Under the pieces are notes generated by a model. That model made no database searches. It saw only the letters and a list, made by a program, of their open reading frames with translations, and was not told the DNA's origin. A stretch of DNA of 64,000 nucleotides, from the NCBI GenBank assembly GCA_964461505.1, contig CAYWUW010000001.1:33792-97791 (forward strand). The letters run 5' to 3'. This stretch comes from an uncultured Candidatus Saccharibacteria bacterium. Its GTDB lineage: Bacteria; Patescibacteriota; Saccharimonadia; Saccharimonadales; HK-STAS-PATE-42. This document shows positions 1-64,000 of this stretch, piece by piece. How positions within the stretch are numbered: position 1 is the first letter of the stretch; every line of letters begins with the position of its first letter. The position numbers were made by a program, and so were the translations under genes.

Positions 1-10
1 AGCTTAAGAG

Positions 11-19
11 TGGTATAAT
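11..19 (+). promoter_or_regulatory. extended -10 box TGGTATAAT
   Basis: TGGTATAAT 36 nt upstream of ATG 55; same 9-mer recurs before many genes. Confidence 0.55.
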
Positions 20-54
20 AATTCTTAAAGATTTGAGTTTAGAGATTTTTAAGT

Positions 55-786
55 ATGGCAAGTTTTGATTTAGAACAAGTTAGGGCTTTTGAGAGTCAGT
101 ATTATAAGGAGATGCCAGATTATGTTCGCCAGGCTATAGAGCTAAGGAACAGTGGTTGGCAAGCTTTAGGTCAAGGCGATGAGAGTGGTGCTCAAGAATT
201 GGTTGATTCTGTTCAGTTGCTGGCCGATGACTATCGTGTGTTTGGGGGTGAGAATCTGACCGAGGACATGTTTAGGCATAGCCAGTTAATTAATGCGGCA
301 GGGCAGATTGAGCCTAAAGACTCTGTGGGTAACTATCAGCGAGAGATGGGAGCTAGTTTGGCAAGATTGGCACTAGTGGAGGCTTCAGGGCGAGAATTTG
401 GCGGAGCTGCTATGCTTGCTCGCGCTGCATGGAGATCTTTTTCGCCTGTACAGGGAATGATATCTGAGGAATACAGAAGAATTACTGGGGCAGGTTTTGA
501 GGATCAATACAAGAGCATATTCAGCGGTAGATTGGCCTTGGTGCTGGCCGCATCTGGTAATGCCAGAGATCTTGATTGGGCAGTGAATCTAGCTAGAGAA
601 GCAAGGAGTTTAGCAAGGATTTCGGAAGATCCAAGCAAAGTAGTGTTTGTTGATACAAAGATGACTGACGAGAAGAGAAAAGCCGCCAGAAGAAACCATA
701 AAGCTGCAGCACGGGCGGCAACGCTATCTGCCAGGGCTCCACTTTCGGTGAGTAGAAAGGTTGCGCAAAGAGTTCTTGCAGCTTAA
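55..786 (+). CDS. hypothetical protein (Ala/Arg-rich, no recognised domain)
   Basis: 243-aa ORF after a TGGTATAAT box; GC-richer than neighbours and no internal TAAGCTTA. Confidence 0.5.
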   Translation: MASFDLEQVRAFESQYYKEMPDYVRQAIELRNSGWQALGQGDESGAQELVDSVQLLADDYRVFGGENLTEDMFRHSQLINAAGQIEPKDSVGNYQREMGASLARLALVEASGREFGGAAMLARAAWRSFSPVQGMISEEYRRITGAGFEDQYKSIFSGRLALVLAASGNARDLDWAVNLAREARSLARISEDPSKVVFVDTKMTDEKRKAARRNHKAAARAATLSARAPLSVSRKVAQRVLAA

Positions 787-802
787 GTTTAGGCAAACAC
801 TT

Positions 803-862
803 TTTGACTGGATCCCCGCAACAAGTGCAGGACAGGCCTTCGCGTGCGCTTAGGATGACGGT
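803..862 (+). repeat. hairpin repeat, family A variant (TTTTGACTGGATCCCC ... GGATGACGG termini, different core)
   Basis: shares 5' and 3' ends with copies at 7041, 13311, 56223. Confidence 0.6.
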
Positions 863-881
863 AATCTTTAAGCTACTTAGG

Positions 882-890
882 TGGTATAAT
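882..890 (+). promoter_or_regulatory. extended -10 box TGGTATAAT
   Basis: GGTGGTATAATTAAG upstream of glyQS. Confidence 0.55.
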
Positions 891-905
891 TAAGTTTAAG
901 GAAAT

Positions 906-930
906 AGATCTCTCGACAGGCTCGAGATGA
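906..930 (-). repeat. inverted copy of family E core (TCATCTCGAGCCTGyCGAGAGATCT)
   Basis: reverse complement of the 7316/56095 core with one mismatch; contains ATG 927. Confidence 0.7.
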
Positions 931-2309
931 AAGGTCTAAAGTTTTTTATGGCTGAATATAAAAAGTATTCGATGGAAGATATTGTGGCTTTGTGTAAGAG
1001 GCGGGGCTTTGTGTATCCGGGTTCGGAGATTTATGGTGGTGAAGCGGGTCTTTATGATTTTGGGCCATATGGTGTGGAGCTTTTGAATAATCTTAAAAAA
1101 GCCTGGTGGCGAGCAAATGTTCAGCTTAAGCCTAACTATGTTGGGCTTGATTCGGCAATGTTCAAGAATCCTAAAGTTTGGGAAGCGAGCGGGCATACCT
1201 CTGGCTTTTCTGACCCTTTAGCGGAATGCAAAAACTGTAATCACCGAATTCGGGTTGATAAAGAACTTGAAAAAATTGGCGTTACAGCTGATGAAAAAAT
1301 GAGTGAAGCAGAGTTAAACAAACTTTTTGATGAGAATCGGGATAAAATTAAGTGTCCGAATTGTGGCAAAAAAGATTTTTCTGAAGTTAAGGCTTTTAAC
1401 TTGTTGGTTAAATCTAATTTGGGTGATTTTACGGATGAGGGGAAACGTCCGGTTTATTTGCCGGGTGAGGCTTGCCAGGGTATTTATCTAAATTATAAGA
1501 ACATTTTGGATACAACTAGGCTTAAGGTTCCGTTTGGAGTTGCGCAAATTGGTAAGGCATTTAGAAACGAGATTTCGCCACGTAACTTTTTGTTTAGAAC
1601 TCGTGAGTTAGAACAAGCTGATACGCAATATTTTATTCCACCAAATCAGAATAAAGAAAATTATGAGCGAATTAAAAAAGAACGCTGGGATTGGTATTTA
1701 AGCTTAGGAATTAAAGAAGAGAATTTGAGATGGAGGCAGCATGAGAATCTAGTTTTTTATGCTGCCGATGCTTGGGATATTGAATATGATTTTCCAACTT
1801 GGGGCTTTGATGAGATTGAAGGTCTGCATGACAGAACAGATTATGATTTAACGCAGCATATGAAGTTTTCGGGAACAGATCTAACTTATACCGATCCGCG
1901 GGACGGTGAAAAATATATTCCGTGGATTATTGAAACTTCGGTTGGTTTGGGGCGAATGTTTTTGGCATTTGTTTCTGATGCGTATCACGAGGAAGAAGTT
2001 GATGGAGAAAAAAGAGTTGTTCTTAAGCTTAAGCCAGAATTGGCGCCAATCAAAATGGTGATTTCGCCTCTGCTTAGAAACAAACCAGAGTTGGTAGAAA
2101 AAGCTAAAGAGGTTTTTGAATCTTTATCTAAAAAAGAGATGTGTGAGTATGATGATAACGGCAATATTGGTAAGCGTTATCGTCGAGCAGATGAAATTGG
2201 AGTTCCAAAATGTGTTGTGATCGACTTTCAAACTCTAGAAGATGGAACTGTAACTGTGCGCGATCGCGATACGATGGAACAGGTTAGAGCTGGGGTTGAG
2301 GAGCTGTAA
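927..2309 (+). CDS. glyQS: glycine--tRNA ligase (dimeric class II GlyQS type)
   Basis: MEDIVALCKRRGFVYPGSEIYGG..GLYDFGPYG N-terminus, CxxC..CxxC insertion, class II core. True start more likely ATG 948 or 972, because ATG 927 lies in a repeat. Confidence 0.9.
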   Translation: MKGLKFFMAEYKKYSMEDIVALCKRRGFVYPGSEIYGGEAGLYDFGPYGVELLNNLKKAWWRANVQLKPNYVGLDSAMFKNPKVWEASGHTSGFSDPLAECKNCNHRIRVDKELEKIGVTADEKMSEAELNKLFDENRDKIKCPNCGKKDFSEVKAFNLLVKSNLGDFTDEGKRPVYLPGEACQGIYLNYKNILDTTRLKVPFGVAQIGKAFRNEISPRNFLFRTRELEQADTQYFIPPNQNKENYERIKKERWDWYLSLGIKEENLRWRQHENLVFYAADAWDIEYDFPTWGFDEIEGLHDRTDYDLTQHMKFSGTDLTYTDPRDGEKYIPWIIETSVGLGRMFLAFVSDAYHEEEVDGEKRVVLKLKPELAPIKMVISPLLRNKPELVEKAKEVFESLSKKEMCEYDDNGNIGKRYRRADEIGVPKCVVIDFQTLEDGTVTVRDRDTMEQVRAGVEEL

Positions 2310-2318
2310 TAGCTCCTC
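2298..2318 (+). terminator. possible stem-loop at glyQS stop
   Basis: GAGGAGCT-GTAAT-AGCTCCTC, 8-bp stem enclosing the TAA; weak T tract. Confidence 0.3.
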
Positions 2319-2326
2319 AATTTATG

Positions 2327-2335
2327 TGCTAAACT
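2327..2335 (+). promoter_or_regulatory. extended -10-like box TGCTAAACT
   Basis: 7 nt before ATG 2343; same box at 9509 and 19342. Confidence 0.45.
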
Positions 2336-2342
2336 TAAGTTT

Positions 2343-2711
2343 ATGAATGAAGTTGCGACTAGAAAAGATCTGAAGAAGGTGGAAGATAAGCTTGATAACC
2401 GTATGGATAAGTTGGATCTCCGTATGGACAAATTTGATGCGCGTATGGAAAAGCTTGATGCATCTATTTCTGATTTGACTGATATTATTAAATCTTTTAT
2501 GCAGCAGGTGGACGAGCGTTTTAATAAGGTGGAAGAGAGGCTGGATCGACTTGAAGAAAGTCACGAGCAGTTGCTCAGGACGATTGATTCTTTTATCAAT
2601 AGAATGGAGGAGCATGATGTCGCGAATCATACTAGAGACAGCAAATATGATAAGTTGTTGGCTTGGGCCAGGAAGGTTTCTGAAAAAACTGGAATTCCGT
2701 TGGATATCTAG
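2343..2711 (+). CDS. coiled-coil protein, hypothetical
   Basis: heptad-like DKLDxRMDK repeats; 122 aa. Confidence 0.55.
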   Translation: MNEVATRKDLKKVEDKLDNRMDKLDLRMDKFDARMEKLDASISDLTDIIKSFMQQVDERFNKVEERLDRLEESHEQLLRTIDSFINRMEEHDVANHTRDSKYDKLLAWARKVSEKTGIPLDI

Positions 2712-2822
2712 TTCTTAGACTACTAGGATGATATTGTTATGCGTGGTTCAGAGTTATCTTAAGCTTAAGCTAACGCGGTGAATATTTAGTGGGGCGGAGG
2801 AATTTGTTGTGGGTTCTTCTAA

Positions 2823-3092
2823 CTAATTCCCCGTGCTTGGCTGCGGATTCTTTTTGATCTTAGCCCATTCTTGATCAGTGTTGAACTTTGGCCATTTTTC
2901 TTCTCGCTCTGTTAAACTTAACCATTCGATGATGTAGCAAAAGTTTTGCATATCGCCGATTTCTTCATCCCAAATGATTAGAACTTTAATTCCGTGACGC
3001 TGCATAATAGGCAGAGTATGTTTTTCAAAGCGTTCGTGAAAAGCTCTTCTGGCATTGTTCGGGATTTCGTAAGTTCTGAGTTCGTGAATCAT
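2823..3092 (-). CDS. NIPSNAP-family protein
   Basis: MIHELRTYEI..FHERFEKHTLPIMQRHGIKV pattern typical of NIPSNAP domains. Confidence 0.6.
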   Translation of the reverse strand: MIHELRTYEIPNNARRAFHERFEKHTLPIMQRHGIKVLIIWDEEIGDMQNFCYIIEWLSLTEREEKWPKFNTDQEWAKIKKNPQPSTGN

Positions 3093-3152
3093 TAGCCGTA
3101 ATTATAGCAGTTCTTAAATATCTGTTAAACTTAAGTTGTAGGGCATATTCTT

Positions 3153-3725
3153 ATGGATGCAGAGAAGGTTAATTATGTAAGTTGGAACAGGGGCTGGGCG
3201 GCCATTCGGCGGCATTTGCCGGTTGTTTTAAAGCCTTTGGTTGCTGCGGGAATTGTAAGTTTGATATGGAAGTTGGCTCTATGCGACAACGGGATTAAGT
3301 TTAGTAAAGAGGCCGAAAATCCGGTTCTGTTTATTATAATTCCACTGGTAGGTTTTATTTATGTAATTTTTGCGAGCTTAGCGGTAAATTCTGTTTTTGA
3401 AGAATACAAAACGATTTCGCGTTCTGTGGTGAAATCAGATCTGGAAACTTTTTTGATTCACAGAGATGAACAACTTCCGATAATGATGCATATATTGGTG
3501 GGGGCACCTTCGCTAATCTTAATTTTAACAGCGATGCTTTTTGGATATGGCTCAGCTTGGGCGGGGCTATTTTCCGTTTTTTGTGTTAGTTTTGTGGTAA
3601 CTCTAATTTGGGTAATTGCCACTGAGTTGGATGATTATCGCAAGAGCATTTGGTTTAAGGAAACTATTCCTGAAGAGTGGTACAAAATTGATGTGCAGGA
3701 ATTTTTTAAAGATAAGTTAAAGTAG
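3153..3725 (+). CDS. integral membrane protein, hypothetical
   Basis: four hydrophobic segments; 190 aa. Confidence 0.55.
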   Translation: MDAEKVNYVSWNRGWAAIRRHLPVVLKPLVAAGIVSLIWKLALCDNGIKFSKEAENPVLFIIIPLVGFIYVIFASLAVNSVFEEYKTISRSVVKSDLETFLIHRDEQLPIMMHILVGAPSLILILTAMLFGYGSAWAGLFSVFCVSFVVTLIWVIATELDDYRKSIWFKETIPEEWYKIDVQEFFKDKLK

Positions 3726-3748
3726 GCAGAAGGCCTGGTTCTAGTTTT

Positions 3749-3757
3749 TGGTACAAT
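3749..3757 (+). promoter_or_regulatory. extended -10-like box TGGTACAAT
   Basis: upstream of GH1 gene, followed by TAAGTTTAG. Confidence 0.35.
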
Positions 3758-3830
3758 TAAGTTTAGTGATTAATCTCTCATAATGCTTGAGAGATAGTTT
3801 TTCTAAGCTTATATTCTAGGTTTAAATTTT

Positions 3831-5138
3831 ATGAAGAAGAGTGTTTTTGAAGAAGATTTTTTGTGGGGAGCTGGAATCTCTGCCCACCAGGTTGAAGGTG
3901 GGCAAGATAATAACTGGACGGAATGGGAGCTTTCTAATGCCTCTTACTTGGCTAAATCTGCGTGCAATAAATTTGGTTATTTGCCGAATTGGAATCGAAT
4001 CAAAAAACAGGCAGAAGATCCTAAAAATTATGTTTCTGGAAGAGCAGTTGAACACAAAAAATACTTTAAAAAAGATTTTGAGCTTCTAAAATCTTTAAAC
4101 TTAAATACGCTCAGATTCAGTATTGAATGGAGTAGAGTTGAGCCAAAAGAAGGGGAGTTTAGCAAATCTGGGCTCCAGTTTTATAAAACGTATTTTAATG
4201 AACTTAAAAAGCAGGGGATAGTTCCGGTTGTAACTTTATGGCACTGGAGCTTGCCAAAGTGGTTTAGCGAAAAAGGTGGCTTTGCAAAAAGATCTAATCT
4301 TAAATATTTTGAACAGTATGTGGAGGTTGTGGCTAAGGTTTTGGGGCAAGATTTTAAATATGTAACAATTTTGAATGAGCCAATGGTTTATGCCTATCTT
4401 AGTTATAGAGATGCTAAGTTTCCTCCGGGGGAGAATAGTTTTTTAAAATGTGCAAGAGTTGTATTGAATTTGATTGGCGCACACAAGCGGGCGGCAAAAG
4501 TTCTAATTAAGTTTAGGCAAGATTGTAAAATTGGAATTGCACACAATGTGGTTGATTTTTACTGTGGTGATGAAAAGTTTTTAACTAAGCTTAATGTAAG
4601 GTTCTTGCGCTTTTTGGACAACTTCTTTTTTGTTGATAGAACTAAAAAATATCTGGATTTTATTGGAGTGAATTATTATTTTGCTCAAAGGCATTTTGGG
4701 CTGGGGCTAAATGCTGATAATCTTGATAAAAATAGATCTGATCTGGGTTGGGAGATGCAGCCGGCAAGGTTAGAAAACGCGGTTCATGAAATGTGGTGCA
4801 GATACAAGCTCCCGGTGATGATTACAGAAAATGGGGTGGCAGATTCTGGTGATAAATATCGAAAATGGTGGATTGGTGAGAGTTTAAAGGCGATGATTAA
4901 GCTTAAGAAGAAGGGAGTAGCTCTGTTTGGTTACATTCATTGGTCGCTTTTGGATAATTTTGAATGGGCAGAAGGTTTTTGGCCAAAGTTTGGGCTAATT
5001 TCTGTAGAGAGGGAAACGATGCAAAGAAGGGTGCGCCCGAGCGCAAAGTGGTTTGGGGCGGTTCTTGCTAGAATTCAGAACCCTGGGCCTAGAACTAAGC
5101 CAGTTGCGAGTGCGAAAGAAGTTGAGAGATTGAAGTAG
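3831..5138 (+). CDS. glycoside hydrolase family 1 (beta-glucosidase-like)
   Basis: FLWGAGISAHQVEGG, TLWHWSLP, LNEP, ITENG, DNFEWAEG motifs. Confidence 0.88.
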   Translation: MKKSVFEEDFLWGAGISAHQVEGGQDNNWTEWELSNASYLAKSACNKFGYLPNWNRIKKQAEDPKNYVSGRAVEHKKYFKKDFELLKSLNLNTLRFSIEWSRVEPKEGEFSKSGLQFYKTYFNELKKQGIVPVVTLWHWSLPKWFSEKGGFAKRSNLKYFEQYVEVVAKVLGQDFKYVTILNEPMVYAYLSYRDAKFPPGENSFLKCARVVLNLIGAHKRAAKVLIKFRQDCKIGIAHNVVDFYCGDEKFLTKLNVRFLRFLDNFFFVDRTKKYLDFIGVNYYFAQRHFGLGLNADNLDKNRSDLGWEMQPARLENAVHEMWCRYKLPVMITENGVADSGDKYRKWWIGESLKAMIKLKKKGVALFGYIHWSLLDNFEWAEGFWPKFGLISVERETMQRRVRPSAKWFGAVLARIQNPGPRTKPVASAKEVERLK

Positions 5139-5155
5139 ATTAACAGTGGTGAGTG

Positions 5156-5164
5156 TGCTATAAT
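5156..5164 (+). promoter_or_regulatory. extended -10 box TGCTATAAT
   Basis: 13 nt before ATG 5178. Confidence 0.5.
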
Positions 5165-5177
5165 CCCTCCATATATT

Positions 5178-5816
5178 ATGGAGAGATTTACTGAAAGAGA
5201 TATTAAGCTTTGGCGTGAGTGGATGGATGGTGAAAATAGCTATACTCAGGGCGACGAGAGCCATCCTGCTAAATTTACTGCTGAAGAACAATCTAAGAGA
5301 ATAACCGAGGGGATCCTTAAGGATAGTCCTTCGTTTGGAGAAGGCGCGAATGGGCGTTTACGCAGATTCTTATCTACGGGGCCCCTATTGAGAGAAGCTC
5401 CACTTAAGTTTGAGGAAGTGAAGTATAAAGTGGTTAGAGATTTAGGTAAGTCCGCACATAACCATTACGTAGCGTTAGTTTTTCTTGCTCACACTTTTAG
5501 GGGAGAGCCACTTGAGGGAGCCTTCTCTGGTGTACTTGATGGATTAGAGGCTATACTGTCTGCTAATGCGCAAGATCCGTTACTATTGGAGAGGTTTACT
5601 CAGTTAGACTTAACACTCGGAGGAGATAATATTGCAGCATTTCAAATGTTACAGAGCCTGCAAGATAGGGGGGATATTAAAGGCTTGGAGGATGGTTTGT
5701 ATGATCAAACTGCTAAAGTTCACGCGGGGTTTATAGCGGTTGCTTCTGAATTTGGCTGGCCGGAACCAGGCGTAGATTCAACATTGGACGCAAATCCTTG
5801 GAGTATTACGGTATAA
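5178..5816 (+). CDS. hypothetical protein
   Basis: 212-aa ORF with its own -10 box; no recognised domain. Confidence 0.5.
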   Translation: MERFTERDIKLWREWMDGENSYTQGDESHPAKFTAEEQSKRITEGILKDSPSFGEGANGRLRRFLSTGPLLREAPLKFEEVKYKVVRDLGKSAHNHYVALVFLAHTFRGEPLEGAFSGVLDGLEAILSANAQDPLLLERFTQLDLTLGGDNIAAFQMLQSLQDRGDIKGLEDGLYDQTAKVHAGFIAVASEFGWPEPGVDSTLDANPWSITV

Positions 5817-5924
5817 CTTTTACACAGGGTGTGGAGAAGTTATGCACAGGTGGTTTTGCTGACCGCTGTTTCTGGCTCTTAGATTTAGCTTAAGCTTAGC
5901 GTTTTTAACTCTAACTACTTGAAT

Positions 5925-5972
5925 GTGGGTAAGTGTGGGTAGTAGACTAGGATTAGTGGGTAGATGTGGGTA
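5925..5972 (+). promoter_or_regulatory. four direct GTGGGTA repeats (candidate MraZ operator)
   Basis: GTGGGTA at 5925, 5935, 5956, 5966 (spacing 10/21/10), about 80 nt upstream of mraZ. Confidence 0.6.
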
Positions 5973-6050
5973 AGCCACAGTTCTGGCTAAATAGCCGGTG
6001 TTGGTTTATCAAAAAACAAAAATTCCCACGAAGCTTAAAACTTCAAAAAA

Positions 6051-6422
6051 ATGGCCAAAGTGGATTACTTCTCTCGAAAACTTGACGATAAAAATCGTTT
6101 AACTTTGCCTCAAGAGGTAAGGGATGAGTTTGCGGAAGGGATGATAATTACACAAGGCTTTGGTACCTATCTGCATGCTTACCCTATGAGTGTATGGCAG
6201 CAAGATGTGGAATCGCGTTTAAAGGGAGATATCCTGGATGAACGTATTGCAGATCTTAATGTTAGATTTCGGATGGGAAAAAAAGAGCTGGTACCAGATG
6301 TAAAGCAGGGTAGAATCACGTTAGATTCTAGTTTGCTTAAGCTTGCCGAAATTAGGCAAGATATCGTGGCGGTTCGAGTCGGCCAGTATTGGCGGCTCGG
6401 ATCTCCCGAAAAAATCTTATAA
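6051..6422 (+). CDS. mraZ: transcriptional regulator MraZ (short form)
   Basis: two SpoVT/AbrB-like halves with LDDKNRLTLP and KQGRITLD (DxxxR-type) motifs. Confidence 0.7.
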   Translation: MAKVDYFSRKLDDKNRLTLPQEVRDEFAEGMIITQGFGTYLHAYPMSVWQQDVESRLKGDILDERIADLNVRFRMGKKELVPDVKQGRITLDSSLLKLAEIRQDIVAVRVGQYWRLGSPEKIL

Positions 6423-6764
6423 GATTTTTTGCACATTAACAAAATGGTTCTTTTTGGTAGTTTAAATATTGCTACCGAACAATCGGCGGTGGAACTGAAG
6501 GCCACCACTTTAAAATAGCCTTAGTACATGGTAACTTCTGTTGGTTTGTAAAATCTAACTTGGTGAGGCTGATTTTGAATTGAACTACTCTTTTTTTAGG
6601 AGGTATAGCTCGCAAGGATTCAAAAGTTTGAGGCCGCATTATTCTTTGATTTTTACCGACTTTGGTTATAAAAAAATCTCTCACTTCACATAAGTCTCTC
6701 TGGTTTTGGGTATAGATTATCTGAAACTCTTTACAAAAATAAAAAATTGCAAAAATAAAAAGCT

Positions 6765-6957
6765 GGTTGTTCGATAATGATATTTAAGCTCAAACTTGCT
6801 TGCAGTGGGGTTTTATTTTTAGATCCCCAATCAAGTTGGGGATGACGTGAGGGTTTAGGTTGTTCGATAATGATATTTAAGCTTAAGTTTTTTAAGTTTA
6901 ATTTTGCTTGTAGGAGGATCTTATTTTTAGATTCCCGCCTGCGCGGGGATGACGGTG
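6765..6957 (+). repeat. two tandem units of about 93 bp
   Basis: GGTTGTTCGATAATGATATTTAAGCT at 6765 and 6858. Each unit is followed by TTGCTTG.AG, TTATTTTTAGAT and a CCCC..GGGGATGACG hairpin. Confidence 0.75.
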
Positions 6958-7040
6958 GTGGGCTATCTCCTCGTTTTCTATAAAAAGTAGGGGATATTCC
7001 AGACGAGCTGGAATAAGTTCTGCTCTTGTTTGTGTATTCT

Positions 7041-7098
7041 TTTGACTGGATCCCCAGTCGAGCATGTCATGGCGACATGCCATGGCTGGGGATGACGG
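7041..7098 (+). repeat. hairpin repeat family A copy
   Basis: TTTGACTGGATCCCCAGTCGAGCATGTCATGGCGACATGCCATGGCTGGGGATGACGG; near-identical at 13311 and 56223. Confidence 0.85.
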
Positions 7099-7126
7099 TG
7101 GCGGGGATTAAGCCTGGCCTTCCTAT

Positions 7127-7194
7127 TCCTCCCTTTGGGGGAGAGCCTGCCCCGCATTCATTGCGGGGTGGCCTGAAAGGCCGGAGGGGGCTTT
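7127..7194 (+). repeat. structured repeat family B copy
   Basis: CCTCCC-TTT-GGGGGAG, CCCCGCA-TTCAT-TGCGGGG, GGCC-TGAAA-GGCC; second copy at 12961. Confidence 0.8.
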
Positions 7195-7302
7195 CTAGAG
7201 TTTGTTAAGCTTAGCTTTCTTTTCCTCTTGCGTAGCATGGGTCCCGGCCTGCGCTGGGATGATTTAGAAAGGAGTGGGGGTGACGTGATGGGAACTTAAG
7301 TT

Positions 7303-7354
7303 TAGCCTAAGAATTGTCATCTCGAGCCTGCCGAGAGATCTCTATGGGTTTCAG
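7303..7354 (+). repeat. repeat family E copy
   Basis: TAGCCTAAGAATTGTCATCTCGAGCCTGCCGAGAGATCTCTATGGGTTTCAG; copy at 56082, inverted core at 906. Confidence 0.85.
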
Positions 7355-7444
7355 CATGGGCACCTTTCTGTTATCCCGGCACTGAAATTAATTCAGCATA
7401 AACTCTGGCCGGGATCCAATCAATAGAGAAATCATCTTTTATCC

Positions 7445-7471
7445 TTCTTTTTTCAAAAAAGAAACAAAAAC
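7445..7471 (+). repeat. repeat family C (TTCTTTTTTCAAAAAAGAAACAAAAAC palindrome)
   Basis: copies at 10991 and 47140. Confidence 0.8.
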
Positions 7472-7477
7472 TTTTGC

Positions 7478-7559
7478 ACTGCGGAAGCTACGCTTAAGCT
7501 TAATATAGAATCTAGACCTTACTAGCTCGCTCCATCCTCGGGCGAACTTGTTGGACGAT
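7478..7559 (+). repeat. repeat family D, about 82 bp
   Basis: CTGCGGAAGCTACGCTTAAG...CCTTACTAGCTCGCTCCATCCTCGGGCGA; second copy at 13127. Confidence 0.85.
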
Positions 7560-7669
7560 CTTGGAAAGAACAATATCTCGCCACCAAGCTTAACTGAAAA
7601 GCCCCAGAGCGTCGTTATCTTTACGAAAGGGGGTTTAGTTTAAGATGTCCGTTGTGTCTTTTGATTGGG

Positions 7670-7678
7670 TGGTATAAT
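7670..7678 (+). promoter_or_regulatory. extended -10 box TGGTATAAT
   Basis: 9 nt before ATG 7688, implying a 2-3 nt leader. Confidence 0.6.
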
Positions 7679-7687
7679 AACAGGGAT

Positions 7688-9001
7688 ATGGGAAAACGTA
7701 GGAATAAGAAGTTTGAGCCTTATGTGATTGAAGATCTGGCTTTAGAAAAGTTTGTGAATGGTGGGCAGGCGCTGGGTTATTCTAGCAAAGAATCTGGTGA
7801 GAAGCCGGTTTTTGTGTGGGGAGCTTTGCCTGGCGAAAAAGTTGATGTGCTGGTTACAAAATCTAGAAGAGGGGTTTTGGAAGGTCTGGCTGAAAGCATT
7901 AAGCTTAAATCTCTAAAAAGAGTTGAGCCACAAAATGAGTATGAATATTTAAGTACAAGTCCGTGGCAAATTCTAGATTCTGGTTTTGAAAATGAGGTTA
8001 AACTTAATTTGCTCAAACAGACTTTTCGGCACGAGGCTGGCATTGATTTAAGTGAGATCGACTTCTATTCTGGAGATGAAGAATATGGTTATCGAAACAA
8101 GATGGAGTATAACTTTTGGGGCGATGAGGGCGGAATTCACTTGGCTTTGCATAAGCGTGGTTCTGGGCAAAAGATTAAGCTTAAGGGTTCGGTTCTGGCT
8201 TCTGATGCAATTAATAAAGCAGGAGAAGATCTGGTTACTAAGCTTAATTCTCTCGGGATTTTTGCAGGAGATTTGAAATCTGTAATTTTTAGATCTAACC
8301 GAAAAGGGGAGTGCGTGGCGGCCCTTTTTGTTAAGAAAGAAGATTTTAAGGAATTCGAGGTTCCAGAAAATCTAAAAGGTTTGGTTTGTTATTATTCTAA
8401 TCCTAAATCTCCGGCCTCTGTTATTACTAAAGAACTGTGGGCTCTTGGTGATATTAAGCTTAGTGATCAAATTCTTGAAAATGAGATTTGGTATGATGTT
8501 AATTCTTTTTTTCAATTAAATATTCCTGTTTTTGAAGAGGCGTTAAAAGATATCAAAAAGTTCTTAGCCACTAAGCTTAATGTTGTGGATTTTTACGGAG
8601 GTGTTGGCAGTATTGGGATTTCTGTAGCTGGTGAAAATAATTTAGAGATTGTGGAACTTGATGGGCATAGTTCTAAAATGGCGAAACAAAATATTGCTAA
8701 GCTTAATTTTGGCGGCAGTGCAAGAATCTGGAATCTTTCTGCCGAGGATTCTTTAGAAAAAATTGTGCAAGATTCTGTTTTGATTGTGGATCCGCCTCGG
8801 GCTGGGTTGCACAAGAAAGTTGTTCAAAAGATTGCGGAGGTTAAGCCTGGGCAGTTGATCTATTTAAGCTGTAACCCTGTTACGCAAGCTCGAGATTTAA
8901 AAGAGATTATTGATGCTGGTTATAAAATTAAGCTTGCTAGAGGTTACAACTTCTTTCCGAAAACTCCGCATATTGAGAGTTTAGTTATTTTGGAGCGTTA
9001 A
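7688..9001 (+). CDS. RNA (uracil-5)-methyltransferase, RumA/TrmA family
   Basis: N-terminal TRAM-like region, DPPRAGL, YLSCNPVTQARD. Start set at ATG 7688, downstream of the -10 box. Confidence 0.8.
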   Translation: MGKRRNKKFEPYVIEDLALEKFVNGGQALGYSSKESGEKPVFVWGALPGEKVDVLVTKSRRGVLEGLAESIKLKSLKRVEPQNEYEYLSTSPWQILDSGFENEVKLNLLKQTFRHEAGIDLSEIDFYSGDEEYGYRNKMEYNFWGDEGGIHLALHKRGSGQKIKLKGSVLASDAINKAGEDLVTKLNSLGIFAGDLKSVIFRSNRKGECVAALFVKKEDFKEFEVPENLKGLVCYYSNPKSPASVITKELWALGDIKLSDQILENEIWYDVNSFFQLNIPVFEEALKDIKKFLATKLNVVDFYGGVGSIGISVAGENNLEIVELDGHSSKMAKQNIAKLNFGGSARIWNLSAEDSLEKIVQDSVLIVDPPRAGLHKKVVQKIAEVKPGQLIYLSCNPVTQARDLKEIIDAGYKIKLARGYNFFPKTPHIESLVILER

Positions 9002-9044
9002 GTTAGATATTTATTTTCTGAGGGTGGCGGTTAACCTTGAACTG

Positions 9045-9473
9045 TCAATAAAAAGATCCAGTGCATCTTTTTATGCTTGGTACGACTATATCGGAATTAA
9101 GTAGAGTTTTTGTGTGCACGCCTTCTGCTTGTAATGTGACTACACTAAGCTTAACTACTTTTACTAATTCTAAATCGATTAGGCCGTTGCCTATTGCGGC
9201 ACATTTCTCAGGATTAAGGTTTTGGGCTAGGCTTTTTTTATCGGCGGCAGTCTTCGCCAGTCGCCATTCTATGTTTAGATCTTTGGCTATAGTATCCGCA
9301 TCACCTCTTGTGTCACCTGTAAATAATATTAGCCTGAACCCTGCGGACTTAAGCTTAGCGAGACGTTCTTTTACGCCTTCCACTATAACGCCTCCAACTG
9401 ATAGTGTTCCATTTAAGTCTAATATTATTGTATCTATGGAAAAATCTTTGGTTCCCGGAATATTGTATTTCAT
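9045..9473 (-). CDS. HAD-superfamily hydrolase (small soluble P-type-ATPase-like)
   Basis: ILDLNGTL, FTGDTRG, IGNGLID motifs. Confidence 0.65.
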   Translation of the reverse strand: MKYNIPGTKDFSIDTIILDLNGTLSVGGVIVEGVKERLAKLKSAGFRLILFTGDTRGDADTIAKDLNIEWRLAKTAADKKSLAQNLNPEKCAAIGNGLIDLELVKVVKLSVVTLQAEGVHTKTLLNSDIVVPSIKRCTGSFY

Positions 9474-9508
9474 AAATTCTATACTTTAGTTGTTAACTGT
9501 AACTATAA

Positions 9509-9517
9509 TGCTAAACT
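9509..9517 (+). promoter_or_regulatory. extended -10-like box TGCTAAACT
   Basis: 9 nt before ATG 9527; overlaps a TATAAT at 9504. Confidence 0.45.
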
Positions 9518-9526
9518 TAATTATAT

Positions 9527-10285
9527 ATGAGTGAGGTGAAGAAGTTGGGGTATCGGGGGGTTTTTGATCTGAGTAATCCGGATCCATTTAGAATCTCGCG
9601 TTCTAAAATCGATCTTTTTTTGAATTGTGAGCGATGTTTTTGGTTGGAGGTTAGAAAAGGAATTAAACGTCCGCCTGGCTTTCCGTTTAATATTAATTCG
9701 GCAATTGATGAGCTCTTAAAACGTGAGTTCGATGTCTATCGCTTAGAAAAAAAACCGCATCCGATTATGATTGAAAATAAGCTTAGTGGAGTAATTCCGT
9801 TTGAGCATGAAGATATTGAAGTTTGGCGCGAGAATTTTACGGGGATTCAATATTATGATGAGGCACTAAACTTAATTATTTTTGGAGCGGTGGATGATAT
9901 CTGGGTTAATGGGGCAGGGGAGTTAATTGTGGTTGATTATAAATCTACCTCTAAAAAAGGAGAGGTAACACTTGATGCTGATTGGCAGATTGGCTATAAA
10001 AGGCAGATGGAATGTTATCAGTGGTTGCTGAGGCAAATTGGATTTAAGGTTAGTGACACTGGTTATTTTGTGTATGCAAATGGAGATAGCAGCGCGGAAG
10101 GGTTCTTTAATGAAGTTAAGTTTAATACAAAATTGATAAGTTACAGTGGTAATGATGAGTGGGTGGGGCCAACTCTTGTTAAGCTTAAAAAGTGTATGGA
10201 AAGTGATGAGATGCCAAAGTTTGGCGGTGCTTGCGAGTATTGTAAGTATGTGGGCGAGAGGTTGAAGTTAAGCTGGGGGAGTTAG
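9527..10285 (+). CDS. PD-(D/E)XK nuclease, Cas4/RecB-like with Cys cluster
   Basis: CERCFW near the N-terminus, D..VVDYKST core, C-terminal CEYC. Confidence 0.65.
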   Translation: MSEVKKLGYRGVFDLSNPDPFRISRSKIDLFLNCERCFWLEVRKGIKRPPGFPFNINSAIDELLKREFDVYRLEKKPHPIMIENKLSGVIPFEHEDIEVWRENFTGIQYYDEALNLIIFGAVDDIWVNGAGELIVVDYKSTSKKGEVTLDADWQIGYKRQMECYQWLLRQIGFKVSDTGYFVYANGDSSAEGFFNEVKFNTKLISYSGNDEWVGPTLVKLKKCMESDEMPKFGGACEYCKYVGERLKLSWGS

Positions 10286-10343
10286 GTTTTATTTGTGTGT
10301 GCGTGGTGCGAACTCTAGCCTGTGCTAAGATGACAAGAATTGG

Positions 10344-10352
10344 TGGTATAAT
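10344..10352 (+). promoter_or_regulatory. extended -10 box TGGTATAAT
   Basis: upstream of ATG 10385. Confidence 0.55.
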
Positions 10353-10384
10353 TTTGTTTAAATATTAAGCTTAAGTTTTTATAT

Positions 10385-10876
10385 ATGCCAGAAGAAAAGA
10401 AATCTTTGTATGCTCCATTTTTATTGGTGATGTTAATTTTAAGTAGTATTGTGACATCTTTTATGATTATTGGTTTGGTTGTTGGTGTGATCAATTTTGT
10501 GTTTAGCACTGCTGTTGTAGTCGATAGCGTAGAAAGTGCTAGCGTAATGAGAGGTGTTGTGGCTTTTGGGCAAGTTCTGATTGCGGTTGGTTCTGCTGTG
10601 GCTCTGGCTTTATTGTGGATGCGCAAGAAGGAGGGGTTAATTTTAAAGATGATACTTTTGGCCTTTTCGAGCTTGGTGAGTGTTCTGGCGGTTAATTATA
10701 GTTATGGTTTCTCTGGCTTAGTAGAAGGTTCTACGGTGCGATTAGTTATTTTGATGATTGGGATTCTGGCGGTTCTTTGGAATGGTGGAATTGCAACTTT
10801 GTGGTATTTTGCGTGGCGGGCTCAAGAAAAGTATGATGGAATTGGGAAGTTTTTGGGTTCTAAAAAAGTGGATTAA
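10385..10876 (+). CDS. integral membrane protein, hypothetical
   Basis: four to five hydrophobic helices; 163 aa. Confidence 0.55.
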   Translation: MPEEKKSLYAPFLLVMLILSSIVTSFMIIGLVVGVINFVFSTAVVVDSVESASVMRGVVAFGQVLIAVGSAVALALLWMRKKEGLILKMILLAFSSLVSVLAVNYSYGFSGLVEGSTVRLVILMIGILAVLWNGGIATLWYFAWRAQEKYDGIGKFLGSKKVD

Positions 10877-10990
10877 GCTTAGCCGAAATATCTTACTTTC
10901 TTTATTTCTTTTCTTTTCTTTTGTTGTGGATGCTTTTTGTCATCTTAGACTTGGCTAGGGGCTCAATCAAATAAATGTCCTTTTACTATT

Positions 10991-11021
10991 TTTCTTTTTT
11001 TGAAAAAAAGAAACAAAAAAC
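10991..11021 (+). repeat. repeat family C copy
   Basis: TTTCTTTTTTTGAAAAAAAGAAACAAAAAAC. Confidence 0.75.
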
Positions 11022-11072
11022 TTCTGCCCTCGAATCCGTTTCTAAACAAAGAAGCTTAGTGTTCGCTTTTTT

Positions 11073-11095
11073 GGGGCGGATGGTCGGGCACCGAA
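11073..11095 (+). repeat. repeat family F (GGGGCGGATGGTCGGGCrCCGAA)
   Basis: second copy at 13532. Confidence 0.75.
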
Positions 11096-11132
11096 ACGAG
11101 TTTGGGGTTGATGTGATTTGGATCTAGTTCGG

Positions 11133-11141
11133 TGGTATAAT
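11133..11141 (+). promoter_or_regulatory. extended -10 box TGGTATAAT
   Basis: 11 nt before ATG 11153. Confidence 0.6.
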
Positions 11142-11152
11142 TGGGGTTAGAT

Positions 11153-12460
11153 ATGTTGGATATTAAGTTGGTTCGTGAGAATCCGGAAGTTGTTAAAACG
11201 GCTGCAAAGAATAAGAATTTACAGGTTGATGTTGATCGGCTTTTGGTTGTTGATGGGCAAGTTCTATCTTTAAGGCAAAAGTTAGATGATTTACGGCAGA
11301 AGCGGAATGAGAATTCTGAAAAGATGCAAAAAAGTGGAGGTGGGAAGCCTTCTAACGAACAGATTGAAGCAGGGAAGAAGTTGAAAGATGAGATTGCGGC
11401 CACAGAAACTGAGCTTAATCCGCTAGAAGAAGAGTGGCTAAGCTTAATGTATAGTTTGCCGAATATTCCGGAGCCAGAAGTTCCGGTTGGGGCAAGCGAA
11501 GAAGAAAATGTGGTTGTTGCGGAATTTGGCCAAAAACCAGAATTTAGTTTTGAGCCTAAAAATCACTGGGAAATTGCTCGGGCTAAGGGTTGGATTGATA
11601 AAGAACGGGCGGCGAAAGTGGCTGGTTCCAGGTTTGCTTATGTGAAGGGAGAGATGTTCAAGCTCCAATTTGCATTAGTCAATTTTGTTTCCGACAGATT
11701 GACTGATGAGAGTTGGCTAGAGAGAGTGGCCAAAAAAGCTAAGCTTAATGTTTCGCATAAATCTTTTGTTCCGGTTATTCCGCCGATGATGGTTAAAACA
11801 GAGCCGTTTAAGGGCACGGCGAGGTTGAGTAAAGAAGAGCAGACTTATCAGCTTGAGGGTGAGGAACTCTGGCTTAATGCGAGTGCTGAACACAGTATTT
11901 GCCCAATGTATATGGATGAGATTTTGCAGGAAGATGAACTCCCGATAAGATATCTGGGTTATGCAACATCTTTTAGAAAAGAGGCCGGAACTTACGGTAA
12001 AGACATGGAAGGCATTTTGCGTATGCATCAGTTTGATAAGTTAGAGATGGAATCTTTTACAACTAAAGAAGAAAGCAAAGACGAGCATCTTTTTTTGATT
12101 GCGATTCAGCAAGAGCTTCTTGAGGAACTGGGCCTGTATTATCATTTTTTGGAAAAGTGTACAGCTGATATTGGAACTCCAAATGCTAAGGGTGTAGATC
12201 TTGAAACATGGTTTCCGGGGCAGGATAAGTTTAGGGAAACTTCTAGTGCAGATTTGATGAATGATTTTCAGGCCAGAAGGTTGAATATGCGAGTTCGTAG
12301 AAAGAATGGGGATTTGGAGTTGATGCACACGAATGATGCGACTGGAATTGTGATGAGCAGGATTCCTCCGGCAATTTTGGAGAATTATCAGACTGAGAAT
12401 GGGGATGTGGTTGTTCCAGAAGTTTTGAGGCCTTATTTGGGCGGCAGAGAGCTGATTTAA
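11153..12460 (+). CDS. serS: serine--tRNA ligase
   Basis: MLDIKLVRENPE start, N-terminal coiled coil, class II motifs (FRKEAGTYGKD, THNDATG-like). Confidence 0.92.
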   Translation: MLDIKLVRENPEVVKTAAKNKNLQVDVDRLLVVDGQVLSLRQKLDDLRQKRNENSEKMQKSGGGKPSNEQIEAGKKLKDEIAATETELNPLEEEWLSLMYSLPNIPEPEVPVGASEEENVVVAEFGQKPEFSFEPKNHWEIARAKGWIDKERAAKVAGSRFAYVKGEMFKLQFALVNFVSDRLTDESWLERVAKKAKLNVSHKSFVPVIPPMMVKTEPFKGTARLSKEEQTYQLEGEELWLNASAEHSICPMYMDEILQEDELPIRYLGYATSFRKEAGTYGKDMEGILRMHQFDKLEMESFTTKEESKDEHLFLIAIQQELLEELGLYYHFLEKCTADIGTPNAKGVDLETWFPGQDKFRETSSADLMNDFQARRLNMRVRRKNGDLELMHTNDATGIVMSRIPPAILENYQTENGDVVVPEVLRPYLGGRELI

Positions 12461-12521
12461 GTTTTAGCTTACTTGCTCGCCTCTGTCTCCTAGGCCTTGG
12501 GGTTTTGTGGTAAGCGAGGGG

Positions 12522-12530
12522 TGGTATAAT
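12522..12530 (+). promoter_or_regulatory. extended -10 box TGGTATAAT
   Basis: upstream of hpf; this gene also has a GAAGGGAG Shine-Dalgarno. Confidence 0.55.
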
Positions 12531-12557
12531 TTAGGGTGTGTAAATGAAGGGAGTTTT

Positions 12558-12938
12558 ATGGAATTTACGTTATCTGTCAGGCATTTAAAGAAGGGTCAAA
12601 AACTACCCAAAAGTGTGCAGGAATTAATCGATAAAAAAGTAGCTAAGCTTGCGGAGGTGGTTCCGGCTCATGCTAAAAAAAGTGCTAAGTTAGAACTTAT
12701 TCTTGATGAGGCAGATAATAGCAAAAAAGGGGAGAAGTTCCATTTTGAGGCTAAGCTTAATTTGCCAGAAAAGATATTGATTTCAGGGGTGAGTTCTAAA
12801 TCTGCAGAGCAGGCTATAGAAAAAGCGGAGGCCAAGCTCTTGCGCCAGGTTCGTAAATATAAAATTCAGCACCATACTTTAAAAAAGATGGACAAGAAGA
12901 CTTTGGCTAAGCTTAGGAAGATTCTGAAAAGAGGTTAA
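12558..12938 (+). CDS. hpf: ribosome hibernation-promoting factor (HPF/RaiA family)
   Basis: MEFTLSVRHL.., KLELILDE, FHFEAKLNLP, AEQAIEKAEAKLLRQVRKYK. Confidence 0.8.
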   Translation: MEFTLSVRHLKKGQKLPKSVQELIDKKVAKLAEVVPAHAKKSAKLELILDEADNSKKGEKFHFEAKLNLPEKILISGVSSKSAEQAIEKAEAKLLRQVRKYKIQHHTLKKMDKKTLAKLRKILKRG

Positions 12939-12960
12939 GTTTAAGCTTAGTCTGATTTAT

Positions 12961-13041
12961 TCCTCCCCCCCTTTTTTTTTGGGGGGGAGCCTGCCCCGCA
13001 TTCATTGCGGGGTGGCTTGAAAGGCTGGAGGGGGCTTTTTT
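12961..13041 (+). repeat. structured repeat family B copy with C7-T9-G7 hairpin
   Basis: same three hairpins as 7127-7194; homopolymer runs at 12965-12987. Confidence 0.8.
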
Positions 13042-13126
13042 AAGCTTAGGCTCTATTTTCTGAGGTTTTTCTCTTTACTCTTTCTCACCCTTCCCCTAAC
13101 CCCTCCCTCAAGGGAGGGGAATTGCC

Positions 13127-13209
13127 CTGCGGAAGCTACGCTTAAGATTAGAAAACGGTCTGAACCTTACTAGCTCGCTCCATCCTCGGGCGAGCTCGTT
13201 GAACAATAC
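13127..13209 (+). repeat. repeat family D copy
   Basis: aligns with 7478-7559 along its length. Confidence 0.85.
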
Positions 13210-13310
13210 TAGAAGGCTCCGAGAGGTAAAGGTTGATGGTAATTAAGCTTAGTTCCTGTATCTGTCATCCCGGACTTGATCTGGGATCCTATAAATAAGG
13301 ATTCTTCTTT

Positions 13311-13370
13311 TTTGACCGGATCCTCAGCCATGGCATGTCATGGCGACATGCCATGGCTGGGGATGACGGA
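13311..13370 (+). repeat. hairpin repeat family A copy
   Basis: TTTGACCGGATCCTCAGCCATGGCATGTCATGGCGACATGCCATGGCTGGGGATGACGGA. Confidence 0.85.
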
Positions 13371-13531
13371 GAAAGGTGTGCGGATGCCAGTGTCTGGAGA
13401 TTAAGCTTAATTTATATCTAAGATTCCCGCCTCCCCGCTTCGCCATGTAGGCTACACAGGGCAAGCCGCGAGGATGACGGAGGTGGGGACGGGGATGACA
13501 GAGAAAGGTGCGGGGATGACAAATAGGGGTG

Positions 13532-13554
13532 GGGGCGGATGGTCGGGCGCCGAA
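13532..13554 (+). repeat. repeat family F copy
   Basis: GGGGCGGATGGTCGGGCGCCGAA. Confidence 0.75.
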
Positions 13555-13595
13555 CGATTAAGGTTTTGGACTGGCGTTTAAGCTTGGGGCTCTGT

Positions 13596-14225
13596 TTAGA
13601 TTTTTTGGAGGATGGCGAGAGAGTGGGTGATTTTGGTTAGTTTGAAGTTCTTATTAAGCTTAAGGAATTCATCTGTGGCTTTTTTGGCTCCAGGTAGCGC
13701 GGGGTTGTCGTAATCATCCACAATAATTACCGCTCCACTCGAGGTTTTATCTTTAATTAAGTTTAGAGAATCTTGAATTGAGCTATAAAAATCTCCATCC
13801 AAAAAGGCAAAGCAGATATTTTTTGGGAGATCTTTTTGTTTTAAATCTGAAAACCAAGCTTTTTTAACTTTGACATTTTTTAAACTTAAGCTAGATTTTT
13901 TAAAGTTAAGCTTAAGCTGAGATTTTGTAGCGATGAGTTCGCCTTGGATAAAATCTTGCCCGGCGGCAGATTGATCTTCTAGTTCTTTTTTTGGTAAGCC
14001 TGCAAATGAATCGTAAAGGTAGAGCCGCTTTTTTGGGGTGAGTTCTAAAATTAATCTTTGCAAAAAGAGGCTGGTTGTGCCGGCAAAGCAGCCGAGTTCG
14101 AGAACATCTCCGCGAATGTTTAAGCTTAGCGTTTTTTCTAATTCTTGCAAAATTACAAGGAGTTCATCTGGCTCGATTTGTTCGGAGATGATGGGGTAAC
14201 TTTGAATTAAGCTTAAAGCGTTCAC
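13596..14225 (-). CDS. class I SAM-dependent O-methyltransferase, TylF/MycF-like
   Basis: ELGCFAGTTS, DSFAGLP, LDGDFYSS, VDDYDNPALPGAKKA. Confidence 0.7.
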   Translation of the reverse strand: MNALSLIQSYPIISEQIEPDELLVILQELEKTLSLNIRGDVLELGCFAGTTSLFLQRLILELTPKKRLYLYDSFAGLPKKELEDQSAAGQDFIQGELIATKSQLKLNFKKSSLSLKNVKVKKAWFSDLKQKDLPKNICFAFLDGDFYSSIQDSLNLIKDKTSSGAVIIVDDYDNPALPGAKKATDEFLKLNKNFKLTKITHSLAILQKI

Positions 14226-14230
14226 GATGC

Positions 14231-14644
14231 TTAATTTAGGTTTAGCTTAATTTTTTTGACTTGTTCTTCTAGACTTTTTGAATCTGCTGGAGGTTGCGGC
14301 TTTTTAAGATCTTCACTTTGGTAAAGAGGAGTAATGTGAATGTGGGCGTGCGGAACTCCAAAACCTTCGACGATGAGGCCAACTCTGGGCGGTGCGTAAG
14401 TTAAGCTTAGAGCCTGACGGATTTTTTTGGCTATCTCGAACAAATAATGATAGTTTTTAGAATCTAGATCCCAGAGATGATCTTGATGAGTTTTTGGGAT
14501 AAGCAGAGTGTGGCCAGGGTTGGTGGGGTTAAGATCTAAAAATGCTAAGCTTAAATCATCTTCGTAGATTTTGTGGCAGGGAATATCTTTGGCGATAATC
14601 TTGCAAAAAATACAGCTGGGATCGTGTTTAAAATCTGGATGCAT
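14231..14644 (-). CDS. HIT-family (histidine triad) protein
   Basis: CIFCKII, HAHIHITP triad. Confidence 0.85.
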   Translation of the reverse strand: MHPDFKHDPSCIFCKIIAKDIPCHKIYEDDLSLAFLDLNPTNPGHTLLIPKTHQDHLWDLDSKNYHYLFEIAKKIRQALSLTYAPPRVGLIVEGFGVPHAHIHITPLYQSEDLKKPQPPADSKSLEEQVKKIKLNLN

Positions 14645-14707
14645 AGTTTTTATTCTACAATATTCTTGAAAAAGAGAGTAAAATTAGCAGACATTGAGCA
14701 GTGTTTC

Positions 14708-14716
14708 TGTTAGAAT
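14708..14716 (+). promoter_or_regulatory. extended -10-like box TGTTAGAAT
   Basis: upstream of secA, followed by TAAGCTTAA. Confidence 0.4.
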
Positions 14717-14770
14717 TAAGCTTAATCGATCTAAAATATCTTTTTAGAAAAACATAAGAGGAGAGTAGTT

Positions 14771-17700
14771 TTGAAAGTTTCTAAAATAAACTTGAAGGCT
14801 GGAAAGTCTGATAAATCTGAAGGGGCAAAAGCTCTAAAAAAGTTACCAAAAAAGCCTAGAAAGCAATTGGGCAAATCTAAGCTGGATGGCGATTTAAAAT
14901 CTTCTAAAAAATCAATCAGAAGGGTTGCTAAAAAAACGTTGGGCGATCCGCAAGATCAGGCTTTAAGGCGAATGCGCAAGGTTGCGGCGCAAATTAATAA
15001 GTTGGAGCCGAACTATAAAGATCTTAGTGATAAAAAGCTGAAAGAGGAATCGCTTAAGCTTAGGGAAAGGGCGCAGAATGAGGATTTGGATAAGTTGTTG
15101 CCAGAAGCTTTTGCGCTGGTGCGGGAGAGTTCCAGAAGAAAACTTGGGCAAAGGCATTTTGATGTACAGCTGATTGGTGGAATGGTTTTGCATGAAGGGA
15201 ATGTGGCCGAGATGAAAACTGGTGAGGGTAAAACTTTGATGGAAACTTTGCCAGTTTATCTAAATGCTTTAAGCGCAAAAGGAGTGCATGTGGTTACGGT
15301 GAACGATTATCTGGCGCAGCGTGATGCCGGATGGATGGCGCAGATTTATGATGCGCTGGGGATGAGCGTGGGGGTGATAATTCCAGATCAATCTTTTGTT
15401 TATGACTCTAAGTTCGAAAATAAAGAACATATTGATGAGCGTTTTTGGAACTTAAGGCCAGCAACAAGAAGAGAAGCATATGAGGCAGACATAACTTACG
15501 GAACAAATAATGAGTTCGGCTTTGATTATCTTAGGGATAATATGGTTGAATCTGCACAGCAACTTAGGCAAAGAGATCTTAATTTTGCGATTGTTGATGA
15601 GGTAGATTCAATTTTGGTAGATGAGGCGCGAACTCCGTTGATAATTTCTGCGGCAGCTAGTGAAAGCGGAGCCGGCTATAGATTGTTTGCAGAAATTGCA
15701 ACACACTTTGAGCCAGAAGATTATGTTCTGGAAGAAAAAAGAAAAGCCGTAAACTTAACAGATGCAGGAATCGCGAAAGTAGAGAAGCTCTTGGGAATTG
15801 AGAATCTGTATGATCCAAAAAATGTGCATCACATTTACCATTTAGAGCAAGCTCTGCGGGCACAAACTTTGTTTAAGCGCGATAAAGATTATGTTGTTGC
15901 AAAAGATGGCGAAGTGATTATTGTGGATAGCTTTACAGGGCGTTTGTTGCCAGGAAGAAGATATAGCGAAGGCTTGCATCAGGCTTTAGAGGCAAAAGAG
16001 GCGGTAAGAGTTCAAGAAGAAAGCGTAACGCTTGCAACAATTTCATTCCAAAATTATTTTAGGCTTTATGAAAAGCTGGCTGGAATGACGGGAACGGCCA
16101 AAACGGAGCAAGAAGAGTTCCAGCAGGTTTATGATATGGCGGTGATTGAGGTTCCGCCAAACAGAAAATTGATGCGAAAAGATCTAAACGATAGAATTTA
16201 TGCAACCGAAAAAGCTAAGCTTACGGCGATTGTAGAAAAGGTTAAAGAATTAAGCTTAGCAGGGCAGCCGGTTCTGCTGGGAACGGTTTCTATCGAAAAA
16301 AATGAACTTTTGAGCGGCTTGTTAAGTTCTGCTGGAGTTAAGCACAATGTTTTAAATGCGAAGAATAACGAGGGCGAGGCTCTGGTTGTTGCAAAGGCGG
16401 GCCAAAAAGGGGCGGTAACTTTGGCTACGAACATTGCAGGGCGCGGAACAGATATTGTTTTAACCGACGAGGTTAAAGAACTGGGCGGTTTGTTTGTTCT
16501 GGGTTCTGAAAGGCATGAATCTCGTAGAATTGATAATCAGCTAAGAGGCCGTTCTGGGCGCCAGGGAGACCCGGGAACTTCTCAGTTCTATATTTCTGCA
16601 GAAGATGAATTGATGCGTGTGTTTGGTGGTGAAACTCTGGCTGGTTTGATGGTGCGATTGGGGGCAGATTCTGAAGAACCGATTGAGCGCAGGTCAATCT
16701 CTCGTGCAATTGAGCGAGCTCAAAAACTGGTTGAAGGAATGAGTTATGATGCGCGTAAAAATGTTGTTCAGTATGATGATGTGATGAACAGGCATCGGCG
16801 CGCGGTGTATTCTAGCAGAAAAGCAATGCTTAGGGCAGAAGAAAACGAGCGTGTTGAAAAGCTTATTGCAGATGCGGCAAGTGGCGCGGCTCAGGATTCT
16901 AGCAATCTTTTATTAAGCTTAGCATTAAGTGAAGAAAAGGCGGATAGAAAAGCTCTGCCAGAAGCGCTGGAGCTTTTGGATAATCAGTTTAAGCTTAAAA
17001 AGAATGATCTTGAAGAAATCAAAAAGTTACTTAAGCTTAGCGATTCCGATTACGAAAAAGAGGAAGAAACTAAAGAGGGGGTAACTAAACTATCTTTAAG
17101 AAGAAGAGTTACTAGAATTCGCCCCAAAAGCATTGTTAGCGGGGCTAAGCTTAAGCTTAAAAAACGCAAACGCAATAAGAATTTGGCAAAAAAGAGGAAA
17201 TCTACTGCTAAAAATATTGCAAAGATTTTGAACCAATCTTTTGCGGCTGCGATGGAAAAGTTTTCTAAAGATTTAAGCTTAGAAGCTAGCTTTGGATTCC
17301 AGCGTTTAGCTTATCTTAAAATTTTAGATGAGCTGTGGATGCAACATCTTGAAAATATGCAGCACCTTCGTGAGGGAATCGGCTGGAGAAGTGTTGGGCA
17401 AAAAGATCCGTTGGTGGAATATCGTTTTGAAGGGCAGAGAATTTTTGAAGAGATGATGAAGAATCTTAGAATGGAACTTGTTTTTAATTTGACTTCTGCT
17501 AACCCGAAGAGTGTGGCGAATTTGCGGATGGAAACGGAACTTACTAAAGCGGCGGGGCACGCAATTGAAAATGCTGATGAAATTACAAATACTCAAAAAG
17601 AATTTGAAGCGGATGATTTTAGCGGATCGACTCGGGTTATAGAACTTGCAGAAAACGGTGAAGAACTTGTGGTTGAGGCAAAAAGTTCTAAGGGCGCCAC

Positions 17701-17785
17701 TCAAAGTAAGGCTGCATCTACAAAAAGCGCGAAGAAGAAATCTAAAAAAAAGCAAAGGCAAAACCGCAAAAAGGGCAGAAAGTAA
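14771..17785 (+). CDS. secA: preprotein translocase ATPase SecA (Lys-rich N- and C-terminal extensions)
   Basis: MKTGEGKTL Walker A, VTVNDYLA, DEVDSILVDEARTPLIIS, TNIAGRGTDI. TTG start after AGAGGAGAG. Confidence 0.93.
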   Translation: MKVSKINLKAGKSDKSEGAKALKKLPKKPRKQLGKSKLDGDLKSSKKSIRRVAKKTLGDPQDQALRRMRKVAAQINKLEPNYKDLSDKKLKEESLKLRERAQNEDLDKLLPEAFALVRESSRRKLGQRHFDVQLIGGMVLHEGNVAEMKTGEGKTLMETLPVYLNALSAKGVHVVTVNDYLAQRDAGWMAQIYDALGMSVGVIIPDQSFVYDSKFENKEHIDERFWNLRPATRREAYEADITYGTNNEFGFDYLRDNMVESAQQLRQRDLNFAIVDEVDSILVDEARTPLIISAAASESGAGYRLFAEIATHFEPEDYVLEEKRKAVNLTDAGIAKVEKLLGIENLYDPKNVHHIYHLEQALRAQTLFKRDKDYVVAKDGEVIIVDSFTGRLLPGRRYSEGLHQALEAKEAVRVQEESVTLATISFQNYFRLYEKLAGMTGTAKTEQEEFQQVYDMAVIEVPPNRKLMRKDLNDRIYATEKAKLTAIVEKVKELSLAGQPVLLGTVSIEKNELLSGLLSSAGVKHNVLNAKNNEGEALVVAKAGQKGAVTLATNIAGRGTDIVLTDEVKELGGLFVLGSERHESRRIDNQLRGRSGRQGDPGTSQFYISAEDELMRVFGGETLAGLMVRLGADSEEPIERRSISRAIERAQKLVEGMSYDARKNVVQYDDVMNRHRRAVYSSRKAMLRAEENERVEKLIADAASGAAQDSSNLLLSLALSEEKADRKALPEALELLDNQFKLKKNDLEEIKKLLKLSDSDYEKEEETKEGVTKLSLRRRVTRIRPKSIVSGAKLKLKKRKRNKNLAKKRKSTAKNIAKILNQSFAAAMEKFSKDLSLEASFGFQRLAYLKILDELWMQHLENMQHLREGIGWRSVGQKDPLVEYRFEGQRIFEEMMKNLRMELVFNLTSANPKSVANLRMETELTKAAGHAIENADEITNTQKEFEADDFSGSTRVIELAENGEELVVEAKSSKGATQSKAASTKSAKKKSKKKQRQNRKKGRK

Positions 17786-17789
17786 TCTA

Positions 17790-19103
17790 ATGGAACATAC
17801 GGTTGAAGAGGTTAAGCTTAAGTGTGGTGCAAAGGGTTTGCTGATTGATGTGCCGCAAGCTCCAGTTTTTGTTATGGAACTTTGGTTTAGAGGTGGATAT
17901 TCTAAGGTAAAGGACTATAAGAAGTATGAAGCAGCACATATTATGGAGCATCTTGCCTTTGGAGCGAACTCTCAGCACAAGAACGTTGCCGAAGTGGACA
18001 GATATATTAAAAAGTACGGAGCGTATTCTAACGCCTGGACGGGGACAGACTATCTAGCGTACGTAAGGATCTGCCCAGACTTCGACTGGTCGAGACTCTT
18101 AGAGCAGCTTGTGGTTCAAGTCACGACTCCAAAATTCTTAGAAAAGGAGTTCAAATCTGAATTTGGTAATGTACAGGAAGAGTTTAGAGGAAGGGCTAAC
18201 AATAAGTGGGGAGAGCTGAGCGCTGTTATGAATCAGAGATTCGGATGGGAATATTGTGAAACAGATCAAAAGAGGCTTAAGCTTATGGAAAACGTTAAGC
18301 TTAAAGACATAAAAGAACATTACAAAAGAACTCACAGCGCGGATAATGCTGTATTCTTTGTAGCTGGTAACTTAAGCGGTAAAAAGAAGGAGATAATCCG
18401 TATTTTAGAGGGGTTAAAAGATCTCCCTGAAGGCGGTAGGTTTATGCTTAGTGAGTACCCAGGAATTAAAAGCTACAATACTCCAGTTGTAATACCTAAA
18501 AAAGAGGTTGATAACGTATATTTTTCTATGGAAATGCATGCTAATTCTAGTGGGCCTATGGATATGCTGGATATCAACCTCAATCTTGGTGCACTTAGCG
18601 ATGTGTTAGCAAAGGGTGACCACTCAAGAATATATGGATATGCAAGGCAAAAAGGTTGGGTATACGGACTATGGTGTTCAAGTGTCTCTAACAGGAGTGG
18701 GGCATATTCTTTTGAGATATATTGCCAGGTTGGTAAAGAAAACATTGATAATCTTTTAAATTTGATTGTAAAAACCTATAAAGATGTTAAGCTTAAGGGA
18801 CTGAAAGAATCTGAGGTGGAGGAGGCAGTAATGGCGATGAAGGGTGGTAGAAAGATGGATAATCAGACAGTTAATGATGTCGCTAGTTGGTATGCTGGTT
18901 GGTATACGAGTTTTGAAGAGGAGAATCTGAGGGACTATGATGCATCAGAGAAGAGATATGATGAGATTAACAAGGATGTAATTCAAGATCTTTTTTTAAA
19001 CTTGATTAAAACTAAAAAGTGGGGAGCTGGGTTCCTGGGCAATGTTACTGAAAAAGATGCTAAAAAGTGGAACGCTAAGCTTGCAAAAATTTTTGAGGAT
19101 TAA
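17790..19103 (+). CDS. M16-family zinc peptidase (insulinase-like)
   Basis: HIMEHLAFG (HxxEH) motif; start moved to ATG 17790, just after the secA stop. Confidence 0.7.
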   Translation: MEHTVEEVKLKCGAKGLLIDVPQAPVFVMELWFRGGYSKVKDYKKYEAAHIMEHLAFGANSQHKNVAEVDRYIKKYGAYSNAWTGTDYLAYVRICPDFDWSRLLEQLVVQVTTPKFLEKEFKSEFGNVQEEFRGRANNKWGELSAVMNQRFGWEYCETDQKRLKLMENVKLKDIKEHYKRTHSADNAVFFVAGNLSGKKKEIIRILEGLKDLPEGGRFMLSEYPGIKSYNTPVVIPKKEVDNVYFSMEMHANSSGPMDMLDINLNLGALSDVLAKGDHSRIYGYARQKGWVYGLWCSSVSNRSGAYSFEIYCQVGKENIDNLLNLIVKTYKDVKLKGLKESEVEEAVMAMKGGRKMDNQTVNDVASWYAGWYTSFEEENLRDYDASEKRYDEINKDVIQDLFLNLIKTKKWGAGFLGNVTEKDAKKWNAKLAKIFED

Positions 19104-19336
19104 TGTACAATTTTTTGGAGATTCTAGCGGCTATTGGAATAATTGTTCTGGTAACTTTGTTCTATGTTCTAATGGAGCCTTCTACGATGATCTCATTTAA
19201 GTATAAACATAAGAATAAAAAAGGAGGCATTCAGCTAGAGAACAAGCCTGAGAAGAGGAGCAATAAGCTTAACTCTTTAGTTACAGAGTTTGGCGAAGAG
19301 ATAAAAAGTTCTAAGGCGAATTCTGGCAAGAAGTAA
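19103..19336 (+). CDS. small membrane protein, hypothetical
   Basis: one N-terminal TM helix, Lys-rich tail; start overlaps the preceding stop (TAATG). Confidence 0.45.
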   Translation: MYNFLEILAAIGIIVLVTLFYVLMEPSTMISFKYKHKNKKGGIQLENKPEKRSNKLNSLVTEFGEEIKSSKANSGKK

Positions 19337-19341
19337 TTTGG

Positions 19342-19350
19342 TGCTAAACT
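19342..19350 (+). promoter_or_regulatory. extended -10-like box TGCTAAACT
   Basis: 10 nt before ATG 19361. Confidence 0.45.
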
Positions 19351-19360
19351 TAAGCTTAGT

Positions 19361-20404
19361 ATGGCTTTAGAAAAAGATCTGATTGAGTTTGAAAAAGAAT
19401 TTGAGGGGGCGAAATCTAGCCTTAAGTTTAGTGACAAACAAAAAGAGCTAGAGGTTCTGCGGCTTAAGCTTAGCGAGCCGGATGTTTGGGAAGATCCAAA
19501 AGAAGCTGGAGAGTTGACTAAAAGGAACTCTAAATTAAGCCCGATAGTAGAAGGTTTTGTTAAGCTAGAGGAAGATTTGCTGGCTCTAAAAGATTTGCGG
19601 CCTAATTTGAGTGAAGAGGAATTTGATGAAGAGTTGGCTAAGCTTAAGGTGCAACTTAAAGTTCTGCAAGAAGAAAATAGATTTTCTGGGCCGTATGATG
19701 GGCATAATGTGATCTTAAATGTTCGGAGTGGAGCAGGGGGGCAAGATGCAGAAGATTGGGCGGCAATGTTGATGAGAATGTATGTGCGTTTTGCAGAGAA
19801 GAATGGAATTAAGCTTAGGGTTTTGGATGAGAGTAGAAGCGATGATGGTGGTTTGAAATCTGGCTCATTAGCCTTAAGCGGAGATAACATGTTTGGGAGG
19901 TTGAAAGATGAGAGTGGAGTGCATAGGTTGGTGAGGCTTTCTCCGTTTAACAGCGGAGGAACGCGAGAAACAAGTTTTGCGATGGTTGAGGTTCTGCCAG
20001 AAATTGCAGAGCCAAAAGAGGTTGAACTTGATGAAAAAGATCTTAAAATTGATGTTTTTAGAGCTGGTGGAAATGGCGGACAGAGCGTGAATACTACAGA
20101 TTCTGCGGTACGAATAACTCATAAACCAACCGGAATTGTGGTGACAAATCAGAATGAAAGATCTCAACTGCAGAATAAAGAAGTTGCGATGAAGGTTTTG
20201 AGATCTCGCTTAGTGGCTTTAATGTTAGAGCAGCATCAAGAAAAATTAACAGATTTGAAGGGCCCGAATGAGAAGGCGGCATGGGGAAATCAGATTCGTA
20301 ATTATGTTTTGCACCCTTATAAGTTAGTAAAAGATTTGAGAACCGAAAAGCAAACTAATAACCCAGAGGCGGTGCTTGATGGAAATCTAGATTTAATCTG
20401 GTAG
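19361..20404 (+). CDS. prfB: peptide chain release factor 2
   Basis: SPF tripeptide (LSPFNSGG), GGQ (GGNGGQSVNT); single uninterrupted frame. Confidence 0.92.
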   Translation: MALEKDLIEFEKEFEGAKSSLKFSDKQKELEVLRLKLSEPDVWEDPKEAGELTKRNSKLSPIVEGFVKLEEDLLALKDLRPNLSEEEFDEELAKLKVQLKVLQEENRFSGPYDGHNVILNVRSGAGGQDAEDWAAMLMRMYVRFAEKNGIKLRVLDESRSDDGGLKSGSLALSGDNMFGRLKDESGVHRLVRLSPFNSGGTRETSFAMVEVLPEIAEPKEVELDEKDLKIDVFRAGGNGGQSVNTTDSAVRITHKPTGIVVTNQNERSQLQNKEVAMKVLRSRLVALMLEQHQEKLTDLKGPNEKAAWGNQIRNYVLHPYKLVKDLRTEKQTNNPEAVLDGNLDLIW

Positions 20405-20418
20405 AATATAGTGTAGAT

Positions 20419-21087
20419 ATGCTTAAGCTTAAGAAGATGAATAATGATGGTGCGGTAAGCCCGCTGTTGCCGGCTCTTATTTTAGCAACAGTTTTGTTTG
20501 TAGGAACGTTGGTGTTTGCGATTGGTAGAAACTCTGAGGTGAATGATTATAAATCTAATATGAATGAGAAGGTCAGTGTGAAGGTTGCAGAGGAATCTAA
20601 ACTTATTGCCGAACAAAAACAGGCCGAATTCGACGAGAAAGAGAAGGCTCCGTACACTTTTTGGACAAGCCCGACGCAGTATGGTTCTGTTAAGGTCGGG
20701 TTTCCTAAAACTTGGAGTTATTATCTTGCTTTAGATCAAACTGCTGGTTCGAGAGATCCGATTAATTTGTATGCACATCCAGATTATGTTCCAGAGATTT
20801 CTAAGGATGAGCGTTATGCGTTAAGGATTACTTTAACCTCTGATGATTATAATAAATCTTTGGATGAGTATCGAAGAAAGAGCGAAAAAGAGGGTTTGCA
20901 GATTGGTACGGTTCAGGTTAGTAATGTGAGTGGAATTAAGGTTAGGGGCAATATTGAAAAAGAGGTTAGTGGAACGATGGTTGTTTTTCCGATTCGGGAT
21001 AAGGTTTTGAGGGTTTGGACGGAATCTCAGGATTATGAATCTGATTTTGATAATATTGTTTTGAAGAACTTAAGCTTTATTCCGTAA
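20419..21087 (+). CDS. membrane-anchored extracytoplasmic protein, hypothetical
   Basis: N-terminal TM/signal anchor; no recognised domain. Confidence 0.5.
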   Translation: MLKLKKMNNDGAVSPLLPALILATVLFVGTLVFAIGRNSEVNDYKSNMNEKVSVKVAEESKLIAEQKQAEFDEKEKAPYTFWTSPTQYGSVKVGFPKTWSYYLALDQTAGSRDPINLYAHPDYVPEISKDERYALRITLTSDDYNKSLDEYRRKSEKEGLQIGTVQVSNVSGIKVRGNIEKEVSGTMVVFPIRDKVLRVWTESQDYESDFDNIVLKNLSFIP

Positions 21088-21149
21088 TTATAATATTGCC
21101 CTAAACTTGATTAGTGGCTTGTTGGGAGCCCTGGGTGGACGGATTGAGC

Positions 21150-21178
21150 TTGACTCTTTAGGGCCTTTTATCTATAAT
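21150..21178 (+). promoter_or_regulatory. canonical sigma-70-type promoter TTGACT-17-TATAAT
   Basis: TTGACT 21150-21155, 17-nt spacer, TATAAT 21173-21178; upstream of ATG 21241. Confidence 0.6.
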
Positions 21179-21240
21179 TAAACTTAAGCTTAATAGAGGC
21201 CTTAGATCAAATTACCGTAAATATCCCAACTTTCTTTTTT

Positions 21241-22011
21241 ATGACTTCTTTCCGTAAATTAATTGTAGTGCTAATTGTGGTAGGATCTGTTTTGTTAGCT
21301 CCTTTATTTAGTGGTGGGGTTAGTGCTGAAGAAAATCTGGTATATCCCGAATCTTGCCTGAGCATGCTGGGTGGCTCTTCTTTTAATGAGATTAGCTTGC
21401 CTTCCACGACATTCGCTATGGCTGGAGACGGCGGTGGAACAGTGGCCGCTAGTCATCTTGGTTGTGTTAGCTTTAGACCTGTGACGCGGTGTGCCTCTGA
21501 AAGAGTAGAATCTTTAAGAGTCAGCTTTACGGTGGATGGCCTTCTTAGTGAAAGAGAAGACGCTGACGGTCTGTGGGGTTATGTAACAAGGGGTTCTACG
21601 CTGAATGGGGCTGAAGATCTTTTGCCTTTAGAAAATATAAGTGGTGTTTCTGTTGGCTATGATGGCATTGGATGGGGGTCTGGCTCCTCATCGCAGGAGA
21701 GAATTTGGTATTCCGGTGAAGGTTCGTTCGATGTTAAGCTTGCCGGTATGAGCTTGGAGGAAATTGCAGCGATTAAGATTAACTTTTTATGGAGCGATGA
21801 TCACCAAAACGTTCCACGGCACGATGTTTCAGTGAATGATATAAGTTTAGTGGCGCGCTATACTGGAGCTGAGCAGTGTGATGTGTCGACTACTACTGTT
21901 GGTGTTCCCAAAACAGGCTCTTTTAACAATTCTGGCTGGGTGGCTACTATTCTAGCTGTTAGTATAGCCGGGGCTTTGAGTGTTGTGGTGGCTAAGCGTA
22001 ACAAGATTTAG
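21241..22011 (+). CDS. secreted cell-wall-anchored protein (sortase substrate, VPKTG)
   Basis: signal peptide; C-terminal VPKTG, then a hydrophobic helix and a KRNKI tail. Confidence 0.7.
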   Translation: MTSFRKLIVVLIVVGSVLLAPLFSGGVSAEENLVYPESCLSMLGGSSFNEISLPSTTFAMAGDGGGTVAASHLGCVSFRPVTRCASERVESLRVSFTVDGLLSEREDADGLWGYVTRGSTLNGAEDLLPLENISGVSVGYDGIGWGSGSSSQERIWYSGEGSFDVKLAGMSLEEIAAIKINFLWSDDHQNVPRHDVSVNDISLVARYTGAEQCDVSTTTVGVPKTGSFNNSGWVATILAVSIAGALSVVVAKRNKI

Positions 22012-22053
22012 AAATTAGGCGATTAGATTATCGCTGGTTCTCTGGGATCTTGG

Positions 22054-22062
22054 TGGTAGAAT
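22054..22062 (+). promoter_or_regulatory. extended -10 box TGGTAGAAT
   Basis: only 6 nt before ATG 22069 (leaderless geometry). Confidence 0.55.
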
Positions 22063-22068
22063 AGGGGT

Positions 22069-22944
22069 ATGGAGGAAGTTTTGCATGTTCCGGTTCTTTT
22101 GGATGAGACGATAGATTCTCTTAAGCTTAAGGCTGGGGATAAATATTTGGATCTGACGGCGGGCTATGGAGGTCATGCGGGGGAAGTTCTAAAAATTGTT
22201 GGTGATGAGGCTCTTTTAACATTGGTAGATAGAGATAATTTTGCGAACATTAAGCTTAAGAAGAAGTTTCCGAAGGCTAAGCTTATTGAGGCTGATTTTG
22301 TTTCTGCGTTAAAAGTTCTGATTGAAAAGGGAGAAAAGTTTGATGCGGTTCTGGCCGATCTTGGAGTATCCTCGGTTCAACTAGATGATGCGAGTAGAGG
22401 ATTTGGCTTTCAGAACGATTCTGAGTTAGACATGCGCATGGATAGATCTCAAAAACTAACGGCGCGGGATGTTCTTAACAAATATCCTAAAGATGATTTA
22501 TTTAGAATTCTAAGAGAATATGGAGATGAGCCACGTGCGGCCAAGATTGTGAGTTTGATTATAGAGGCTCGGCCGCTAAGCTTAACTTCTGAACTAGAGG
22601 CAATTTGTAAAAAGGTTTATCCAAAGTTCCAAAAAAAGAACCCGGCAACGCGCACTTTCCAGGCAATTAGAATAGAGGTGAATGATGAAATTAATCAGCT
22701 GAAAGAGGCGCTAAGCTTAATTCCAAAAGTTATGAACAGTGGTGGGAGAATTTCTATTATTACTTTTCATAGTTTGGAAGATGGCATTGTGAAAAAGTTT
22801 TTTAAAGAAAATAGTGGAAAATATGATGGAATGTTCAAAGACTTGAAAATGCTTATGTCTTCTGATACAATAGATAGTGTTCGTAATTTAAGATCGAGGA
22901 GCGCGATTCTTAGATCCGTAATTTACGAAAACAAAAACAATTAA
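22069..22944 (+). CDS. rsmH: 16S rRNA (cytosine1402-N4)-methyltransferase RsmH
   Basis: HVPVLLDE, DLTAGYGGH, DLGVSSVQLD, RTFQAIRIEVNDE, ITFHSLEDGIVK. Confidence 0.92.
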   Translation: MEEVLHVPVLLDETIDSLKLKAGDKYLDLTAGYGGHAGEVLKIVGDEALLTLVDRDNFANIKLKKKFPKAKLIEADFVSALKVLIEKGEKFDAVLADLGVSSVQLDDASRGFGFQNDSELDMRMDRSQKLTARDVLNKYPKDDLFRILREYGDEPRAAKIVSLIIEARPLSLTSELEAICKKVYPKFQKKNPATRTFQAIRIEVNDEINQLKEALSLIPKVMNSGGRISIITFHSLEDGIVKKFFKENSGKYDGMFKDLKMLMSSDTIDSVRNLRSRSAILRSVIYENKNN

Positions 22945-23331
22945 ATAAAAATTAAAACAAACGGAAAGGGGAGCATTCACTATGGCTCTTAAGATTCGTA
23001 AAGTTTCACGAAGAAAAAAGCTAGCTGTTAAGGTTAGTGAATAAGCCTTTTAGGCTTACTTCTAGAAACATATAATTTTAATCTCCCCGGTAATAAGATC
23101 TTCTTTTTACTAGGGAGGATTTAGCAAAAAATATTAGAATTCATTTTCTAAAAGGACCAAAACTTTATCTTATAGTTCTAAATTTATCTTAAGTTTAGAG
23201 TTTAGATAGCCACTTAAGTGTAAGATGCCTGTTTGTTTAGGGCATTTTGAATCTTGAATGTAGGTGTGCAGAATTTTTAAGTTTATTCTGCAGGCAAAAA
23301 ATAAAAACTAAAAACAAAAGGACCGATTAAA

Positions 23332-23676
23332 ATGACACACTATCAAGCTAGTGCTATTCGTAGCAACTACGGTTGGAGGCAAAATAGAACTCTAAGCCAA
23401 AAAATATCTGAAGTTCAAAGATTTGGAAATGTAAGTAGAAGTGTTCTGGCGATTGTGATTGTTCTGGTTTTAGGATTGGTTTATGTTTCGCAGGCGACTA
23501 AAGCAGGAACTCTTGCTAGCCCAATTAGAGAAATGGAAGCAAAGGTAGCCAGCCTGAAAGAGGAAAACCAGGGTCTTACGGTTGAGGTGGCGAAGATGCA
23601 ATCTCTTAGCCAGTTAAAACAGAGTGAAGTAGCAGGAACTTTGACTACTCCGGCTGATGTGCAGTTTGTTGATTAA
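23332..23676 (+). CDS. ftsL: FtsL-like cell-division protein
   Basis: single TM helix followed by a coiled coil; sits between rsmH and ftsI. Confidence 0.5.
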   Translation: MTHYQASAIRSNYGWRQNRTLSQKISEVQRFGNVSRSVLAIVIVLVLGLVYVSQATKAGTLASPIREMEAKVASLKEENQGLTVEVAKMQSLSQLKQSEVAGTLTTPADVQFVD

Positions 23677-23753
23677 GCTTAGCTTGATTTGCGATAATAA
23701 AAGAATAAGTTAAAGCGTAAGCGCTTTTTAGTTCTTGGGATTAAGTTTAGATA

Positions 23754-25517
23754 ATGGCAGAAAGTTCGAGCATATACAGCAAGCATCAAAAACCCCAAAA
23801 CGAAGGTAAAAGCGGGGTTTTTTTGCGAGTTCTTTGTTTGTTAGTTTTTAGTGTGATTGCTTTAAGGTTGGTGCAGGTGCAGGTTCTGCAGCGAGGCTAT
23901 TATAGAGAAATGGCGCAAGAAGAACATTTGAGGCGCTGGGAACTTAAAGCAGACCGGGGAAACATCTTTATAAAAGATAGAACTGGAGTTGTTCCGCTTG
24001 CGATAAATAGCAGTGTTTATAATCTTTCGGCCAGCCCGAGAGATATGAAAGATAATTTTGGAGAGGTTGCTGATAAGATCTCTAAAATAACCGGTTTGGG
24101 CAAGAATGATTTGGTGAGTTCTTTAGAAAAAAACGCAAAGAAGGGTTATGTTAACCTAGCCAAAAGATTGAGTGTGGTGCAGGCTCGAGAGATTACTAAG
24201 CTTAATGTTTATGGTTTGTTTTTAGAATCAATTCCGCAACGGGAATATCCGGAAGGGAGGTTGGCTAGCCAGGTTTTGGGGTTTGTAAATACAGAAGGTG
24301 AGGGGCAATATGGAGTAGAGCAATATTATGATAAGGTTCTGGCGGGGAAGGCTGGTTCTTTAAAATCTTTGGCAACCGCTGATGGAGCTCCGCTTTTGCT
24401 GCCGGGCGAAGAGGAGACGGTTGAGACTCCGGCAGAACAAGGAAAAGATATTGTTTTAAGTTTAGATAGAGGTTTGCAATCTCATATAGAAGAAATGGCG
24501 CGAGCAAAGCAAACTGAGTACGGGGCAAAATCGGTGAGTGTGATGATTATGAAGGCCGAAACTGGTAAGATTCTGGCTATGGCGGGTGCGCCAGATTTTG
24601 ATCCGTTGGAATATTTTAAAACTAAAGATGTGGCTTCGTTTAGGAATCCAAATGTTAGCGATGCTGAAGAGTTGGGATCTATCATAAAAGTTTTAACCAT
24701 GACCACCGGAGTTAATGAGGGCGTTGTAAGCAAAGATACTACTTATAACAATACAAATTCTGTGCAAGTTGATGATAGGGTTATTAAAAATGCCACGGGT
24801 GGTAATGTGGGAACCTTAACGATGACAGATGTTATAAAATATTCTTTAAATACCGGAGTAGTATTTACGTTAAAGCAGTTGGGCGGTGGTGACATTAATC
24901 ATCAGGCTAAGGATAGACTTTATTCATACTTTACGGGGCACTTTAATTTAGGTTCGCCAACTGGAGTTGATTTGTATGGCGAGGCCGGAGGTCTGCTTTA
25001 TGGGCCAGACGACATGGAAGGCAACAGAGTTCGCTATGCGAATATGACATTTGGCCACGGAATGACGGTAACGCCAGTTCAGGCTGCTTCGGCTTTGGCC
25101 TCGATTATGAATGGAGGAAGTTATATTAAGCCTAGTGTGGTTGAAAGCATTGATGGCCAAAAAGCTCAGCCAGAGGTAATTAAGCAGAATGTAGTGACTC
25201 CAGAAACTCGTGATCAGATTAAATATATGATGAGCCAGGCGAGTTATTTACCACGTAAAGATGGTTATTTGATTGGAGGAAAAACAGGAACGGCTCAGTT
25301 GCTGCAAGAAGATGGAACTTATTCACAAACTCGTGAGCGAGGAACAGCGTACGGTTTTTTATCTAGCGGTGATGGAACTTATATTGTAATGATTAAGGTT
25401 GAAGATCCTGCGCCAGCGTTTACGCATTTTGCCAGCGCAAAGGCAGCCATACCTATTTTTACGGATACGATGAATTGGTTGGTAGATTATTATCAGCCTA
25501 AAAAGTTGGCCAATTAA
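23754..25517 (+). CDS. ftsI: penicillin-binding protein 2/FtsI-type transpeptidase
   Basis: TM anchor, SIIK (SxxK), SLN (SxN), KTGTA. Confidence 0.88.
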   Translation: MAESSSIYSKHQKPQNEGKSGVFLRVLCLLVFSVIALRLVQVQVLQRGYYREMAQEEHLRRWELKADRGNIFIKDRTGVVPLAINSSVYNLSASPRDMKDNFGEVADKISKITGLGKNDLVSSLEKNAKKGYVNLAKRLSVVQAREITKLNVYGLFLESIPQREYPEGRLASQVLGFVNTEGEGQYGVEQYYDKVLAGKAGSLKSLATADGAPLLLPGEEETVETPAEQGKDIVLSLDRGLQSHIEEMARAKQTEYGAKSVSVMIMKAETGKILAMAGAPDFDPLEYFKTKDVASFRNPNVSDAEELGSIIKVLTMTTGVNEGVVSKDTTYNNTNSVQVDDRVIKNATGGNVGTLTMTDVIKYSLNTGVVFTLKQLGGGDINHQAKDRLYSYFTGHFNLGSPTGVDLYGEAGGLLYGPDDMEGNRVRYANMTFGHGMTVTPVQAASALASIMNGGSYIKPSVVESIDGQKAQPEVIKQNVVTPETRDQIKYMMSQASYLPRKDGYLIGGKTGTAQLLQEDGTYSQTRERGTAYGFLSSGDGTYIVMIKVEDPAPAFTHFASAKAAIPIFTDTMNWLVDYYQPKKLAN

Positions 25518-25526
25518 GCTTTAGAT

Positions 25527-26852
25527 ATGCAAGATAGTTCACAGTTTAAAAGTTCAAGAAGTAGAGTAGAGCGGGCAGATTCTAGCTTAAATTATCGTAA
25601 TGCAGGGGGCAACTTAAGCTTAGGAGCTACAAAAAGCGGCGCAACTTTTGGCTGGTTAAAAAAGATCTTTAATAAGCTTGCTGCCGAGTATAGTTTTGCG
25701 CAGAAGCGGCGTAAACGGCCGGAGTTTTCGGTTCTGGTAATTGTGGCGGTGTTGATTGCGCTCGGAACTCTAACTCTTTATGCAATAGGCCCTGCGGTTT
25801 TAAAACGAACGGGTGGAGGATTGGGGCGGCAAACTCTATTTTTGCTAATTGGTCTGCTGGGGATGTTAGGGGCGTACAAGTTCAAAAGGCAAGAGTTGCT
25901 TATAAAGTATGCGCCACACTTAATGATTTTTAGTATTGGCTTATGCGTATTAATTTTAGTTCCGGGTGTTGGAAAGATGGTTTATGGTGGTAGGAGGTGG
26001 TTAAGCTTAGGGCCACTTGGAAGCATGCAGCCTTCGGAACTTGTTAAAGCTGGGGTCGTCTTTTTTTTGAGTGGGATGGCTTTGTATTTTAGAGATTCTA
26101 AGTTTTCTAAAAAAAGTCAGGCTCATCTTCTGGCTGGGTTTGCGGCCTTAATTGCGCTGTTTGTGCTGATTTTGCAAAGAGATTTAGGAACGATGTTGGT
26201 TATTTCAACAATTATGTTTTTTGTGTTGATGGCTTCTGGAATTAGCAAAAAAGTAATTCTTAGGCTTTTGGTTATAGGTTTGGCTGGGTTAAGCTTAAGT
26301 ATTTTGATGTTTGGATATAGAAGAGATCGTTTGTTGAGCTATTTAGGAATGCGCGAGCTAAGCGGAGAAAGTTCGCAGGTGGAATCTCCTGCTGAATACC
26401 ATTTGAGGCAATCTCTAATTGCAATTGGTAGCGGCGGAATTTATGGTCGGGGAATTGGCAAGAGTGTGCAATCTTTTGGTTATTTGCCAGAAGCTCCAAG
26501 TGATTCAATTTTTGCGGTTTATGCAGAAAAGTTCGGTTTGATTGGTTCTATAGTTTTATTAGGCTTATTTGGTGCGCTGATTAAAAGAATGTTAGAGGTT
26601 ATGGATGGAATGGAGGGTTACTGGAAGATTGTTGTTGCTGGGATAACTGGCTGGGTGGCGGGTAATTTTATGGTTAATATGAGCTCTATTTTAGGGCTGA
26701 TTCCGTTTACGGGTGTGCCGCTACCATTCTTTAGCCTTGGAGGAACAAATTTAGTTATAATGTTGACTATGGTTGGAGTGGTGCTGAATCTATCATCTTA
26801 CAAAAAGAATAAGATTGTAGCTCCGGGATCTGGCATAAGAAGGGGATTGTAG
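25527..26852 (+). CDS. ftsW: SEDS-family peptidoglycan polymerase FtsW/RodA
   Basis: about 10 TM helices, QPSELVK, LQRDLGT, PFFSLGGTN. Confidence 0.88.
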   Translation: MQDSSQFKSSRSRVERADSSLNYRNAGGNLSLGATKSGATFGWLKKIFNKLAAEYSFAQKRRKRPEFSVLVIVAVLIALGTLTLYAIGPAVLKRTGGGLGRQTLFLLIGLLGMLGAYKFKRQELLIKYAPHLMIFSIGLCVLILVPGVGKMVYGGRRWLSLGPLGSMQPSELVKAGVVFFLSGMALYFRDSKFSKKSQAHLLAGFAALIALFVLILQRDLGTMLVISTIMFFVLMASGISKKVILRLLVIGLAGLSLSILMFGYRRDRLLSYLGMRELSGESSQVESPAEYHLRQSLIAIGSGGIYGRGIGKSVQSFGYLPEAPSDSIFAVYAEKFGLIGSIVLLGLFGALIKRMLEVMDGMEGYWKIVVAGITGWVAGNFMVNMSSILGLIPFTGVPLPFFSLGGTNLVIMLTMVGVVLNLSSYKKNKIVAPGSGIRRGL

Positions 26853-26878
26853 CAAGAATAATCTAAACTTAAGTTTTT

Positions 26879-28051
26879 ATGAAAACAAAAAAAGCAAAAT
26901 GGTATGTATTGGTTGGAGGAGGCTCTGGAGGGCACGTTCTACCTTTAAAAATTATTACTGAAAAACTTTTAGAAGAAGAGAAGGGGAGGCGAGTTCTAAT
27001 AATTACAGATTATAGATATTATGCAAGAACCGCAGAAATCTTGGTAGATGTTAGATCTAGATTTGGCGAAAGATTGGTTGTTAAAAAAGTTAGTTCAGGA
27101 AAGTTCAGGCGTTATTCTAGAGGTTGGCAGCGAGAAATACTAGATTTAAAAATGCAGCTGCTAAACTTAAGAGATTTGTTGAAGATGCTAGTGGGCTTTT
27201 TGCAATCAAAAATTATTCTTTTGAAGTATAAGCCGGGCGTGATTTTTTGCAAAGGCGGGAGTTCTGCTTTAGAGTTTTGCTTGGCGGCGCGGAGGAAGGC
27301 TCCAATTATTGTGCACGATTCAGATTCGCGGCCTGGGCTTGCAAACAAAATTGTGGGCAGATACGCAAAAGTTTTTATGACGGGCATGCCAAAAAGTGCC
27401 AGTGATGAGGATTTAAAAAAGGCGGTTGGAGTTCCGGTTGATGATGGGTTCAAGAATTATTCTGCCAAAGAAATAGGAGATCTAAAAAAGAAATTAAGCT
27501 TAGATGCTGCCAAAAAGATAATTTTAGTAACGGGAGGTGGATTGGGCGCGGTGCGCATCAATAGGCTTATATTTAAAACCATCGAAGATTTAACTAAGCT
27601 TAATATTACGGTTTTGCATCAAACTGGGCGCGCAGAAGAGACGGCTCTTGCCGAAAAAGCTGCTACTAAGCTTAAGCTAAAAGAACTTTATCGGCCGTTT
27701 GATTTTAGTTCTGAAATGCCAGATTTATATGCGGTGGCAGATGTGGTGGTGGCAAGAGCTGGAGCGACAACTATTCAAGAGCTTGCCAACGCTAAAAAGC
27801 CGGGTATTTTGATTCCGGCCAAGTTAACAGATCAGGTAAAGAATGGGCAAATTATTAAAGAGATGGGCGCGGCGATTGTTCTAGATGGTGATGAACTTGA
27901 GGCCAATCCGGAAAGTTTGGTGGATAATATTGAACTAATTTTTGAAGATCAGAGCGTTAAGAAGGTGATGCTAGAGGCTCTTAAAAAGCTTGAAAAAAGA
28001 GATGTGGTGAACAAAATTGTAATTAAGCTTAACGAAAATTATCTAAAATAA
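26879..28051 (+). CDS. murG: undecaprenyldiphospho-muramoylpentapeptide beta-N-acetylglucosaminyltransferase MurG
   Basis: GGGSGGHVLP, TGGGLGA, ARAGATTIQEL. Confidence 0.85.
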   Translation: MKTKKAKWYVLVGGGSGGHVLPLKIITEKLLEEEKGRRVLIITDYRYYARTAEILVDVRSRFGERLVVKKVSSGKFRRYSRGWQREILDLKMQLLNLRDLLKMLVGFLQSKIILLKYKPGVIFCKGGSSALEFCLAARRKAPIIVHDSDSRPGLANKIVGRYAKVFMTGMPKSASDEDLKKAVGVPVDDGFKNYSAKEIGDLKKKLSLDAAKKIILVTGGGLGAVRINRLIFKTIEDLTKLNITVLHQTGRAEETALAEKAATKLKLKELYRPFDFSSEMPDLYAVADVVVARAGATTIQELANAKKPGILIPAKLTDQVKNGQIIKEMGAAIVLDGDELEANPESLVDNIELIFEDQSVKKVMLEALKKLEKRDVVNKIVIKLNENYLK

Positions 28052-28058
28052 AAGTTAT

Positions 28059-29051
28059 ATGCGCCGAGTTTTACGAAGAGCAAAGATTAAGGATAAAGAT
28101 TTGGGTGAGCTAGAATCTGATTTTAAATCACAGTGGGTAAGTTCTGCTAAAAGGCGCTTGGTAGATTCTGCCAAGATGCAAAAAGAGTTGCCAAGCGCTG
28201 GAGGTTGGCGGCCAAACTTAAGTATTAATAATCTAGAACAAGAAAAAAAACGTGAAGTTGAACGAGAAATAAAAGAAAAGAATAAGCTTAGAAGGCGGCG
28301 CAAAAATACCAGAACGATTTTGAAGTTAGCTTTGTTTGGACTGCTGTTTTTGGCGGTATATTTTGGGCTGTGTTGGGGTTCTAAAAGAATGATTTATAGT
28401 GATTCTTTGGGTGGTGAGAGTGCTTATTCTAGCCAGATGCGAGAAGTTGCACAAAATGCAGTAAGGGGCGGTTTTTTAGGAAATGTTAAGCCGAGTTTTG
28501 GTAGATATCAAAAAATTGAAAAGGGGATTATGGGGCAGCATCCAGAGGTAGATGGTGTGGCGGTCAAATTTAATTTTTGGAAGATGGCAACCGAAGTTAA
28601 GCTTAAGATTGAGGTTCCGATTATCAGTTGGCAGATTTCAGCGGGTAGAACTGCCTATGTGAATGAAAAAGGGGAAGTGTTTGAACCTCCGGCTAGTTTG
28701 GTAGCGCTATTTAAGCCTCTAGAAATTGCTGGAACGGGCCTAGGGGCGACTACGGATGATTCTTTACCGGTGAATAGTGATAAATTAAGGTGGATTGTGG
28801 CTGTTGTTCCAGAGATTAGAAATGCAGGAATTGAGGCTAGCAAAGTGAACGTAGCGGGGGAGAGCTTAAAGAGCGTTGAGGTTGAGCTAAGCAGTGGTGT
28901 TAGGTTAATTTTTTCAACCGAAGAGGATCCGGTGCGGAGTGGAGTAGCGGCGGCAAAATCTGTTAAATATTTAGAGCGAACTCGTCAGGGCGGGCTAGGG
29001 GGGCTTAGTTATATCGATGTTAGTAACCCGGATAGGGTGGTTTATAAGTAG
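28059..29051 (+). CDS. ftsQ: FtsQ/DivIB-like cell-division protein
   Basis: basic N-terminus, single TM helix, extracytoplasmic domain; position after murG. Confidence 0.5.
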   Translation: MRRVLRRAKIKDKDLGELESDFKSQWVSSAKRRLVDSAKMQKELPSAGGWRPNLSINNLEQEKKREVEREIKEKNKLRRRRKNTRTILKLALFGLLFLAVYFGLCWGSKRMIYSDSLGGESAYSSQMREVAQNAVRGGFLGNVKPSFGRYQKIEKGIMGQHPEVDGVAVKFNFWKMATEVKLKIEVPIISWQISAGRTAYVNEKGEVFEPPASLVALFKPLEIAGTGLGATTDDSLPVNSDKLRWIVAVVPEIRNAGIEASKVNVAGESLKSVEVELSSGVRLIFSTEEDPVRSGVAAAKSVKYLERTRQGGLGGLSYIDVSNPDRVVYK

Positions 29052-29537
29052 GGCTCGGTTTTTTAAGGTTTGTGGAGAGAATGCTGGATCTGCTTTAGGG
29101 AATTTTGTTTTTGACTACTCTCCACTTCTCTGAGTACTATTTTTGTACTAGAATCTTTTATTGGTGTGGTTATATTCTTGCTGTTGGTTGCTTTGATAGT
29201 TAGGTTTTATATTTTTTTAAGCTTAATGTGATGGTGTAGGGTAGCGTATCTGAAAAATATACTTTGCATATTAAAAAACTATAAGTCAAATATTTAAAAC
29301 AGATATATTAAGCTTAAGTCAAATATATTATACAACTACTTATTGTGGAAAAGTCAATAATACATTTAGGCTTATTCCACGCTTTTAACAGGGGGATTGT
29401 AGCTTTGGTAAAGCACGCTCTCTCTGTGTGTGTGGTATCGTTTGTTAGTAATCTTCTTGTTAGTAATTTTATAGGGAATTTGCTCTTCTCCCCTGTAGAG
29501 AAGAGGTGTACTGAATCATCTGGTTGGAGATATTGCT

Positions 29538-29565
29538 AAGTCGTAAAATATACATTGTGCGACGT
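29538..29565. other. dif-like 11-6-11 recombinase-type site (candidate)
   Basis: AAGTCGTAAAA-TATACA-TTGTGCGACGT. Arms are 7/9 inverted repeats, and the central TGTATA equals the E. coli dif spacer. Lies in the gap where gene orientation converges. Confidence 0.4.
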
Positions 29566-29769
29566 TTGATATTAAACTTAAGTTCTATTCAATGTGACTG
29601 TTCTACTCTAGATTCTTTTGTGAGTTTTTTGTTTTTAGTTCTGCAATTTGTAATTTTTTATTGCTACTCTTTCTGTAGTTAAACTATTAAGCTTAAGTTG
29701 GCATGGGAATTGCCTACTTTGGGAGTTTGCAGATTTGCCTGCTTTGTTAAGCTTAAGTATTCAAGTGTA

Positions 29770-30461
29770 CTATGTTTGTACTGGTGTAATCAACTTTCCT
29801 ATAAGATGTGCACTTGCTAGCGCTGCCCTATCTGGGCGCGTGAAGGATTGGGTGGACCATTTATATGGATTCTGATTGTTTATATTCAAAAATCCTATTC
29901 GAAATAAATGCTGTAAAACTGGGGCTGCAGTTAATTTTAGTGCTATAGCTTCGGTATCATTCGAGTTAATGTATAAATACCACCAAGTTAGGAGTGTGTC
30001 GCCAGCTAAGCCTAGTGGGCTAGCCTCGTTCTGCCAAATGTTTTTTGCTAGCTGAGTCCTTAGGCTTCTATCAAGTGCGCTTACTGATTCTGGCGGCTCA
30101 TTTTGATTGATGTAGAGGGCAACACTTCTCCAATCGAAGAAGCCGTAAGGATCTTTAAAGCGGTCGTGGGTTTGTTCTAATTGTGAAGGTTTGGCTTTTG
30201 TGGCTACTTTTGCACGAGTTGCGCTTAAAGTTCCATCCAGATTAACCTTAAAACCTGCTGGAGTGTAGGTGGTTTGTTCGCCTTCGTAAGATCCTAAGCT
30301 TAAGTGCCCGACCCCCCCCAATGCATAACTTTCAGGGTTCGATCAGCATTGATTTGCAGGCTATCTGGATCTATGCCTGGTACGTTGAATTCTAGAAGGC
30401 TGATCTTGCCCTCGGTGCGTTCGGCGGCCTGTATAATAGGGATTGTTCCGAGTCGTTCCAT
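29770..30461 (-). pseudogene. Hsp20-like N-terminus plus unknown domain, split by a frameshift at a G8 tract
   Basis: ATG 30461 ORF (MERLGT..EFNVPGIDPDSLQINADRTLKV) stops 53 codons in. The 183-aa ORF continues in another frame across C8 at 30312-30319. Confidence 0.6.
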
Positions 30462-30492
30462 CTTTGATATTAAGTTTTAAGCTTAGCGATAT

Positions 30493-31551
30493 TTATTCGG
30501 CGAGTTGGAAGGTGGCGGTTGCGACGCGCTTGAATTTTGGTTTGGATTGAAGATTTAAGACGATGGTTGTTTCGCGAACTTGGCGATATCTTAATACTCC
30601 ACGAATAATCTCATCTCTGTGCATCGGTTTGTTATCGTTATCTTTCAAAACTTTTTCGATAACATCTTCAACTGTTCCTTCGATGTGTCCCCATTCTTTA
30701 AGTGCGTATCGGCCGCGTCCAACTAAAACGTAGCGTGCGTCGCGAATAAGTTCGTTGTGGGTGGCTTGAATTGTAAAGTTACGCTTGGCAAAGGTTGGAT
30801 CGTTTTGAATGGCTTGGTAAATTTCGCTAAAGTGCATTGGTTCCTTTTTCTCGCTTAAAACGATGTAGATTTTATCTTTAATGCTTTTAGGATTAACAGA
30901 AGACCAGCTTTTTAGACCCCAGAGGCCTTTTCTTTCGTAGGTGTTGTTAGAAACAAGAATTTTGGTTTCGATTTCTTCTTCTGATTCTTTGAGGTTGTAA
31001 GACTTTTTAAGTTCAGAGATAGAAATTGGCTTTTTGTTTTCGGTTAGAACATTGACGATGCGGTCAACCTCTTTTAGAGCTTCGGATGGGCTTTTGTAGT
31101 GATTGGCTAAAACAGCGCTAGAGGTGTAATTATCAGATTCTTCGATAAGCATTAGGCGGCTTGAAATAAGTGCGATGAATGAGTTTTGGGCTATAACTTC
31201 TTTGCTCTCGCCTTCTGAGGCTAGAACTCCGAGTTGCTTGATGGCGCAGATTCCGCCTCTTGATTCGATTAATTTGGCAAGTTTATCTTCGTATGCTGCA
31301 AAGCCTTCTAATTTGCCTTCTTCGGCTTTAACTTGGAGGCGGATGACGATTCCTTTTTCTAGCTGACGGATGCGTTCTCTGGTTACGCCGTATTCTTTGC
31401 CGATTGCATCAAGAGTCTTTTTTTTGCCGCCGAGGCCAAATCTACCGGTGATGATGTCGCGTTCGCGATCTTTGTATAAATCTTCTAAGATGCTGCTTAC
31501 GAGTTTGGTCAACTCGGTTTTTTGTGCTTCGGTGTTATTTTTTTCTGCCAT
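30493..31551 (-). CDS. sigma-70 region-4-like HTH protein with C-terminal HARE-HTH-like domain
   Basis: GKEYGVTRERIRQLEKGIVIRL resembles sigma region 4.2; C-terminal IYIVLSEKKEPMHFSEIYQAI resembles HARE-HTH. Confidence 0.55.
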   Translation of the reverse strand: MAEKNNTEAQKTELTKLVSSILEDLYKDRERDIITGRFGLGGKKKTLDAIGKEYGVTRERIRQLEKGIVIRLQVKAEEGKLEGFAAYEDKLAKLIESRGGICAIKQLGVLASEGESKEVIAQNSFIALISSRLMLIEESDNYTSSAVLANHYKSPSEALKEVDRIVNVLTENKKPISISELKKSYNLKESEEEIETKILVSNNTYERKGLWGLKSWSSVNPKSIKDKIYIVLSEKKEPMHFSEIYQAIQNDPTFAKRNFTIQATHNELIRDARYVLVGRGRYALKEWGHIEGTVEDVIEKVLKDNDNKPMHRDEIIRGVLRYRQVRETTIVLNLQSKPKFKRVATATFQLAE

Positions 31552-31842
31552 AGTTTGATTACTCTCTTTTCTCTGCTCTGTTCTTTTTTGCTAAACTTAA
31601 TTTATCTAGCCAGAAATGCCAATTTACTTATGTTAATATAGACATCTCACTCACCTTTGTTGTATTAATATTATCATAGATCTTGCTGATAGTGCAAGCT
31701 CTTTGGCACATAATGTAAAAAATATCACTATTTTGAAGAGTTTAAGCTTAGAACATGCCAGTTCCCTGCTCTTTTGAGTTTGATTATGTAGCATCGTTCA
31801 GAATGCGTGTAGGTGAGCTGGGGCTATAGAGTATCTAGAGTA

Positions 31843-31876
31843 CCCTCACCTAGCCTCTCCCTAGGAGGGAGAGGGA
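31843..31876 (+). repeat. hairpin repeat family G
   Basis: CCCTCACCTAGCCTCTCCCTAGGAGGGAGAGGGA; near-copy inside a CDS at 40516. Confidence 0.75.
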
Positions 31877-31908
31877 TGGATTCCGGTTTCTCGGTGATAA
31901 GAGGCCTT

Positions 31909-34194
31909 TTATTTTTTGGTGGGGAATCTTCTTCTTTTGGGTTTTGCTGGGGCTTTGGCTAGAATTTCTTTGGCTTGTTCTTCGGTGATGTCTTTTGGTT
32001 CTAAATCTTTAGGAATCTTGGCGTTCTTCTTAAGCTTAACGTCTTTAATGTATGGCCCGTATGGTCCGTTAATAATTTGAATATTTCCCCAATCGGCAAC
32101 GTATTTGTTTTTTTCTTTTTCGATGTTTTCTTCAATTAGCGGAATTGCTTCTTCTAGCGTGATGGCGTGCATATCGTGGCCTTTGATGCTGATGAATTTT
32201 CCGGCGTGCATTAAATATGGGCCGAAACGTCCGATATTAACCTTAACCTCTTCTTTTTGGAATTCACCGATGGTTTTGGGCAACTTAAACATCTCTAGAG
32301 CTTCTTCTAGCGTTACATCAGAAATCTGCCTTCCGGCTGGCATGTTGGCAAAAGCTGGTTTTTCTTCATCTTCGACAGTTCCAATTTGGAGCATCGGGCC
32401 AAAACGGCCAATTCTGGCAATAACTGGCTTTTTAGTTTTTGGATCTTCACCCAGGATTCTTTGGCCAACATCGCTACGCTTAACATCGCTTAAGCCTTCG
32501 ACATCTTTATGAAAGCCTTTGTAAAAATCTGCAATAACGTTTTGCCATTTGTGTTTGCCTTCGGCAATTTGATCAAATTTGGCTTCCATTTCGGCGGTAA
32601 ATTGGTAATCCATAATGTCGGGCATGTTCTTGTTTAAAAAATCTGTTACAACGATGGCGGTATCCGTTGGAAAGAGCTTGCCTCTATCTGCGCCAATGTT
32701 AATAGTTTCGATTTCTTCGCTAACCTTATCTTTATTAAGCTTAAGGAATTTAAGTTCAGTCGGAGTTCCTTCTTTATCGGCGCGTTCGATGTAGCCTCTA
32801 TTTTGGATTGTGCTAAGCGTTGGGGCATAAGTTGAAGGTCGGCCGATGCCGAGTTCTTCTAATTTTTTGATTAAGCTGGCCTCTGTAAAGCGGCCGGGTT
32901 TTTTGCCAAAATTGAGGTGAGCTTCGGCTTCATCTAGCTTAACCTCATCTCCAGAACTTAAGTTTGGCAAAATGCTGTCAGAGCCGCTTCTGCCGTAAGC
33001 TTTGATAAAACCTTCAAAAACTAGAACTTCTCCGTTGGCTTCAAAAACTTCGCTAGAGTTAGGGCTCTTAAGTTTAATAACTGTTTTTTCTAGTTTTGCT
33101 GGAGCCATTTGGCTGGCGACAGTTCTTCTCCAAATTAAGTTGTAGAGCCTTTTTTGGTATTCATCGGCTCCGGCGAGTTCTTTTGTAAAATCTGTTGGGC
33201 GGATGGCTTCGTGGGCTTCTTGAGCTCCGGCGCTTTTAGCTTTATAGCGCGTGATGTTTAAATATTCTGGGCCGAATTTTTTAGGAATTAGATCTTCTAG
33301 GTTTTTGATAGCTTGTTCGCTTAAGTTTAGGCTGTCGGTACGCATGTAGGTAATGAGGCCGGCTTCGTAGAGCCTTTGAGCGTTGCTCATCGTATTTTTG
33401 GGGCTCATGCCTAAAGTTTGGCTGGCAGCTTGTTGTAAACTAGAGGTTGTAAACGGAGCTGCTGGAGTTTTTTTGCCTGGTTTTTGAGTTATATCGGTAA
33501 CTTGAAGAGAACCTCCGGCGATAGCCTCTAAAATATTTCTGGCTTCTTTAATTGTTTTGAGTTTTTTGCTTAAAACGGCTTCGAACTGTTCTTTTTTGGC
33601 TGAGACGTTAAGCTTAATTTTGTAGTACTCTTCAGTTTGGTGATTCTTGATTTCTTCTTCGCGTTCAACTACCAGCCTAACAGCAACACTTTGAACTCGG
33701 CCCGCGCTTAGGCCTTTGGTAATTTTGCGCTGGAGCATTGGGCTGAGTTCGTAGCCGACAATTCTATCTAGAATCCTTCTAGCCTGTTGGGCATCAACTA
33801 GCTTTTCATCAATATCTCTGGGGTTTTTAACAGCGTGCTGGATGGCGCTTTCTGTTATTTCGTGAAAAACGATTCTTCTGCGATTCTCGGGCTTAAGTTT
33901 AAGAATTTCGGCCAAGTGCCAAGAAATAGCCTCCCCTTCTCTATCTTCATCGCTTGCCAACCAAACTAAATCTACATTTTTGGCAGCACGTTTTAGTTCG
34001 GCAACGGTCTTCTTTTTTTCTGGAGAAACCTCGTAGTTGGGCTCAAAATTATTGGCGATATCTATATTCATGCCTTTTGAAGGCAGATCTCGAATATGCC
34101 CAAAGCTAGATTTAACCTCAAAATCGCTTCCTAAATATTTTTGGATAGTTTTTGCTTTAGCGGGGCTTTCGACGATAACTAGGTTTTTGGGCAT
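31909..34194 (-). CDS. topA: DNA topoisomerase I
   Basis: MPKNLVIVESPAKAKTIQKYLG Toprim start, YMRTDS active-site region. Confidence 0.93.
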   Translation of the reverse strand: MPKNLVIVESPAKAKTIQKYLGSDFEVKSSFGHIRDLPSKGMNIDIANNFEPNYEVSPEKKKTVAELKRAAKNVDLVWLASDEDREGEAISWHLAEILKLKPENRRRIVFHEITESAIQHAVKNPRDIDEKLVDAQQARRILDRIVGYELSPMLQRKITKGLSAGRVQSVAVRLVVEREEEIKNHQTEEYYKIKLNVSAKKEQFEAVLSKKLKTIKEARNILEAIAGGSLQVTDITQKPGKKTPAAPFTTSSLQQAASQTLGMSPKNTMSNAQRLYEAGLITYMRTDSLNLSEQAIKNLEDLIPKKFGPEYLNITRYKAKSAGAQEAHEAIRPTDFTKELAGADEYQKRLYNLIWRRTVASQMAPAKLEKTVIKLKSPNSSEVFEANGEVLVFEGFIKAYGRSGSDSILPNLSSGDEVKLDEAEAHLNFGKKPGRFTEASLIKKLEELGIGRPSTYAPTLSTIQNRGYIERADKEGTPTELKFLKLNKDKVSEEIETINIGADRGKLFPTDTAIVVTDFLNKNMPDIMDYQFTAEMEAKFDQIAEGKHKWQNVIADFYKGFHKDVEGLSDVKRSDVGQRILGEDPKTKKPVIARIGRFGPMLQIGTVEDEEKPAFANMPAGRQISDVTLEEALEMFKLPKTIGEFQKEEVKVNIGRFGPYLMHAGKFISIKGHDMHAITLEEAIPLIEENIEKEKNKYVADWGNIQIINGPYGPYIKDVKLKKNAKIPKDLEPKDITEEQAKEILAKAPAKPKRRRFPTKK

Positions 34195-34291
34195 CTATAA
34201 ATATAAAAAATTCTAACAGTGTATACGGATAATAATAGATTAAGCTTAATTTAGTCAAGCTTTTTAAAATCTAAAACTAAAAAATGTTTTT

Positions 34292-34300
34292 TGTTATAAT
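34292..34300 (+). promoter_or_regulatory. extended -10 box TGTTATAAT
   Basis: followed by AAGCTTAAGCTTAA; upstream of ATG 34358. Confidence 0.45.
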
Positions 34301-34357
34301 AAGCTTAAGCTTAAAATAAGTTTAGCGCAAAAGTACAGTTAATTATAGAAAAGTTTT

Positions 34358-35572
34358 ATGCAGCCCGAAGATAATCTAACTCCAAATGTTAATTCTAGCT
34401 CTAATACCAACCCGGTTCCGGCTGCAGATTCGGCGGGTGGGCAGGCTCCGATAGTTCCAAATTTGGTTCCAGATCAAACTAACTTAACAAGTGCACCGAT
34501 GGCTGATTCGGCTGGGGCAAGCTCTGCTGATGCTGTGGGCGGTTATGCTGCTTCTGTTCAGAATGGTTCTATGCAAGATGCTTCTACTCAAAACACATCT
34601 ACTCAAAATGCTTTTGTTCAAGGTTCTGTCAGCGATATGAACTTTAACACCGGGCAAGCTCCGGTTGATAGTGGAGGCGCGAATGATTTAATGGGGGCTG
34701 GAGTGATTTCTCCAACGGATACGGGAAGTTTTATGCAAGAACCTACCCCTGCGCCAGAACCTGCCAAAAAAGGTGGGGCAAAAAAGATTCTGGCCTTGGT
34801 TGGTGTAGTTGTGGTTGTGTTGGTTCTTGTTCTTGGGGCGGCTTTGTTCTATTTAAAATCTCAAAGAACTAGCGCACAAACCTTAAAAACTTTTAGTGAT
34901 TCAACTTCTGCTTTAACAGATGAGGGAACGGATCTTTCTTCTGCGATTTCTAAAACAACTTATGCGAGTTCTACTAGCACCGAAAGTGTAGATTTAGAAG
35001 CTGATGTTAAGGCTTTTGATGAGGCGGTTACAAAGTTTGAAGATGCAACGAAGAATTTAAAATCTGATAAAAAGGCTCTAAAAGATGCGGCGTTTGCGTA
35101 TATTACAGAGATAAAATCTTACAAAAAAGAGGTGATATCTTTAGCGGTAGATAATGCTAAAATTCAAGCGGTAATGAAGAATGCAAGCGGCGAGCAGTTT
35201 GCGGCTACATCTGGTGCTGCAGCTTTTGCAACCGAGGCAGATAGAGTTTCGGCCATTTATATAAAGGCGGCGCAAGATCTAAAAGATTTAAGCTTAAGCA
35301 ACGAAACGGCCAAGCAGTTAAGAGATTTATATATTGCCTTTTTAGGCGAAATGCAAACATCTTTAAAAAATATGAAAGAGGCATCAAATACAGGTAATAG
35401 AACCGCTTTGCTGGAGGAAAGTTCTAAAGTTAGCGAACTTGCTAGATCACATCCGGCAATTGCTAAAGAGAATGAGGTAGAAGAAACTTTGAGTATCAAT
35501 GGTGATGCTTATAAAAAGCTAGAAGATGCCCGCGCTAAGCTTAATGAAGAGATTGCGAAGGTTAGGTATTAG
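34358..35572 (+). CDS. membrane-anchored protein with low-complexity N-terminus, hypothetical
   Basis: Ser/Asn/Gln-rich N-terminus, one TM helix (ILALVGVVVVVLVLVLGAALFY), helical C-terminus. Confidence 0.5.
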   Translation: MQPEDNLTPNVNSSSNTNPVPAADSAGGQAPIVPNLVPDQTNLTSAPMADSAGASSADAVGGYAASVQNGSMQDASTQNTSTQNAFVQGSVSDMNFNTGQAPVDSGGANDLMGAGVISPTDTGSFMQEPTPAPEPAKKGGAKKILALVGVVVVVLVLVLGAALFYLKSQRTSAQTLKTFSDSTSALTDEGTDLSSAISKTTYASSTSTESVDLEADVKAFDEAVTKFEDATKNLKSDKKALKDAAFAYITEIKSYKKEVISLAVDNAKIQAVMKNASGEQFAATSGAAAFATEADRVSAIYIKAAQDLKDLSLSNETAKQLRDLYIAFLGEMQTSLKNMKEASNTGNRTALLEESSKVSELARSHPAIAKENEVEETLSINGDAYKKLEDARAKLNEEIAKVRY

Positions 35573-35577
35573 CAGCT

Positions 35578-36441
35578 TTAGGCGATATCCCATTGGCCAG
35601 GAGCGATTTGTTGGATAACTCCTTTAATTTCGAGCATGGTTAAAGTAGAAGAAAATTCGGTGGTGCTCTGCCCTGTTTGGAGGTGTAGTTCATCAGCGGA
35701 ATGAGTTCCGGTTTTAATAAGCTTAAGTAGCTCGGCTTCGTTATGATTTTCTGGTTGATACTGCTTTAGTTTGCTGGCTTTAGTGTTCATGCCGAGTGCT
35801 TCAAGAACATCTGCGGCAGATGTTACTGGCACAGCCCCTTGCTTAATTAAGTTGTTTGGGCCGGCGCTCATGGGGTTATCGATGGCGCCTGGAACAGCGA
35901 GAACAAGACGGTTTTGTTCTAGTGCAAATTGAGCTGTAATTAGAGTTCCGCTTTTAGCTGCACATTCTACAATTAAAACAGCCTCGCTGATTCCGCTTTG
36001 AATTCGGTTTCTGGCAATAAAATTTTGCTTGAGTGGAGGCATGCCTTGTTCGTATTCTGTAATGATGGTTCCGCCGTTCAAAAGGATGCGCTGGGCTAAA
36101 TTAAGGTTAGTAACTGGGTAGATCTGATCGATTCCGCTTGCCATGATGGCGATAGTTTTGCCACCGGCATCAAGAGCTGCTTTGTGAGCTAAGCCGTCGA
36201 TTCCGATGGCTAGGCCGCTGACGATGGCTATGCCGGAGGCGGCGAGTTCTTGCACAAGCTGATTAACAATCTTAATTCCATATCTGGTTGGCTTGCGAGA
36301 ACCTACTACAGTAAGGTATTTTTCGGTTGGGTTAAGCTTAGCTCCCTTTAACCATAAGCGTTGTGGTGGATAAGCTATTTCTTTCAGTAGTGTTGGATAT
36401 TCTAGTGATTTGTTTGTAATTTGGCGGATTGGTATTGGCAT
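35578..36441 (-). CDS. dprA: DNA-processing protein DprA (Smf)
   Basis: VVGSRKPTRYG, SGLAIGIDGLAHKAAL, VPGAIDNPMSAGPNNLI. Confidence 0.88.
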   Translation of the reverse strand: MPIPIRQITNKSLEYPTLLKEIAYPPQRLWLKGAKLNPTEKYLTVVGSRKPTRYGIKIVNQLVQELAASGIAIVSGLAIGIDGLAHKAALDAGGKTIAIMASGIDQIYPVTNLNLAQRILLNGGTIITEYEQGMPPLKQNFIARNRIQSGISEAVLIVECAAKSGTLITAQFALEQNRLVLAVPGAIDNPMSAGPNNLIKQGAVPVTSAADVLEALGMNTKASKLKQYQPENHNEAELLKLIKTGTHSADELHLQTGQSTTEFSSTLTMLEIKGVIQQIAPGQWDIA

Positions 36442-36902
36442 ATCTTATGGAAGGGTTGACTTTCTAGCAATATCTATGATAAGATGGTTAACTGTAGACA
36501 AGCTTATAGCTAAGTTTGTTATTCTATGTACTTTATAAATCTATAAATTTAATAGAATTTATAGAATGTTAGGGCGTTTTTTTGTTTTTGCAAGCAGCGA
36601 GCGGCTCTTTATAAAAAGTGATACTTTTTTCAAGAAGGTTTACTACCCTCCACCTCTTGATATTCGAAAGTTATTCTTTGAAGCTTAAAAACTATTTTAT
36701 AGTTTTTAGCAGCCGTTTGCTAGTTCTAATTTAACAAAAAGGCGCACTAACCCCTTCAATTTTGAAGCGTTTCTTATGAGTGGTTTAGGGGTTTTTAAAT
36801 AGTGATTTTTTAATTTAGTCGCAGCCATTTAGGGCACTCGTTTTGTAAGATTTTTATGCTTTATTTTTTATTGAGGGGTGCTATGACCCTCTTGGATCAG
36901 CC

Positions 36903-36935
36903 TGAATAATTCGATGCCCACCCTCGAATTATTCA
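36903..36935. repeat. perfect 12-bp inverted repeat (TGAATAATTCGA-9-TCGAATTATTCA)
   Basis: seen directly; lies 3' of pth in a 525-bp gap with no convincing ORF. Confidence 0.7.
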
Positions 36936-36966
36936 TCAAAAGGCCCCAGGAGGGTTTTTTGCGTTT

Positions 36967-37593
36967 TTAGATTAAGCTTACGGCTTCTTGAATTAGTTTA
37001 TTAAGCTTAGACTGCTCTTCTTTATTAAACTTGCCGAGTACAAAATCTGCGGCGTCCATTTTTGTGAGCAGCTCATTTTTGATGCCGAATCTTATTCTTT
37101 TATAATCATTGGAATTAAGCTTAGCAGAAACATCTTTGAGGCCGTTATGAGTGCTTTTGCCTTCTCCGCCGCTTTTAAGCTTAATAGTTCCGAATTCTAA
37201 ATCTAGCTCATCATGCACGACGGTGATGGCTGTGCTTGGGAGGTTGTAGAAATCTGTTATGGCTCTTAGGCTTTTGCCGCTTAAGTTCATTAAAGTAGTT
37301 GGCTTAAGAAGGATTATCTTTTGGCCGTTTTCTATTTTTTGAGAGATGAGGCCGAAGAACTTTTTTTCTTCTTTAAAATCTGGAAAGTTGTTAAGCTTAG
37401 CGTAATTGTCTAAAATTTCGAAGCCGATGTTGTGGCGAGTTGTTTTGTATTTGTCTCCAATGTTTCCGAGGCCAACGATAAGCTTAATGTAGCCATCGTT
37501 ATTTTTAGAAATGTTTTTTTGGATTTCGGGCTTGCTGTTAATATCGCTCCAGCGGAGCTTAAAGTTAAATGCAGATCTTGAAACTATTGCCAT
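36967..37593 (-). CDS. pth: peptidyl-tRNA hydrolase
   Basis: LIVGLGNIGDKYKTTRHNIGF, VVHDELDL; N-terminal extension of about 35 aa, so the start is uncertain. Confidence 0.85.
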   Translation of the reverse strand: MAIVSRSAFNFKLRWSDINSKPEIQKNISKNNDGYIKLIVGLGNIGDKYKTTRHNIGFEILDNYAKLNNFPDFKEEKKFFGLISQKIENGQKIILLKPTTLMNLSGKSLRAITDFYNLPSTAITVVHDELDLEFGTIKLKSGGEGKSTHNGLKDVSAKLNSNDYKRIRFGIKNELLTKMDAADFVLGKFNKEEQSKLNKLIQEAVSLI

Positions 37594-37718
37594 GTTAAGC
37601 TTAGTATAACAGAGAAGAATCTTTCGTCATTCAGAGTGAACGTAGTGAGCGAAGAATTTAGTAGAATAAAGTTTTTTACTTTTTTGATTGGGGATGACGT
37701 GTGTTCTTGTGGATAGTT

Positions 37719-39125
37719 TTATGGCTTCCTTCTTTTTTTGAGGGCGTCACGGTAGGTGGTCTTCTTTTTTAGGCCTCTAACTTCTTTTTGGATGAACCAG
37801 ATTTCGATTGGGGTTCCGGTAAAGTTGAACTTTTCTCTTAAAGATTTTTCTAGATAGCGTTTGTAGCTCCAGTGGATTTTGCGGGTGTGGTTTCCAAAAA
37901 GTTGAAAGCTTGGGTAGGGAGTGTCGGTTTCTTGTACGGCGTAATTAAGCTTAGGGTGAAGGTTCCCTTTGGCGGTGGGTGGTTCGTGGTTGTAAACCGC
38001 CTCTCGCAGCCACTTGTTGAGTTCAGTAGTTTTGATTTTTTTACTACGCTCTGCTTGCGCGCTTAAGCTTAGTTCAATTATTTTGTTCAGGTTTTTATCT
38101 TCTTTAGAACTGGTAAAAATCAGTGGAGCCCACGGCACAAATTGGAGTTCACTTTGCAGTTTTGCGGCTACGTAATCTGCGCTAAAGGCATCTTTATCTT
38201 CAAAAGTATCCCACTTGCTAACGGCGATGATTAAGCCGCGGTTGGCATCTTTAACCATGCCGATAATTTTTTGATCCATGCCGGTGGCAAGTTCGTTGAT
38301 ATCTATCAAAACTATGCAAACGTCGGCTTGTTGAATGGCTCTTAAAGATTTTATGACGCTGAATTTTTCTAGGCCGTGTTCTATTTTGCCGGGTTTGCGA
38401 ATTCCGGCGGTATCTAAAAGTTCGATGTTTTTGCCAAAATATTTAATTCGGATTGAGTTTGTGTCGCGGGTGGTTCCGGCAACATCGGCAACTACGGCTT
38501 GTTGCTTTTTGGCAAGGGCATTAAAAATGGAACTTTTGCCAACGTTGGGGCGGCCTAAAAAGGCTATAACGAGGTCAGAATCTTCATACTTAAGCTTAGC
38601 GGGAACGGTTTGGACGATGCGATCAAGTAGTTCCTCTACTCCGCTTTTGTGAATTGCAGAGGTAAAATAGATTTCTGGAATTCCGAGCCGGCGAAACCGG
38701 TTTTGTTCTTCTTGAAAACCCTCTTCTTTTAAGCGCGCGGGGGCTTTAAGGGTGTCGGATTTGTTGATAATTAGGATAACTTCTTTGCCGCTTCTTCTGG
38801 CGAGTTTGGCAACTTTTTCATCTTCTGCAGAGATTATATTTCCGGCCTCTACTACTACTAAGATTAAATCGGCAGATTGAGAGGCATCTTGAATTTGTTC
38901 TTGGATGGTGGTTTCGAATTCATCGGCGGCTTTTTTGAGCCCGGCGGTATCTGCTAGCCAAAACTTTTTTTTGTTGTGCTCGCAAACGGCAAAAACGCTA
39001 TCTCGGGTGGTTCCGCTTTCTCTGGCTACGATAGAGCGTGCATAACCAAGCATGGCGTTAGTTAGGCTGCTTTTGCCAACGTTAGTTCTGCCAACTATGG
39101 CTACAATTGGGAGGTTTTCGCGCAT
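37719..39125 (-). CDS. der: ribosome-associated GTPase Der (EngA)
   Basis: two G domains (GRTNVGKSSL, GRPNVGKSSI) plus a KH-like C-terminus. Confidence 0.92.
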   Translation of the reverse strand: MRENLPIVAIVGRTNVGKSSLTNAMLGYARSIVARESGTTRDSVFAVCEHNKKKFWLADTAGLKKAADEFETTIQEQIQDASQSADLILVVVEAGNIISAEDEKVAKLARRSGKEVILIINKSDTLKAPARLKEEGFQEEQNRFRRLGIPEIYFTSAIHKSGVEELLDRIVQTVPAKLKYEDSDLVIAFLGRPNVGKSSIFNALAKKQQAVVADVAGTTRDTNSIRIKYFGKNIELLDTAGIRKPGKIEHGLEKFSVIKSLRAIQQADVCIVLIDINELATGMDQKIIGMVKDANRGLIIAVSKWDTFEDKDAFSADYVAAKLQSELQFVPWAPLIFTSSKEDKNLNKIIELSLSAQAERSKKIKTTELNKWLREAVYNHEPPTAKGNLHPKLNYAVQETDTPYPSFQLFGNHTRKIHWSYKRYLEKSLREKFNFTGTPIEIWFIQKEVRGLKKKTTYRDALKKRRKP

Positions 39126-39198
39126 CTCTAAGTTTAATTATTCCTTAAGCTTAGTATAGCATTAAAACAGTGGTAAGTTAAACATCTGAACAAAAAAG

Positions 39199-39207
39199 TT
39201 GTATAAT
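39199..39207 (+). promoter_or_regulatory. -10 box TTGTATAAT
   Basis: 10 nt before ATG 39218; the ORF-track start 39206 overlaps the box itself. Confidence 0.45.
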
Positions 39208-39217
39208 GATTGTTAAG

Positions 39218-39523
39218 ATGAATATTCCTCCAGGCTTTAAACTTTGGCTACTGTTTAAGCATAGCGAACAAGAAAGGCCAGCTTGTTTGGGTTCGGTGCT
39301 TTCTCAGAAGGTTGGTGCTAGAGCTGTTTGCGATGCTTGTGCTACTCGTAAAGATAATCTGGAGCCTAATGGCTGGGTTGTTGTTCCTGCGAGAGAGAAA
39401 GCTGATCCAGGATCTGAAAAAGCGGGTTTAAAAACATGGGGAGGCTTTGCAGTGTGCTGCCATTTTACCGAAAGAATAGATGTTTTGCCAGGCATGACAG
39501 AGTTTGACTTAAAAGAGGATTAA
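39218..39523 (+). CDS. small Cys-containing protein, hypothetical
   Basis: 101 aa, 5 Cys, GC-richer than surroundings. Confidence 0.4.
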   Translation: MNIPPGFKLWLLFKHSEQERPACLGSVLSQKVGARAVCDACATRKDNLEPNGWVVVPAREKADPGSEKAGLKTWGGFAVCCHFTERIDVLPGMTEFDLKED

Positions 39524-39600
39524 GCTTAAGGTTGCTAAATCTTAAAAATAGGAGTATGCTTTTTGGTTAAAACTCTATAAAATTCAGAAAGGAATTATTT

Positions 39601-40038
39601 ATGCCCAATAAACGTAAAGGTAAAGATTGCCACGGAACATATCTAGAGGATGGTGGTGTGCTCGATAAGATTGGTCGCGGCGTAGGCAGCCTTGTACGTG
39701 ATACAGGAGAAGGAGTTCAGCGTGGGCTTACTGCTACTTTGCGTGGTTTGGGTGATGCGGCACATGGGTTGGCGGATGGACTAGATGGAATAGAGAGTGA
39801 ACATGCGAGAGAGATTTGTGTTGTGGTCACGGTTAGGGGCGTAGAAGCAAAAATAAGAACTCTGGCTAACGGTGATCCAGATAGAGTCGCAGGCAGTATT
39901 AATCAACTTTCTTGCCCGGAAGAACGAGCCGCTAGATGTGGTCGGAGCTGTATGAGGACTTTGGGAGGTAACTCAGGCTTTCCGACGGATAGATTTGGTT
40001 CAGCCTATGGCCTTTCTAAAGCCGATGACACAATGTAA
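39601..40038 (+). CDS. small Gly/Arg-rich Cys-containing protein, hypothetical
   Basis: 145 aa, AAAGGA 7 nt upstream of the ATG, no recognised domain. Confidence 0.45.
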   Translation: MPNKRKGKDCHGTYLEDGGVLDKIGRGVGSLVRDTGEGVQRGLTATLRGLGDAAHGLADGLDGIESEHAREICVVVTVRGVEAKIRTLANGDPDRVAGSINQLSCPEERAARCGRSCMRTLGGNSGFPTDRFGSAYGLSKADDTM

Positions 40039-40065
40039 GTATCACGCTAAGCTTAAGGTATTGAT

Positions 40066-40353
40066 ATGAGTGAGTTTTGTAATTTTGGTCAAGACGTTAG
40101 AAAGGTTACCGAAGAAGGTTCCAGAACTGTTGGTGCTACGGTGCGTGTAGAACAGGCTGGAGTGATGGGCTTAACTTCTTGTGAGTTTGATGAGGTAACG
40201 GGTAAGCATTTGAGTACAACGCACCCTGTTGAGGTGCGTTACGGCATTTTTGAGGTTAGCGGAATTATTCCTGGGGTTGTTGAAGACGTTAAAGTTTCTT
40301 GCCCGAGGCTTAGAAAGTGTGATTCTTGCCCTAATAGAAAAAAGCTAAATTAG
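40066..40353 (+). CDS. small Cys-containing protein, hypothetical
   Basis: 95 aa, C-terminal CPRLRKCDSCP; stop overlaps the convergent pseudouridine synthase stop. Confidence 0.4.
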   Translation: MSEFCNFGQDVRKVTEEGSRTVGATVRVEQAGVMGLTSCEFDEVTGKHLSTTHPVEVRYGIFEVSGIIPGVVEDVKVSCPRLRKCDSCPNRKKLN

Positions 40354-41051
40354 TTTATATTAAGCTTAACTTCTTTAACAGCTCCTTCTTGTAGATCTTC
40401 TAGCTTAAATGGGCCGAGCTGGGTGCGCTGCAGGAATGTTACTTTGTAGCCGAGTTCGTAGAAGGTGCGGCGGATTTGGCGGTTGCGGCCTTCTGTGAGT
40501 TGGATTTCTAAATACCCCTCACCTAGCCTCTCCCGAGGGAGAGGGATAATTTGCTGGAATTTGGAGGGGCGAGAATCTCCGATTTGAATTCCGGCTTTAA
40601 GCTTAATTAAATCGGCTTGTTCTAGTTTTTTATTAAGCTTAACAAGGTAGGTTTTTGTTTTTCCGGAAGATGGGTGGATGAGTTGGTTGAGATATTCTCC
40701 GTCATTGGTAAGCAAGATTAAGCCGCAAGAATCTTTATCTAGCCGGCCGGCAATGTTTAAGTTTAGCTTTTGGTATTTTTTGGGCAAGAATTCATAAACA
40801 GTTGGAGCTCCGCCTTGCGAGACTTTTGAAGATAGGTAGCCAACCGGTTTGTTAAGCAGCAAGTAGGTTTTTTCTAAATTGCTAAGCTTAATAATTTTAT
40901 TCTGATACTCTACTTTATCTTGTTCTGGCTCTACTCTATCTCCGAGTTTGGCGATTTGGCCGCCTAGCTTAATTTTTTTTGCGGCAATTAGATCATCGGC
41001 AGATCTTCTAGAGATGTTTAAGCTTAGCGATAGGAACTTGTTGAGGCGCAT
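40350..41051 (-). CDS. pseudouridine synthase, RsuA/RluB family
   Basis: S4 domain (MRLNKFLS), GRLDKDSCGLILLTNDG, EGRNRQIRR. Confidence 0.88.
   Translation of the reverse strand: MRLNKFLSLSLNISRRSADDLIAAKKIKLGGQIAKLGDRVEPEQDKVEYQNKIIKLSNLEKTYLLLNKPVGYLSSKVSQGGAPTVYEFLPKKYQKLNLNIAGRLDKDSCGLILLTNDGEYLNQLIHPSSGKTKTYLVKLNKKLEQADLIKLKAGIQIGDSRPSKFQQIIPLPRERLGEGYLEIQLTEGRNRQIRRTFYELGYKVTFLQRTQLGPFKLEDLQEGAVKEVKLNIN
40516..40547 (+). repeat. hairpin repeat family G copy inside a CDS
   Basis: CCCCTCACCTAGCCTCTCCCGAGGGAGAGGGA; read in frame on the minus strand as part of IPLPRERLGEGY. Confidence 0.7.
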
Positions 41052-41138
41052 ATGTTTTATAAAGTATAGCAGGATCTTGGCTCCCTCACTTGTAGGGAGG
41101 GATTGAGGGAGGGTTCTTTTTATAACCCCTTACCTAAT

Positions 41139-42854
41139 TTAGGAAATCCAGATGAGGGTGAGGGCGAGATCTTCGTAACTTAAGTTTAGGCCAGATTTAA
41201 GCGCAGCGGCTTGAAGATCTTTTAGAATGTAGCGAGAGGCGAGATCTAATTTTTTGTTCTGTTGAATAATCTTTTTTAAAGAATTAATTTGCTTGGCGGG
41301 TGGTTTTAGGTTGCTAAACTTAAGAAGTTCTTTTTTGGGCTGTGGAGATTCGTGAATGTATCTAGCTAAATGGTTGATGGCGGTTTGGGTTTTAATCTGG
41401 CGTTCTTGGCAAACCTCTGCAATGCTTTTGCCCGAAAGAATAAGCTTAACGGTTGTTTTGTGGCTATCTTTTTGGCCTTTGCCACCAATCTTTTTTTGAA
41501 TCGGTTGGTTTTGGATTGGTTCGGCTTTTAAAGTTCCGCCAAATTTTTTGATGGATTTTTCAATATTTTTGGTGATTTCTGCTGGCTTAAGTTTAGTGAA
41601 TCTTGCGGAGGCGAGATCTGAATGTTTGGAAAGTTGCTGATTAATTTTAAGAATGCTCGGATTGATTTGGAGCGACATCTGGTTAAATTCTTCTAGAAAT
41701 AAGCCTTCTAAACTTTTAACGCGCGAAAGTGCAACGTAGCCCATTCCATATTCAAAAACTTTGCCCAGGTTGATGTAGGCGGAATCTAGGCTCATGCCTT
41801 GGCTTTTGTGAATGGTGATGGCCCAGGCTAGGCGCAAAGGAATTTGTTCGATGCTGGCAAGATCTTGGCCTTTTTCATCTTGGATAGACCAGGTTTCGGG
41901 TTCTGCAATAATTAACTTTTCGTCAAGAGTTTGGATGATCGGCCAGTTGGTTTCTTTTTTAAAATTAATAACTTTGCCGCGAGTTCCGTTAACGTAGCGT
42001 CCGGATTGATCGTTTTTAACAAACATAACTTCGGCTCCAACTTTAAGCTTAAGTTCTTGTGGGGCTAGGCAAGATTTGAGCAGGCTTTGCACAAGGGCGA
42101 GTTTGCCGGAATGCGTGGTTGTGTAAAGCTCTTCTTTAGAATTAAGCTTAGTAAGTTCGATATCGTTGATAAAATCGACATCTTGATTGTGGCTGTAGAG
42201 TTTGGTTGTGGCAAGAGCGTGGGTTGTAAAAATTCTGTTGTTTAAAGTTTTGATATTATCTGCTGTGGGCTGCCCTGCTCTAATGTTATTTAGAATTAAG
42301 CTTAGTGCGTCGGTTTGGTTTTGGCGGTGTTGTTCTTGCAGGTAACAGATAACTGGTTTAAGTTCGCTCCAGGCCCCAGAATGAACGACCATTTGCAGTT
42401 TGCTGCCTCTTTCTTTAGAGATTGGTGGGAGCTGGAAGAGATCTCCACACAAAATAACTTGTAAGCCACCGAATGGGAGTTCACTTTCCTTCATATGTTG
42501 GCAAATTAAGTTTAGATTATCAAAAAAGCTGGCGCTTAGCATTGAGATTTCGTCGATAATTAGAATTTTGGTTTGGTTGAAGCGCTTTTGGAGTTCTTTC
42601 TTCTTGGAAAGTTTTTCGAGATCTGCTTTGGTTATCTGATCTTTAATGCCGATTCCAGACCAGGAATGAATGGTGGTTCCGCCGATGTGGGTGGCGGCGA
42701 TTCCGGTGGAGGCGGTGATGGCGATGCCAATGCGGTGTTCTTTAGCCCAAGTGATGAATTTGTTTAGGGTGTAGGTTTTGCCGGAACCTGCCTGGCCTGT
42801 TAAAAAGATGTTGTAGCCCATCTGCATGATGGGCAGAGCTTGGGATTGGAGCAT
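41139..42854 (-). CDS. PIF1/RecD-like ATP-dependent DNA helicase with C-terminal HTH region
   Basis: LTGQAGSGKT, IIDEISM, CGDLFQLPP, ITIHKSQGMS. Confidence 0.75.
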   Translation of the reverse strand: MLQSQALPIMQMGYNIFLTGQAGSGKTYTLNKFITWAKEHRIGIAITASTGIAATHIGGTTIHSWSGIGIKDQITKADLEKLSKKKELQKRFNQTKILIIDEISMLSASFFDNLNLICQHMKESELPFGGLQVILCGDLFQLPPISKERGSKLQMVVHSGAWSELKPVICYLQEQHRQNQTDALSLILNNIRAGQPTADNIKTLNNRIFTTHALATTKLYSHNQDVDFINDIELTKLNSKEELYTTTHSGKLALVQSLLKSCLAPQELKLKVGAEVMFVKNDQSGRYVNGTRGKVINFKKETNWPIIQTLDEKLIIAEPETWSIQDEKGQDLASIEQIPLRLAWAITIHKSQGMSLDSAYINLGKVFEYGMGYVALSRVKSLEGLFLEEFNQMSLQINPSILKINQQLSKHSDLASARFTKLKPAEITKNIEKSIKKFGGTLKAEPIQNQPIQKKIGGKGQKDSHKTTVKLILSGKSIAEVCQERQIKTQTAINHLARYIHESPQPKKELLKFSNLKPPAKQINSLKKIIQQNKKLDLASRYILKDLQAAALKSGLNLSYEDLALTLIWIS

Positions 42855-42903
42855 AGTTAAGTTTAAGTATAGCGGAAAGAGGCTGGTTAATCTGAGGTTA
42901 AGT

Positions 42904-43299
42904 TTAGGAATCTTTTAAGGTGAGTAGAGCTTTGATTGCCTGATCTTTATTGGTGTACTGAACAAAGATGTGGTCATGGAAGTATGCGGCTATGACATTG
43001 GCAGATATACCTTCTTCTGTTAGTTTTGTAGAAAGAGCTGCGGTTAAGCCAACGAGTTCTAGTGATGTGTGAACTTTTATGCTGAGTTTAGCAAAAGGTC
43101 CATCATAGGGAATCTTACTTTCTTCTAGAAAGTCTACGGTGGCTACAATTGTTTGCCCTTCGTCTTCCCAAAATGTTGCAATGATTTCTTTTGAATCTGT
43201 ATGGTTGCCGGCATTGGTAGTGGTGAATCCATATTGAATATGGTCACAGTCTACTTCTAGTGAATTGAGTACTTCTTGAAGGTTGGTGTTCCCTGCCAT
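42904..43299 (-). CDS. ACT-domain-like small protein
   Basis: 131 aa from ATG 43299; the upstream part of the 206-aa ORF runs through tRNA-Glu and is discarded. Confidence 0.45.
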   Translation of the reverse strand: MAGNTNLQEVLNSLEVDCDHIQYGFTTTNAGNHTDSKEIIATFWEDEGQTIVATVDFLEESKIPYDGPFAKLSIKVHTSLELVGLTAALSTKLTEEGISANVIAAYFHDHIFVQYTNKDQAIKALLTLKDS

Positions 43300-43319
43300 C
43301 TTACTTCTAAGCTTAAGCT

Positions 43320-43394
43320 TGGTGACCCTACCGGGAATCGAACCCGGATTGCCAGATTGAGAATCTGGTGTCCTAACCGTTAGACGATAGGGCC
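43320..43394 (-). tRNA. tRNA-Glu (anticodon CUC), CCA encoded
   Basis: GGCCCTATCGTCTAACGGTTAGGACACCAGATTCTCAATCTGG..GGTTCGATTCCCGGTAGGGTCACCA folds as a cloverleaf. Confidence 0.88.
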
Positions 43395-43611
43395 AGTGAA
43401 ATGAGAATGCGGTTTTTGTGCTTGCACAGAAAACCATTTTTGAATGAGCGGGTCTATCTTGTAGAGATAGGGCCAGCGAAATGAGAAATATGGGCCCCGG
43501 ATCGGAGCCCGGGGCTGCGGACATCTCCTTCGGAGATGTCCTTGATTATATCAAAAACGGGGTGAGATCTGCTAAGCTTAAGGTAATAAAAAGGTGGTAA
43601 AGATTTTCTTT

Positions 43612-43986
43612 ATGGAATACAACAAGCTTTCAGAAGCAGAAAAGTATGTAATTGAAGATAAAGGGACGGAGGCGCCGTTTTCTGGTGAGTATGATGGTTT
43701 TTATCCTCCAGAAGGAGTTTTTGTGTGCAGAAGGTGTAACGCTCCCCTGTTTGATGCAAAGTTTAAGTTTAAATCTGACTGTGGTTGGCCGAGCTTTGAT
43801 GAGTTTATTCCAGGAGCGGTTCAAGAAGATCTGGATGCTGATGGCCGAAGAACAGAAATTACTTCTGCAACTTGCGGTGGGCATCTGGGGCATGTTTTTC
43901 GGGGTGAAAATCTGACTGATAAAAATACAAGGCACTGTGTAAATAGTTTGAGTATTAAATTTGTTCCGAAAAATGAAGAAGAGTAA
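43612..43986 (+). CDS. msrB: peptide-methionine (R)-S-oxide reductase MsrB
   Basis: CRRCNAPLF, CGWPSF, CGGHLGHVF, RHCVNS. Confidence 0.88.
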   Translation: MEYNKLSEAEKYVIEDKGTEAPFSGEYDGFYPPEGVFVCRRCNAPLFDAKFKFKSDCGWPSFDEFIPGAVQEDLDADGRRTEITSATCGGHLGHVFRGENLTDKNTRHCVNSLSIKFVPKNEEE

Positions 43987-44875
43987 ACAGCAGTTTGGGG
44001 TTAGTTTTAGCTTAAAGCAGTGTCGAGGCTTTGAGGTTGATCCGAAGGCGACGCTTAAGTTCTTGCTTAAAGAAGTCGGCTTGCGACGTTTTAGGCTGAT
44101 GAGTTACTGGGATGAACATGAACTCTCTTGCGGTGAATATAACTTTAAAGAACTAGACTGGCAGTTTGATTTGATTGAAGAATATGGAGGCGAAGTATCT
44201 TTATGTTTAGGAGTTCGGCAACCTCGGTGGCCAGAAAATCATCTTCCGCAGTGGGTACTAAGCTTAAGTTCTAGTGAGTTTAAAAAAGAACTGATTAAGT
44301 TTAATACAAAAGTTGTTCAAAGGTATAAAAAGCGAGAATCTTTAGTTAGTTGGCAGTTAGAAAATGAGGCTTTAAACCGTAGTTTTGGGGTTAATGGCAA
44401 TTTTGATAGAAAGCGTTTAAGGGCTGAGTTTGCTAAGCTTAAGGTTCTTGATTCTGGCCATCCGGTAATTATGAGCACAAGTAATAATTTTGGTTTGCCG
44501 ATTCGGAGGCCGCGTCCGGATATTTTTGGGTTTAGTTTGTACAGAGTTCAATACAAAAAGGGCGGCTATAGTTATTCTAAAATGCCGGTTCTGCATTATA
44601 AGCTTAGGGTGCTTTGTATCTTTTTGATTACTGGTAGAAGAACTTTTATTCATGAGTTGCAGGCGGAACCGTGGGGGCCAAGCTCTACTCAAGATTTAAG
44701 TAAATCTGAACAAGAAGAATCTATGAGTATACAACAGCTTAAGCTTAATATTGAATTTGCTAAAAAAACAAACCTCTTTCCTATTGACCTTTGGGGTGGT
44801 GAATGGTGGTATTGGCGAAAACTTCACGGCGATGATAGATTTTGGGTAGAAGTTAAGAGGATGGTAAAAGCTTAA
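43973..44875 (+). CDS. TIM-barrel glycoside-hydrolase-like protein
   Basis: WQLENEALN (NE acid/base-like) and a cellulase-like layout; start uncertain (43961 or 43973); overlaps the msrB end. Confidence 0.4.
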   Translation: MKKSKQQFGVSFSLKQCRGFEVDPKATLKFLLKEVGLRRFRLMSYWDEHELSCGEYNFKELDWQFDLIEEYGGEVSLCLGVRQPRWPENHLPQWVLSLSSSEFKKELIKFNTKVVQRYKKRESLVSWQLENEALNRSFGVNGNFDRKRLRAEFAKLKVLDSGHPVIMSTSNNFGLPIRRPRPDIFGFSLYRVQYKKGGYSYSKMPVLHYKLRVLCIFLITGRRTFIHELQAEPWGPSSTQDLSKSEQEESMSIQQLKLNIEFAKKTNLFPIDLWGGEWWYWRKLHGDDRFWVEVKRMVKA

Positions 44876-44892
44876 AGGTACCCTGCTAGGGT

Positions 44893-45366
44893 TTAGTATT
44901 TTGGGACCCTAAGCTTAATTGGTTCGGTGCGGATTTCTGGACTAATTGTTTGAGGGTGGCCATCAAGCCCGAATGCTGCCCTAGCGTCTAGACAGGCTTT
45001 GGAGCCGACCTGGTAAGTTTTGCATGCATTAGGCCTGTTAGGATAATCTGCGCAAGAGTAGCCTTTTTCTGGCTGAATGTTGCTACAATCTACAAGCAGC
45101 ACAAAGGCGCCATAGTTTTGGGGTACTTCTATGATGGTTCTAACTTTTACCGGTTCGCCGTTCTTCATTCCGTGTACGTCTTGTTCAAGCTTTTGTGGAT
45201 ATTGTTTTGGGCGCAGAATAGCTCTGGGCCTACCCATTACCTTTTTGTGTACAGAGACTTCTGTTTCGCTAAGCAGCAGCATGCTTCCGGCGCGGCAGCA
45301 GGCAGCGATGCAGGTTTGGCAGGATATCTGGTTCTGTTGTGTGGAATTTGGGGAGAGTTCACTCAT
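44893..45366 (-). CDS. YkgJ-family Cys-cluster (zinc/iron-chelating) protein
   Basis: CQTCIAACCRAG (CxxCxxCC). Confidence 0.65.
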   Translation of the reverse strand: MSELSPNSTQQNQISCQTCIAACCRAGSMLLLSETEVSVHKKVMGRPRAILRPKQYPQKLEQDVHGMKNGEPVKVRTIIEVPQNYGAFVLLVDCSNIQPEKGYSCADYPNRPNACKTYQVGSKACLDARAAFGLDGHPQTISPEIRTEPIKLRVPKY

Positions 45367-45439
45367 CTTTGATGATTATACGATATAGGACAGCTGTGCG
45401 CCAGGTAAGAGGTCGGCTGCATCTTTCGCCAAGCTTAGG

Positions 45440-45448
45440 TAGTATAAT
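45440..45448 (+). promoter_or_regulatory. -10 box TAGTATAAT
   Basis: 10 nt before ATG 45459. Confidence 0.5.
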
Positions 45449-45458
45449 CTAGTTATAT

Positions 45459-46169
45459 ATGAAGAAGCGGTTTGCGGTTTTTGATATTGATGGAACCTTA
45501 ATTCGTTGGCAACTTTATCATGCGCTTGTTGATAGGTTGGCAAAGCGTGGTTATTTGGGTGAAGGAGTTTATGAAAAACTACAAAAAGCACGGATGGATT
45601 GGAAGGTTCGGATGAGTGATGAGGGTTTTTATGAATACGAAAATGAGTTAATTAGAATTTTTAGCGAATCTGTTGAAGGTCTGGATGTTGAAGTATTTGA
45701 AGAGGTAGTAGATGAGATTTTTGAGCAATATAAAGATCAGGTTTATACTTACACGCGAGATCTAATTGCTAAGCTTAAGTCCAAAAACTATTTTTTGATT
45801 GCGATATCTGGTTCGCATAAAGAACTTGTTGAAAAGATTGCCGATTATTACGGTTTTGATGATTTTGCTGGAACAGATTACTTTCGAGAAAACTCTAAAC
45901 TTAAGAGCCAGGCTTTTGTGGCCTCTCATCATAAAAAAGAATTGCTAGAAATGATGATTAAAAAGCACAATTTAAGCTTAGATGAATCTTATGCGGTTGG
46001 AGATACGGCGAGTGATGCACCAATGCTAGGCTTAGTTAAAAATGCGGTTGCTTTTAATCCTGATAAGAAGTTGTATACTTTAGCTAAACAGAACAATTGG
46101 CAGATTGTGGTAGAAAGGAAGAACGTGGTTTATGAGTTTGAAGCCGGAAGTTCAGGAAAGGCTGATTGA
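45459..46169 (+). CDS. HAD-IB hydrolase (phosphoserine-phosphatase-like)
   Basis: FDIDGTLI, ISGS, GDTASDAPML. Confidence 0.75.
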   Translation: MKKRFAVFDIDGTLIRWQLYHALVDRLAKRGYLGEGVYEKLQKARMDWKVRMSDEGFYEYENELIRIFSESVEGLDVEVFEEVVDEIFEQYKDQVYTYTRDLIAKLKSKNYFLIAISGSHKELVEKIADYYGFDDFAGTDYFRENSKLKSQAFVASHHKKELLEMMIKKHNLSLDESYAVGDTASDAPMLGLVKNAVAFNPDKKLYTLAKQNNWQIVVERKNVVYEFEAGSSGKAD

Positions 46170-46554
46170 TCTACTCGATGAGTTAGAAGATCCGAATTGC
46201 GGGCGTTATGAGGCTATTGCTCATGTTCTAGAACATATAACTGCGCTTTATAAATCACCTTTTTATGGATGCGGTGGGGAGCCTCTTGTTTTGGAGCTTG
46301 CCCTGCTCCCTTTGTGTGTTAGATTGGGCGTGGCGGTAAAAATTGTAGAACTTGAACAGGATCTTGAAACTCCGGTGGGTAAAGAAGGTTTTGGTAAAGA
46401 AGGTTTTGATGAGGAATTAAGTTTAGCAGTAGAACATTGGGAAAATATAGAAACACTGCCGAAAGATGCATTGAGTGAAGGGATTTGGTGGTTAAAGATT
46501 ATGCCCGCAATGGTGGATGCTGGCTATAATCTAACAACTGGGGCTAGTTCTTAG
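46132..46554 (+). CDS. hypothetical acidic protein
   Basis: 140-aa ORF overlapping both neighbours; contains a 15-bp tandem duplication (GKEGF x2). Confidence 0.35.
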   Translation: MSLKPEVQERLIDLLDELEDPNCGRYEAIAHVLEHITALYKSPFYGCGGEPLVLELALLPLCVRLGVAVKIVELEQDLETPVGKEGFGKEGFDEELSLAVEHWENIETLPKDALSEGIWWLKIMPAMVDAGYNLTTGASS

Positions 46555-46970
46555 GAGTTTTGATCCATCAGGCGATTGGCTTCGGCATCGGCCAGTTTGT
46601 TGTATTCGCGCAAAACGTGGGTAAACTTAACTTGTTTGAATTCTTGAACTAATTTTTTGATTTGTTCGTAAACAACGGCGAGATCTTTATTTTTGACTTT
46701 GTAGATTCCACTCATTTGGTTAACAACCAAGAGGCTATCGAGGCGGAATTCGATTTCTTCTATTTGTAGTTCTTGGGCACGTTGGAGGGCAAAAAGCACG
46801 GCTCTGTATTCGGCTTGGTTGTTGGTGGTTACGCCTAAGAACTTGCCTCCTGTTTCTAAAACGTTTTGGCCGGTTTGATCTTGAATTACGAATCCGCTAG
46901 CACTTGGGCCTGGGTTGCCGCGGGAGCCTCCATCTGCGTTGATAATTACTTTTTTGGGGAAATCTGTCAT
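46551..46970 (-). CDS. rnhA: ribonuclease HI-type protein
   Basis: INADGGSRGNPGPSASG, NNQAEYRAVLFAL, DSLLVVNQ. Confidence 0.8.
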   Translation of the reverse strand: MTDFPKKVIINADGGSRGNPGPSASGFVIQDQTGQNVLETGGKFLGVTTNNQAEYRAVLFALQRAQELQIEEIEFRLDSLLVVNQMSGIYKVKNKDLAVVYEQIKKLVQEFKQVKFTHVLREYNKLADAEANRLMDQNS

Positions 46971-47074
46971 ATTATTTGCTTAGAGCTTAATTGTAACATC
47001 TTCTACTCTTTTCATCCTGAGTGAAGTGTAGGGAATATCTTTTTTCATCACAGACTCCTTCTTGTCTTCCTGAA

Positions 47075-47101
47075 CTATGGCATGTCGCCATGACGTGCTC
47101 G
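47075..47101 (-). repeat. partial inverted copy of family A core
   Basis: CTATGGCATGTCGCCATGACGTGCTCG is the reverse complement of the A core. Confidence 0.6.
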
Positions 47102-47139
47102 TTTTAAGGATCTAATTAAAGAAAGATTCATTTATTATT

Positions 47140-47166
47140 TTCTTTTTTCAAAAAAGAAACAAAAAC
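47140..47166 (+). repeat. repeat family C copy
   Basis: TTCTTTTTTCAAAAAAGAAACAAAAAC. Confidence 0.8.
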
Positions 47167-47324
47167 TCCCGCTCTCCATTCCGCTTACCGTTTAAGACGT
47201 TACAGCTCCGCAATCTCTGGCGGAAGGGTGGAGGGCTCCGCCCGAAGTTGGTCTGCATAGCTATTGGGCTTAGCCCTATATTCGTAGTGCTTGAGTAGTT
47301 TTTTGGAATCTAATTGATTTAAGT

Positions 47325-48413
47325 TTAGTTCCAGGTCAGTTTGGCGCGGGATCCTAAAGCGGTGATCCAGGTTTGGCCGCGATTAAGCTTAATCTCGCTA
47401 CCTAGAGAATCGGTAAACTTAAGTTGTGAGCTTTGATCTGGCTTTTGCCAAGTTGCTGAGGTGGCGGTTCCATTTTGAAAAATAACTGCTTCTCCGCTTC
47501 CGCTAGTTTGGTAGGCGGAACGTGAACCATCTTCTTGAACAATTGAGTAATTAGAGATAATAGCGACAACGACTTTTGGTTCTAATTGAACACCAGATTT
47601 ATCTAAATGGGCTGCTCCACCCTGGTTCCGTTTGTAAGAATTGTTGGTTGGATCATAAATGTATTGAACATTATATTTGCCTGAAGAAATATTAAGCTTA
47701 ATATCTGTAGCATTTGGGGCGGTAGATTTTTGATCTTCGCTGCGAGCAAAGAAGGTTGCTTCTTCTAACTTGTTGTTTTTGCTTTGGTTGTAGTTATCGA
47801 TTAGTTCTTTGCTGGTGTAAACATTATGCGGAGCCTTTCTATCTTTGCTGCGCCAAAAACTTTTGCCATTGGCAAATTGATCCATATCCTTCCAGGTTCC
47901 GTTTCTTACTAAGCTTAAGGCTTTTTGGCTACCTCCAACATGAGCAATTGTAGCGGAATATGGGCGCAGCCAATCTAAAAAGTATGGGCGAAGCGAACGA
48001 ACAGGTCCGATTTCTGCAGGAAGTTCTTCTTGATAGATGGCTGCAAAACGTGTGATTCCTCCTTCGGCGATAGCTTCGTAAATAATTCCGGCTTGATTGA
48101 GGCCAGATTGGGGGCGGGCATCGGTGTGGTTTTCGATGATAACTGCGGTGATTGGGCGAGAGGCTTGTTCTGCGCTAACCTCTACGCCAGTTAAAGGGGA
48201 ATAGATTTTTTGCTCGGTTTGTTGGGATGTTCTTTGAGGTAGAGGCTGAATTTTAACTTGTGTTTCGGTTTTTCTGCTTTTTATAAAGAGGATTAATCCG
48301 GCTGCTAAGCTTAATCCTAAAATTATGGATAGTATAAGCTTTTGTTTTTTGGTGAGATGAAACTTTTTTTGTTTGGGGTTAGATTCTGCAGAGTTCTTTT
48401 TTTTGTGAAGCAT
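47325..48413 (-). CDS. DUF3048-type exported protein (YerB-like)
   Basis: TM anchor; ITAVIIENHTDARPQSGLNQAGIIYEAIAEGGITRF. Confidence 0.7.
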   Translation of the reverse strand: MLHKKKNSAESNPKQKKFHLTKKQKLILSIILGLSLAAGLILFIKSRKTETQVKIQPLPQRTSQQTEQKIYSPLTGVEVSAEQASRPITAVIIENHTDARPQSGLNQAGIIYEAIAEGGITRFAAIYQEELPAEIGPVRSLRPYFLDWLRPYSATIAHVGGSQKALSLVRNGTWKDMDQFANGKSFWRSKDRKAPHNVYTSKELIDNYNQSKNNKLEEATFFARSEDQKSTAPNATDIKLNISSGKYNVQYIYDPTNNSYKRNQGGAAHLDKSGVQLEPKVVVAIISNYSIVQEDGSRSAYQTSGSGEAVIFQNGTATSATWQKPDQSSQLKFTDSLGSEIKLNRGQTWITALGSRAKLTWN

Positions 48414-48466
48414 TTTTTTTGTTTTGTTTGGCTCTTGCTGCTTTTAAGCTTAAGCTTAGCATAAAG

Positions 48467-49267
48467 TTAAATCTTTAGGCTATAAAGTGCGGCAGCAACA
48501 GAGGTGGCAAGATTCATGCTGCTAACTCCAATTTGCATTGGTAGGCGGATTATCTTTTGAGATTTAAGCTTAAGTTCTTGAGAAATGCCGTCTCTTTCGG
48601 ATCCAAAAACTAGAATTGCATTGGCTGGAATTTGGGCCTTAAGCTTAGTGCTAAGATCTTCTCCTCTTTCGTCGAATGAGATCAAGATGGGGCTTTTCGA
48701 TTCTGGGCTTAAGATTCCTTTGCTCAGGAAGGTGGGGGTGTTTTTGATTTGGTGGATGTTGAGGGCAAATTGGAGCCCGGCAGCGGCGCGAATGGCTGTG
48801 GCGTTCCAGGGGTTTGAGCTTCCGGTTAGGATGAGTTGTTGAATTCCGGCGGCGGCGCAAACTCTAATTACGGCTCCGATGTTGCTGAGATCTTTAGGGT
48901 TATCAAGAAGGATTGTGTGGTTTTCAATAGAATCTTCATTGCTGCTTTGTTTTGGCAAGGGCAAGGTTTTTTGGGGTTTGTAGAAGATTCCGAGAACGGC
49001 TGTTCTTATTTTAGAATCTGTTAATTGATCGAAGTTTGCGAGTTCTTGGGATTCTTTTTTGAGTAGCGGTGTGATATCTGGGCAAAGTTTTTGGCTAAGC
49101 TTAAGCAAATCGGCTTTGTTTTGGGTGATTATGATTTTTGGTTTGGCCTTAAAGCGGAGGGTGTGTTTGATGGCATGGAGGCCTTCGACGAGGGCGAATT
49201 CCCCTGCTCCGGTTCTGTTTTGATCTATTAAAGATTTTATTTTTGTTAAGTTTAGTGGCTCTTGCAT
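48467..49267 (-). CDS. SPOUT (TrmH/SpoU-family) RNA 2'-O-methyltransferase
   Basis: LLDNPKDLSNIGAVIRVCAAAG, FGSERDGIS, SSMNLATSVAAALY. Confidence 0.8.
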   Translation of the reverse strand: MQEPLNLTKIKSLIDQNRTGAGEFALVEGLHAIKHTLRFKAKPKIIITQNKADLLKLSQKLCPDITPLLKKESQELANFDQLTDSKIRTAVLGIFYKPQKTLPLPKQSSNEDSIENHTILLDNPKDLSNIGAVIRVCAAAGIQQLILTGSSNPWNATAIRAAAGLQFALNIHQIKNTPTFLSKGILSPESKSPILISFDERGEDLSTKLKAQIPANAILVFGSERDGISQELKLKSQKIIRLPMQIGVSSMNLATSVAAALYSLKI

Positions 49268-49287
49268 GTAAAAGTAGATATGTTTTG

Positions 49288-49296
49288 TAGTATAAT
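49288..49296 (+). promoter_or_regulatory. -10 box TAGTATAAT upstream of tRNA-Arg
   Basis: 60 nt upstream of the tRNA 5' end; divergent from the TrmH-family gene. Confidence 0.4.
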
Positions 49297-49355
49297 ATTA
49301 AGTGCAAAGGGGTTTTTGGGTCAAGTCTAAAAACTCTGTATGCGTATGTTTATTT

Positions 49356-49432
49356 GTACCCGTAGCTCAGATGGATAGAGCGTTGGCTTGCGGAGCCAGA
49401 GGCCATAGGTTCGAATCCTATCGGGTACACCA
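49356..49432 (+). tRNA. tRNA-Arg (anticodon GCG), CCA encoded
   Basis: GTACCCGTAGCTCAGATGGATAGAGCGTTGGCTTGCGGAGCCAGAGGCCATAGGTTCGAATCCTATCGGGTACACCA; anticodon loop TTGCGGA. Confidence 0.85.
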
Positions 49433-49435
49433 AGA

Positions 49436-49477
49436 CTTTCGAACGGAATTATAAAAGAAGCCTTAAGGCTTCTTTTT
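49436..49477 (+). repeat. partial family H copy (H0) including hairpin
   Basis: TTCGAACGGAAT..AAAGAAGCCTTAAGGCTTCTTTTT parallels the 3' half of H1. Confidence 0.55.
49455..49477. terminator. bidirectional intrinsic terminator
   Basis: AAGAAGCC-TTAA-GGCTTCTT flanked by A and T runs. Follows tRNA-Arg and encloses the stop of the convergent kinase gene. Confidence 0.7.
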
Positions 49478-49999
49478 GTGTAGTCTTTTAAGGCAATATT
49501 CATAGAGTTCTTCTAAGCTCTTATTGCTCGAGTCTATTATCCATTCATCTTTAATCTCGACTAAGCAGTTCAACTGATGTTCTATATTCCTTCGTCTTTC
49601 GTCTAGGTTATTGAGATCGCTGTCCCGTCCTCTGGTTGTCATTCTTTCAATAATCTTATCCTTACTTGGCGCTAGCGCCACAACCGTAGAATCAATAGAC
49701 TCTTTGTCTAACAAGTCTATATATGCGGTTAAAGGGTTTGGCGGTAGCTTATAGAGTATGAACTCGAGAATAACACTTGTACCTTCTTTAAGCATATTAA
49801 TGATGTCTGCAAAAACTTCCGATTGGACAATACTCTCTTGTTCGGGCGTACGATTACCTGTATCGAATTTAGCCTTTACCCAGTACTTATCTTCTTCGAC
49901 ATAGTTCCAGCCCAACTTCTCTGCAGTGTACTTTGCTAGAGTAGATTTGCCACTCCCTCCTGGTCCGATGATTAGCAGGACTTTACCTTTTTTACTCAT
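49463..49999 (-). CDS. P-loop NTPase/kinase (AAA_33 or chloramphenicol-phosphotransferase-like)
   Basis: LIIGPGGSGKSTLAK Walker A; 178 aa. Confidence 0.6.
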   Translation of the reverse strand: MSKKGKVLLIIGPGGSGKSTLAKYTAEKLGWNYVEEDKYWVKAKFDTGNRTPEQESIVQSEVFADIINMLKEGTSVILEFILYKLPPNPLTAYIDLLDKESIDSTVVALAPSKDKIIERMTTRGRDSDLNNLDERRRNIEHQLNCLVEIKDEWIIDSSNKSLEELYEYCLKRLHKKKP

Positions 50000-50032
50000 A
50001 GTGAAGATTATATATTAATACAGTTCCACACC

Positions 50033-50136
50033 TTCTCTTGCTATACTAACAATATCTAAATAATGTTCCGTTCGGAATACGTCTATTAAGGGATGCTAAC
50101 AGGAATCGCTAAAGAAGCCATAGGGCTTCTTTTTTT
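50033..50136 (+). repeat. family H repeat copy H1 (with terminator hairpin)
   Basis: TGCTATACTAACAATATCTAAATAATGTTCCGTTCGGAATACGTCTATTAAGGGATGCT...AAAGAAGCCATAGGGCTTCTTTTTTT. Confidence 0.85.
50111..50136 (+). terminator. intrinsic terminator-like hairpin inside H1
   Basis: AAAGAAGCC-ATA-GGGCTTCT followed by T7. Confidence 0.6.
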
Positions 50137-50161
50137 GTTTAAGCTGGTATAGTTATTAGTA

Positions 50162-51151
50162 ATGAAGAGTTTAATAAATGAGCTTAATTTTGCAAAAGAC
50201 CGTAAGTACTCGAAGGGTTTGGAAGAGAATGCGTTCGGTACATCCGAGTCATCGGTGATCATTGAAGTCATTTCAAAGAAAGTGTATCAACAGATTGGTA
50301 GCAAGCCTGAGTCTCTCAAGTTCTTTGCTGCTAGCGCCGCCTTAGTGTACGGTTTTGTATTGGCAGGTGGTCAAGAGGTTGTACTAAAAGTTTTTCCTCC
50401 CGACTGGAAGAAGGATAATCTAAAGATTTCTAGAGAGATTCAAGGACAACTGTTTGAATCTGGCTATCCTATTACAGAGCCCCTAGGTGATGTATTTGAG
50501 ATAGCTGGTACTTGCGCCACTTTAGACAGATATAAAGAAGCTTCTCCTGAGTCAGAGTTGTACAGTAGAGAATATTTAAAGAAGCTTGCGTCTGGTTTGT
50601 ATGATTTGGCAAATTTATGCTCTAAATTCAAAGTAGAAAAGCTACCCGGATCTGTTGATCAGTTTGGATGGACTGATAATGAGAGATGGGGTAAGCAAGT
50701 AAGACCAGAGATTGATTTAGATGATAATCCTGAAGGTGCTGAATGGATCGAAGAGCTTGGAGAGAGGGCACGATCTATGTCGGCAAGCCCATCCGGAAGA
50801 ACTGTTATAGCACACGATGACTGGTTGCCTCATAACGTTCGATTCGGTAAAGATTTGTCATTAGAGATTGTTTATGATTGGGATAGCTTATGTAGGGGGC
50901 TTGAAACTGTTTTTGTAGGTAAGGCCTGTCTGGCAGCTAGGTCAGAAGACATCCCTTTCTTCATAGGAGAATATGAGAAGGCCGCAGGCTATAAGTTTAA
51001 TAAAGATGAACTAAGAACTTTGGCGGGTACAGCGTTATGGATGAGGGCATTTCTGGCGAGATGGGAGCATAGCCAGAGCAAGGAGCCCAATGGCTATCTT
51101 AGGGATAGGCTGAAAAGTGATGCCGGTATTCTGGGTAAGCTTACAGAGTGA
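50162..51151 (+). CDS. aminoglycoside-phosphotransferase (APH)-fold kinase
   Basis: VIAHDDWLPHNV (HxDxxxxN) and VYDWDSL (DxD). Confidence 0.65.
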   Translation: MKSLINELNFAKDRKYSKGLEENAFGTSESSVIIEVISKKVYQQIGSKPESLKFFAASAALVYGFVLAGGQEVVLKVFPPDWKKDNLKISREIQGQLFESGYPITEPLGDVFEIAGTCATLDRYKEASPESELYSREYLKKLASGLYDLANLCSKFKVEKLPGSVDQFGWTDNERWGKQVRPEIDLDDNPEGAEWIEELGERARSMSASPSGRTVIAHDDWLPHNVRFGKDLSLEIVYDWDSLCRGLETVFVGKACLAARSEDIPFFIGEYEKAAGYKFNKDELRTLAGTALWMRAFLARWEHSQSKEPNGYLRDRLKSDAGILGKLTE

Positions 51152-51174
51152 CGGTAGTTCTAGAGCGGGTCTGT

Positions 51175-51258
51175 TTCTCCTGCTATACTAACAATATCCA
51201 GATAATATTCCGTTCGGAACACGTCTATTAAGGAACACCATTGAGATTATTCATCGAA
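51175..51258 (+). repeat. family H repeat copy H2 (no terminator)
   Basis: TGCTATACTAACAATATCCAGATAATATTCCGTTCGGAACACGTCTATTAAGGAACACC. Confidence 0.85.
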
Positions 51259-51260
51259 CT

Positions 51261-51776
51261 TTAAGAGAGTTTGTTCTTCACCCTTGCAAGATATTCATCG
51301 TGAACGTCTTTTTTGTACCAAAGTAATCTCTTTCCGCAATAGGGGTCTACTTGTTTGTGTGATGTGACCCCGTAAAATATTGGGGTAGGCTTTAGTTGAA
51401 CTCTAAATTCAGTTTGTATATTGTACTTATTCTGTAGGTGTTTGACTAAATCTACAACCGCTTCGAACTGAATATTGTTTCTATCTAGTGACTTGGAGTT
51501 CAAGCCTTGTATCTCGATTCCTATGCTACTGTTATTTGCTCCTCTTGCGTGGTGACATAAGACGGTTGGGTCTGAGACAAGCTGGTATATATCCCCCTCT
51601 TTTGTCACGGCAAATTGAACTGAGGTCTTCCACCTCTTTAAGCCTTTAATCAGATACTCTATCCCTCCGAACCAAGATGGGACTTGCCACCAATGCAGTA
51701 CAATTGAGGTGGGGACTATTCTCTGCGATTGATCTACCCACGAAAGATTTATCTTACTTATCTTCATCAACTCCAA
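51261..51776 (-). CDS. N-acetylmuramoyl-L-alanine amidase (Amidase_2/PGRP fold)
   Basis: IVLHWW, GANNSSIGIEIQG, VTSHKQVDPYCGK. Confidence 0.65.
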   Translation of the reverse strand: MELMKISKINLSWVDQSQRIVPTSIVLHWWQVPSWFGGIEYLIKGLKRWKTSVQFAVTKEGDIYQLVSDPTVLCHHARGANNSSIGIEIQGLNSKSLDRNNIQFEAVVDLVKHLQNKYNIQTEFRVQLKPTPIFYGVTSHKQVDPYCGKRLLWYKKDVHDEYLARVKNKLS

Positions 51777-51799
51777 TAATATCAGACTTCTGAGTTGAT

Positions 51800-51901
51800 A
51801 TCCCCTGCTATACTAACGATATCTAGATAATATTCTATTCGGGATGTGTCTATTAAGGGATGCTATTGAGATTACTAAAGAAGTCTTAAAGCTTCTTTTT
51901 G
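51800..51901 (+). repeat. family H repeat copy H3 (with terminator hairpin)
   Basis: TGCTATACTAACGATATCTAGATAATATTCTATTCGGGATGTGTCTATTAAGGGATGCT...AAAGAAGTCTTAAAGCTTCTTTTT. Confidence 0.85.
51878..51900 (+). terminator. intrinsic terminator-like hairpin inside H3
   Basis: AAGAAG-TCTTAAAG-CTTCTT followed by T run. Confidence 0.45.
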
Positions 51902-51914
51902 TTATGATTAAGTT

Positions 51915-52670
51915 ATGAATCAAATGGCTGTTAGCAACAATGACATTGTTGCTAGGTGCAGACTTATACTTACGGCTTACTCTAACGGCGGACTAGGCGA
52001 TATCACAATGCCTGAAGATTGTGCACCAGATTTTGGTACTGACACCGAAGGAAGGCTAGCCTTCTTCACACTGCCAATGGCTCTCAACTATCAACGTAAT
52101 AGCACTGTACTTTGGCAGTCCGCCCTTCTAACTTGGAAAGATAAAGGAACGCGTGATGTATTCGACTTAGCTGCAGTCAGTAAAATGACTGAAGAAGAGC
52201 TACGGAAAAAGTTGGTTAAATATAAATTAGCCCTACAGCCTAATAAGCACATTAATTCCTGGTCTAGGATTGCCGAAACCGTATATGAGAAATGGGGTTC
52301 TTTCAAGGTATTCCTTAATGAGATGGATAATGATTACCTAAAGTTGAGAGAGTGTATTCAGGGTGGTATGAAATCAGGCTTTCCATATCTTGCCGGTCCT
52401 AAGTTATTTAACTACTGGTGCTATGTTCTAACGAGATATTGCGGGGTTCCACTTAAAAATAGCGAGTTAGTCGAGATTGCTTTAGGCTCACACGTTACAA
52501 GGTGCTCCGTTCTACTCGGTGTTATTACTCAAGACAAGGCTAATAACCTATCTAAAGAAGTGATTTATGCAAAATGGAGAGGAGTGCTTGAGGGTTCAGG
52601 GATTAATCCAATTGATTTACACTCCCCATTATGGTTTTGGAGTAGGAATGGTTTCTTGTTAAAAGTATAA
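51915..52670 (+). CDS. hypothetical protein, possibly HhH-GPD-like DNA glycosylase fold
   Basis: weak resemblance only (LAGPKLFNYW); 251 aa. Confidence 0.3.
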   Translation: MNQMAVSNNDIVARCRLILTAYSNGGLGDITMPEDCAPDFGTDTEGRLAFFTLPMALNYQRNSTVLWQSALLTWKDKGTRDVFDLAAVSKMTEEELRKKLVKYKLALQPNKHINSWSRIAETVYEKWGSFKVFLNEMDNDYLKLRECIQGGMKSGFPYLAGPKLFNYWCYVLTRYCGVPLKNSELVEIALGSHVTRCSVLLGVITQDKANNLSKEVIYAKWRGVLEGSGINPIDLHSPLWFWSRNGFLLKV

Positions 52671-52707
52671 GCTTTATAGACCTAAGGTGTACCTTTTAAG
52701 TCTCATT

Positions 52708-52786
52708 TTCCCCTGCTATACTAACAATATCTAGATAGTATTCCGTTCGGAACACGTTTATTAAGGTATGTTGTTAGGGTTACTGG
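52708..52786 (+). repeat. family H repeat copy H4 (no terminator)
   Basis: TGCTATACTAACAATATCTAGATAGTATTCCGTTCGGAACACGTTTATTAAGGTATG. Confidence 0.85.
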
Positions 52787-52863
52787 ATATGTTAGTTTGA
52801 TTATTCATTTTAAAGTGTTGTAGTATTAAGCTTAAGTTAGTTCTATAAATGAGGAAATGAAAT

Positions 52864-53475
52864 ATGGAAGCGCCAAGGTTTGAACAGGAACTCACAGATT
52901 TAGCTTCTGGAATGGGGGGGGCTTTAGAGCTTAGCCACTATGTGGTTGAGTCATCGTCTAGCCCAGATGCTAAGCCTCTAAGTCAGCAGGCTGCTGAAGC
53001 ATGGGGAGAAATAGATGATTCAGCTGGAGATAGAGCAGTGTTGCAGAAATTTGGGTTTGGTCCTGATTGGCAACAGATCTGTAGCAAGGGTAATGCCACT
53101 AATAGGCCAATGGTTGTTGTACCTGCGGTTAATACTGAAGCTATAAGGGATGGTCTAAATTATATACCTGCTAGAAATCACGTAGCAACAATAGTAGAAT
53201 ACCAAATCCTTGTGGCTGTGCTGGGCCATTACGTTGGGATGGATGAAGACTTGGCTAAACAACGTGCAGACGAGCTTTATGCTGTGGCCAGGAGTGAGGT
53301 TTATGTGTCCGAAGGAGGGCAGGTTATAGTTGGGGGTAAAGTGATAGTATTGCCCGGTGGAAAGGGTGAGCTACATCTACAGCGTTTAGCCCCTCAGGGA
53401 TCGTGCAAAGATCTTCAAATTGTTCTTTCTCCTGCAGGTTCAAGTGTTATACCTTATAAAAAACCTGCTTCTTGA
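52864..53475 (+). CDS. hypothetical protein
   Basis: 203-aa ORF, GC-richer, GAGGAAATGAAAT before the ATG; no domain recognised. Confidence 0.45.
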   Translation: MEAPRFEQELTDLASGMGGALELSHYVVESSSSPDAKPLSQQAAEAWGEIDDSAGDRAVLQKFGFGPDWQQICSKGNATNRPMVVVPAVNTEAIRDGLNYIPARNHVATIVEYQILVAVLGHYVGMDEDLAKQRADELYAVARSEVYVSEGGQVIVGGKVIVLPGGKGELHLQRLAPQGSCKDLQIVLSPAGSSVIPYKKPAS

Positions 53476-53480
53476 ATGGG

Positions 53481-53966
53481 TTAAGAAGTCTTCTTTTTGT
53501 CTAGCTTATCTAGCTTTAGGCCTTGGACCAAAAAATAAATTACTGCTGCAGTGGCAATTAAGGTTAAAAGTGAGTTGGCGGCTGAGCCCCAAGCTATAAT
53601 AAGTTCTTTGCCGCTGCGTTCTAGGCCGGTGTGCCAAGCAAGAGTGCTAAGATCGGATCCGCCTAAAATAAAGCCGATAATTGGGTTGATGAATCCATCA
53701 ACAATTGCTTTAACGGTTGCTCCAGAGGCGACTCCGATTGCTAAACCTACGGCTAAGCCGATTACGCCCTGTTCTCTTATAAAATCGGTAAACCCAGAGA
53801 TTTGACCTTTGGTTCTTGAACCAACGCTTTTGAGATCTTTTTTTAGTTCGCCTTCTAGTTCGGCAAGTTCTTGCTTGGTTTTTTTACCGGTTCTTTCGAT
53901 ATCTTTTTTTATTTTTTGTTCTAAGTTCACTAGAGTCTTTTTTTGGTTATTCTTTTGTGTAGCCAT
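53481..53966 (-). CDS. mscL: large-conductance mechanosensitive channel MscL with Lys-rich N-terminal extension
   Basis: FIREQGVIGLAVGLAIGVASG..IVDGFINPIIG core preceded by about 55 extra residues. Confidence 0.8.
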   Translation of the reverse strand: MATQKNNQKKTLVNLEQKIKKDIERTGKKTKQELAELEGELKKDLKSVGSRTKGQISGFTDFIREQGVIGLAVGLAIGVASGATVKAIVDGFINPIIGFILGGSDLSTLAWHTGLERSGKELIIAWGSAANSLLTLIATAAVIYFLVQGLKLDKLDKKKTS

Positions 53967-54039
53967 GCTTATCTTATCTTTAAATGTTGTTTTACTAAGC
54001 TTAAATTATACCAAAAAACTTAATTTGGCTAGAACTTGG

Positions 54040-54597
54040 CTAAAGTTTGAGTTTGCGCGCGATTGTATCGATGGGATTTCTAGATGGATTGGTTTGGGGT
54101 AAGCATTTTTGTAGAATTTCTAAAATTTGTGCAATTAGTTTTTTATCTTTTAGATAAAATGTGATTGGCATAGAGGTCCTTTTGGCTCCTACAAGTGTAA
54201 TTTGAGTTTGATCTTCGAATTCCTCTACCCAGTAATAGGCAAAATTGAGCATACTAAAGTTCTGTTTGTTAACGTGAACGGATGAAGATGTGAGGCTGTA
54301 AGTTTTGATTTCTGGTTTGCGGGCGGAATAAAAAATTAAGCTTAGCGAAGCGATAAAAATGATGGCTGGGCTAATTAAATCTTTGCGGCCAGAAATTATC
54401 CAAGGGATTGCGGCTATAACTGCTCCGCCAAAGATTAAGCTTAAATACCAAAAAAAGCTTTTTTCTTGGTAGAAGAATTCTTCGGCTTGCCATTCTAGCT
54501 TGGGGTTTTCTTTACTAAAATCTAGGGGCGGATTGGTTGGTTGCATTGTGTTTTTTGTTCTAGCTAGTTTTAAGTTATACGCTTTTTGGAGGTTCAT
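54040..54597 (-). CDS. membrane protein, hypothetical (two TM helices plus PH-like C-terminus)
   Basis: 185 aa; start overlaps the sortase stop region (operon-like). Confidence 0.5.
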   Translation of the reverse strand: MNLQKAYNLKLARTKNTMQPTNPPLDFSKENPKLEWQAEEFFYQEKSFFWYLSLIFGGAVIAAIPWIISGRKDLISPAIIFIASLSLIFYSARKPEIKTYSLTSSSVHVNKQNFSMLNFAYYWVEEFEDQTQITLVGAKRTSMPITFYLKDKKLIAQILEILQKCLPQTNPSRNPIDTIARKLKL

Positions 54598-54599
54598 TG

Positions 54600-55265
54600 C
54601 TACGCATCGATGATTTCTGCGGTGATAACAGTTCTGTTAGTAAAATCGCGAGAGGCTTTAATGTAGCCTCCACCGCAGGTGATAATTTCGAGGCGGGGTT
54701 TAGAGTTTTTATTGCCGAGCAATTCTGCCATAGGAACCTCGGCTTGGGGGTAATCTCCTTTTTTGGTGACAACAAAAGTAAATTGTTGGCCTTTATCATC
54801 TGTAATAATAATTTTTTGGCCAGCATTTAGTTTGTTAAGATTAGCAAAAACAGCTCTGCCGTAGGCTGAATAGTGCCCAACAATCATGGCTGGGCCTTTA
54901 TCTCCGGGGCGAGAAGATTGGTTAAACCAGGCGGTTGTCCAAAGGCTTTTTGGAACATCAACGGCGTTTTCTGCGGTTAAGCCTAGGTGTTCAACTTGGG
55001 CATCGACTCCGATATCTGGAATGTTTATTTTTGCCGGTAGTGAAGCGACTTTTGTAGGAACGACGATTTCTTGTTGAGTGGCGGTCAAGCCTCCGTTAGA
55101 AGAAAACTTGCCAGAAACGGTTCCGTAGCTAATTTGTGAAAGTTTGGTATCTTGCTCGTAACGGCTATAAGCGATGCTGGTTGTGGTGAACAGCCCGACT
55201 AAGCTTAAACTTAAAAATAGTACGGCTTTGATTTTTTGGGCGTTGAGGTTGGGGTGGAAATTCAT
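54600..55265 (-). CDS. sortase-family transpeptidase
   Basis: signal anchor, MIVGHYS, LEIITCGGG (TLxTC-type Cys), downstream R. Confidence 0.8.
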   Translation of the reverse strand: MNFHPNLNAQKIKAVLFLSLSLVGLFTTTSIAYSRYEQDTKLSQISYGTVSGKFSSNGGLTATQQEIVVPTKVASLPAKINIPDIGVDAQVEHLGLTAENAVDVPKSLWTTAWFNQSSRPGDKGPAMIVGHYSAYGRAVFANLNKLNAGQKIIITDDKGQQFTFVVTKKGDYPQAEVPMAELLGNKNSKPRLEIITCGGGYIKASRDFTNRTVITAEIIDA

Positions 55266-55340
55266 CTTTAAAATCTTTTTGCTTAAGCTTAATTTTATAG
55301 TAAGAATTCTAAATCATTTTTGTATGTTTAGCAATGATGG

Positions 55341-55348
55341 TGTATAAT
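55341..55348 (+). promoter_or_regulatory. -10 box TGTATAAT
   Basis: upstream of rplY (ATG 55400). Confidence 0.4.
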
Positions 55349-55399
55349 CTTTACAGATAAGAAACTATTAATAAACTTAAATTTTTAAAAAGAGCTGGC

Positions 55400-56077
55400 A
55401 TGACAACAACTAAAAAACTGACAATTGATTTAGGCTTACGCACAGAGCTTGGTAAAAAAGTTCGAGCTTTAAGAGCGGAAGGTAAACTACCCGGAGTGAT
55501 TAACGAACACGGTAAAGAGAGCGTTAGCGCTGTGGTTGAGCAACGTGAGTTTGAGGCTTTATATGCAGAGGCTGGGCGGACGCAACCTCTGGAATTTAGC
55601 ATTGATGGCAAGAATCATTTGGGGATGATTAAAGAAATTGACCGCGAGCCGGTAAAAGGTAAAATTATTCACTTTACGATTCAGGCGATTAACCGGAACG
55701 AGAAAGTTAGTGCCGAAATTCCGGTGCATCTTGATGAAGAAGGCGATATTCCAGCACGTAGAACTGGTTTAGATGTGATTGCTGTAACACACTCTTTTGA
55801 GGTTGAGGCTTTACCGCACGATCTTCCAGAAAAGTTCTTAATTGATGGTTCTGGGCTAGTTGAGGTTGGTGATAGAGTTCTTGTAAGCGATGTTAAATTG
55901 CCAGAAGCCGTTGAGTTAAAGAATGAAGAAGATGGTGAAAAAGTTCTGTTTATTGTTGAAGCTCCGCGTGTAACTAGCGAAGAAGATCTTGCTAATGATG
56001 AGCCAGAAGGCGAAGAGGCTTCTGCGGCTGATGTTCCGAGTGATAAGGGTTCTGAAGAAAAAACTGACGAAGCTTAA
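55400..56077 (+). CDS. rplY: 50S ribosomal protein L25/general stress protein Ctc
   Basis: RAEGKLPGVI, two-domain Ctc form with acidic tail. Confidence 0.82.
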   Translation: MTTTKKLTIDLGLRTELGKKVRALRAEGKLPGVINEHGKESVSAVVEQREFEALYAEAGRTQPLEFSIDGKNHLGMIKEIDREPVKGKIIHFTIQAINRNEKVSAEIPVHLDEEGDIPARRTGLDVIAVTHSFEVEALPHDLPEKFLIDGSGLVEVGDRVLVSDVKLPEAVELKNEEDGEKVLFIVEAPRVTSEEDLANDEPEGEEASAADVPSDKGSEEKTDEA

Positions 56078-56081
56078 AGTC

Positions 56082-56133
56082 TAGTCTAAGAATTGTCATC
56101 TCGAGCCTGCCGAGAGATCTCTATAGGTTTCAG
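56082..56133 (+). repeat. repeat family E copy
   Basis: near-identical to 7303-7354. Confidence 0.85.
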
Positions 56134-56222
56134 TAAGCACATCTTTTTGTCATCCCTCAATCGAGTTGAGGGCAGGCTCTGAACTCGATTGAGGATCTAA
56201 TTAAATTAAGGATTATTTCTTT

Positions 56223-56280
56223 TTTGACTGGATCCCCAGTCGAGCATGTCATGGCGACATGCCATGGCTGGGGATGACAG
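56223..56280 (+). repeat. hairpin repeat family A copy
   Basis: near-identical to 7041-7098. Confidence 0.85.
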
Positions 56281-56342
56281 TGGCGAGGGGGTTGCTCTCC
56301 CGGAGGAGGGGTAAGGTATTATGGAATGGGGTTATTCTGTGG

Positions 56343-56351
56343 TGGTATAAT
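56343..56351 (+). promoter_or_regulatory. extended -10 box TGGTATAAT
   Basis: GGTGGTATAATTAAGCTTAAG, 15 nt before ATG 56367. Confidence 0.55.
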
Positions 56352-56366
56352 TAAGCTTAAGTTTAT

Positions 56367-57302
56367 ATGCTAGATTTTTTGTATTACTGCGCGGTTATTG
56401 TTCTGGCTTATTTTGTTGGGGTTTTATTGAACTTAGATTTTGGCTTTGCCGGAGCCAGCGAATACGAACTTAAAAGGCGGGCCCGCGAAGGTGATAGTTT
56501 TGCTAAAAAAGAGGCCTGGGTCAAAAAACATCTTGAGGAATTTAAGTTTAGTATTTTGCTGCTAGTTCTGTTTTTGGAGGCTGGTTTAATCTTTTTAGTT
56601 AGTTTAAGGTTTAAGATCTGGCTGGCTTTGCTGGCTCTAGGCTTATCTTTTTTGGTGCTACGCTTTGTGGCTTTGCAGAACTTTTCTAAAAAGATGTTTG
56701 CTTTTTGGCGCAAGCAGGTGGTGTTAAAAGCTCAACTGTTGGTTAAGTTATTTAAGAATTTGGGCAGGCCGCTGTTTAAGAAATCTTTAAAAGATGTTGA
56801 GTTGAACAAGGCTTATTATTCTGAAGAGGAGTTTGCCTACAAGTTTGAGATGGATTCTGATGTTTTGAGCGAGGTTCTTAGAAACAGAGTTGCTCGTGCT
56901 TTGGCGGGTTCTAGAACTAAGGCTAAAGATGTGATGTTGGCGATTGAAAAAGTTCCTAAGGTTGATTTGAACTTAAGCTTAACGCCAATTGTTTATGATG
57001 AGTTGCATCAAAAGGGTCACGATATGGCGCTGGTTTTTCAGGGTGCGGAAACGAATTTGGTTGGTTTGTTGCATCTTTCTGGTTCGGAGGCTGTAGCGCA
57101 AATGAATGTGAGCAGTGCTATTCGGGTTGGCGATAAAATGGAGCAAGGTTTGCAATATATTAAGGATGAAGTTTGTTTGGATGATTTGGTAGAAGGGTTT
57201 TTGAAGGGTGGTCAGAATGCAGTTTTGGTGACGGGTTCTGGTGGCCAAGTTACCGGAGTTGTTACAGCAAGAAAACTTTTGGCGTGGTTAAGTGGAGCTT
57301 AA
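56367..57302 (+). CDS. CNNM/DUF21 membrane domain plus CBS-pair protein
   Basis: N-terminal TM domain with ASEYELKRRAREGD, C-terminal CBS-like repeats. Confidence 0.55.
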   Translation: MLDFLYYCAVIVLAYFVGVLLNLDFGFAGASEYELKRRAREGDSFAKKEAWVKKHLEEFKFSILLLVLFLEAGLIFLVSLRFKIWLALLALGLSFLVLRFVALQNFSKKMFAFWRKQVVLKAQLLVKLFKNLGRPLFKKSLKDVELNKAYYSEEEFAYKFEMDSDVLSEVLRNRVARALAGSRTKAKDVMLAIEKVPKVDLNLSLTPIVYDELHQKGHDMALVFQGAETNLVGLLHLSGSEAVAQMNVSSAIRVGDKMEQGLQYIKDEVCLDDLVEGFLKGGQNAVLVTGSGGQVTGVVTARKLLAWLSGA

Positions 57303-58889
57303 GGTTAAGTTTAAGCTTGAATGGCCATAAAGACGTATTGTTTTAGAGCTGCAACGAGTGGGTTTCTGTAGTTTAATACCAAACTCCAGTCCACTGTTTT
57401 TGCCGTGGCCTATTACGGAGTGTTCAATAGCTCTATCGGATTCTGCTCTTAACATTCCGTCTTCGATTAAGCCTTGATCAAAGAGCATCTTAGTTGTCCA
57501 TAAGATTAGATGTTTAAACTGTTCTGCGGATACATCGTAAATACTATCGGCTTGCACTTCTATTCCTATAGTATTCCCATTCCCCGCATCTTCTCTACCT
57601 TTTTTTCCGCCATCGATTACGCCATTTCTGATGTGCCCTGCTTTGGTGGCCGGATCTCTTGTGAGTTGCCATATCTCTGATGGGTTGTTATCGCTCATCA
57701 TAAACTGAGTGCTTGCACCGCTGTTGTTAGCCCAGCTTTCAATTTGATCTGTAAGCGTAATTTCATGAGACCTTCCCTTTGGAGCGGCATCAGTTTCATT
57801 GTCTGAGGTGGAAACTCCATTCGCCCAGAGGTGCCAAATAAGATATCTTACGGTAATTGAAGTGCCATTATAGTACTTATTATATTTTGCAGGACCGATT
57901 AGCTCTTCTACATATTTTGATCTATCTTCGATACCGCTTTGTTCAAACTTTGCATAATCTTCAATAGTAAGTGATTTTAGAGCTTTTTTAATTGTTTGGA
58001 CAAGCGCTTTATCTCGTGGTTCATTAAGTTCGCTAAAATCTATAGTTTCAACGTCTATGGCATTTTTTTCTGGAGGTAGCGAAGGCTCATCTTTTGGGCT
58101 GTTTGGGTTGGTGTCTCCACTTACATTACCGGTTATTTTTTGTACAAGATCTATGTAGTTGACTACCAAGCCTAGCCACTCTTCACCGGTGGAATATCTT
58201 AGCTCGCCGGGCTCGTCGCTATCAACCATAAGCCTAGCAACTTCTTTTGGATCACGTCCGCCGTTATTTAGATAACCTATAACGTCAGCATACCTGTAAG
58301 ATCCATCTTGGTTTTGGAAATAGATCTTTTTCTGGAAATCTGCAAAAGAGTCTTCGGGGTTTTTGTATTTTCTAAAATCTCTGGGGTGTTGGACTCTCAC
58401 CGACCCATCTGGGTATGTAAAAAGTACAGTAAACTGATCACCATATTTCTTTTGTAGTTCCGGGACGCTTTCTGCCGCAACCTGCTCATCTGTCATTTTA
58501 TCGGGATAAACATCGCCTTTCCATCCGTCTTTTGCTACGATACCATGCATGTTGTTTGCCTTTGTGGCTAGTTCACTGGTTCCTGAATCGGATTCGTGCA
58601 TACCGACTGCTAAAAATAACTCATACGGAAGGGGCATCTTGGGGTCTTCGGCTAATCTTTCGGATATTTCTACATAATCTGAGATGAATTTTGTAGTTTT
58701 TTCTGGGTTAGTTAGGATGTCTTTAGAGTCTTGCTTAGTGTCCTCTGTCTTTGTGTCACAACTTCTTGCACCTAGTGCTATTAATAAGGTGGCTGTTGCC
58801 GCTAGGCCTAAGAGTTCTCTGCGGGTTACCCCATATTCTCTATTACTATGTGGATCAGTTGCTCGTGGGTGTTCTTGTGAATTTGGCAT
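57288..58889 (-). CDS. secreted bifunctional peptidoglycan hydrolase (glucosaminidase-like plus Amidase_2-like)
   Basis: TRRELLGLAATATLL Tat-like signal, LAVGMHESDSGTS..NNMHGI, C-terminal GNTIGIEVQA / VIGHG. Start set at ATG 58889. Confidence 0.65.
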   Translation of the reverse strand: MPNSQEHPRATDPHSNREYGVTRRELLGLAATATLLIALGARSCDTKTEDTKQDSKDILTNPEKTTKFISDYVEISERLAEDPKMPLPYELFLAVGMHESDSGTSELATKANNMHGIVAKDGWKGDVYPDKMTDEQVAAESVPELQKKYGDQFTVLFTYPDGSVRVQHPRDFRKYKNPEDSFADFQKKIYFQNQDGSYRYADVIGYLNNGGRDPKEVARLMVDSDEPGELRYSTGEEWLGLVVNYIDLVQKITGNVSGDTNPNSPKDEPSLPPEKNAIDVETIDFSELNEPRDKALVQTIKKALKSLTIEDYAKFEQSGIEDRSKYVEELIGPAKYNKYYNGTSITVRYLIWHLWANGVSTSDNETDAAPKGRSHEITLTDQIESWANNSGASTQFMMSDNNPSEIWQLTRDPATKAGHIRNGVIDGGKKGREDAGNGNTIGIEVQADSIYDVSAEQFKHLILWTTKMLFDQGLIEDGMLRAESDRAIEHSVIGHGKNSGLEFGIKLQKPTRCSSKTIRLYGHSSLNLTLSST

Positions 58890-58961
58890 AATTCTTAGAT
58901 TATAACATGTAATGCTGTTATAAGTCAACAAGCTGCAGTAATATTTGTATATCATCTTCTT

Positions 58962-58970
58962 TGGTATAAT
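58962..58970 (+). promoter_or_regulatory. extended -10 box TGGTATAAT
   Basis: 10 nt before ATG 58981. Confidence 0.6.
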
Positions 58971-58980
58971 TAAGCTTAGT

Positions 58981-60759
58981 ATGGATAAAAGAATTTTAGC
59001 GGAGGCGACCTCTGGTTTGGTGGGGCAAGAGGTTTACCTGATGGGCTGGGCTAACTCTCGGCGTGATCATGGTGGGGTCATTTTTATAGATCTTCGTGAT
59101 GAATCTGGCTTAGTGCAGTTAACTATTCATCCAGATCAACAAGCGGCTTTTAAAACTGCGGAATCTGTGCGTGATGAATACGTGCTTAAGCTTAAGGGTA
59201 AGGTCGTTGAACGCGATAAAGATCTTATCAATCCGAATCTTGAAACTGGAAAAGTTGAAGTAGTTGCTTCTGAGCTTGAGATCTTGAACAAGTCGGAGCC
59301 TCTCCCCTTTTCTGTTGGTTTAAATAAATCTGAAGATGAAAATGTTGGTGAGGACGTACGTCTAAAGTACAGATATCTAGATCTTCGTCGTTCAGAAATG
59401 TCTAGGATGCTCACTAGAAGACATCAAATGCTCAAGTTTATTAGAAGCTGGATGGACGAGAAGGACTTCATTGAGGTTAATACTCCAATATTAGCTAACT
59501 CTAGTCCCGAAGGAGCAAGAGATTTTCTGGTCCCTTCAAGAATGTATCCCGGTAAATTCTTTGCACTTCCGCAAGCTCCGCAGCAGTTTAAGCAACTTTT
59601 GATGGTTGGTGGGATTCCAAGATATTATCAGATTGCTCCGTGTTTCCGTGATGAAGATGCTCGCGCGGATAGAAGCCCTGGTGAGTTTTATCAGCTGGAT
59701 CTAGAGATTGCTTTTGCAGAGACAGATGAAGTTGTATTCCAGCTGATGGAACCTTTGTTTATTAAGCTTACGGAGGATTTTGCTGGTAAAAAGGTTTTGC
59801 AAAAACCGTTCCTACGGATTCCGTATGCGGAGGCGATGAGTAAATATGGAACTGATAAGCCTGATCTTCGCTTTGGAATGGAACTTGTTGATCTTTCGGA
59901 AGAACTAGAAAATACGGAATTTGGGGTTTTTGCTGGAGCTTTAAAAAATGGTGGAGTTATTAAGGCAATTTGTGTTAAGGGTGGCGCAAGTTTAACTCGC
60001 TCTGAGATTGATAAGTTTACGGATATCGCTAAGCAAAACGGTGCTGGAGGCCTTGCCTACATTAACCTTAAAGATGGTGAGATTCAGTCTCCTATTGCAA
60101 AGTTCTTGAATGATGAAGAGCTGGGCTTGATTATTGAGAAAACTGGGGCCAAGGACGGTGACTCAATCTTCTTTGGAGCTGATAGCATCAATATTGTGAA
60201 TAGGGTTCTTGGAGTTCTTAGAAACGAGTTTGCAGATCACTTTAAGCTTAAAGATCCGAACGTTGTTGCTTGGGCATGGATAGTGGACTTTCCTATGTAT
60301 GAGTTTGACGAAAAGCAACAGAAGATTGACTTTATGCATAACCCATTCTCTTGGCCGCAAGGAGGACTTGAAGCTCTGAATACACAAGACCCGCTTGATA
60401 TAAAGGCTTACCAGTACGATATTGTTGCAAATGGTTTCGAACTTTCTAGTGGTGCGATTAGAAACTATAACCCAGAGATTATGTACAAAGCTTTTGAGAT
60501 TGTAGGTTATAGCAAAGAGCACGTTGACAAGAACTTCGGTGCGATGATCAATGCATTTAAGTTTGGGGCTCCACCTCATGGAGGGTTTGCTCCTGGGGTT
60601 GAGCGAATGCTGATGGTTTTAGAAGGTAAAGAAAACATAAGAGAAGTTGTCGCCTTCCCTAAGAATGGTTCTGGTATTGATTTGATGATGAACAGCCCGA
60701 GTGTGGTTGAGCAAGTTCAGCTGGATGAATTGGGAATTAAGGTTGTGGTTGAGGATTAA
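58981..60759 (+). CDS. aspS: aspartate--tRNA ligase
   Basis: OB fold (GWANSRRDHGGVIFIDLRD), QSPQ-like LPQAPQQFKQ, FRDEDARADR, GGFAPGVERM. Confidence 0.93.
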   Translation: MDKRILAEATSGLVGQEVYLMGWANSRRDHGGVIFIDLRDESGLVQLTIHPDQQAAFKTAESVRDEYVLKLKGKVVERDKDLINPNLETGKVEVVASELEILNKSEPLPFSVGLNKSEDENVGEDVRLKYRYLDLRRSEMSRMLTRRHQMLKFIRSWMDEKDFIEVNTPILANSSPEGARDFLVPSRMYPGKFFALPQAPQQFKQLLMVGGIPRYYQIAPCFRDEDARADRSPGEFYQLDLEIAFAETDEVVFQLMEPLFIKLTEDFAGKKVLQKPFLRIPYAEAMSKYGTDKPDLRFGMELVDLSEELENTEFGVFAGALKNGGVIKAICVKGGASLTRSEIDKFTDIAKQNGAGGLAYINLKDGEIQSPIAKFLNDEELGLIIEKTGAKDGDSIFFGADSINIVNRVLGVLRNEFADHFKLKDPNVVAWAWIVDFPMYEFDEKQQKIDFMHNPFSWPQGGLEALNTQDPLDIKAYQYDIVANGFELSSGAIRNYNPEIMYKAFEIVGYSKEHVDKNFGAMINAFKFGAPPHGGFAPGVERMLMVLEGKENIREVVAFPKNGSGIDLMMNSPSVVEQVQLDELGIKVVVED

Positions 60760-60761
60760 GC

Positions 60762-61439
60762 TTAGACTGGGCTAGTATATCTTTTTTGCTCACAGAAGAT
60801 GTCGAGCTCTTCTACTATCTCTGTATGAACTTCATTAACGTCTTTTGTCTGGCCAACTGTCTCAGGGTGAATTGTGACGACTTGGATGCCCGAGGTTCTG
60901 CTGTAGTTGGCCAGCGTATTTGCCATCTGCCCAAAGGCTTCTGCTACTCTTGCGTGAAAGTCTCTACCGGCTTGTTCGAATCTATCTAGTTCTCGGTCCA
61001 TCCTTCTAGCTAATTCTTCTGGCGGTGGAGGAGTTAGTAGGAACATTAGATCTGGCATAATTAGATTGGGGTTCATTAAGTTTATATCTAGTATGTGCTG
61101 CTCACCAAGGCCTCTTCCTGCCCCCTGATAAGCTATGCTTGAGACGAAAGTTCTATCAGAAATAACGTGCCTTCTTGCTTTGAGGCTAGGCTTAACGACT
61201 TCTGCCATGTGTTGTGCTCGATCGGCAGCCATAAGGTAAACTTCGGACATTGGATCGAGTTCGCCAGTTTCTGGGCTCAAGAGAATCTCTCTAAGCTTAG
61301 CTCCAGCTAGAGTTCCACCAGGCTCTCTCGTTAAAATTGCAGAGCTGCCGATTCTACTTGTAAGCAGCATAGCTTGTGTGGATTTTCCACTTCCTTCGCC
61401 TCCTTCAAAAGCAATGTAAAGTGGTTTGTTTTGTGGCAT
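60762..61439 (-). CDS. tmk: dTMP kinase
   Basis: IAFEGGEGSGKSTQ P-loop. ATG 61439 is preferred over the longer ORF start at 61523, which overlaps the upstream gene. Confidence 0.85.
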   Translation of the reverse strand: MPQNKPLYIAFEGGEGSGKSTQAMLLTSRIGSSAILTREPGGTLAGAKLREILLSPETGELDPMSEVYLMAADRAQHMAEVVKPSLKARRHVISDRTFVSSIAYQGAGRGLGEQHILDINLMNPNLIMPDLMFLLTPPPPEELARRMDRELDRFEQAGRDFHARVAEAFGQMANTLANYSRTSGIQVVTIHPETVGQTKDVNEVHTEIVEELDIFCEQKRYTSPV

Positions 61440-61464
61440 ATAGGCTTTAATCACTCCTTTCTTG

Positions 61465-62820
61465 TCATTTTTCTGTGATGTCGTGATCTCCTCTTTTGGT
61501 GTCGAAAGGGGCACCGGATTCATCTAAATGGAGGGTTAAATTCAAGGTTTCTTTGAGTAGCCTTCCGGCTTCCAGGGCTCTTGTTCTGAGGGTTGGGTGG
61601 ACGGCAGTTGTTGAACGGAGCTCTAGCAAGTAAGTTAAGCCGGGCAAACCGCCGGTGACTTGGCATGGGATTCTGTAGCCCATTGGTATTGCATACTGGG
61701 CCAATCTTGGATCTATATTGCTCGTAGATATTCTGCTAGCAATGCTTCCGATTAGCCCCTGCGCTTCTGCCCTTAAATCTTCTGGCATTTGTTCTAGGTA
61801 CCAAGGTTCGAACCCTAACTCAGTTCCAAGCAATGGCATGCGGATTGTTACGGCGCGGTGCCTTTGAATATCTCGGTAACTGGCAAAATCTAGCGGAAAA
61901 CTTAAGCTTAAGGCTCCAAGCTCGTCGAGGAATTTTGGGAGTTCATTTTTGGCTAGACGTGAGGCCATTAGCCCTCGACACTTTTCAAGTTCTTCCCGAT
62001 TAAGTTTAGTTAAGTCAATTCGGAGCTCTTCTGGCATACTTGCTGTATCGAGTAGGTACTTATCATTTAGCCATGCCTGAGTGTACGCCTCTTGCTCGGG
62101 GTATCTTTTTTGTGGATCAAATGAGTTTGGATGCGCCTGAACAAGAGCTGCTTCTAGGGAGTCTGCTATGGAGCGCACCTCCGGCAAAGGATGATTTCTT
62201 AGAATGAGTAGGCGATCTCTAGCTTGTCTTAAATCTACATTCCAAGCAACGTTGGTAGAGGCTCCGGCTGGCAGTAAGCTTCTTAAAATATCAAAAGCCC
62301 TAGCATTAATTGCCTTTTCCCACTTGACACCTTCGTTGTTAACATCTGGGAACTGCTTTTTAAGGTGTTCGACTGTAGGTTCCATACCAGTGATGTATAG
62401 AGCTCTTAGCTCCTCTTGGATATTGCCTATAAGCCCAGTGTTTTTTGGAACTATAAAAGGTTGTTTACTGAAATCGATGTACCTGGTGGAGCATTCTTGG
62501 CCTCTGTATAGCGGGTAGTCTTGGATTGCTTTCGCGGCGAGCATGCTAATTCCTTCTACAAAGATAGCTGTGTTACCACAATCTCCAATGCTACCATGAC
62601 CATAGCCAACATAAAACTGGGACATAAAGTCGCCACTGCCCTTTTCTGCCAGCTTTGCTAGGTGGCTAGCTATTCCCGCAGGGCTTCGAGAATGCAGTGC
62701 CATAAGCATGGCTTGATCTTCTGGGCTGATCGTAGCGCCCGTACCAAGCACGAAGATTTGAGCGCCTTTTACTCCATTATCTACGGGAACTTCAGTGTGC
62801 TTTAGTGTTTCGGTGGCCAT
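61465..62820 (-). CDS. ThyX-like FAD-dependent thymidylate synthase, long two-lobe form (tentative)
   Basis: GHGSIGD..ECSTRY in the first half and RDIQRHR in the second; immediately upstream of tmk. Confidence 0.5.
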   Translation of the reverse strand: MATETLKHTEVPVDNGVKGAQIFVLGTGATISPEDQAMLMALHSRSPAGIASHLAKLAEKGSGDFMSQFYVGYGHGSIGDCGNTAIFVEGISMLAAKAIQDYPLYRGQECSTRYIDFSKQPFIVPKNTGLIGNIQEELRALYITGMEPTVEHLKKQFPDVNNEGVKWEKAINARAFDILRSLLPAGASTNVAWNVDLRQARDRLLILRNHPLPEVRSIADSLEAALVQAHPNSFDPQKRYPEQEAYTQAWLNDKYLLDTASMPEELRIDLTKLNREELEKCRGLMASRLAKNELPKFLDELGALSLSFPLDFASYRDIQRHRAVTIRMPLLGTELGFEPWYLEQMPEDLRAEAQGLIGSIASRISTSNIDPRLAQYAIPMGYRIPCQVTGGLPGLTYLLELRSTTAVHPTLRTRALEAGRLLKETLNLTLHLDESGAPFDTKRGDHDITEK

Positions 62821-62919
62821 AATCCTGTAGATCTTTTTTTAGCTCAACTTCGGCTTTCTTTTTTATTAAGCTTAATTGTAGTTTAGGTTTGGTGCTTCTG
62901 GCTAGGTTTGTTGTGAGGT

Positions 62920-64000
62920 TTATTTGGTTGAGTTTGTTTTGCGGGCGGTATGGCTACGGTGCACAAAAGCTAGGGCTACTAAAGGAGCCAGCATCAAGGC
63001 TGTAAATAGAGTTATAAGTGCTAGATTACCGGTTTTAGGGGCTTTGATTGTTGTGATTGTAGGATTGTCGTTTGTTGCTTTTGTAATGCCTATTTCAATA
63101 ATCTTAAATTTGTTAGCGCTTGGGTCAAAAGCGAGCCCCCATAAATTATCATCAGGCCCATTACGCAAATGTGTTACGTATAAAGCTGGAGGTGGTAGTT
63201 GATATGTTTGGTATGTTCCGTCTAGGCTTAAAGTTCCTATGGAACTTATTCCTCCAAACCAGATCTGGTTATCTTTTGCTAATATTAAATTGCTAGAAAC
63301 CTGGCTCGAGCTTTCAAATTCTGTTACTTGGCCAGATGAATTGATGTTAGCAAAATATGATTTAAAGCCACTTTGACCTGCCTTGTTAGAAACTCCCCAT
63401 AAGTTACTATTGCTCTGAGAAGTTAAATTTGTGCCGACTGTAGTTCCTTGTTGCGTAGCATAAGTTTGGTAGTTTCCATCTGCCGAGATAGAACCAAAAA
63501 CTTTATTTGAAGAGTGGTATGGTACACCGCTGAACAACAAACTTTCGTTTGGTCCAGCTTCTGCATTCATGACAAAACCAAAACCTTCAATGTTATATTG
63601 GTTTGTAATGGTACCGTTTTGCGGGTTTATCTTAACTACTAAACCACTAGACTGAGTATCGCAGGTGTTAACATCACCTCCATAGCCCCACAAACTTCCG
63701 CTTGGTGTAAAAGTTAGCCCTGTAATGTTTTGAGGACAACCTGGTTCAAGATCTGGAATAGAATAAGAGTAATTAGTTATGGTGCCGTTAGGGCTTATCT
63801 TTCTTAAATAACTAATCTTATTTTGAGTGTTTCCGGCAATATATTCAGCGGTGGTGAGCCAGATGTTATCTTGGCCATCTATAGATAATAAACCTAAAGT
63901 TTCTTGAGTGGTTTGAGGAGATGTGTCTACGGTGGTTAGAACTTGTTCTGTGAAGCTTTTATCTGATGTTTTAAATCTGACTATTTTATTTTCTGCCCGA
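62920..64000 (-). CDS. cell-wall-anchored beta-propeller-like surface protein (sortase substrate, APKTG), 5' end outside the window
   Basis: repeated ..GPDDNLWG / DNQIWFGG blades, C-terminal APKTG then TM then RSHTARK. The frame stays open to position 64000. Confidence 0.7.
   Translation of the reverse strand, partial: RAENKIVRFKTSDKSFTEQVLTTVDTSPQTTQETLGLLSIDGQDNIWLTTAEYIAGNTQNKISYLRKISPNGTITNYSYSIPDLEPGCPQNITGLTFTPSGSLWGYGGDVNTCDTQSSGLVVKINPQNGTITNQYNIEGFGFVMNAEAGPNESLLFSGVPYHSSNKVFGSISADGNYQTYATQQGTTVGTNLTSQSNSNLWGVSNKAGQSGFKSYFANINSSGQVTEFESSSQVSSNLILAKDNQIWFGGISSIGTLSLDGTYQTYQLPPPALYVTHLRNGPDDNLWGLAFDPSANKFKIIEIGITKATNDNPTITTIKAPKTGNLALITLFTALMLAPLVALAFVHRSHTARKTNSTK

Follow-up and report, generated by a model that had tools for sequence, protein, structure and literature searches.

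Iterated palindromes and uptake sequences

The closest analogies to the motif reported here, named already in a preliminary description of this DNA and on comparison the right ones, are the highly iterated palindrome HIP1 of cyanobacteria (GCGATCGC; alternative highly iterated palindromes also occur) and the DNA-uptake sequences of Neisseria (DUS) and the Pasteurellaceae (USS). HIP1 has published densities of 300-2,700 per Mb and observed/expected ratios of 55-228; it raises transformation in a way that depends on methylation and is now proposed as an uptake signal. The 64-kb stretch of DNA analysed here (the window) is part of a Saccharibacteria (TM7) genome that a highly iterated near-palindrome saturates. 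Our literature search turned up no account of this motif for Saccharibacteria or Patescibacteria, in line with the earlier remark that none was known for such genomes.

Like HIP1, the motif is a palindrome of 8 bp that extends to a palindromic 10-mer, lies in coding and non-coding DNA and is dense (2,297 per Mb; observed/expected 46-90). It also resembles HIP1 in being conserved at orthologous sites beyond background, in its loss from part of the lineages in a group otherwise rich in it and in its possible link to natural transformation. It differs in its phylum (Patescibacteria/Saccharibacteria), its unrelated, AT-rich sequence with a HindIII core, its TAA, which forbids one reading frame, its pairing of one strict with one relaxed half-site and its narrow and patchy, not phylum-wide, range. 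Its one-off variants cluster on the central C/G and the outermost positions of the 10-mer, whereas HIP1 varies least at its centre.

The likeness to DUS and USS lies in a length of about 10 bp at roughly one or more copies per kb, a clade-restricted, dialect-like distribution, a preference for poorly conserved amino-acid positions with inflation of the encoded tripeptides, enriched one-off variants, a naturally competent host phylum with DprA encoded in the window, and evidence of recent recombination between motif-sharing lineages. The main difference is that the motif is nearly palindromic; it therefore has no strand orientation and no need for the terminator inverted pairs of DUS and USS. 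We know of no palindromic DUS or USS, and of no ComP-like receptor in this phylum. In Campylobacter jejuni, CtsM reportedly methylates RAATTY to mark self-DNA in transformation; there, transformable DNA is labelled as self by a short AT-rich palindrome, and a mark of this type would reconcile the palindromic shape of our motif with a part in transformation. The 6-mer RAATTY is frequent for reasons of composition and, to our knowledge, is not driven to hyperabundance.

Abundance and anatomy of the motif

An exact count gives 147 copies of TAAGCTTA in the 64 kb (2.3 per kb), against 3.18 +/- 1.68 (maximum 7) in dinucleotide shuffles and Markov expectations of 1.6 (order 0), 3.9 (order 2) and 7.3 (order 3). 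It tops the ranking of 8-mers in the window, and AAGCTT (188 copies) leads the 6-mers ahead of TTTTTT; 78% of all AAGCTT copies are part of TAAGCTTA, with CAAGCTTG absent and AAAGCTTT present twice. The ten-letter near-palindrome TTAAGCTTAA/G occurs about once per 400 bases in genic and intergenic DNA, and spacing between sites is Poisson-like (CV 0.93). Ten copies had been counted by hand at 7201-9000, of which eight are exact and two merely partial (Table 1).

Within coding sequences (CDSs) there are 101 copies, compared with 5.7 +/- 2.2 in synonymous-codon shuffles that preserve protein sequence and codon usage (z=43) and 2.0 +/- 1.4 when codon order is permuted. Hyperabundance thus outlasts all null models tried, which confirms the earlier view of the palindrome as an extreme outlier. 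K-L and L-S-L are common peptides, the one point in favour of reading the excess as a by-product of amino-acid or codon usage, or as an artefact of the assembly or the library (a HindIII linker, for instance). The codon shuffles oppose a by-product, as does the higher density of sites outside CDSs (3.7 per kb, against about 2.0 per kb within), and an artefact would not place sites at the same in-frame orthologous positions in independent assemblies (other runs, JGI); we give this explanation almost no weight.

It is similarly improbable that the copies represent one dispersed repeat or mobile element (REP, MITE or Correia-like) or an inserted palindromic element. A pattern scan of metagenomes did yield true repeat arrays with TAAGCTTA, for example in L243, L228 and L256. 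In the window, however, flanks beyond +/-1 bp do not differ from background in composition, their mean pairwise identity is 0.31 with just 0.009% of pairs above 60%, about 90% of sites lie away from indels relative to orthologues, and conserved housekeeping genes hold sites in frame. The sites are independent, as the preliminary description had claimed, and originate by substitution.

The unit itself is TTAAGYTTAR, a strict half-site, TTAAG, joined to a second half that tolerates transitions, with TTAAGCTTAA as the perfect form. Flanking composition departs from background at two positions only, -1 (T 102, C 36) and +8 (A 92, G 48). As 10-mers, TTAAGCTTAA has 56 copies and TTAAGCTTAG/CTAAGCTTAA 74, and CTAAGCTTAG is depleted (2 copies against 11.5 expected, p=7e-5). 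The T-variants are asymmetric, with 30 copies of TTAAGTTTAG against 1 of CTAAGTTTAA (p=3e-8), and the independent lineage L337 obeys the same half-site rule; neither equal deamination of both strands nor compositional skew can account for such asymmetry. The palindromic unit first described is therefore better called a near-palindrome, slightly asymmetric. The single central-transition siblings TAAGTTTA (41 copies) and TAAACTTA (22) are each enriched about 12-fold, the remaining single-base variants of TAAGCTTA at most about 7-fold over zero-order expectation, and the excess of the central C-to-T variant could in part reflect deamination of a methylated cytosine. The degenerate sibling AAACTTAAG(T/C)TT, thought to be frequent, is a rare 12-mer (5 copies). 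Double units do exist, at positions that we correct in Table 1.

Table 1. Motif sites and other features of the window
Feature	Position	Strand	Details
Motif-site field	1..64000	.	147 TAAGCTTA; 178 double-stranded sites fitting TTAAGYTTAR
Exact TAAGCTTA in 7201-9000	7206, 7495, 7900, 8176, 8239, 8455, 8572, 8698		
Partial copy in 7201-9000	7586		AAGCTTAA
Partial copy in 7201-9000	8928		TTAAGCTT
Tolerated T-variant, example TTAAGTTTAG	783..792	+	48 TTAAGTTTAR sites in window vs 1 CTAAGTTTAA
Double unit AAGCTTAAGCTT	17147, 34301, 43309, 48446		Exact matches
Double unit CTTAAGCTTAAG	2022, 2758, 20422, 22120, 59185, 61901		Exact matches
Overlapping double unit TAAGCTTAAGCTTA in secA	17146..17159	.	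14-mer again at 34300-34313, 48445-48458
Site in RumA-like gene	7900..7907	.	L337 identical including 10-mer; motif-poor relatives differ at 5-6 of 10
13 sites common to window and L337 (starts)	7900, 8176, 8455, 8698, 10180, 12752, 12908, 13907, 14121, 15055, 19810, 22577, 24197		
Identical tract, 5,883 bp	17519..23401	.	100% identity to L081/L082, two other sequencing runs
dprA	35578-36441	-	PF02481, E=1.5e-72; DprA_WH

Coding frames, orthologous sites and relatives

Copies were said to sit in all three frames, but they use two: 71 of the 101 CDS copies read xxT-AAG-CTT-Axx (x-K-L-x), 30 read YTA-AGC-TTA (L-S-L), and none lies in the third phase, because the TAA stop would fall in frame. The K-L-K and A-K-L strings are one and the same phase. 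Exclusion of the stop-containing phase alone would be expected to yield the observed CDS density of about two-thirds of that in non-coding DNA. Among 199 K-L dipeptides, 85 are encoded AAG-CTT, although the preferred Lys codon is AAA. At motif codons, 42-54% of amino acids are identical to those of motif-poor orthologues, against 69-70% at other codons, and the tripeptide LSL occurs 13 times in window genes compared with 2-3 times in the same genes of relatives. The sites have overwritten variable amino-acid positions and altered the encoded proteins, as do uptake sequences, which occupy poorly conserved amino-acid positions and inflate the encoded tripeptides (PMC2817400).

Orthologous sites are retained 3-4 times as often as control octamers, and in poorly conserved surroundings. 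The window and L083 share 7 of 19 sites, whereas control octamers are shared at 11-12%; for the diverged part of L081 the figures are 6 of 11 and 23%, and for L337 they are 13 of 41 (13 of 26 with L337 as the reference) and 8.7% (p=3e-5). Flanks of the sites common to the window and L337 are 66% identical, below the gene mean of 69% and the 74.5% of flanks around other conserved octamers. Active maintenance, argued earlier from abundance, thus gains support from site conservation in two separate lineages, which fits direct selection on a chromosomal function equally well as drive.

The carriers form a small group of ultrasmall TM7/Saccharibacteria. Comparison genomes were metagenome assemblies throughout, with 7-23 kb of each covered, and enrichment was scored as TTAAGYTTAR matches on both strands, observed versus expected. 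Enrichment is strong in the window (234 vs 3.4), L081 (38 vs 0.6), L083 (17 vs 0.5) and L337 (51 vs 1.4), weak in L339 (14 vs 1.1), L085 (17 vs 1.6) and L084 (6 vs 0.8), and absent from L338 and from four tested relatives at a SecA identity of about 70% or less. Eighty relatives with SecA identity <=70% lacked enrichment; at none of these 80 loci did TAAGCTTA exceed 4 copies in up to 23 kb. Closer relatives present a patchy picture: the motif is strong in the clade of the window and in a second lineage, represented by a 744-kb JGI contig, weak and as if decayed in three others, and missing from one. Ga0498924_0000005 exemplifies a motif-rich lineage and CP060233.1 a motif-poor sister. At the sites common to the window and L337, motif-poor relatives are nearer to the motif (2.9 vs 4.0 mismatches), which fits decay after loss of the driver.

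Possible explanations: transformation, methylation and repair bias

The explanation that we find most likely, and hold tentatively, is that this HIP- or USS-like iterated palindrome is kept by sequence-specific recognition tied to natural transformation and recombination. In the mechanism that we infer, a sequence-specific protein, probably a dimer, would read the sites as double-stranded DNA, requiring one perfect half-site (TTAAG) and tolerating transitions in the other (YTAAR). The protein would belong to the transformation and recombination pathway, possibly with a cognate methyltransferase, as proposed for HIP1. Fragments bearing the motif would be preferentially taken up or recombined, and alleles with the motif would spread in the population by homologous replacement, so that sites would build up wherever protein function tolerates K-L or L-S-L, as in the molecular-drive model of USS and DUS. 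Loss of the recognising factor would stop site renewal and lead to decay. The motif may thereby reveal how bacteria of this group, which are naturally transformable, label their DNA as self.

DprA is a recombination-mediator protein of natural transformation. Its gene, correctly located in the preliminary description (Table 1), is the sole competence gene of the window, which encodes no uptake receptor, pilin or ComEC, and it bears motif copies at 35718 and 36333. Saccharibacteria are naturally competent via ComEC, and the phylum conserves its com and type IV pilus genes (PMC10633639). Both flanks of the tract identical to L081/L082 are about 80% identical to these contigs; the tract looks like a recent recombination or transfer between two motif-rich lineages. 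It could also be an assembly chimera, though it is present in two runs.

A palindrome with a restriction-site core is a classic target of methyltransferases and dimeric enzymes, and a methylation-centred function would therefore explain the symmetry at least as well as transformation-linked recognition. The core is of the HindIII/AluI type, and the density falls within the HIP1 range and close to that of Dam sites in E. coli. On this alternative, which we consider somewhat less likely overall, an orphan DNA methyltransferase would target AAGCTT or AGCT, or read the full 8-10 bp, and dense sites would be selected for a chromosomal function, with transformation uninvolved; candidates are strand discrimination in mismatch repair (Elhai's HIP1 model) and nucleoid organisation (Xu et al.). 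Sites persist amid poorly conserved surroundings as reported for HIP1, among one-offs of the 8-mer the central C-to-T change alone is strongly enriched, which a methylated cytosine would lead one to expect, and patchy loss in close relatives resembles the loss of HIP1 upon loss of its methyltransferase. However, the window encodes no DNA methyltransferase or restriction gene, spacing is not regular, and symmetric methylation followed by deamination would not be expected to give the 30:1 asymmetry of T-variants or the depletion of CTAAGCTTAG.

Transformation-linked recognition can also be set against a neutral mutational or repair bias, in which very-short-patch-type or other context-specific repair would turn near-cognates into a functionless motif. 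In E. coli, Dcm/Vsr very-short-patch repair has a modest effect and depletes the T-containing variant. The enterobacterial system resembles the motif in being context-specific, in being able to make a methyltransferase target more frequent and in its C/T position within a palindrome. Coding and non-coding densities are nearly at the level that the reading frame allows, one-off variants are enriched and site-bearing codons override the preferred Lys codon, all of which would fit such a bias. We nevertheless regard it as unlikely. Enrichment here is 46- to 90-fold, and the T-variant is enriched 12-fold, not depleted as a Vsr-like bias predicts. Between window sites and motif-poor orthologues, 3.5-4 of the 8 positions differ, which a bias confined to a single type of mismatch cannot produce. 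Finally, two lineages with about 31% divergence in their DNA still have identical sites, and comparable persistence of HIP1 sites was taken by Xu et al. as evidence against pure repair bias.

Abundance and form of the iterated motif

The palindrome TAAGCTTA, an octamer with an AAGCTT core, has 147 copies in the 64-kb window by direct count, a density of 2,297 per Mb, and is its top-ranking 8-mer. Dinucleotide-preserving shuffles give 3.18 ± 1.68 copies (maximum 7) and Markov models of order 0, 2 and 3 predict 1.6, 3.9 and 7.3, so that the observed count exceeds expectation 90-fold (order 0), 46-fold (dinucleotide shuffles) or 20-fold (order 3). AAGCTT itself leads the 6-mers with 188 occurrences, TTTTTT coming behind, and 78% of these lie within TAAGCTTA; among other AAGCTT octamers, CAAGCTTG does not occur in the window and AAAGCTTT occurs twice. 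The 56 confident CDSs hold 101 copies, against 5.7 ± 2.2 after a protein-preserving synonymous-codon shuffle (z=43) and 2.0 ± 1.4 after codon-order permutation, which bears out the strong enrichment claimed in the preliminary description. Its hand count of ten copies between 7201 and 9000 fared less evenly, eight being exact and two partial.

The copies are independent and made by substitution, because their flanks are at background, flank identity is low and most sites lie away from indels. Across the 147 copies, base composition departs from background only at −1 (T 102, C 36) and +8 (A 92, G 48); the 19-nt flanks have a mean pairwise identity of 0.31, with 0.009% of pairs above 60%, as the preliminary description of independent sites would have it; and ~90% of sites have no adjoining indel relative to orthologues. 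We therefore reject a dispersed repeat of the REP, MITE or Correia-like kind, as no extended sequence is common to the copies beyond the core. We likewise reject insertion: ~10% of sites lie near an indel, compared with 3-5% of controls, so that the sites prefer variable regions yet originate by substitution. A repeat family or artefact is excluded as the source of the excess. Spacing is Poisson-like over the 64 kb (CV 0.93, against 0.98 ± 0.08 for random placement), which rejects regular spacing at scales below 10-90 kb.

The palindromic extension of the core is YTAAGCTTAR, with a half-site asymmetry superimposed. Counted as double-stranded sites, the 10-mer TTAAGCTTAA is present 56 times and TTAAGCTTAG / CTAAGCTTAA 74 times, and CTAAGCTTAG is found only twice where 11.5 copies are expected (p=7e-5). 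The 8-mer has 24 variants that differ at one base, and strong enrichment among them is confined to the central transition (TAAGTTTA, n=41, and TAAACTTA, n=22, each ~12-fold), the remainder reaching at most ~7-fold over zero-order expectation. These T-variants, read with T on the top strand, are distributed as 30 TTAAGTTTAG, 18 TTAAGTTTAA and a single CTAAGTTTAA (p=3e-8). The rule demands a strict TTAAG in one half and accepts YTAAR in the second, including a change at both positions at once. The resulting unit, TTAAGYTTAR, has 178 sites in the window (2.8 per kb), and the same half-site rule holds in an independent lineage, L337.

Several sources of this asymmetry can be set aside. Symmetric methyl-cytosine deamination does not predict it, and deamination alone is rejected as the origin of the T-variants on the 30:1 flank asymmetry. 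Strand skew is also rejected, as 61% of asymmetric forms lie on the + strand against ~65% predicted from composition; orientation relative to transcription shows no bias in the window. The asymmetry looks instead like the tolerance profile to be expected of a DNA-binding protein, and the sites would then be recognised by a sequence-specific, probably dimeric, protein.

Reading frames and effect on proteins

The coding copies occupy two phases only: 71 read xxT-AAG-CTT-Axx, encoding x-K-L-x, and 30 read YTA-AGC-TTA, encoding L-S-L. The third, with TAA in frame, has none, being impossible because the motif contains a stop codon, and the preliminary description was therefore wrong to place copies in all three frames. 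Density is ~2.0 copies per kb in CDSs and 3.7 per kb outside them, and the coding density is near that expected if the stop-containing phase alone is barred. Codon use follows the motif: K-L is written AAG-CTT in 85 of 199 cases, where the preferred lysine codon is AAA, and L-S-L is written YTA-AGC-TTA in 29 of 38.

The motif also alters the proteins themselves. At motif codons, amino-acid identity to motif-poor orthologues falls to 42% (L084) and 54% (L085), compared with 69-70% elsewhere in the same genes, and the aligned octamers carry 3.5-4.0 differences against 2.7 for controls. Within one set of orthologous genes, the window has 13 LSL where relatives have 2-3, and 64 KL against 44-48. 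Findlay and Redfield described the same protein-level pattern for uptake sequences (PMC2817400). A drive acting on DNA would here be rewriting the proteins of an already minimal genome, to the point that LSL is 4-6 times commoner than in the same genes of relatives.

Distribution and conservation among relatives

The SecA relatives of the window are all Saccharibacteria/Patescibacteria. In 80 genome loci whose SecA is at most 70% identical, neither enrichment of the motif (at most 4 copies in up to 23 kb) nor any other iterated palindrome was found. Closer relatives, located through a protein index, span the full range from saturated to motif-free; they are all metagenome assemblies, and the comparison covers 64 kb of the source genome and 7-23 kb of each relative.

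Motif content of the window and of its closer relatives; TTAAGYTTAR counts add up the matches on the two strands
Locus	Source	TAAGCTTA	TTAAGYTTAR observed	TTAAGYTTAR expected
Window		2.3 per kb	234	3.4
L081/L082	Logan, two runs	2.6-3.0 per kb	38 (L081)	0.6 (L081)
L083	Logan	1.7 per kb	17	0.5
L337	JGI 3300048586, Ga0498924_0000005 (744.5-kb contig; 744,507 bp), 723337-744507	33 in 21 kb	51	1.4
L339	JGI	8 in 23 kb	14	1.1
L085/L086	CP060233.1, complete 692-kb genome	0.25-0.3 per kb	17 (L085)	1.6 (L085)
L084	Logan	0.1 per kb	6	0.8
L338	Logan	0.06 per kb	1	0.6

By pairwise identity the window clusters with L081 and L083, and L337, a second motif-rich lineage, is sister to the motif-poor L084, L085 and L338; the distribution of the trait is accordingly patchy. 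Weak lineages carry the T-variant at about the frequency of the intact site or above it, which looks like decay of the motif. At the L085/L086 locus, T-variants outnumber intact sites by 16 to 7, in what resembles a decaying motif field, and the commonest 8-mer is AAACTTAA. This genome (GCA_023898665.1; GC 37%) is labelled Candidatus Nomurabacteria; SecA and synteny make it a Saccharibacteria relative despite the label.

Individual sites are conserved well above background. Relative to control octamers in the same coding phases, 7 of 19 motif sites are conserved between the window and L083 (73% nucleotide identity; controls 11-12%), 6 of 11 in the diverged part of L081 (controls 23%), and 13 of 41 in L337 (69% nucleotide identity; 13 of 26 from the L337 side; controls 8.7%, p=3e-5). 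In most of the 13 sites shared with L337 the 10-mer is identical too. Their 30-nt flanks are just 66% identical, against a gene mean of 69% and 74.5% around other conserved octamers, which rejects a tract of recombination or recent transfer; protein constraint does not explain the sharing either, the flanks lying under the gene mean. As neither accounts for it, it is the motif itself that is retained. Motif-poor relatives differ from the motif by 2.9 mismatches at these shared sites and by 4.0 at lineage-specific ones, which fits ancestral sites decaying once a driver had been lost.

The element is thus a hyperabundant, independently sited near-palindrome that is conserved site by site, alters proteins and is restricted to particular lineages. 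Close relatives that range from saturated through decayed to motif-free offer a natural experiment. With a motif-rich 744-kb contig and a motif-poor complete genome both public, the responsible factor can be sought directly by comparing which genes are present, the L337 contig being the best available resource for identifying the gene.

Wider scans turned up other kinds of repeat. A pair-pattern scan of viral contigs yielded chance pairs only. The listed matches of a triple-pattern scan of metagenome and viral contigs were arrays, tandem or iteron-like, and members of other repeat families, with no further HIP-like Saccharibacteria contig among them. Four contigs (L132, L157, L299 and L220) were rejected as the same system, as they do not follow the YTAAGCTTAR rule. 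In L243, L228, L256, L235 and other Ga03079xx contigs, units of ~11-12 bp, for example aaatTTAAGCTTAaatttaggcttaaa, form dense arrays with a conserved box, gccgtggcctggaccc, scattered among them; these are iteron- or satellite-like, contain TAAGCTTA by chance and are unrelated to the window motif. L299 (3.1 kb, GC 0.47) and L220 (5.9 kb, GC 0.30) have eleven TAAGCTTA each with unrelated flanks, lack T-variants and depart from the Y/R flank rule; they may represent a different iterated-palindrome system, perhaps organellar.

Known systems, candidate mechanisms and gene context

The closest counterpart is the class of highly iterated palindromes (HIP; Elhai 2015). Cyanobacterial HIP1 occurs at 300-2,700 per Mb, with observed-to-expected ratios of 55-228 (PMC4390886); the window density falls inside this range and is tens-fold over expectation. 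As in that class, the sites are independent, lie in genes and spacers alike, have a palindromic core extension and are conserved at orthologous positions above background, the criterion of Xu et al. 2018. Unlike HIP1 proper, which is GCGATCGC in cyanobacterial genomes, the motif here is TAAGCTTA and belongs to Saccharibacteria/Patescibacteria. It shares with the DNA-uptake sequences DUS and USS a placement of coding sites at poorly conserved residues, inflated tripeptides and clade specificity; those sequences, however, are asymmetric, strand-oriented and often arranged as inverted pairs at terminators, whereas this one is nearly palindromic. Skewed motifs such as Chi and KOPS also differ, as the core here is palindromic and its asymmetric variants are skewed no more than composition predicts. 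No account of the motif came up in literature searches by sequence, on over-represented palindromic octamers, or on Saccharibacteria/Patescibacteria together with AAGCTT, methylomes or uptake sequences; the raw sequence brought up only primer- and cloning-related hits. We know of no uptake-specificity sequence in Patescibacteria. The motif is of the iterated HIP/USS type; what is new is the phylum, the AT-rich sequence built on a HindIII core and the distinctive rule for its half-sites.

The reading we favour, tentatively, is that it may well be tied to natural transformation and recombination and act as a molecular drive. We favour this link because Saccharibacteria are experimentally competent through ComEC, and the phylum conserves ComEC, ComF and pilus genes (PMC10633639); because the window encodes DprA, as the preliminary description had reported (Pfam, E=1.5e-72); because the effect on proteins resembles that of uptake sequences and the distribution resembles dialects; and because HIP1, a proposed uptake signal, raises transformation, the effect being dependent on methylation. 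ComEC, ComF and pilus genes are absent from the window itself, in which no prepilin signature was found. A more specific version, which we regard as possible though rather doubtful, is that natural transformation in this Saccharibacteria clade might use TTAAGYTTAR as its signal for self-recognition or uptake, read by a dimeric receptor or through a cognate methyltransferase; the DUS/USS/HIP1 strategy would then have been reinvented independently, in palindromic form. Lineages that gained the recognising factor would fill their genomes with the tag, and those that lost it would let the tag decay.

The main rival, which we consider unlikely, makes the motif a HIP targeted by a methyltransferase and under selection because it marks strands for mismatch repair or structures the nucleoid; it and the transformation link are not mutually exclusive. 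Neither a DNA methyltransferase nor a restriction enzyme nor a Vsr/MutH-like gene emerged in the window from Pfam scans of the 20 proteins that synteny had not already placed, or from synteny for the rest; a regular-expression search of 89 Saccharibacteria loci for motifs of DNA methyltransferases returned PD-(D/E)XK false positives only. That a pure repair bias wrote the motif seems improbable: several positions separate the sites from ancestral sequence, and the T-variant, far from being depleted, is enriched.

The function of HIP1 has stayed unresolved for decades and its tie to transformation is only recent. A second, unrelated iterated palindrome in an experimentally competent phylum would provide an independent test case for whether such motifs are tags for uptake, recombination or methylation. 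Genetic tools are scarce for Saccharibacteria and other CPR bacteria, and donor DNA that includes the motif might transform them more efficiently.

From 17519 to 23401 (5,883 bp) the window is 100% identical to L081 (SRR14932633) and L082 (SRR14932545), two separate runs, with ~80% identity on both sides and SecA 85% identical at the protein level. The tract covers the end of secA, an M16 peptidase gene, a prfB-like gene, two hypothetical genes and rsmH, and terminates inside a 114-aa ORF after rsmH. Either two motif-rich lineages have recently exchanged homologous DNA here, or an assembly chimera has recurred in both runs. Its breakpoints show no association with the motif, the nearest copies being ~245-295 bp off.

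Other genes in the window merit mention. The region's most conserved protein (9527-10285, +), of the PD-(D/E)XK_1 nuclease family, is 84-86% identical to its L084/L085 orthologues; as motif-rich and motif-poor relatives both have it, it is not the motif-specific factor. A PIF1-type helicase is encoded at 41139-42854, and a 352-aa protein (30493-31551, −) combines sigma-70 region 4 and HARE-HTH domains in an unusual DNA-binding architecture. SecA (14771-17785) is ~1,000 aa in this clade, and most Saccharibacteria homologues, at ~870 aa, cover 65-66% of it; the clade's SecA thus has extra segments, one of them a lysine-rich N-terminal stretch that may instead come from a mis-called TTG start. 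Finally, GC skew is strong and positive throughout the window (+0.09 to +0.32 per 4 kb; G 16,044 against C 10,286), and it stays positive where genes turn to the minus strand past ~29 kb, so that the whole window is a single replichore, in which the leading strand is unusually strongly enriched in G+T.

What the first reader, a model, noticed from the sequence alone, without database searches (positions are those of the whole stretch)
29538..29565. Strand-bias switch at about 29.4 kb with a dif-like site in the convergence gap (candidate replication terminus)
From 55 to 29051, 27 of 31 called genes are on the + strand. From 29770 to 49267, 15 of the 23 called CDSs are on the - strand, as is tRNA-Glu. 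The two blocks converge on a 720-bp AT-rich gap. This is the pattern expected at a replication terminus.

Inside the gap lies AAGTCGTAAAA-TATACA-TTGTGCGACGT. It consists of two 9-11-bp arms that are 7/9 inverted repeats (GTCGTAAAA versus GTCGCACAA) around a 6-bp spacer. On the reverse strand the spacer is TGTATA, the same central hexamer as E. coli dif. The flanking AA/TT positions also match, but the outer arms match the XerC and XerD arms only 6/11 and 5/11.

The near-symmetry would fit a single-recombinase Xer system, as known for XerH, XerS and XerA.
Basis: partly seen in the sequence, partly recalled or inferred. Interest (0 to 1): 0.65.

Follow-up and report, generated by a model that had tools for sequence, protein, structure and literature searches.

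The report
Conserved dif site of CPR bacteria
The 28-bp imperfect palindrome is very probably the chromosome's dif site, where a single Xer recombinase unlinks chromosome dimers: the same sequence occurs once per genome in hundreds of related tiny-genome (CPR/Patescibacteria) bacteria, always where genes converge.

Summary
The sequence AAGTCGTAAAA-TATACA-TTGTGCGACGT is at 29538-29565, in a 718-bp AT-rich gap between convergent gene blocks. As a palindrome it is not special: the window holds 121 comparable ones, against 77-110 in shuffles. What matters is conservation.

- **Conservation:** the 24-bp core GTCG[T/C]AAAA-N6-TTGT[G/A]CGAC occurs, almost always once, in 275/301 genomes of the order, 222/251 of the class and about two thirds of the phylum. 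Flanks are unrelated, the central hexamer varies by clade, and there is no RNA covariation.
- **Position in relatives:**
  - In complete genomes of other classes it lies opposite dnaA (0.49 and 0.475 of the circle).
  - In G512 it lies 21 kb from a classical GC-skew switch.
  - In G002, G008 and G512 it sits exactly at the maximum of the cumulative gene-orientation curve.
- **Partners:** the genome encodes one Xer-like tyrosine recombinase and an FtsK with a gamma domain.

Verdict: this is a dif site of a single-recombinase Xer system, not described in the literature I searched.

Caveats: in this genome and its complete congener, GC skew never changes sign. It only steps down at the site. dnaA lies about 0.3 of the circle away rather than opposite. 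A conserved accessory box lies about 250 bp to the left.

The parts
29538..29565 (.). dif-like core site. Left arm GTCGTAAAA is at 29540-29548, the central hexamer TATACA at 29549-29554 and the right arm TTGTGCGAC at 29555-29563. Two further semi-conserved bases lie on each side.
   Evidence: The 24-bp core carries 1.0-2.0 bits per position. Information content collapses in the flanks.
29052..29769 (.). 718-bp AT-rich gap (32.9% GC) between convergent genes. It holds the site and its accessory module.
   Evidence: A gap of 370-550 bp between the left gene and the site is conserved across the order.
29284..29326 (+). Two AGTCAAATAT accessory boxes, at 29284-29293 and 29317-29326, which are 256 and 223 bp left of the core.
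   Evidence: With at most 1 mismatch, a box lies on the same strand at -168 to -337 in 20 of 28 genomes across families. All 27 same-strand hits in those 2-3 kb loci fall in that interval. The genome-wide rate is about 1 per 16 kb.
29252..29262 (+). GAAAAATATAC, the partner motif (consensus GAAAAAACTATAT) lying about 21 bp upstream of the first box.
   Evidence: Seen by eye in the anchored listing, in most families. It was not tested statistically.
29344..29352 (+). TGTGGAAAA, a DnaA-box-like 9-mer (reverse complement TTTTCCACA, which fits TTWTNCACA).
   Evidence: It is the only TGTGGAWAA in the 157-kb contig. The only other copy found on the two contigs scanned (C1 and C4) lies just upstream of dnaA on C4. 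In G002, the only cluster in the genome lies beside the site. G008 has none beside its site.
28059..29051 (+). FtsQ-like last gene of the reduced dcw cluster (ftsI, ftsW, murG, ftsQ-like). It is the left neighbour of the site.
   Evidence: Pfam hits for the upstream genes. The left neighbour is homologous in 26 of 28 genomes of the order.
30493..34194 (-). Sigma-70 region 4 / HARE-HTH protein gene (30493-31551) and topA (31909-34194). These are the conserved right neighbours, converging on the site.
   Evidence: Pfam hits. The sigma/HARE gene lies right of the site in at least 18 of 28 genomes, at a variable distance of 200-1450 bp.

Best explanation
**Proposal.** The 28-bp element is the chromosomal dif site of a single-recombinase Xer system shared by much of the Patescibacteria (CPR).

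**Proposed mechanism, inferred from the family.** When homologous recombination between sister chromosomes leaves a dimer, FtsK at the septum pumps DNA until the two dif copies meet. In this genome FtsK has its 4TM anchor, alpha and motor domains and the gamma winged helix. Four copies of the one Xer-like tyrosine recombinase then bind the two near-identical arms of each site. That recombinase is 323 aa and has the catalytic residues R, K, H-x-x-R, H and Y. It exchanges strands across the 6-bp central region through a Holliday junction and restores monomers.

- **Shown here:**
  - The site has the expected architecture and is unique in the genome.
  - Its arms are deeply conserved while the spacer is free to vary.
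  - It sits at the gene-convergence point, and at or near the skew switch in relatives.
  - Xer and FtsK are present.
- **Inferred:** binding, cleavage, dependence on FtsK, and the role of the conserved accessory boxes about 250 bp to the left.
For: **Conservation**
- The core is 92-100% identical in 28 of 41 relatives, while the flanks are unrelated.
- The pattern is found in 275/301 genomes of the order. It is almost always present once, and the reversed control pattern gives 0 hits.
- It is found in 222/251 genomes of the class.
- It is found in 198/301 genomes of the phylum. Other classes carry the left arm GTCGCATAA, which is the classical XerC-arm motif TCGCATAA.

**Behaviour as a protein-bound DNA site**
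- The central hexamer differs by clade (TATACA, GATATA, GGTACA and others) while the arms stay fixed, as expected of a recombinase core site.
- The variable positions 5 and 20 occur in all four combinations: T-G 14, C-G 7, T-A 3 and C-A 3. There is therefore no RNA covariation.

**Position**
- It lies at the global maximum of the cumulative gene-orientation curve in all three complete genomes analysed:
  - G002: maximum at 331,424, site at 332,926.
  - G008: maximum at 226,180, site at 226,554.
  - G512: the gene at the maximum ends at 672,579, site at 672,627.
- Genes converge on it in 10 of 10 genomes of other classes, where the neighbouring genes are different.
- It lies opposite dnaA in G512 (0.49) and G534 (0.475).
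- In G512 it is 21 kb, or 2.5% of the genome, from a classical GC3-skew switch.
- In G008 it is 30 kb from the cumulative GC-skew maximum.
- In G002 the GC3-skew step-down falls at 332-344 kb and the step-up at 132-152 kb, beside dnaA.

**Partners**
- There is one tyrosine recombinase in G000. It scores 240 bits against XerC, 232 against XerD and 225 against XerA, and passes only the XerA cut-off of 220.
- Its best solved relative is P. abyssi XerA, PDB 4a8e.
- Most genomes of the order have exactly one tyrosine recombinase: 242 of 246 high-quality genomes have at least one, usually a single match.
- FtsK has a gamma domain.
Against: - **GC skew.** No sign change occurs at the site in this genome or in the complete congener. 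Skew and GC3 skew stay positive on both sides.
- **Distance from dnaA.** dnaA is only 0.22-0.37 of the circle from the site in 11 complete genomes of this order. The site is therefore not antipodal there.
- **G008 skew switch.** After correction for gene orientation, the skew switch in G008 is broad (250-360 kb) and begins about 25 kb beyond the site.
- **Shared synteny.** Within the order the locus is syntenic, with an FtsQ-like gene on the left and the sigma/HARE gene plus topA on the right. Its position in different families of the order is therefore not independent evidence.
- **Polar motifs.** No KOPS-like polar word could be shown to converge on the site.
- **Experiment.** There is no experimental evidence of recombination.
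Confidence: 0.85

Rival explanations
1. It is a binding site for another DNA-binding protein at a syntenic locus. Candidates are an operator for the adjacent sigma-r4/HARE-HTH protein or topA, or a polar replication-fork barrier (Ter-like) that holds the early-arriving fork of the short replichore.
For: - Both flanking genes are conserved across the order.
- The site has a fixed orientation with respect to the short dnaA-site arc in 11 of 11 complete genomes.
- G002 shows a partial skew step at the site.
- The replichores are unequal, so one fork should arrive first.
Against: - The site lies at the 3' ends of both neighbours, at a variable distance of 200-1450 bp, and not in a promoter.
- It persists in other classes where the neighbours differ.
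- The design of two inverted arms around a 6-bp spacer, with fixed arms, a free spacer and a XerC-arm-like sequence, is that of a tyrosine-recombinase core site.
- Ter systems normally use several sites in opposed orientations.
Confidence: 0.07
2. It is an RNA element: a hairpin of a small RNA, or a bidirectional terminator between convergent genes.
For: The sequence can form a 9-bp stem with one wobble pair and one mismatch around a 6-nt loop, and it lies between convergent transcription units.
Against: - There is no Rfam match even at E<=10.
- There is no terminator-like site.
- There is no conserved T-run after the site.
- Loop and stem are conserved as sequence. The two variable positions combine freely, including the non-pairing C-A.
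- The site lies 370-550 bp from the left gene's stop codon and 200-1450 bp from the right neighbour's.
Confidence: 0.03
3. It is primarily an attachment site used by integrative elements (attB), not a chromosome-maintenance site.
For: A few genomes carry extra dif-like sites. G459 has one canonical site plus six palindromic variants, G248 has one extra, and G023, G084, G238, G255 and G274 have two each. This is the pattern expected for elements that exploit Xer.
Against: Elements of that kind target dif itself, so this reading presupposes a dif. The site is present once in nearly every genome, including ones with no second recombinase.
Confidence: 0.03
4. It is a chance palindrome in an AT-rich spacer.
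For: Palindromes of this quality are as frequent as in shuffled sequence: 121 in the window against 77-110 in shuffles.
Against: Single-copy conservation in hundreds of genomes across a phylum, with 0 hits for the reversed control pattern.
Confidence: 0.01

Closest known systems
XerA/dif of archaea (Cortez et al. 2010, PMC2958812)
   Same: - It uses a single recombinase.
- The 28-bp site has two nearly symmetrical 11-bp arms around a 6-bp spacer.
- The site is not linked to the xer gene.
- It was identified in silico by the same criteria: a unique, conserved, intergenic site in the terminus region.
- The CPR recombinase passes only the NCBIfam XerA cut-off, and its best solved relative is P. 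abyssi XerA.
- Archaeal dif also has conserved AT-rich flanking sequences.
   Different: - The host here is a bacterium with a full FtsK including the gamma domain, whereas XerA is reported to act without FtsK.
- The arm sequence is different.
- The recombinase scores about equally against XerC and XerD.
XerCD/dif of E. coli and most bacteria (reviewed in PMC5357621; survey in PMC3025954)
   Same: - The site is 28 bp with an 11-6-11 design.
- It shares the TGTATA central hexamer.
- The left arm (T)CGCA(C/T)AA resembles the XerC arm.
- FtsK is present.
- The site lies at or near the skew shift-point in relatives with normal skew.
   Different: - There is one recombinase instead of two paralogues.
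- There is no XerD arm (TTATGTTAAAT). The second arm is an imperfect copy of the first.
- The protein misses both the XerC and XerD equivalog cut-offs.
XerH/difH (Helicobacter, Campylobacter) and XerS/difSL (streptococci, lactococci)
   Same: These are single-recombinase bacterial systems that depend on FtsK, with slightly asymmetric arms that can order strand exchange (PMC5357621).
   Different: - In those systems the recombinase gene lies next to its site. Here the two are 121 kb apart in G002 and on different contigs in G000.
- Those proteins are larger, at about 355 aa.
- The CPR protein scores far lower against XerS (110 bits) and against the XerH structure (53 bits).
- The spacer of difSL is 11 bp.
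XerL/dif of Legionellales (PMC9765430)
   Same: This is a lineage-wide single-recombinase dif system that had been missed by homology surveys. It was recognised by conservation, palindromy, low GC content and a position near the cumulative GC-skew maximum.
   Different: XerL is a divergent clade found through a mobile element. The CPR recombinase is a conventional Xer-like protein.
Accessory sequences of plasmid sites cer and psi (PMC5357621)
   Same: There is a conserved element some 200 bp to one side of the core site, on the XerC-arm side.
   Different: - In cer and psi, the accessory sequences bind ArgR, ArcA and PepA and are features of plasmid sites, not of chromosomal dif.
- Nothing is known here about what binds the AGTCAAATAT boxes.

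Membership tests
dif site (Xer chromosome-dimer resolution site) | Two imperfect inverted arms of about 11 bp around a central region of 6-8 bp. | tested here: met
   The arms are 9-11 bp and 7/9 complementary, around a 6-bp spacer. Information content is confined to 24-28 bp.
dif site (Xer chromosome-dimer resolution site) | A single copy per chromosome. | tested here: met
   There is one copy in G000. Nearly all of the 275 positive genomes of the order have one copy. The reversed control pattern gives 0 hits.
dif site (Xer chromosome-dimer resolution site) | Conserved across a wide phylogenetic range while the surrounding non-coding DNA diverges. | tested here: met
dif site (Xer chromosome-dimer resolution site) | [quoted passage not shown] | tested here: inconclusive
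   - **Own genome and congener:** there is no skew sign change anywhere, only a step at the site. dnaA is 0.29 of the circle away.
- **Relatives:**
  - In G512 the site is 21 kb from the skew switch and 0.49 of the circle from dnaA.
  - In G534 it is 0.475 of the circle from dnaA.
  - In G008 it is 30 kb from the cumulative skew maximum.
  - The gene-orientation maximum falls exactly at the site in G002, G008 and G512.
dif site (Xer chromosome-dimer resolution site) | A cognate Xer-family tyrosine recombinase with catalytic residues is encoded in the genome. | tested here: met
   One gene, G000:C5, 323 aa. Pfam finds Phage_integrase plus an N-terminal SAM-like domain. NCBIfam gives XerC, XerD and XerA as the top hits. 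The R, K, HxxR, H and Y residues can be read in the sequence.
dif site (Xer chromosome-dimer resolution site) | An FtsK translocase with a gamma domain, and polar guide motifs (KOPS) converging on the site. | tested here: inconclusive
   FtsK is present with its 4TM, alpha, motor and gamma domains. No significant polar word was found in G002 once gene orientation was taken into account.
dif site (Xer chromosome-dimer resolution site) | Site-specific recombination by Xer at the site. | not testable with these tools
   This needs biochemistry or a heterologous recombination assay.
XerC/XerD two-recombinase system | Two paralogous recombinases and a site with distinct XerC and XerD arms. | tested here: not met
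   There is one tyrosine recombinase in G000 and in most genomes of the order. The scores of 240 and 232 bits are below the XerC and XerD cut-offs of 335 and 330. The right arm is a copy of the left arm, not a XerD arm.
XerA (NCBIfam NF040815) | The score reaches the curated cut-off for the whole protein. | tested here: met
   The score is 225.1 bits against a cut-off of 220, a narrow margin. The model is built for archaea and integron-type integrases, so this is a resemblance rather than proof of orthology.
XerS/difSL and XerH/difH modules | The recombinase gene lies adjacent to its site, and the recombinase is about 355 aa. | tested here: not met
   xer is at 212 kb and the site at 333 kb in G002, and they lie on different contigs in G000. 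The protein is 323 aa and has weak scores against XerS and XerH.

The most novel reading that the evidence does not exclude
In this genus the dif site marks a chromosome that is not replicated in the textbook symmetric way.

- One strand is G-rich at third codon positions all round the circle. In G002 every 20-kb bin is positive, and all G000 contigs are positive once oriented on G002.
- The only replication-type signal is a step up beside dnaA and a step down at dif.
- dif lies only about 0.3 of the circle from dnaA, a geometry shared by 11 complete genomes of the order.

This would fit replication dominated by one fork, or a strand-displacement or rolling-circle-like mode whose products are resolved at dif.
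Probability: 0.15. Interest if true: 0.85.

Novelty: new variant of a known kind. Interest (0 to 1): 0.6.

Why it matters
**A landmark for CPR genomes.** Patescibacteria/CPR make up a large share of bacterial diversity and are known almost only from metagenome-assembled genomes. A defined, single-copy dif motif (GTCGYAWAA-N6-TTGTRCGAC) gives a sequence landmark for the terminus.
- It can be used to orient and check assemblies.
- It can anchor replication-rate estimates.
- It can help recognise mobile elements that exploit Xer.
- It is especially useful in lineages such as this genus, where GC skew is uninformative.

**A new example of a single-recombinase system.** The site adds a phylum-scale case of a single-recombinase Xer system whose two arms both look like XerC arms. 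This bears on how the XerC/XerD pair evolved.

**Open questions it makes testable.** The conserved accessory boxes, the unequal dnaA-dif arcs in this order and the one-signed GC skew in this genus all raise questions about how these minimal cells replicate and segregate their chromosome.

Tried and rejected
- **Known RNA families.** Rfam gave only the two tRNAs at gathering threshold over the window, and nothing in the gap at E<=10.
- **Terminators and promoters.** The scan found no terminator. Promoter-like hits were at chance level.
- **RNA hairpin.** Rejected, because the two variable positions combine freely, including C-A.
- **Classical GC-skew test on the contig.**
  - It gave no sign change.
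  - I first read this as refuting a terminus.
  - I dropped that reading once the complete congener proved to have no sign change anywhere.
  - Relatives with normal skew also placed the site at the switch.
- **KOPS-like polar words in G002.** The best words reach p of about 1e-6 among some 40,000 tested. Their bias comes from co-oriented genes, so the result is not significant.
- **Origin rather than terminus.**
  - This was prompted by DnaA-box-like TGTGGAAAA motifs and AT-rich repeats in the gap.
  - It was rejected because genes converge on the site.
  - The skew steps have terminus polarity here and origin polarity beside dnaA.
  - The DnaA-box clusters are weak and are absent at the site in G008.
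- **Sigma-70 promoter in the accessory module.** The spacing between the TTGACT-like and TATAGT-like parts is about 21 bp, which is too long.
- **Link to the tRNA-Arg cassette array at 49.4-53.5 kb.** No dif-like arm occurs anywhere else in the window.

Full report
**1. What is in the sequence**

The 28-mer AAGTCGTAAAATATACATTGTGCGACGT lies at 29538-29565. It is unique in the window even with three mismatches allowed. It sits in a 718-bp gap (29052-29769) of 32.9% GC. The window averages 41.1% and intergenic DNA 37.8%.

To the left is a reduced division and cell-wall cluster on the + strand: ftsI, ftsW, murG and a 330-aa FtsQ-like gene. To the right, on the - strand, lie a 183-aa ORF, a sigma-70-region-4/HARE-HTH gene and topA.

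Over the whole 157-kb contig, coding DNA left of the site is 48.1 kb + against 3.5 kb -. Right of the site it is 32.1 kb + against 51.6 kb -. The window is G000:C1:33792-97791, part of a 702-kb, 16-contig genome estimated 87% complete.

The palindrome alone means little, however. Inverted repeats of the 9-6-9 type with at least 7/9 matches occur 121 times in the window and 77-110 times in shuffles.

**2. First test: GC skew**

GC skew stays positive over the whole window and the whole contig. Third-codon-position skew, read in + strand coordinates, gives the following:

| Side of the site | + genes | - genes |
|---|---|---|
| Left | 0.47 | 0.51 |
| Right | 0.36 | 0.45 |

The same strand is therefore G-rich on both sides whichever way the genes point.

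**3. Conservation reverses that impression**

A search of 41 relatives with the 718-bp gap matched only the 24-28 bp of the site, at 92-100% identity, in 28 genomes of many families. In the alignment the core is GTCG[T/C]AAAATATACATTGT[G/A]CGAC and the flanks are unrelated. Information content is 1.0-2.0 bits inside the core and collapses outside it.

| Taxonomic level searched | Genomes with the pattern |
|---|---|
| Order | 275 of 301 (229 of 246 high-quality) |
| Class | 222 of 251 |
| Phylum | 198 of 301 |

At order level the pattern is almost always present exactly once, and the reversed control pattern gives no hit. At phylum level, other classes carry the left arm GTCGCATAA. From my own knowledge of published dif sites, that is the classical XerC-arm motif TCGCATAA of proteobacterial dif.

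The central hexamer changes by clade (TATACA, GATATA, GGTACA, GATACA, CATACA and others) while the arms stay fixed. The two variable arm positions occur in all four combinations, including the non-pairing C-A. This speaks for a protein-bound DNA site rather than an RNA stem. Rfam and a terminator scan found nothing.

**4. Position in complete genomes**

- **G512 (another class, 843,892 bp) shows a textbook pattern.**
  - GC3 skew is positive from 237,231 to 651,217 and negative elsewhere, with amplitude b = 0.153.
  - dnaA is at 240.8 kb and the site at 672,627.
  - The site is therefore 0.49 of the circle from dnaA and 21 kb (2.5% of the genome) from the skew switch.
  - The cumulative gene-orientation curve peaks at the gene that ends 48 bp before the site.
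- **G534 (1,136,458 bp).** The site is 0.475 of the circle from dnaA.
- **G008 (same order, different family, 669,327 bp).**
  - The orientation curve peaks at 226,180, with the site at 226,554.
  - Cumulative GC skew peaks near 256 kb and bottoms near 628 kb, with dnaA at 647 kb.
  - After correction for gene orientation the weak skew switch is broad, at 250-360 kb.
- **Ten genomes of other classes.**
  - The nearest left gene is on the + strand and the nearest right gene on the - strand in 10 of 10.
  - Within 20 kb the left side has 129 + and 64 - genes, and the right side 28 + and 160 -.
  - The neighbouring genes differ from those in this order.

Within the order the locus is syntenic, so its families do not count as independent. 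The other classes do.

**5. The partners**

G000 has one tyrosine recombinase, on contig C5, of 323 aa.

- NCBIfam gives XerC 240 bits (cut-off 335), XerD 232 bits (cut-off 330) and XerA 225 bits (cut-off 220). Only the XerA cut-off is passed.
- Pfam finds the catalytic domain and the N-terminal SAM-like domain.
- The best solved relative is Pyrococcus abyssi XerA.
- The motifs GLRVSEL, HTLRHSF, GHSNI and QVYTH in the sequence supply the R, H-x-x-R, H and Y residues.

In the order, 242 of 246 high-quality genomes have a tyrosine recombinase, most of them exactly one. G512 and G534 also have one each.

FtsK is present with its membrane anchor, alpha and motor domains and the gamma winged helix. 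xer is not next to the site. The two are 121 kb apart in G002 and on different contigs in G000.

**6. Why the skew test fails here**

G002 is a complete 692,464-bp genome of the same genus. It has positive GC3 skew in every 20-kb bin (0.04-0.38), for + and - genes alike, and a net excess of 18,322 G over C.

G000 is colinear with G002. Every G000 contig with negative skew maps inverted, so G000 too has one G-rich strand throughout. There is therefore no skew extremum to find.

A two-state segmentation of G002 nevertheless places a high-skew segment at 138,284-343,776, at 0.307 against 0.119 elsewhere.

- Near-equivalent left breakpoints fall at 132-152 kb. dnaA is at 129.7-131.1 kb.
- Near-equivalent right breakpoints fall at 332-344 kb. 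The site is at 332,926.
- A second, nearly as good right breakpoint falls near 431 kb.

A replication-type step of the right polarity thus exists at dnaA and at the site, on top of an unexplained constant offset. The offset is about 0.21 in G002. In G000, GC3 skew is about 0.4-0.5 on both sides of the site.

**7. Unequal arcs**

In 11 complete genomes of this order, the dnaA-site arc is 0.22-0.37 of the circle. Genome sizes are rounded for most of them. The left arm always faces the shorter arc.

This departs from the roughly 0.5 seen in G512 and G534. The site here is the point where genes converge, but it is not the antipode of the origin. I cannot tell whether forks really meet at the site in this order.

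**8. An accessory module**

AGTCAAATAT, with at most one mismatch, lies on the same strand 168-337 bp left of the site in 20 of 28 genomes across families. All 27 same-strand hits in those 2-3 kb loci fall in that interval. The genome-wide rate is about one per 16 kb.

A partner motif GAAAAAACTATAT lies about 21 bp upstream of the box (judged by eye). In several genomes a DnaA-box-like TGTGGAWAA directly precedes the box. That 9-mer is rare:

- It occurs once in the 157-kb contig, here in the gap.
- It occurs once on contig C4, just upstream of dnaA.
- The only cluster in G002 lies beside the site.
- It is absent at the site in G008.

The module is not found outside the class, with one exception in ten genomes. 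Its function is unknown. The nearest analogies are the accessory sequences of plasmid cer and psi sites and the conserved flanks of archaeal dif.

**9. Comparison with what is known**

The criteria used to call dif in archaea (PMC2958812), across bacteria (PMC3025954) and in Legionellales (PMC9765430) are these:

- a site of about 28-30 bp;
- partial dyad symmetry;
- low GC content;
- non-coding position;
- uniqueness in the genome;
- conservation;
- proximity to the skew shift-point;
- a cognate Xer recombinase.

All are met here, or met in relatives. The one exception is skew proximity in this genus, where the test cannot be applied.

The system works like XerA/dif or XerH/difH in using one recombinase on near-symmetric arms. 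It resembles XerCD in its 11-6-11 design, its TGTATA spacer, its XerC-like arm and the presence of FtsK. It is not a XerCD pair, and it is not a XerS/XerH-type module with the gene beside the site.

Full-text searches for dif together with Patescibacteria, or with CPR and Xer, found no description of such a site. That covers only the open-access library, so prior description elsewhere cannot be excluded.

**10. Verdict**

The finding is real, and its main interpretation holds: this is a dif site for a single Xer recombinase at the gene-convergence point of the chromosome. I put the confidence at about 0.85.

The label "replication terminus" is well supported for the motif family in relatives. 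In this genus it rests on gene orientation and a skew step rather than on a skew reversal.

Three things remain unexplained: the one-signed skew, the 1:2 arcs and the accessory boxes.

Noticed in passing
whole genome G000 (all 16 contigs); G002:C1: GC skew has one sign genome-wide in this genus. In the complete congener G002, GC3 skew is positive in every 20-kb bin (0.04-0.38), with a net excess of 18,322 G over C. All G000 contigs are G-rich on the same strand once oriented on G002. Relatives G512 and G008 have normal sign changes, so this is specific to the lineage.
   Followed up: partly
window 29218, 29309, 29688, 29748 and genome-wide: The palindrome TAAGCTTA occurs 1,501 times in the 702-kb genome, against 18 expected from base composition. 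That is one copy per 468 bp, inside and outside ORFs. G002 has 331 copies, G008 has 23 and G512 has 16. It resembles a highly iterated palindrome or an uptake-sequence-like element.
   Followed up: partly
window 29252-29352: A conserved accessory module lies left of the site. It consists of GAAAAATATAC, two AGTCAAATAT boxes and a DnaA-box-like TGTGGAAAA. The box is found at -168 to -337 in 20 of 28 genomes of the order.
   Followed up: yes
G459 (contigs C5, C6, C7, C9); G248:C1:740237-740260: Some relatives carry extra dif-like sites with perfectly symmetrical arms (GTCGCACAA-N6-TTGTRCGAC). G459 has six besides its canonical site, and G248 has one. These may be elements or modules that exploit Xer.
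   Followed up: no
11 complete genomes of the order (G002, G008, G072, G082, G123, G160, G174, G192, G244, G248, G271): dnaA and the site are separated by only 0.22-0.37 of the circle, and the left arm of the site always faces the shorter arc. In two complete genomes of other classes the separation is 0.475-0.49.
   Followed up: partly
window 30493-31551: The gene for a protein combining a sigma-70 region 4 with a HARE-HTH domain, followed by topA, is the conserved right neighbour of the site across the order. It is also present within 5 kb of the site in 3 of 10 genomes of other classes.
   Followed up: partly
G000:C4:12798 and C4 18-20 kb: Per-gene GC3 skew is the same on both sides of dnaA on contig C4, so G000 shows no step at the presumed origin. 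Two genes at 18-20 kb have the opposite sign, which could mean a small inversion or recently acquired DNA.
   Followed up: no

Follow-up and report, generated by a model that had tools for sequence, protein, structure and literature searches.

Integron gene-cassette arrays, including clusters of attC sites lacking an integrase (CALINs), consist of single genes, each with a recombination-site-like element at one end that travels with the gene on its left; new sequence sits next to a fixed anchor site, and cassette content and order differ between close relatives. A locus next to a tRNA-Arg gene in a Patescibacteria (CPR) bacterium with a tiny genome, described here, resembles such arrays in these respects, and it also lacks a nearby integrase, as CALINs do. 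However, its anchor is the 3' end of a tRNA gene and not an attI next to intI, and its repeat, designated H, is a 65-bp element conserved in sequence rather than in structure, with no attC-type imperfect palindrome and no RYYYAAC/GTTRRRY cores. Its genes lie in both orientations with their own terminators and promoter-like motifs, and no IntI is linked to it. A canonical integron or a CALIN is thus contradicted by the features tested and is regarded as highly improbable.

Integrative elements targeting tRNA genes, and the islands they build by tandem integration, such as the tycheposons of Prochlorococcus (10.1101/2020.12.28.424599), share with this locus the position at the 3' end of a tRNA gene, the repetition of the tRNA end between successive units and the setting of a streamlined genome with few other mobile elements; in the model proposed below, newer units would also push older ones outward. 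In contrast to these islands, the units found here are about 0.5-1 kb in size and hold a single gene with no integrase or replication module, only 9 nt of the tRNA are repeated instead of the usual tens, and the repeat is dominated by a 56-nt non-tRNA element shared by all units. The pdif modules of Acinetobacter plasmids are Xer-dependent small gene modules bounded by short conserved recombination sites, moved by a recombinase encoded elsewhere, with genes in either orientation. The pdif sites are, however, 28-bp dif-like sites of alternating orientation, whereas H copies are 65 bp long, all direct, without dif-like architecture, and are located on the chromosome next to a tRNA. The minimal mobile elements and repeat-flanked exchange sites of naturally competent Neisseria are comparable in that alternative gene cassettes sit between conserved flanks in competent bacteria whose genomes are rich in a short iterated word, but they exchange by homologous recombination in the flanking genes and have neither an internal punctuating repeat nor a fixed joint at a tRNA end.

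Organisation of the locus

The analysed stretch of DNA, hereafter the window, is 64,000 nucleotides long. The interval following the same tRNA-Arg was compared in nine related genomes or contigs: the window and the loci designated L002, L004, L006, L008, L014, L016, L019 and L021. The features of the window are as follows.

48467..49267 (-): SpoU/TrmH methyltransferase (Pfam PF00588), the conserved proximal flank of the variable interval; homologues lie next to tRNA-Arg in all related loci.
49356..49432 (+): tRNA-Arg(GCG), identified with ARAGORN and Rfam, the anchor of the array; its last 10 nt, GGGTACACCA (49423-49432), are shared with the ends of H, which makes it the proposed left partner of recombination (like attB or attI).
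49433..49444 (+): AGACTTTCGAAC, the 'A' module, which also follows the tRNA in L002, L004 and L008, and follows an H copy in L014.
49445..49479 (+): H0, a trailer plus intrinsic-terminator hairpin (GGAATTATAAAAGAAGCCTTAAGGCTTCTTTTTGT), homologous to the tails of H1 and H3 and to the native tRNA trailer of L019 and L021.
49463..49999 (-): cassette gene 1, a P-loop kinase (AAA_33, nucleoside-monophosphate-kinase-like), with its 5' end facing H1.
50034..50098 (+): H1 core (65 nt), ending in GGGATGCTA.
50099..50138 (+): H1 tail, a spacer plus terminator hairpin, followed by a TGGTATAGT extended -10-like motif 8 nt before the APH ATG.
50162..51151 (+): cassette gene 2, an APH-fold phosphotransferase (PF01636) with no close PDB relative.
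51176..51240 (+): H2 core, ending in the tRNA-like GGAACACCA and lying between two convergent genes.
51241..51251 (+): TTGAGATTATT, the 'F' module, the left end of the amidase cassette; in L006 the same sequence follows the tRNA directly (window 51232-51916 aligns with L006 9887-9202).
51261..51776 (-): cassette gene 3, Amidase_2 (N-acetylmuramoyl-L-alanine amidase fold), with the likely start at the ATG at 51767 and the 5' end facing H3; it is 80% identical in amino acids to the L006 amidase.
51801..51865 (+): H3 core, ending in GGGATGCTA; the H to the right of the amidase in L006 has the same ATGCTA variant.
51866..51914 (+): H3 tail, an F module plus terminator hairpin plus TGTTATGAT (extended -10-like) 6 nt before the ATG; in L021 the same module follows the tRNA directly, in front of the homologous gene (window 51865-52675 aligns with L021 9951-10758, 80% identity).
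51915..52670 (+): cassette gene 4, a 251-aa protein with a predicted HhH-GPD fold (DNA-glycosylase/QNG1-like; confident model, pLDDT 92), from a family widespread in CPR and DPANN.
52709..52773 (+): H4 core, ending in GGTATGTTG (the tRNA-like end changed by transitions).
52864..53475 (+): terminal variable gene, a 203-aa near-ORFan with no H to its right.
53481..53966 (-): MscL, either distal flank or an old cassette; it also lies next to the conserved flank gene in L019 but is absent from L004, L006, L008 and L014.
54040..54597 (-): conserved 185-aa membrane protein, the distal flank of the variable interval, followed by sortase and L25.

The original prediction, that four copies of a repeat and a partial copy after tRNA-Arg punctuate five unrelated genes, was confirmed as an observation. 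A repeat search returned a four-copy direct family at 50034-50109, 51176-51251, 51801-51876 and 52709-52784, all on the + strand and 76-82% identical to the reference copy over 76 nt. A 54-nt consensus found two copies with at most 3 mismatches, against 0 in 100 shuffles. The partial copy, H0, belongs to a 37-nt family (49445-49481, 50102-50138 and 51868-51904; 78-81% identical) composed of a short spacer, the hairpin AAAGAAGCC..GGCTTCTTT and a T-run, which follows the tRNA, H1 and H3. The gene assignments also held. The claim that the block lacks the lineage-specific word TAAGCTTA had to be corrected, since two copies are present (51136 and 52827) against 9.8 expected from the rest of the window (P=0.003), so the block is depleted and not devoid; when pooled, the array DNA contains 3 copies against 18.5 expected (P=1e-5) and in this respect differs from the rest of the genome.

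H is not an RNA gene or a tRNA pseudogene, as no Rfam match, no significant fold and no covariation were found, and, apart from its last 9 nt, H is no more similar to the tRNA than shuffled sequence. Only these last 9 nt and the trailer match the tRNA locus, so that H is more than the copy of the tRNA junction that had been proposed: the other 56 nt are an independent, highly conserved element with promoter-like features on both strands. H is conserved more than neighbouring genes, its copies being 81-95% identical between genomes, whereas core genes are 66-74% identical in nucleotides.

Variability of the interval among related genomes

Seven of the nine genomes or contigs carry H, with 15 distinct copies in the window, L002, L004, L006, L008, L014 and L016, all in tRNA orientation, while L019 and L021 have none. 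No copy lies elsewhere in about 307 kb comprising the window and the related loci, a sample that does not cover the whole genomes, and a scan of a genome collection hit only the homologous locus of one Patescibacteria MAG, plus one chance match. The interval is hypervariable and holds at least 30 genes across the nine genomes, of which only the amidase (window and L006) and the HhH-GPD gene (window and L021) are shared. Thus, on both points named beforehand as capable of refuting the original prediction, conserved gene order and occurrence of H upstream of ordinary core genes, the outcome was in its favour within the sequences examined. The interpretation as a whole was partly supported: the central idea of a cassette array built at an att site next to the tRNA, with the tRNA-distal junction duplicated, gained support, while the strict integron analogy, the reading of H as a mere junction copy and the suggested theme of antibiotic resistance or conflict did not. 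The cargo across genomes is heterogeneous and includes kinases, APH, GNAT, amidase, HD, DUF218, Bac_transf, the HhH-GPD protein and ORFans, and only one weak PADLOC hit was found.

The same cassette occurs after different left partners with an identical junction. The amidase is joined as H2..ACACCA/TTGAGATTATT in the window and as tRNA..ACACCA/TTGAAATTATT in L006, and the HhH-GPD gene as H3/TTGAGATTACT-terminator in the window and as tRNA..ACACCA/TTGAAATTATT-terminator in L021. Conversely, the trailer beginning with AGACTTTCGAAY follows the tRNA in the window, L002, L004 and L008, but follows the CACCA end of a copy designated H14b in L014. H belongs to the gene on its left, since the rare ATGCTA variant sits to the right of the amidase in both the window and L006, although the next gene differs. 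L016 and L021, whose flanks are 92-99% identical, differ by 7.06 kb versus 0.85 kb, beginning within 2 nt of the tRNA 3' end, which represents a strain-level replacement. In addition, four independent metagenome contigs end 74-108 bp upstream of SpoU, that is, at the tRNA-Arg/array, as population heterogeneity at the locus would cause.

L004 has the layout of a textbook single insertion (tRNA/A, two genes, H..ACACCA/F, flank), and L019 and L021 look like near-empty sites, with tRNA/F plus terminator and no H. The attL/attR layout of L004, together with the tandem integration at tRNA genes, with partial tRNA copies between elements and degenerated remnants, documented for tycheposons (10.1101/2020.12.28.424599), might suggest that the arrays are decayed remains of ordinary integrase-carrying islands or prophages that inserted serially into tRNA-Arg and later lost the integrase and other backbone genes, leaving cargo genes and attR scars. 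This seems very unlikely, since none of the arrays examined in nine genomes retains any integrase fragment, units are almost always one gene, the repeated part of the tRNA is very short, and the 56-nt part of H is the same in all units and genomes, which would require one element family that always loses everything but cargo.

Proposed mechanism of cassette exchange

The best explanation, to which we assign a probability of about 0.55, is that the interval between tRNA-Arg(GCG) and the conserved membrane-protein/sortase block is a dedicated gene-exchange platform in one clade of Patescibacteria, where cassettes are exchanged by site-specific recombination at the tRNA CCA end, with H as the cassette-borne site. 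Each cassette usually consists of one gene with H on its tRNA-distal side, and in 8 of the 15 copies H ends in CACCA, in its fullest form GGTACACCA, which copies the last 9 nt of the tRNA, (GG)NACACCA. In this view, a recombinase encoded elsewhere in the genome, most likely a tyrosine recombinase, would exchange strands at or in the CACCA core, so that any two sites, tRNA end or H end, could recombine; insertion of a circular cassette at the tRNA end would push older cassettes outward, and recombination between two sites would excise or delete cassettes. That would give the four junction types seen: tRNA/F (like attB), tRNA/A (like attL), H/F (like attR) and H/A (like attP). The repeats, their confinement to this locus in the sequence examined, the junction identities and the strain-level replacement are established by the analysis, while the enzymology, the circular intermediates and the promoter activity of H are inferred.

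Several findings do not fit this model easily. The original prediction had noted that no integrase or transposase is visible in the window; no integrase, resolvase or transposase domain was found in the window ORFs scanned, which did not directly include six ORFs of at least 110 aa at 46132-46970 and 57288-63693, and none appears in the precomputed Pfam lists of the genes within 10 kb of the site in L004, L006, L008, L016, L019 and L021. No free element, phage or plasmid carrying H was found in the searches made. The last variable gene has no H on its distal side in six of the seven H-bearing arrays, including that of the window (L002 is cut off before its end), L004 being the exception. Seven of the 15 copies do not end in CACCA: three end in ATGCTA, one in ATGTTG and one in TACCA, and two are truncated. 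Their cores are no less conserved than the others (Mann-Whitney p=0.86), therefore selection on the H core does not depend on the proposed crossover site, which points to a promoter or regulatory role. Since only two cassettes are shared between genomes, differential loss from a larger ancestral array also remains possible.

Another, though less likely, explanation is a hot spot of homologous recombination, where H and the tRNA trailer are conserved regulatory intergenic elements that, being repeated and conserved between lineages, act as homology arms, and cassettes are swapped, deleted or duplicated by RecA-dependent recombination of DNA taken up by natural transformation, without a dedicated recombinase. 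DprA is encoded in the window (35578-36441), and Saccharibacteria are reported to be naturally competent (PMC10633639). The 65-nt H cores are 81-95% identical between genomes, and the tRNA trailer and the long H tails share up to about 50 nt, so that some junctions could arise by homologous unequal crossing-over. The absence of a linked recombinase and the conservation of the H core irrespective of the CACCA end also agree with this reading, which is not excluded. However, the left breakpoints of exchanged segments fall at one fixed position, immediately 3' of the CCA-like end, in at least 12 distinct junctions whose sequences on both sides are otherwise unrelated, for example tRNA body versus H core on the left and A, F or unique sequence on the right. 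A junction such as H14b..CACCA/AGACTTTCGAAT, set against tRNA..CACCA/AGACTTTCGAAC, has only 5 nt of shared sequence to its left, which is too short for RecA, and homologous recombination explains the reshuffling of existing junctions but not how they first formed.

Probable promoter function of H

H probably also serves as a portable bidirectional promoter/operator. Sigma-70-like hexamers were detected on the minus strand (TTAATA-18-TATTAT; listed for H2, H3 and H4), while CTGCTA-17-TAnnAT and TGCTATACT were read directly from the sequence of the plus strand. Two conserved palindromes (TATCTAGATA and ATTCCGTTCGGAAT) are of the kind bound by dimeric regulators.

It is possible, but unlikely, that H is simply a bidirectional promoter/operator family for a small regulon of accessory genes, with an incidental tRNA-like end, and that the genomes differ by differential loss and ordinary indels in a non-essential region. 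The hexamers, the palindromes and the core conservation are in line with this. On the other hand, H2, the L004 copy, H6b and H14b point into the 3' end of a convergent gene, and H2 has no gene start on either side. A promoter explains neither why 8 of 15 copies end in the CACCA of the tRNA nor why cassettes are found interchangeably after the tRNA or after an H with the same joint, and the confinement of H within the 307 kb also speaks against this reading. Loss alone would need an ancestral array of dozens of genes, and the TAAGCTTA depletion argues for imported DNA.

All five reverse-oriented cassette genes have their 5' end 24-50 nt from an H, and the putative minus-strand promoter faces every one of them. 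In L008 and L014, truncated H copies abut a forward ATG. The position of these 5' ends and the truncated copies are likewise in line with a promoter family. Forward genes are preceded by a terminator plus an extended -10-like motif placed 6-9 nt before the ATG, which suggests leaderless mRNAs.

The repeat array downstream of tRNA-Arg

The gene array lies downstream of tRNA-Arg(GCG) and is punctuated by a family of direct repeats (H elements), which a repeat search recovered as four copies, all on the + strand and 76-82% identical to the reference copy over 76 nt. A 54-nt consensus of the family never occurs in shuffled sequence. A second family of 37 nt joins the sequence just after the tRNA to the tails of H1 and H3, and consists of a short spacer, the hairpin AAAGAAGCC-NNNN-GGCTTCTTT and a T-run; the H1 copy was called as a terminator by a terminator scan. 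The features of the locus are:

49356-49432 (+), tRNA-Arg(GCG)
49445-49481, copy of the 37-nt family just after the tRNA
50034 (+), start of H1
51176 (+), start of H2
51801 (+), start of H3
52709 (+), start of H4
(-), P-loop kinase of the AAA_33 family
(+), APH
(-), Amidase_2
51915-52670 (+), 251-aa protein modelled at pLDDT 92 as an HhH-GPD glycosylase-like fold
52864-53475 (+), 203-aa near-ORFan
53481-53966 (-), MscL

The observation of the original prediction, an array of unrelated genes punctuated by repeats next to tRNA-Arg, is real, and the ORFs between the repeats are as it described. Its claim that the block lacks the palindromic 8-mer TAAGCTTA needs softening, since this word occurs twice in the array against 9.8 expected (P=0.003). 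In the whole window it occurs 147 times in 64 kb (3.2 expected), about 2.4 per kb; it is common in the related loci L004 and L006 (1.3 per kb) but rare (0.3 per kb or less) in the more distant relatives L008, L014, L016 and L019. It is, therefore, a lineage-specific highly iterated palindrome, reminiscent of cyanobacterial HIP1 or of DNA uptake sequences. The GC content does not distinguish the array from its flanks.

The same site in related genomes

Exact-protein look-ups found no record of the SpoU and APH of the window, and MscL gave only a 1-kb contig identical to the window, so that the locus was compared with relatives rather than with strains of the same species. A scan of 185,579 species genomes with an H pattern hit one Patescibacteria MAG at the homologous SpoU-tRNA-Arg locus (L002) and one chance match. 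Homologues of SpoU (best 64% identity) led to the loci L004, L006, L008, L016 and L019, a profile of the distal flank protein led to L014, and a homologue of the HhH-GPD gene led to L021. Another locus, L015, shares the flank gene but has been rearranged and has no tRNA-Arg or H nearby. Three look-ups of SpoU homologues returned contigs that stop at the locus and gave no array content; four independent metagenome contigs (L010, L011, L012 and L020) end 74-108 bp upstream of the SpoU gene, which is at the tRNA-Arg/array, suggesting that assemblers break here because of population heterogeneity or the repeats.

In the main clade the frame is conserved, with SpoU and tRNA-Arg on one side and a 160-185-aa membrane protein, sortase and L25 on the other. 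The interval between them is different in every genome, as follows:

L004: Bac_transf plus a 243-aa protein
L006: Amidase_2, HD_3, a 150-aa and a 162-aa protein
L008: APH and DUF218
L014: GNAT, a 165-aa, a 349-aa and a 98-aa protein
L002: AAA kinase, a hydrolase and at least one more gene
L019: one P-loop protein plus MscL
L016: about ten genes
L021: the HhH-GPD gene alone

Only two genes recur between genomes, the amidase (window/L006, 80% aa identity) and the HhH-GPD gene (window/L021, 84% aa identity). Loci L016 and L021 are 92-99% identical on both sides, yet carry 7.06 kb and 0.85 kb, respectively, beginning within 2 nt of the tRNA end.

An nhmmer profile of H found 15 distinct copies, all inside these intervals and in the orientation of the tRNA, and none anywhere else in about 307 kb of window plus loci. 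Conserved gene order and H copies outside the array had both been named beforehand as outcomes that would speak against a cassette array, and neither was found in this material. Confinement to one locus and one orientation within this 307 kb does not agree with dispersed small repeats of the MITE or REP type, many copies of which are scattered through a genome in both orientations, often with terminal inverted repeats or target duplications. Attempts to find a free element carrying H gave nothing: one H pattern had no match in metagenome contigs or in viral contigs, a second H pattern and a pattern of the joint between H and the A sequence described below had none in viral contigs, and blastn of H3 plus its tail had none in phages or plasmids. 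A possible degenerate H after the HhH-GPD gene in L021 was not convincing.

Anatomy of H, its joints and putative expression signals

The H copies align without gaps over 65 nt, with the consensus TCCCCTGCTATACTAACAATATCTAGATAATATTCCGTTCGGAATACGTCTATTAAGGGACACCA, which holds two palindromes, TATCTAGATA and ATTCCGTTCGGAAT. Copies from different genomes are 81-95% identical, although the surrounding core genes are only 66-74% identical at the nucleotide level. A distinct H subtype (..TTCGAAAC.TATCAATTAGAGGACACCA) is shared by two distantly related genomes, L002 (138-210, -) and L016 (3354-3428, -); H variants do not cluster by genome, and thus H types appear to move between lineages or to be old paralogues. 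H is not an RNA gene: there is no Rfam match even at permissive thresholds, the fold energies are not significant, and the RNAalifold consensus is -3 kcal/mol with no covariation. It is also not a tRNA pseudogene, since its similarity to the tRNA is no better than that of shuffled sequence once the last 9 nt are removed. The last 9 nt of the fullest copies, GGTACACCA, are those of the tRNA, and eight of the 15 copies end in CACCA.

Just after the CCA-like end, the sequence falls into a few classes, each found both after the tRNA and after an H. The F class (TTGARATTAYT, often followed by the terminator and then TGTTATGAT and an ATG) follows the tRNA in L006, L014, L019 and L021, and follows H2, H3, the second L002 copy and the L004 copy. 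The A class (AGACTTTCGAAY...) follows the tRNA in the window, L002, L004 and L008, whereas in L014 it follows a copy of H (H14b) that ends in CACCA. The amidase block of the window (51232-51916) aligns with L006 from the last 9 nt of the tRNA onward, and the HhH-GPD block (51865-52675) aligns with L021 from the last base of the tRNA onward. The same cassettes, therefore, sit behind an H in one genome and directly behind the tRNA in another, with the same joint. Locus L004 has the layout expected of one insertion into a tRNA followed by F: the tRNA followed by A, two genes, an H ending in ACACCA followed by F, and the flank. Loci L019 and L021 look like almost empty sites. The rare ATGCTA variant of the H end lies to the right of the amidase in both the window and L006, although the next gene differs; H therefore belongs to the gene on its left, as an attC belongs to its cassette.

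The hairpins after the tRNA and in the H tails differ in stem sequence between genomes, with compensating changes, but keep the stem and the T-run, as intrinsic terminators do. In seven of eight forward genes behind such a tail (window 50128-50164 and 51890-51917; L002, L014, L021 and L006), an extended -10-like motif, TGnTAnnnT, ends 6-9 nt before the ATG, right after the hairpin, suggesting leaderless mRNAs. On the minus strand of H, the scan found TTAATA-18-TATTAT in three window copies, and all five reverse-oriented cassette genes, in the window, L006 and L014, have their 5' end 24-50 nt from an H. The plus strand carries CTGCTA-17-TAnnAT and TGCTATACT, and two truncated H copies abut a forward ATG directly. 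Most copies have a gene start on one side or the other, but H2 lies between two gene ends and four copies face a gene's 3' end. A pure promoter family would not explain the tRNA-like end, these convergent placements or the confinement to one locus in the sequence scanned. The possibility that copies without the CACCA end are decaying relics was rejected, because the number of core mismatches is the same in both classes; this points to a function of the core that does not depend on the joint.

A putative tRNA-anchored cassette system

The fixed joint, the interchangeability of the tRNA end and the H end as left partners, the four junction combinations, which match attB, attP, attL and attR, and the replacement at the strain level are most simply explained by site-specific recombination at the CCA end, with H as the cassette-borne site and the tRNA as the chromosomal anchor. 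The repeats, their joints and the replacement were seen directly in the sequences, while the recombination itself, excision of cassettes as circles with reintegration, and promoter activity of H are inferred. The interpretation of the original prediction, a cassette array that is integron-like or built by tandem accretion at an att site, is partly supported, and on better evidence than was then at hand. No integrase or other recombinase domain was found among the window ORFs scanned (six ORFs at 46132-46970 and 57288-63693 were not scanned directly) or in the Pfam lists for genes within 10 kb of the site in six related loci. The main rival is homologous exchange after natural transformation, with which the presence of a DprA (DNA-processing protein A) gene (35578-36441, -) is consistent; Saccharibacteria are reported to be competent (PMC10633639). 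Such exchange can reshuffle existing joints but does not explain how joints with only 5-9 nt of shared sequence arose.

Integrons have an IntI-type tyrosine recombinase gene next to the insertion site, which CALINs do not need; single ORFs with one site each and arrays that differ between genomes are common to these systems and the array. However, attC sites are imperfect palindromes with R''/L''-L'/R' cores (RYYYAAC ... GTTRRRY), conserved in structure and variable in sequence, whereas H is conserved in sequence, has only a 5-bp hairpin and carries no core motifs. Integron cassettes are mostly promoterless, co-oriented and read from Pc, while two of the five window cassette genes are reversed, and terminator hairpins and -10-like motifs precede the forward genes. 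A canonical integron is excluded by the features tested. Integrative islands of the tycheposon type (10.1101/2020.12.28.424599) share the tRNA logic: the partial tRNA and the trailer are both repeated here, although the repeat of tRNA sequence is unusually short. Decayed islands of this type do not share the single-gene units or the uniform 56-nt non-tRNA element, and no integrase gene of the kind that such elements encode (tyrosine or large serine recombinase) was found in the arrays of any of the nine genomes compared. IS200/IS605-derived PATEs (HUH single-strand transposition), which have similar subterminal hairpins at both ends and a TnpA in the genome, do not fit either, since the left-end hairpins, predicted to be terminators, vary in sequence, are absent from several cassettes and are unrelated to the H hairpin, and no Y1 transposase was found in the window.

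The locus combines tRNA-anchored tandem accretion with integron-like single-gene cassettes, and H probably has a dual role as recombination site and promoter; literature searches found no description of it. More tentatively, and somewhat less likely than not, it may represent a previously undescribed gene-capture system of CPR bacteria, in which the 3' CCA end of a functional tRNA-Arg gene plays the part of attI, the 65-bp sequence-conserved element plays the part of attC and also supplies a bidirectional promoter, and single-gene cassettes are moved by an unlinked and possibly novel recombinase. This would be a non-integron solution to the same problem, in organisms otherwise almost devoid of mobile elements, and a second, independent invention of integron-like gene capture. 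Patescibacteria have genomes below 1 Mb, few recognisable mobile elements and an epibiotic lifestyle, and such a platform would be a concrete, testable route for gene flux in a group whose means of acquiring accessory genes are largely unknown. It would also provide practical tools for the few cultivable Saccharibacteria, namely a natural landing pad for inserted genes and compact insulated expression modules (terminator, extended -10 and a start codon 6-9 nt downstream).

The cargo includes small-molecule kinases and acetyltransferases, cell-wall amidases and a glycosylase-fold protein, which hints at the functions under fluctuating selection on the host surface, but the proposed antibiotic-resistance or conflict theme is unproven. 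PDB sequence searches did not assign substrates to the kinase, which resembles nucleoside-monophosphate kinases only weakly, or to the APH, which has no close solved relative, and PADLOC gave only weak P-loop hits for the kinase. The 251-aa protein belongs to a very large, well-conserved family (2,297 hits; 52-61% identity across Patescibacteria and DPANN archaea) with no solved relative by sequence; its confident model has an HhH-GPD fold closest to QNG1/DUF2419, MagIII and MutY. A weak twister-P3 ribozyme match inside its coding region (52561-52619, +; 26 bits against a gathering score of 39.9, E=0.03) is probably due to chance. For the 203-aa near-ORFan, a word-indexed search of 5.8 billion proteins found only the protein itself, and an exhaustive HMMER search of 1.8 billion representatives found four weak relatives. 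The MscL of the window has an N-terminal lysine/glutamate-rich extension of about 50 aa (161 aa, against 111 aa in L019), and its last codons overlap a half-copy of the terminator-like sequence (53486-53504).
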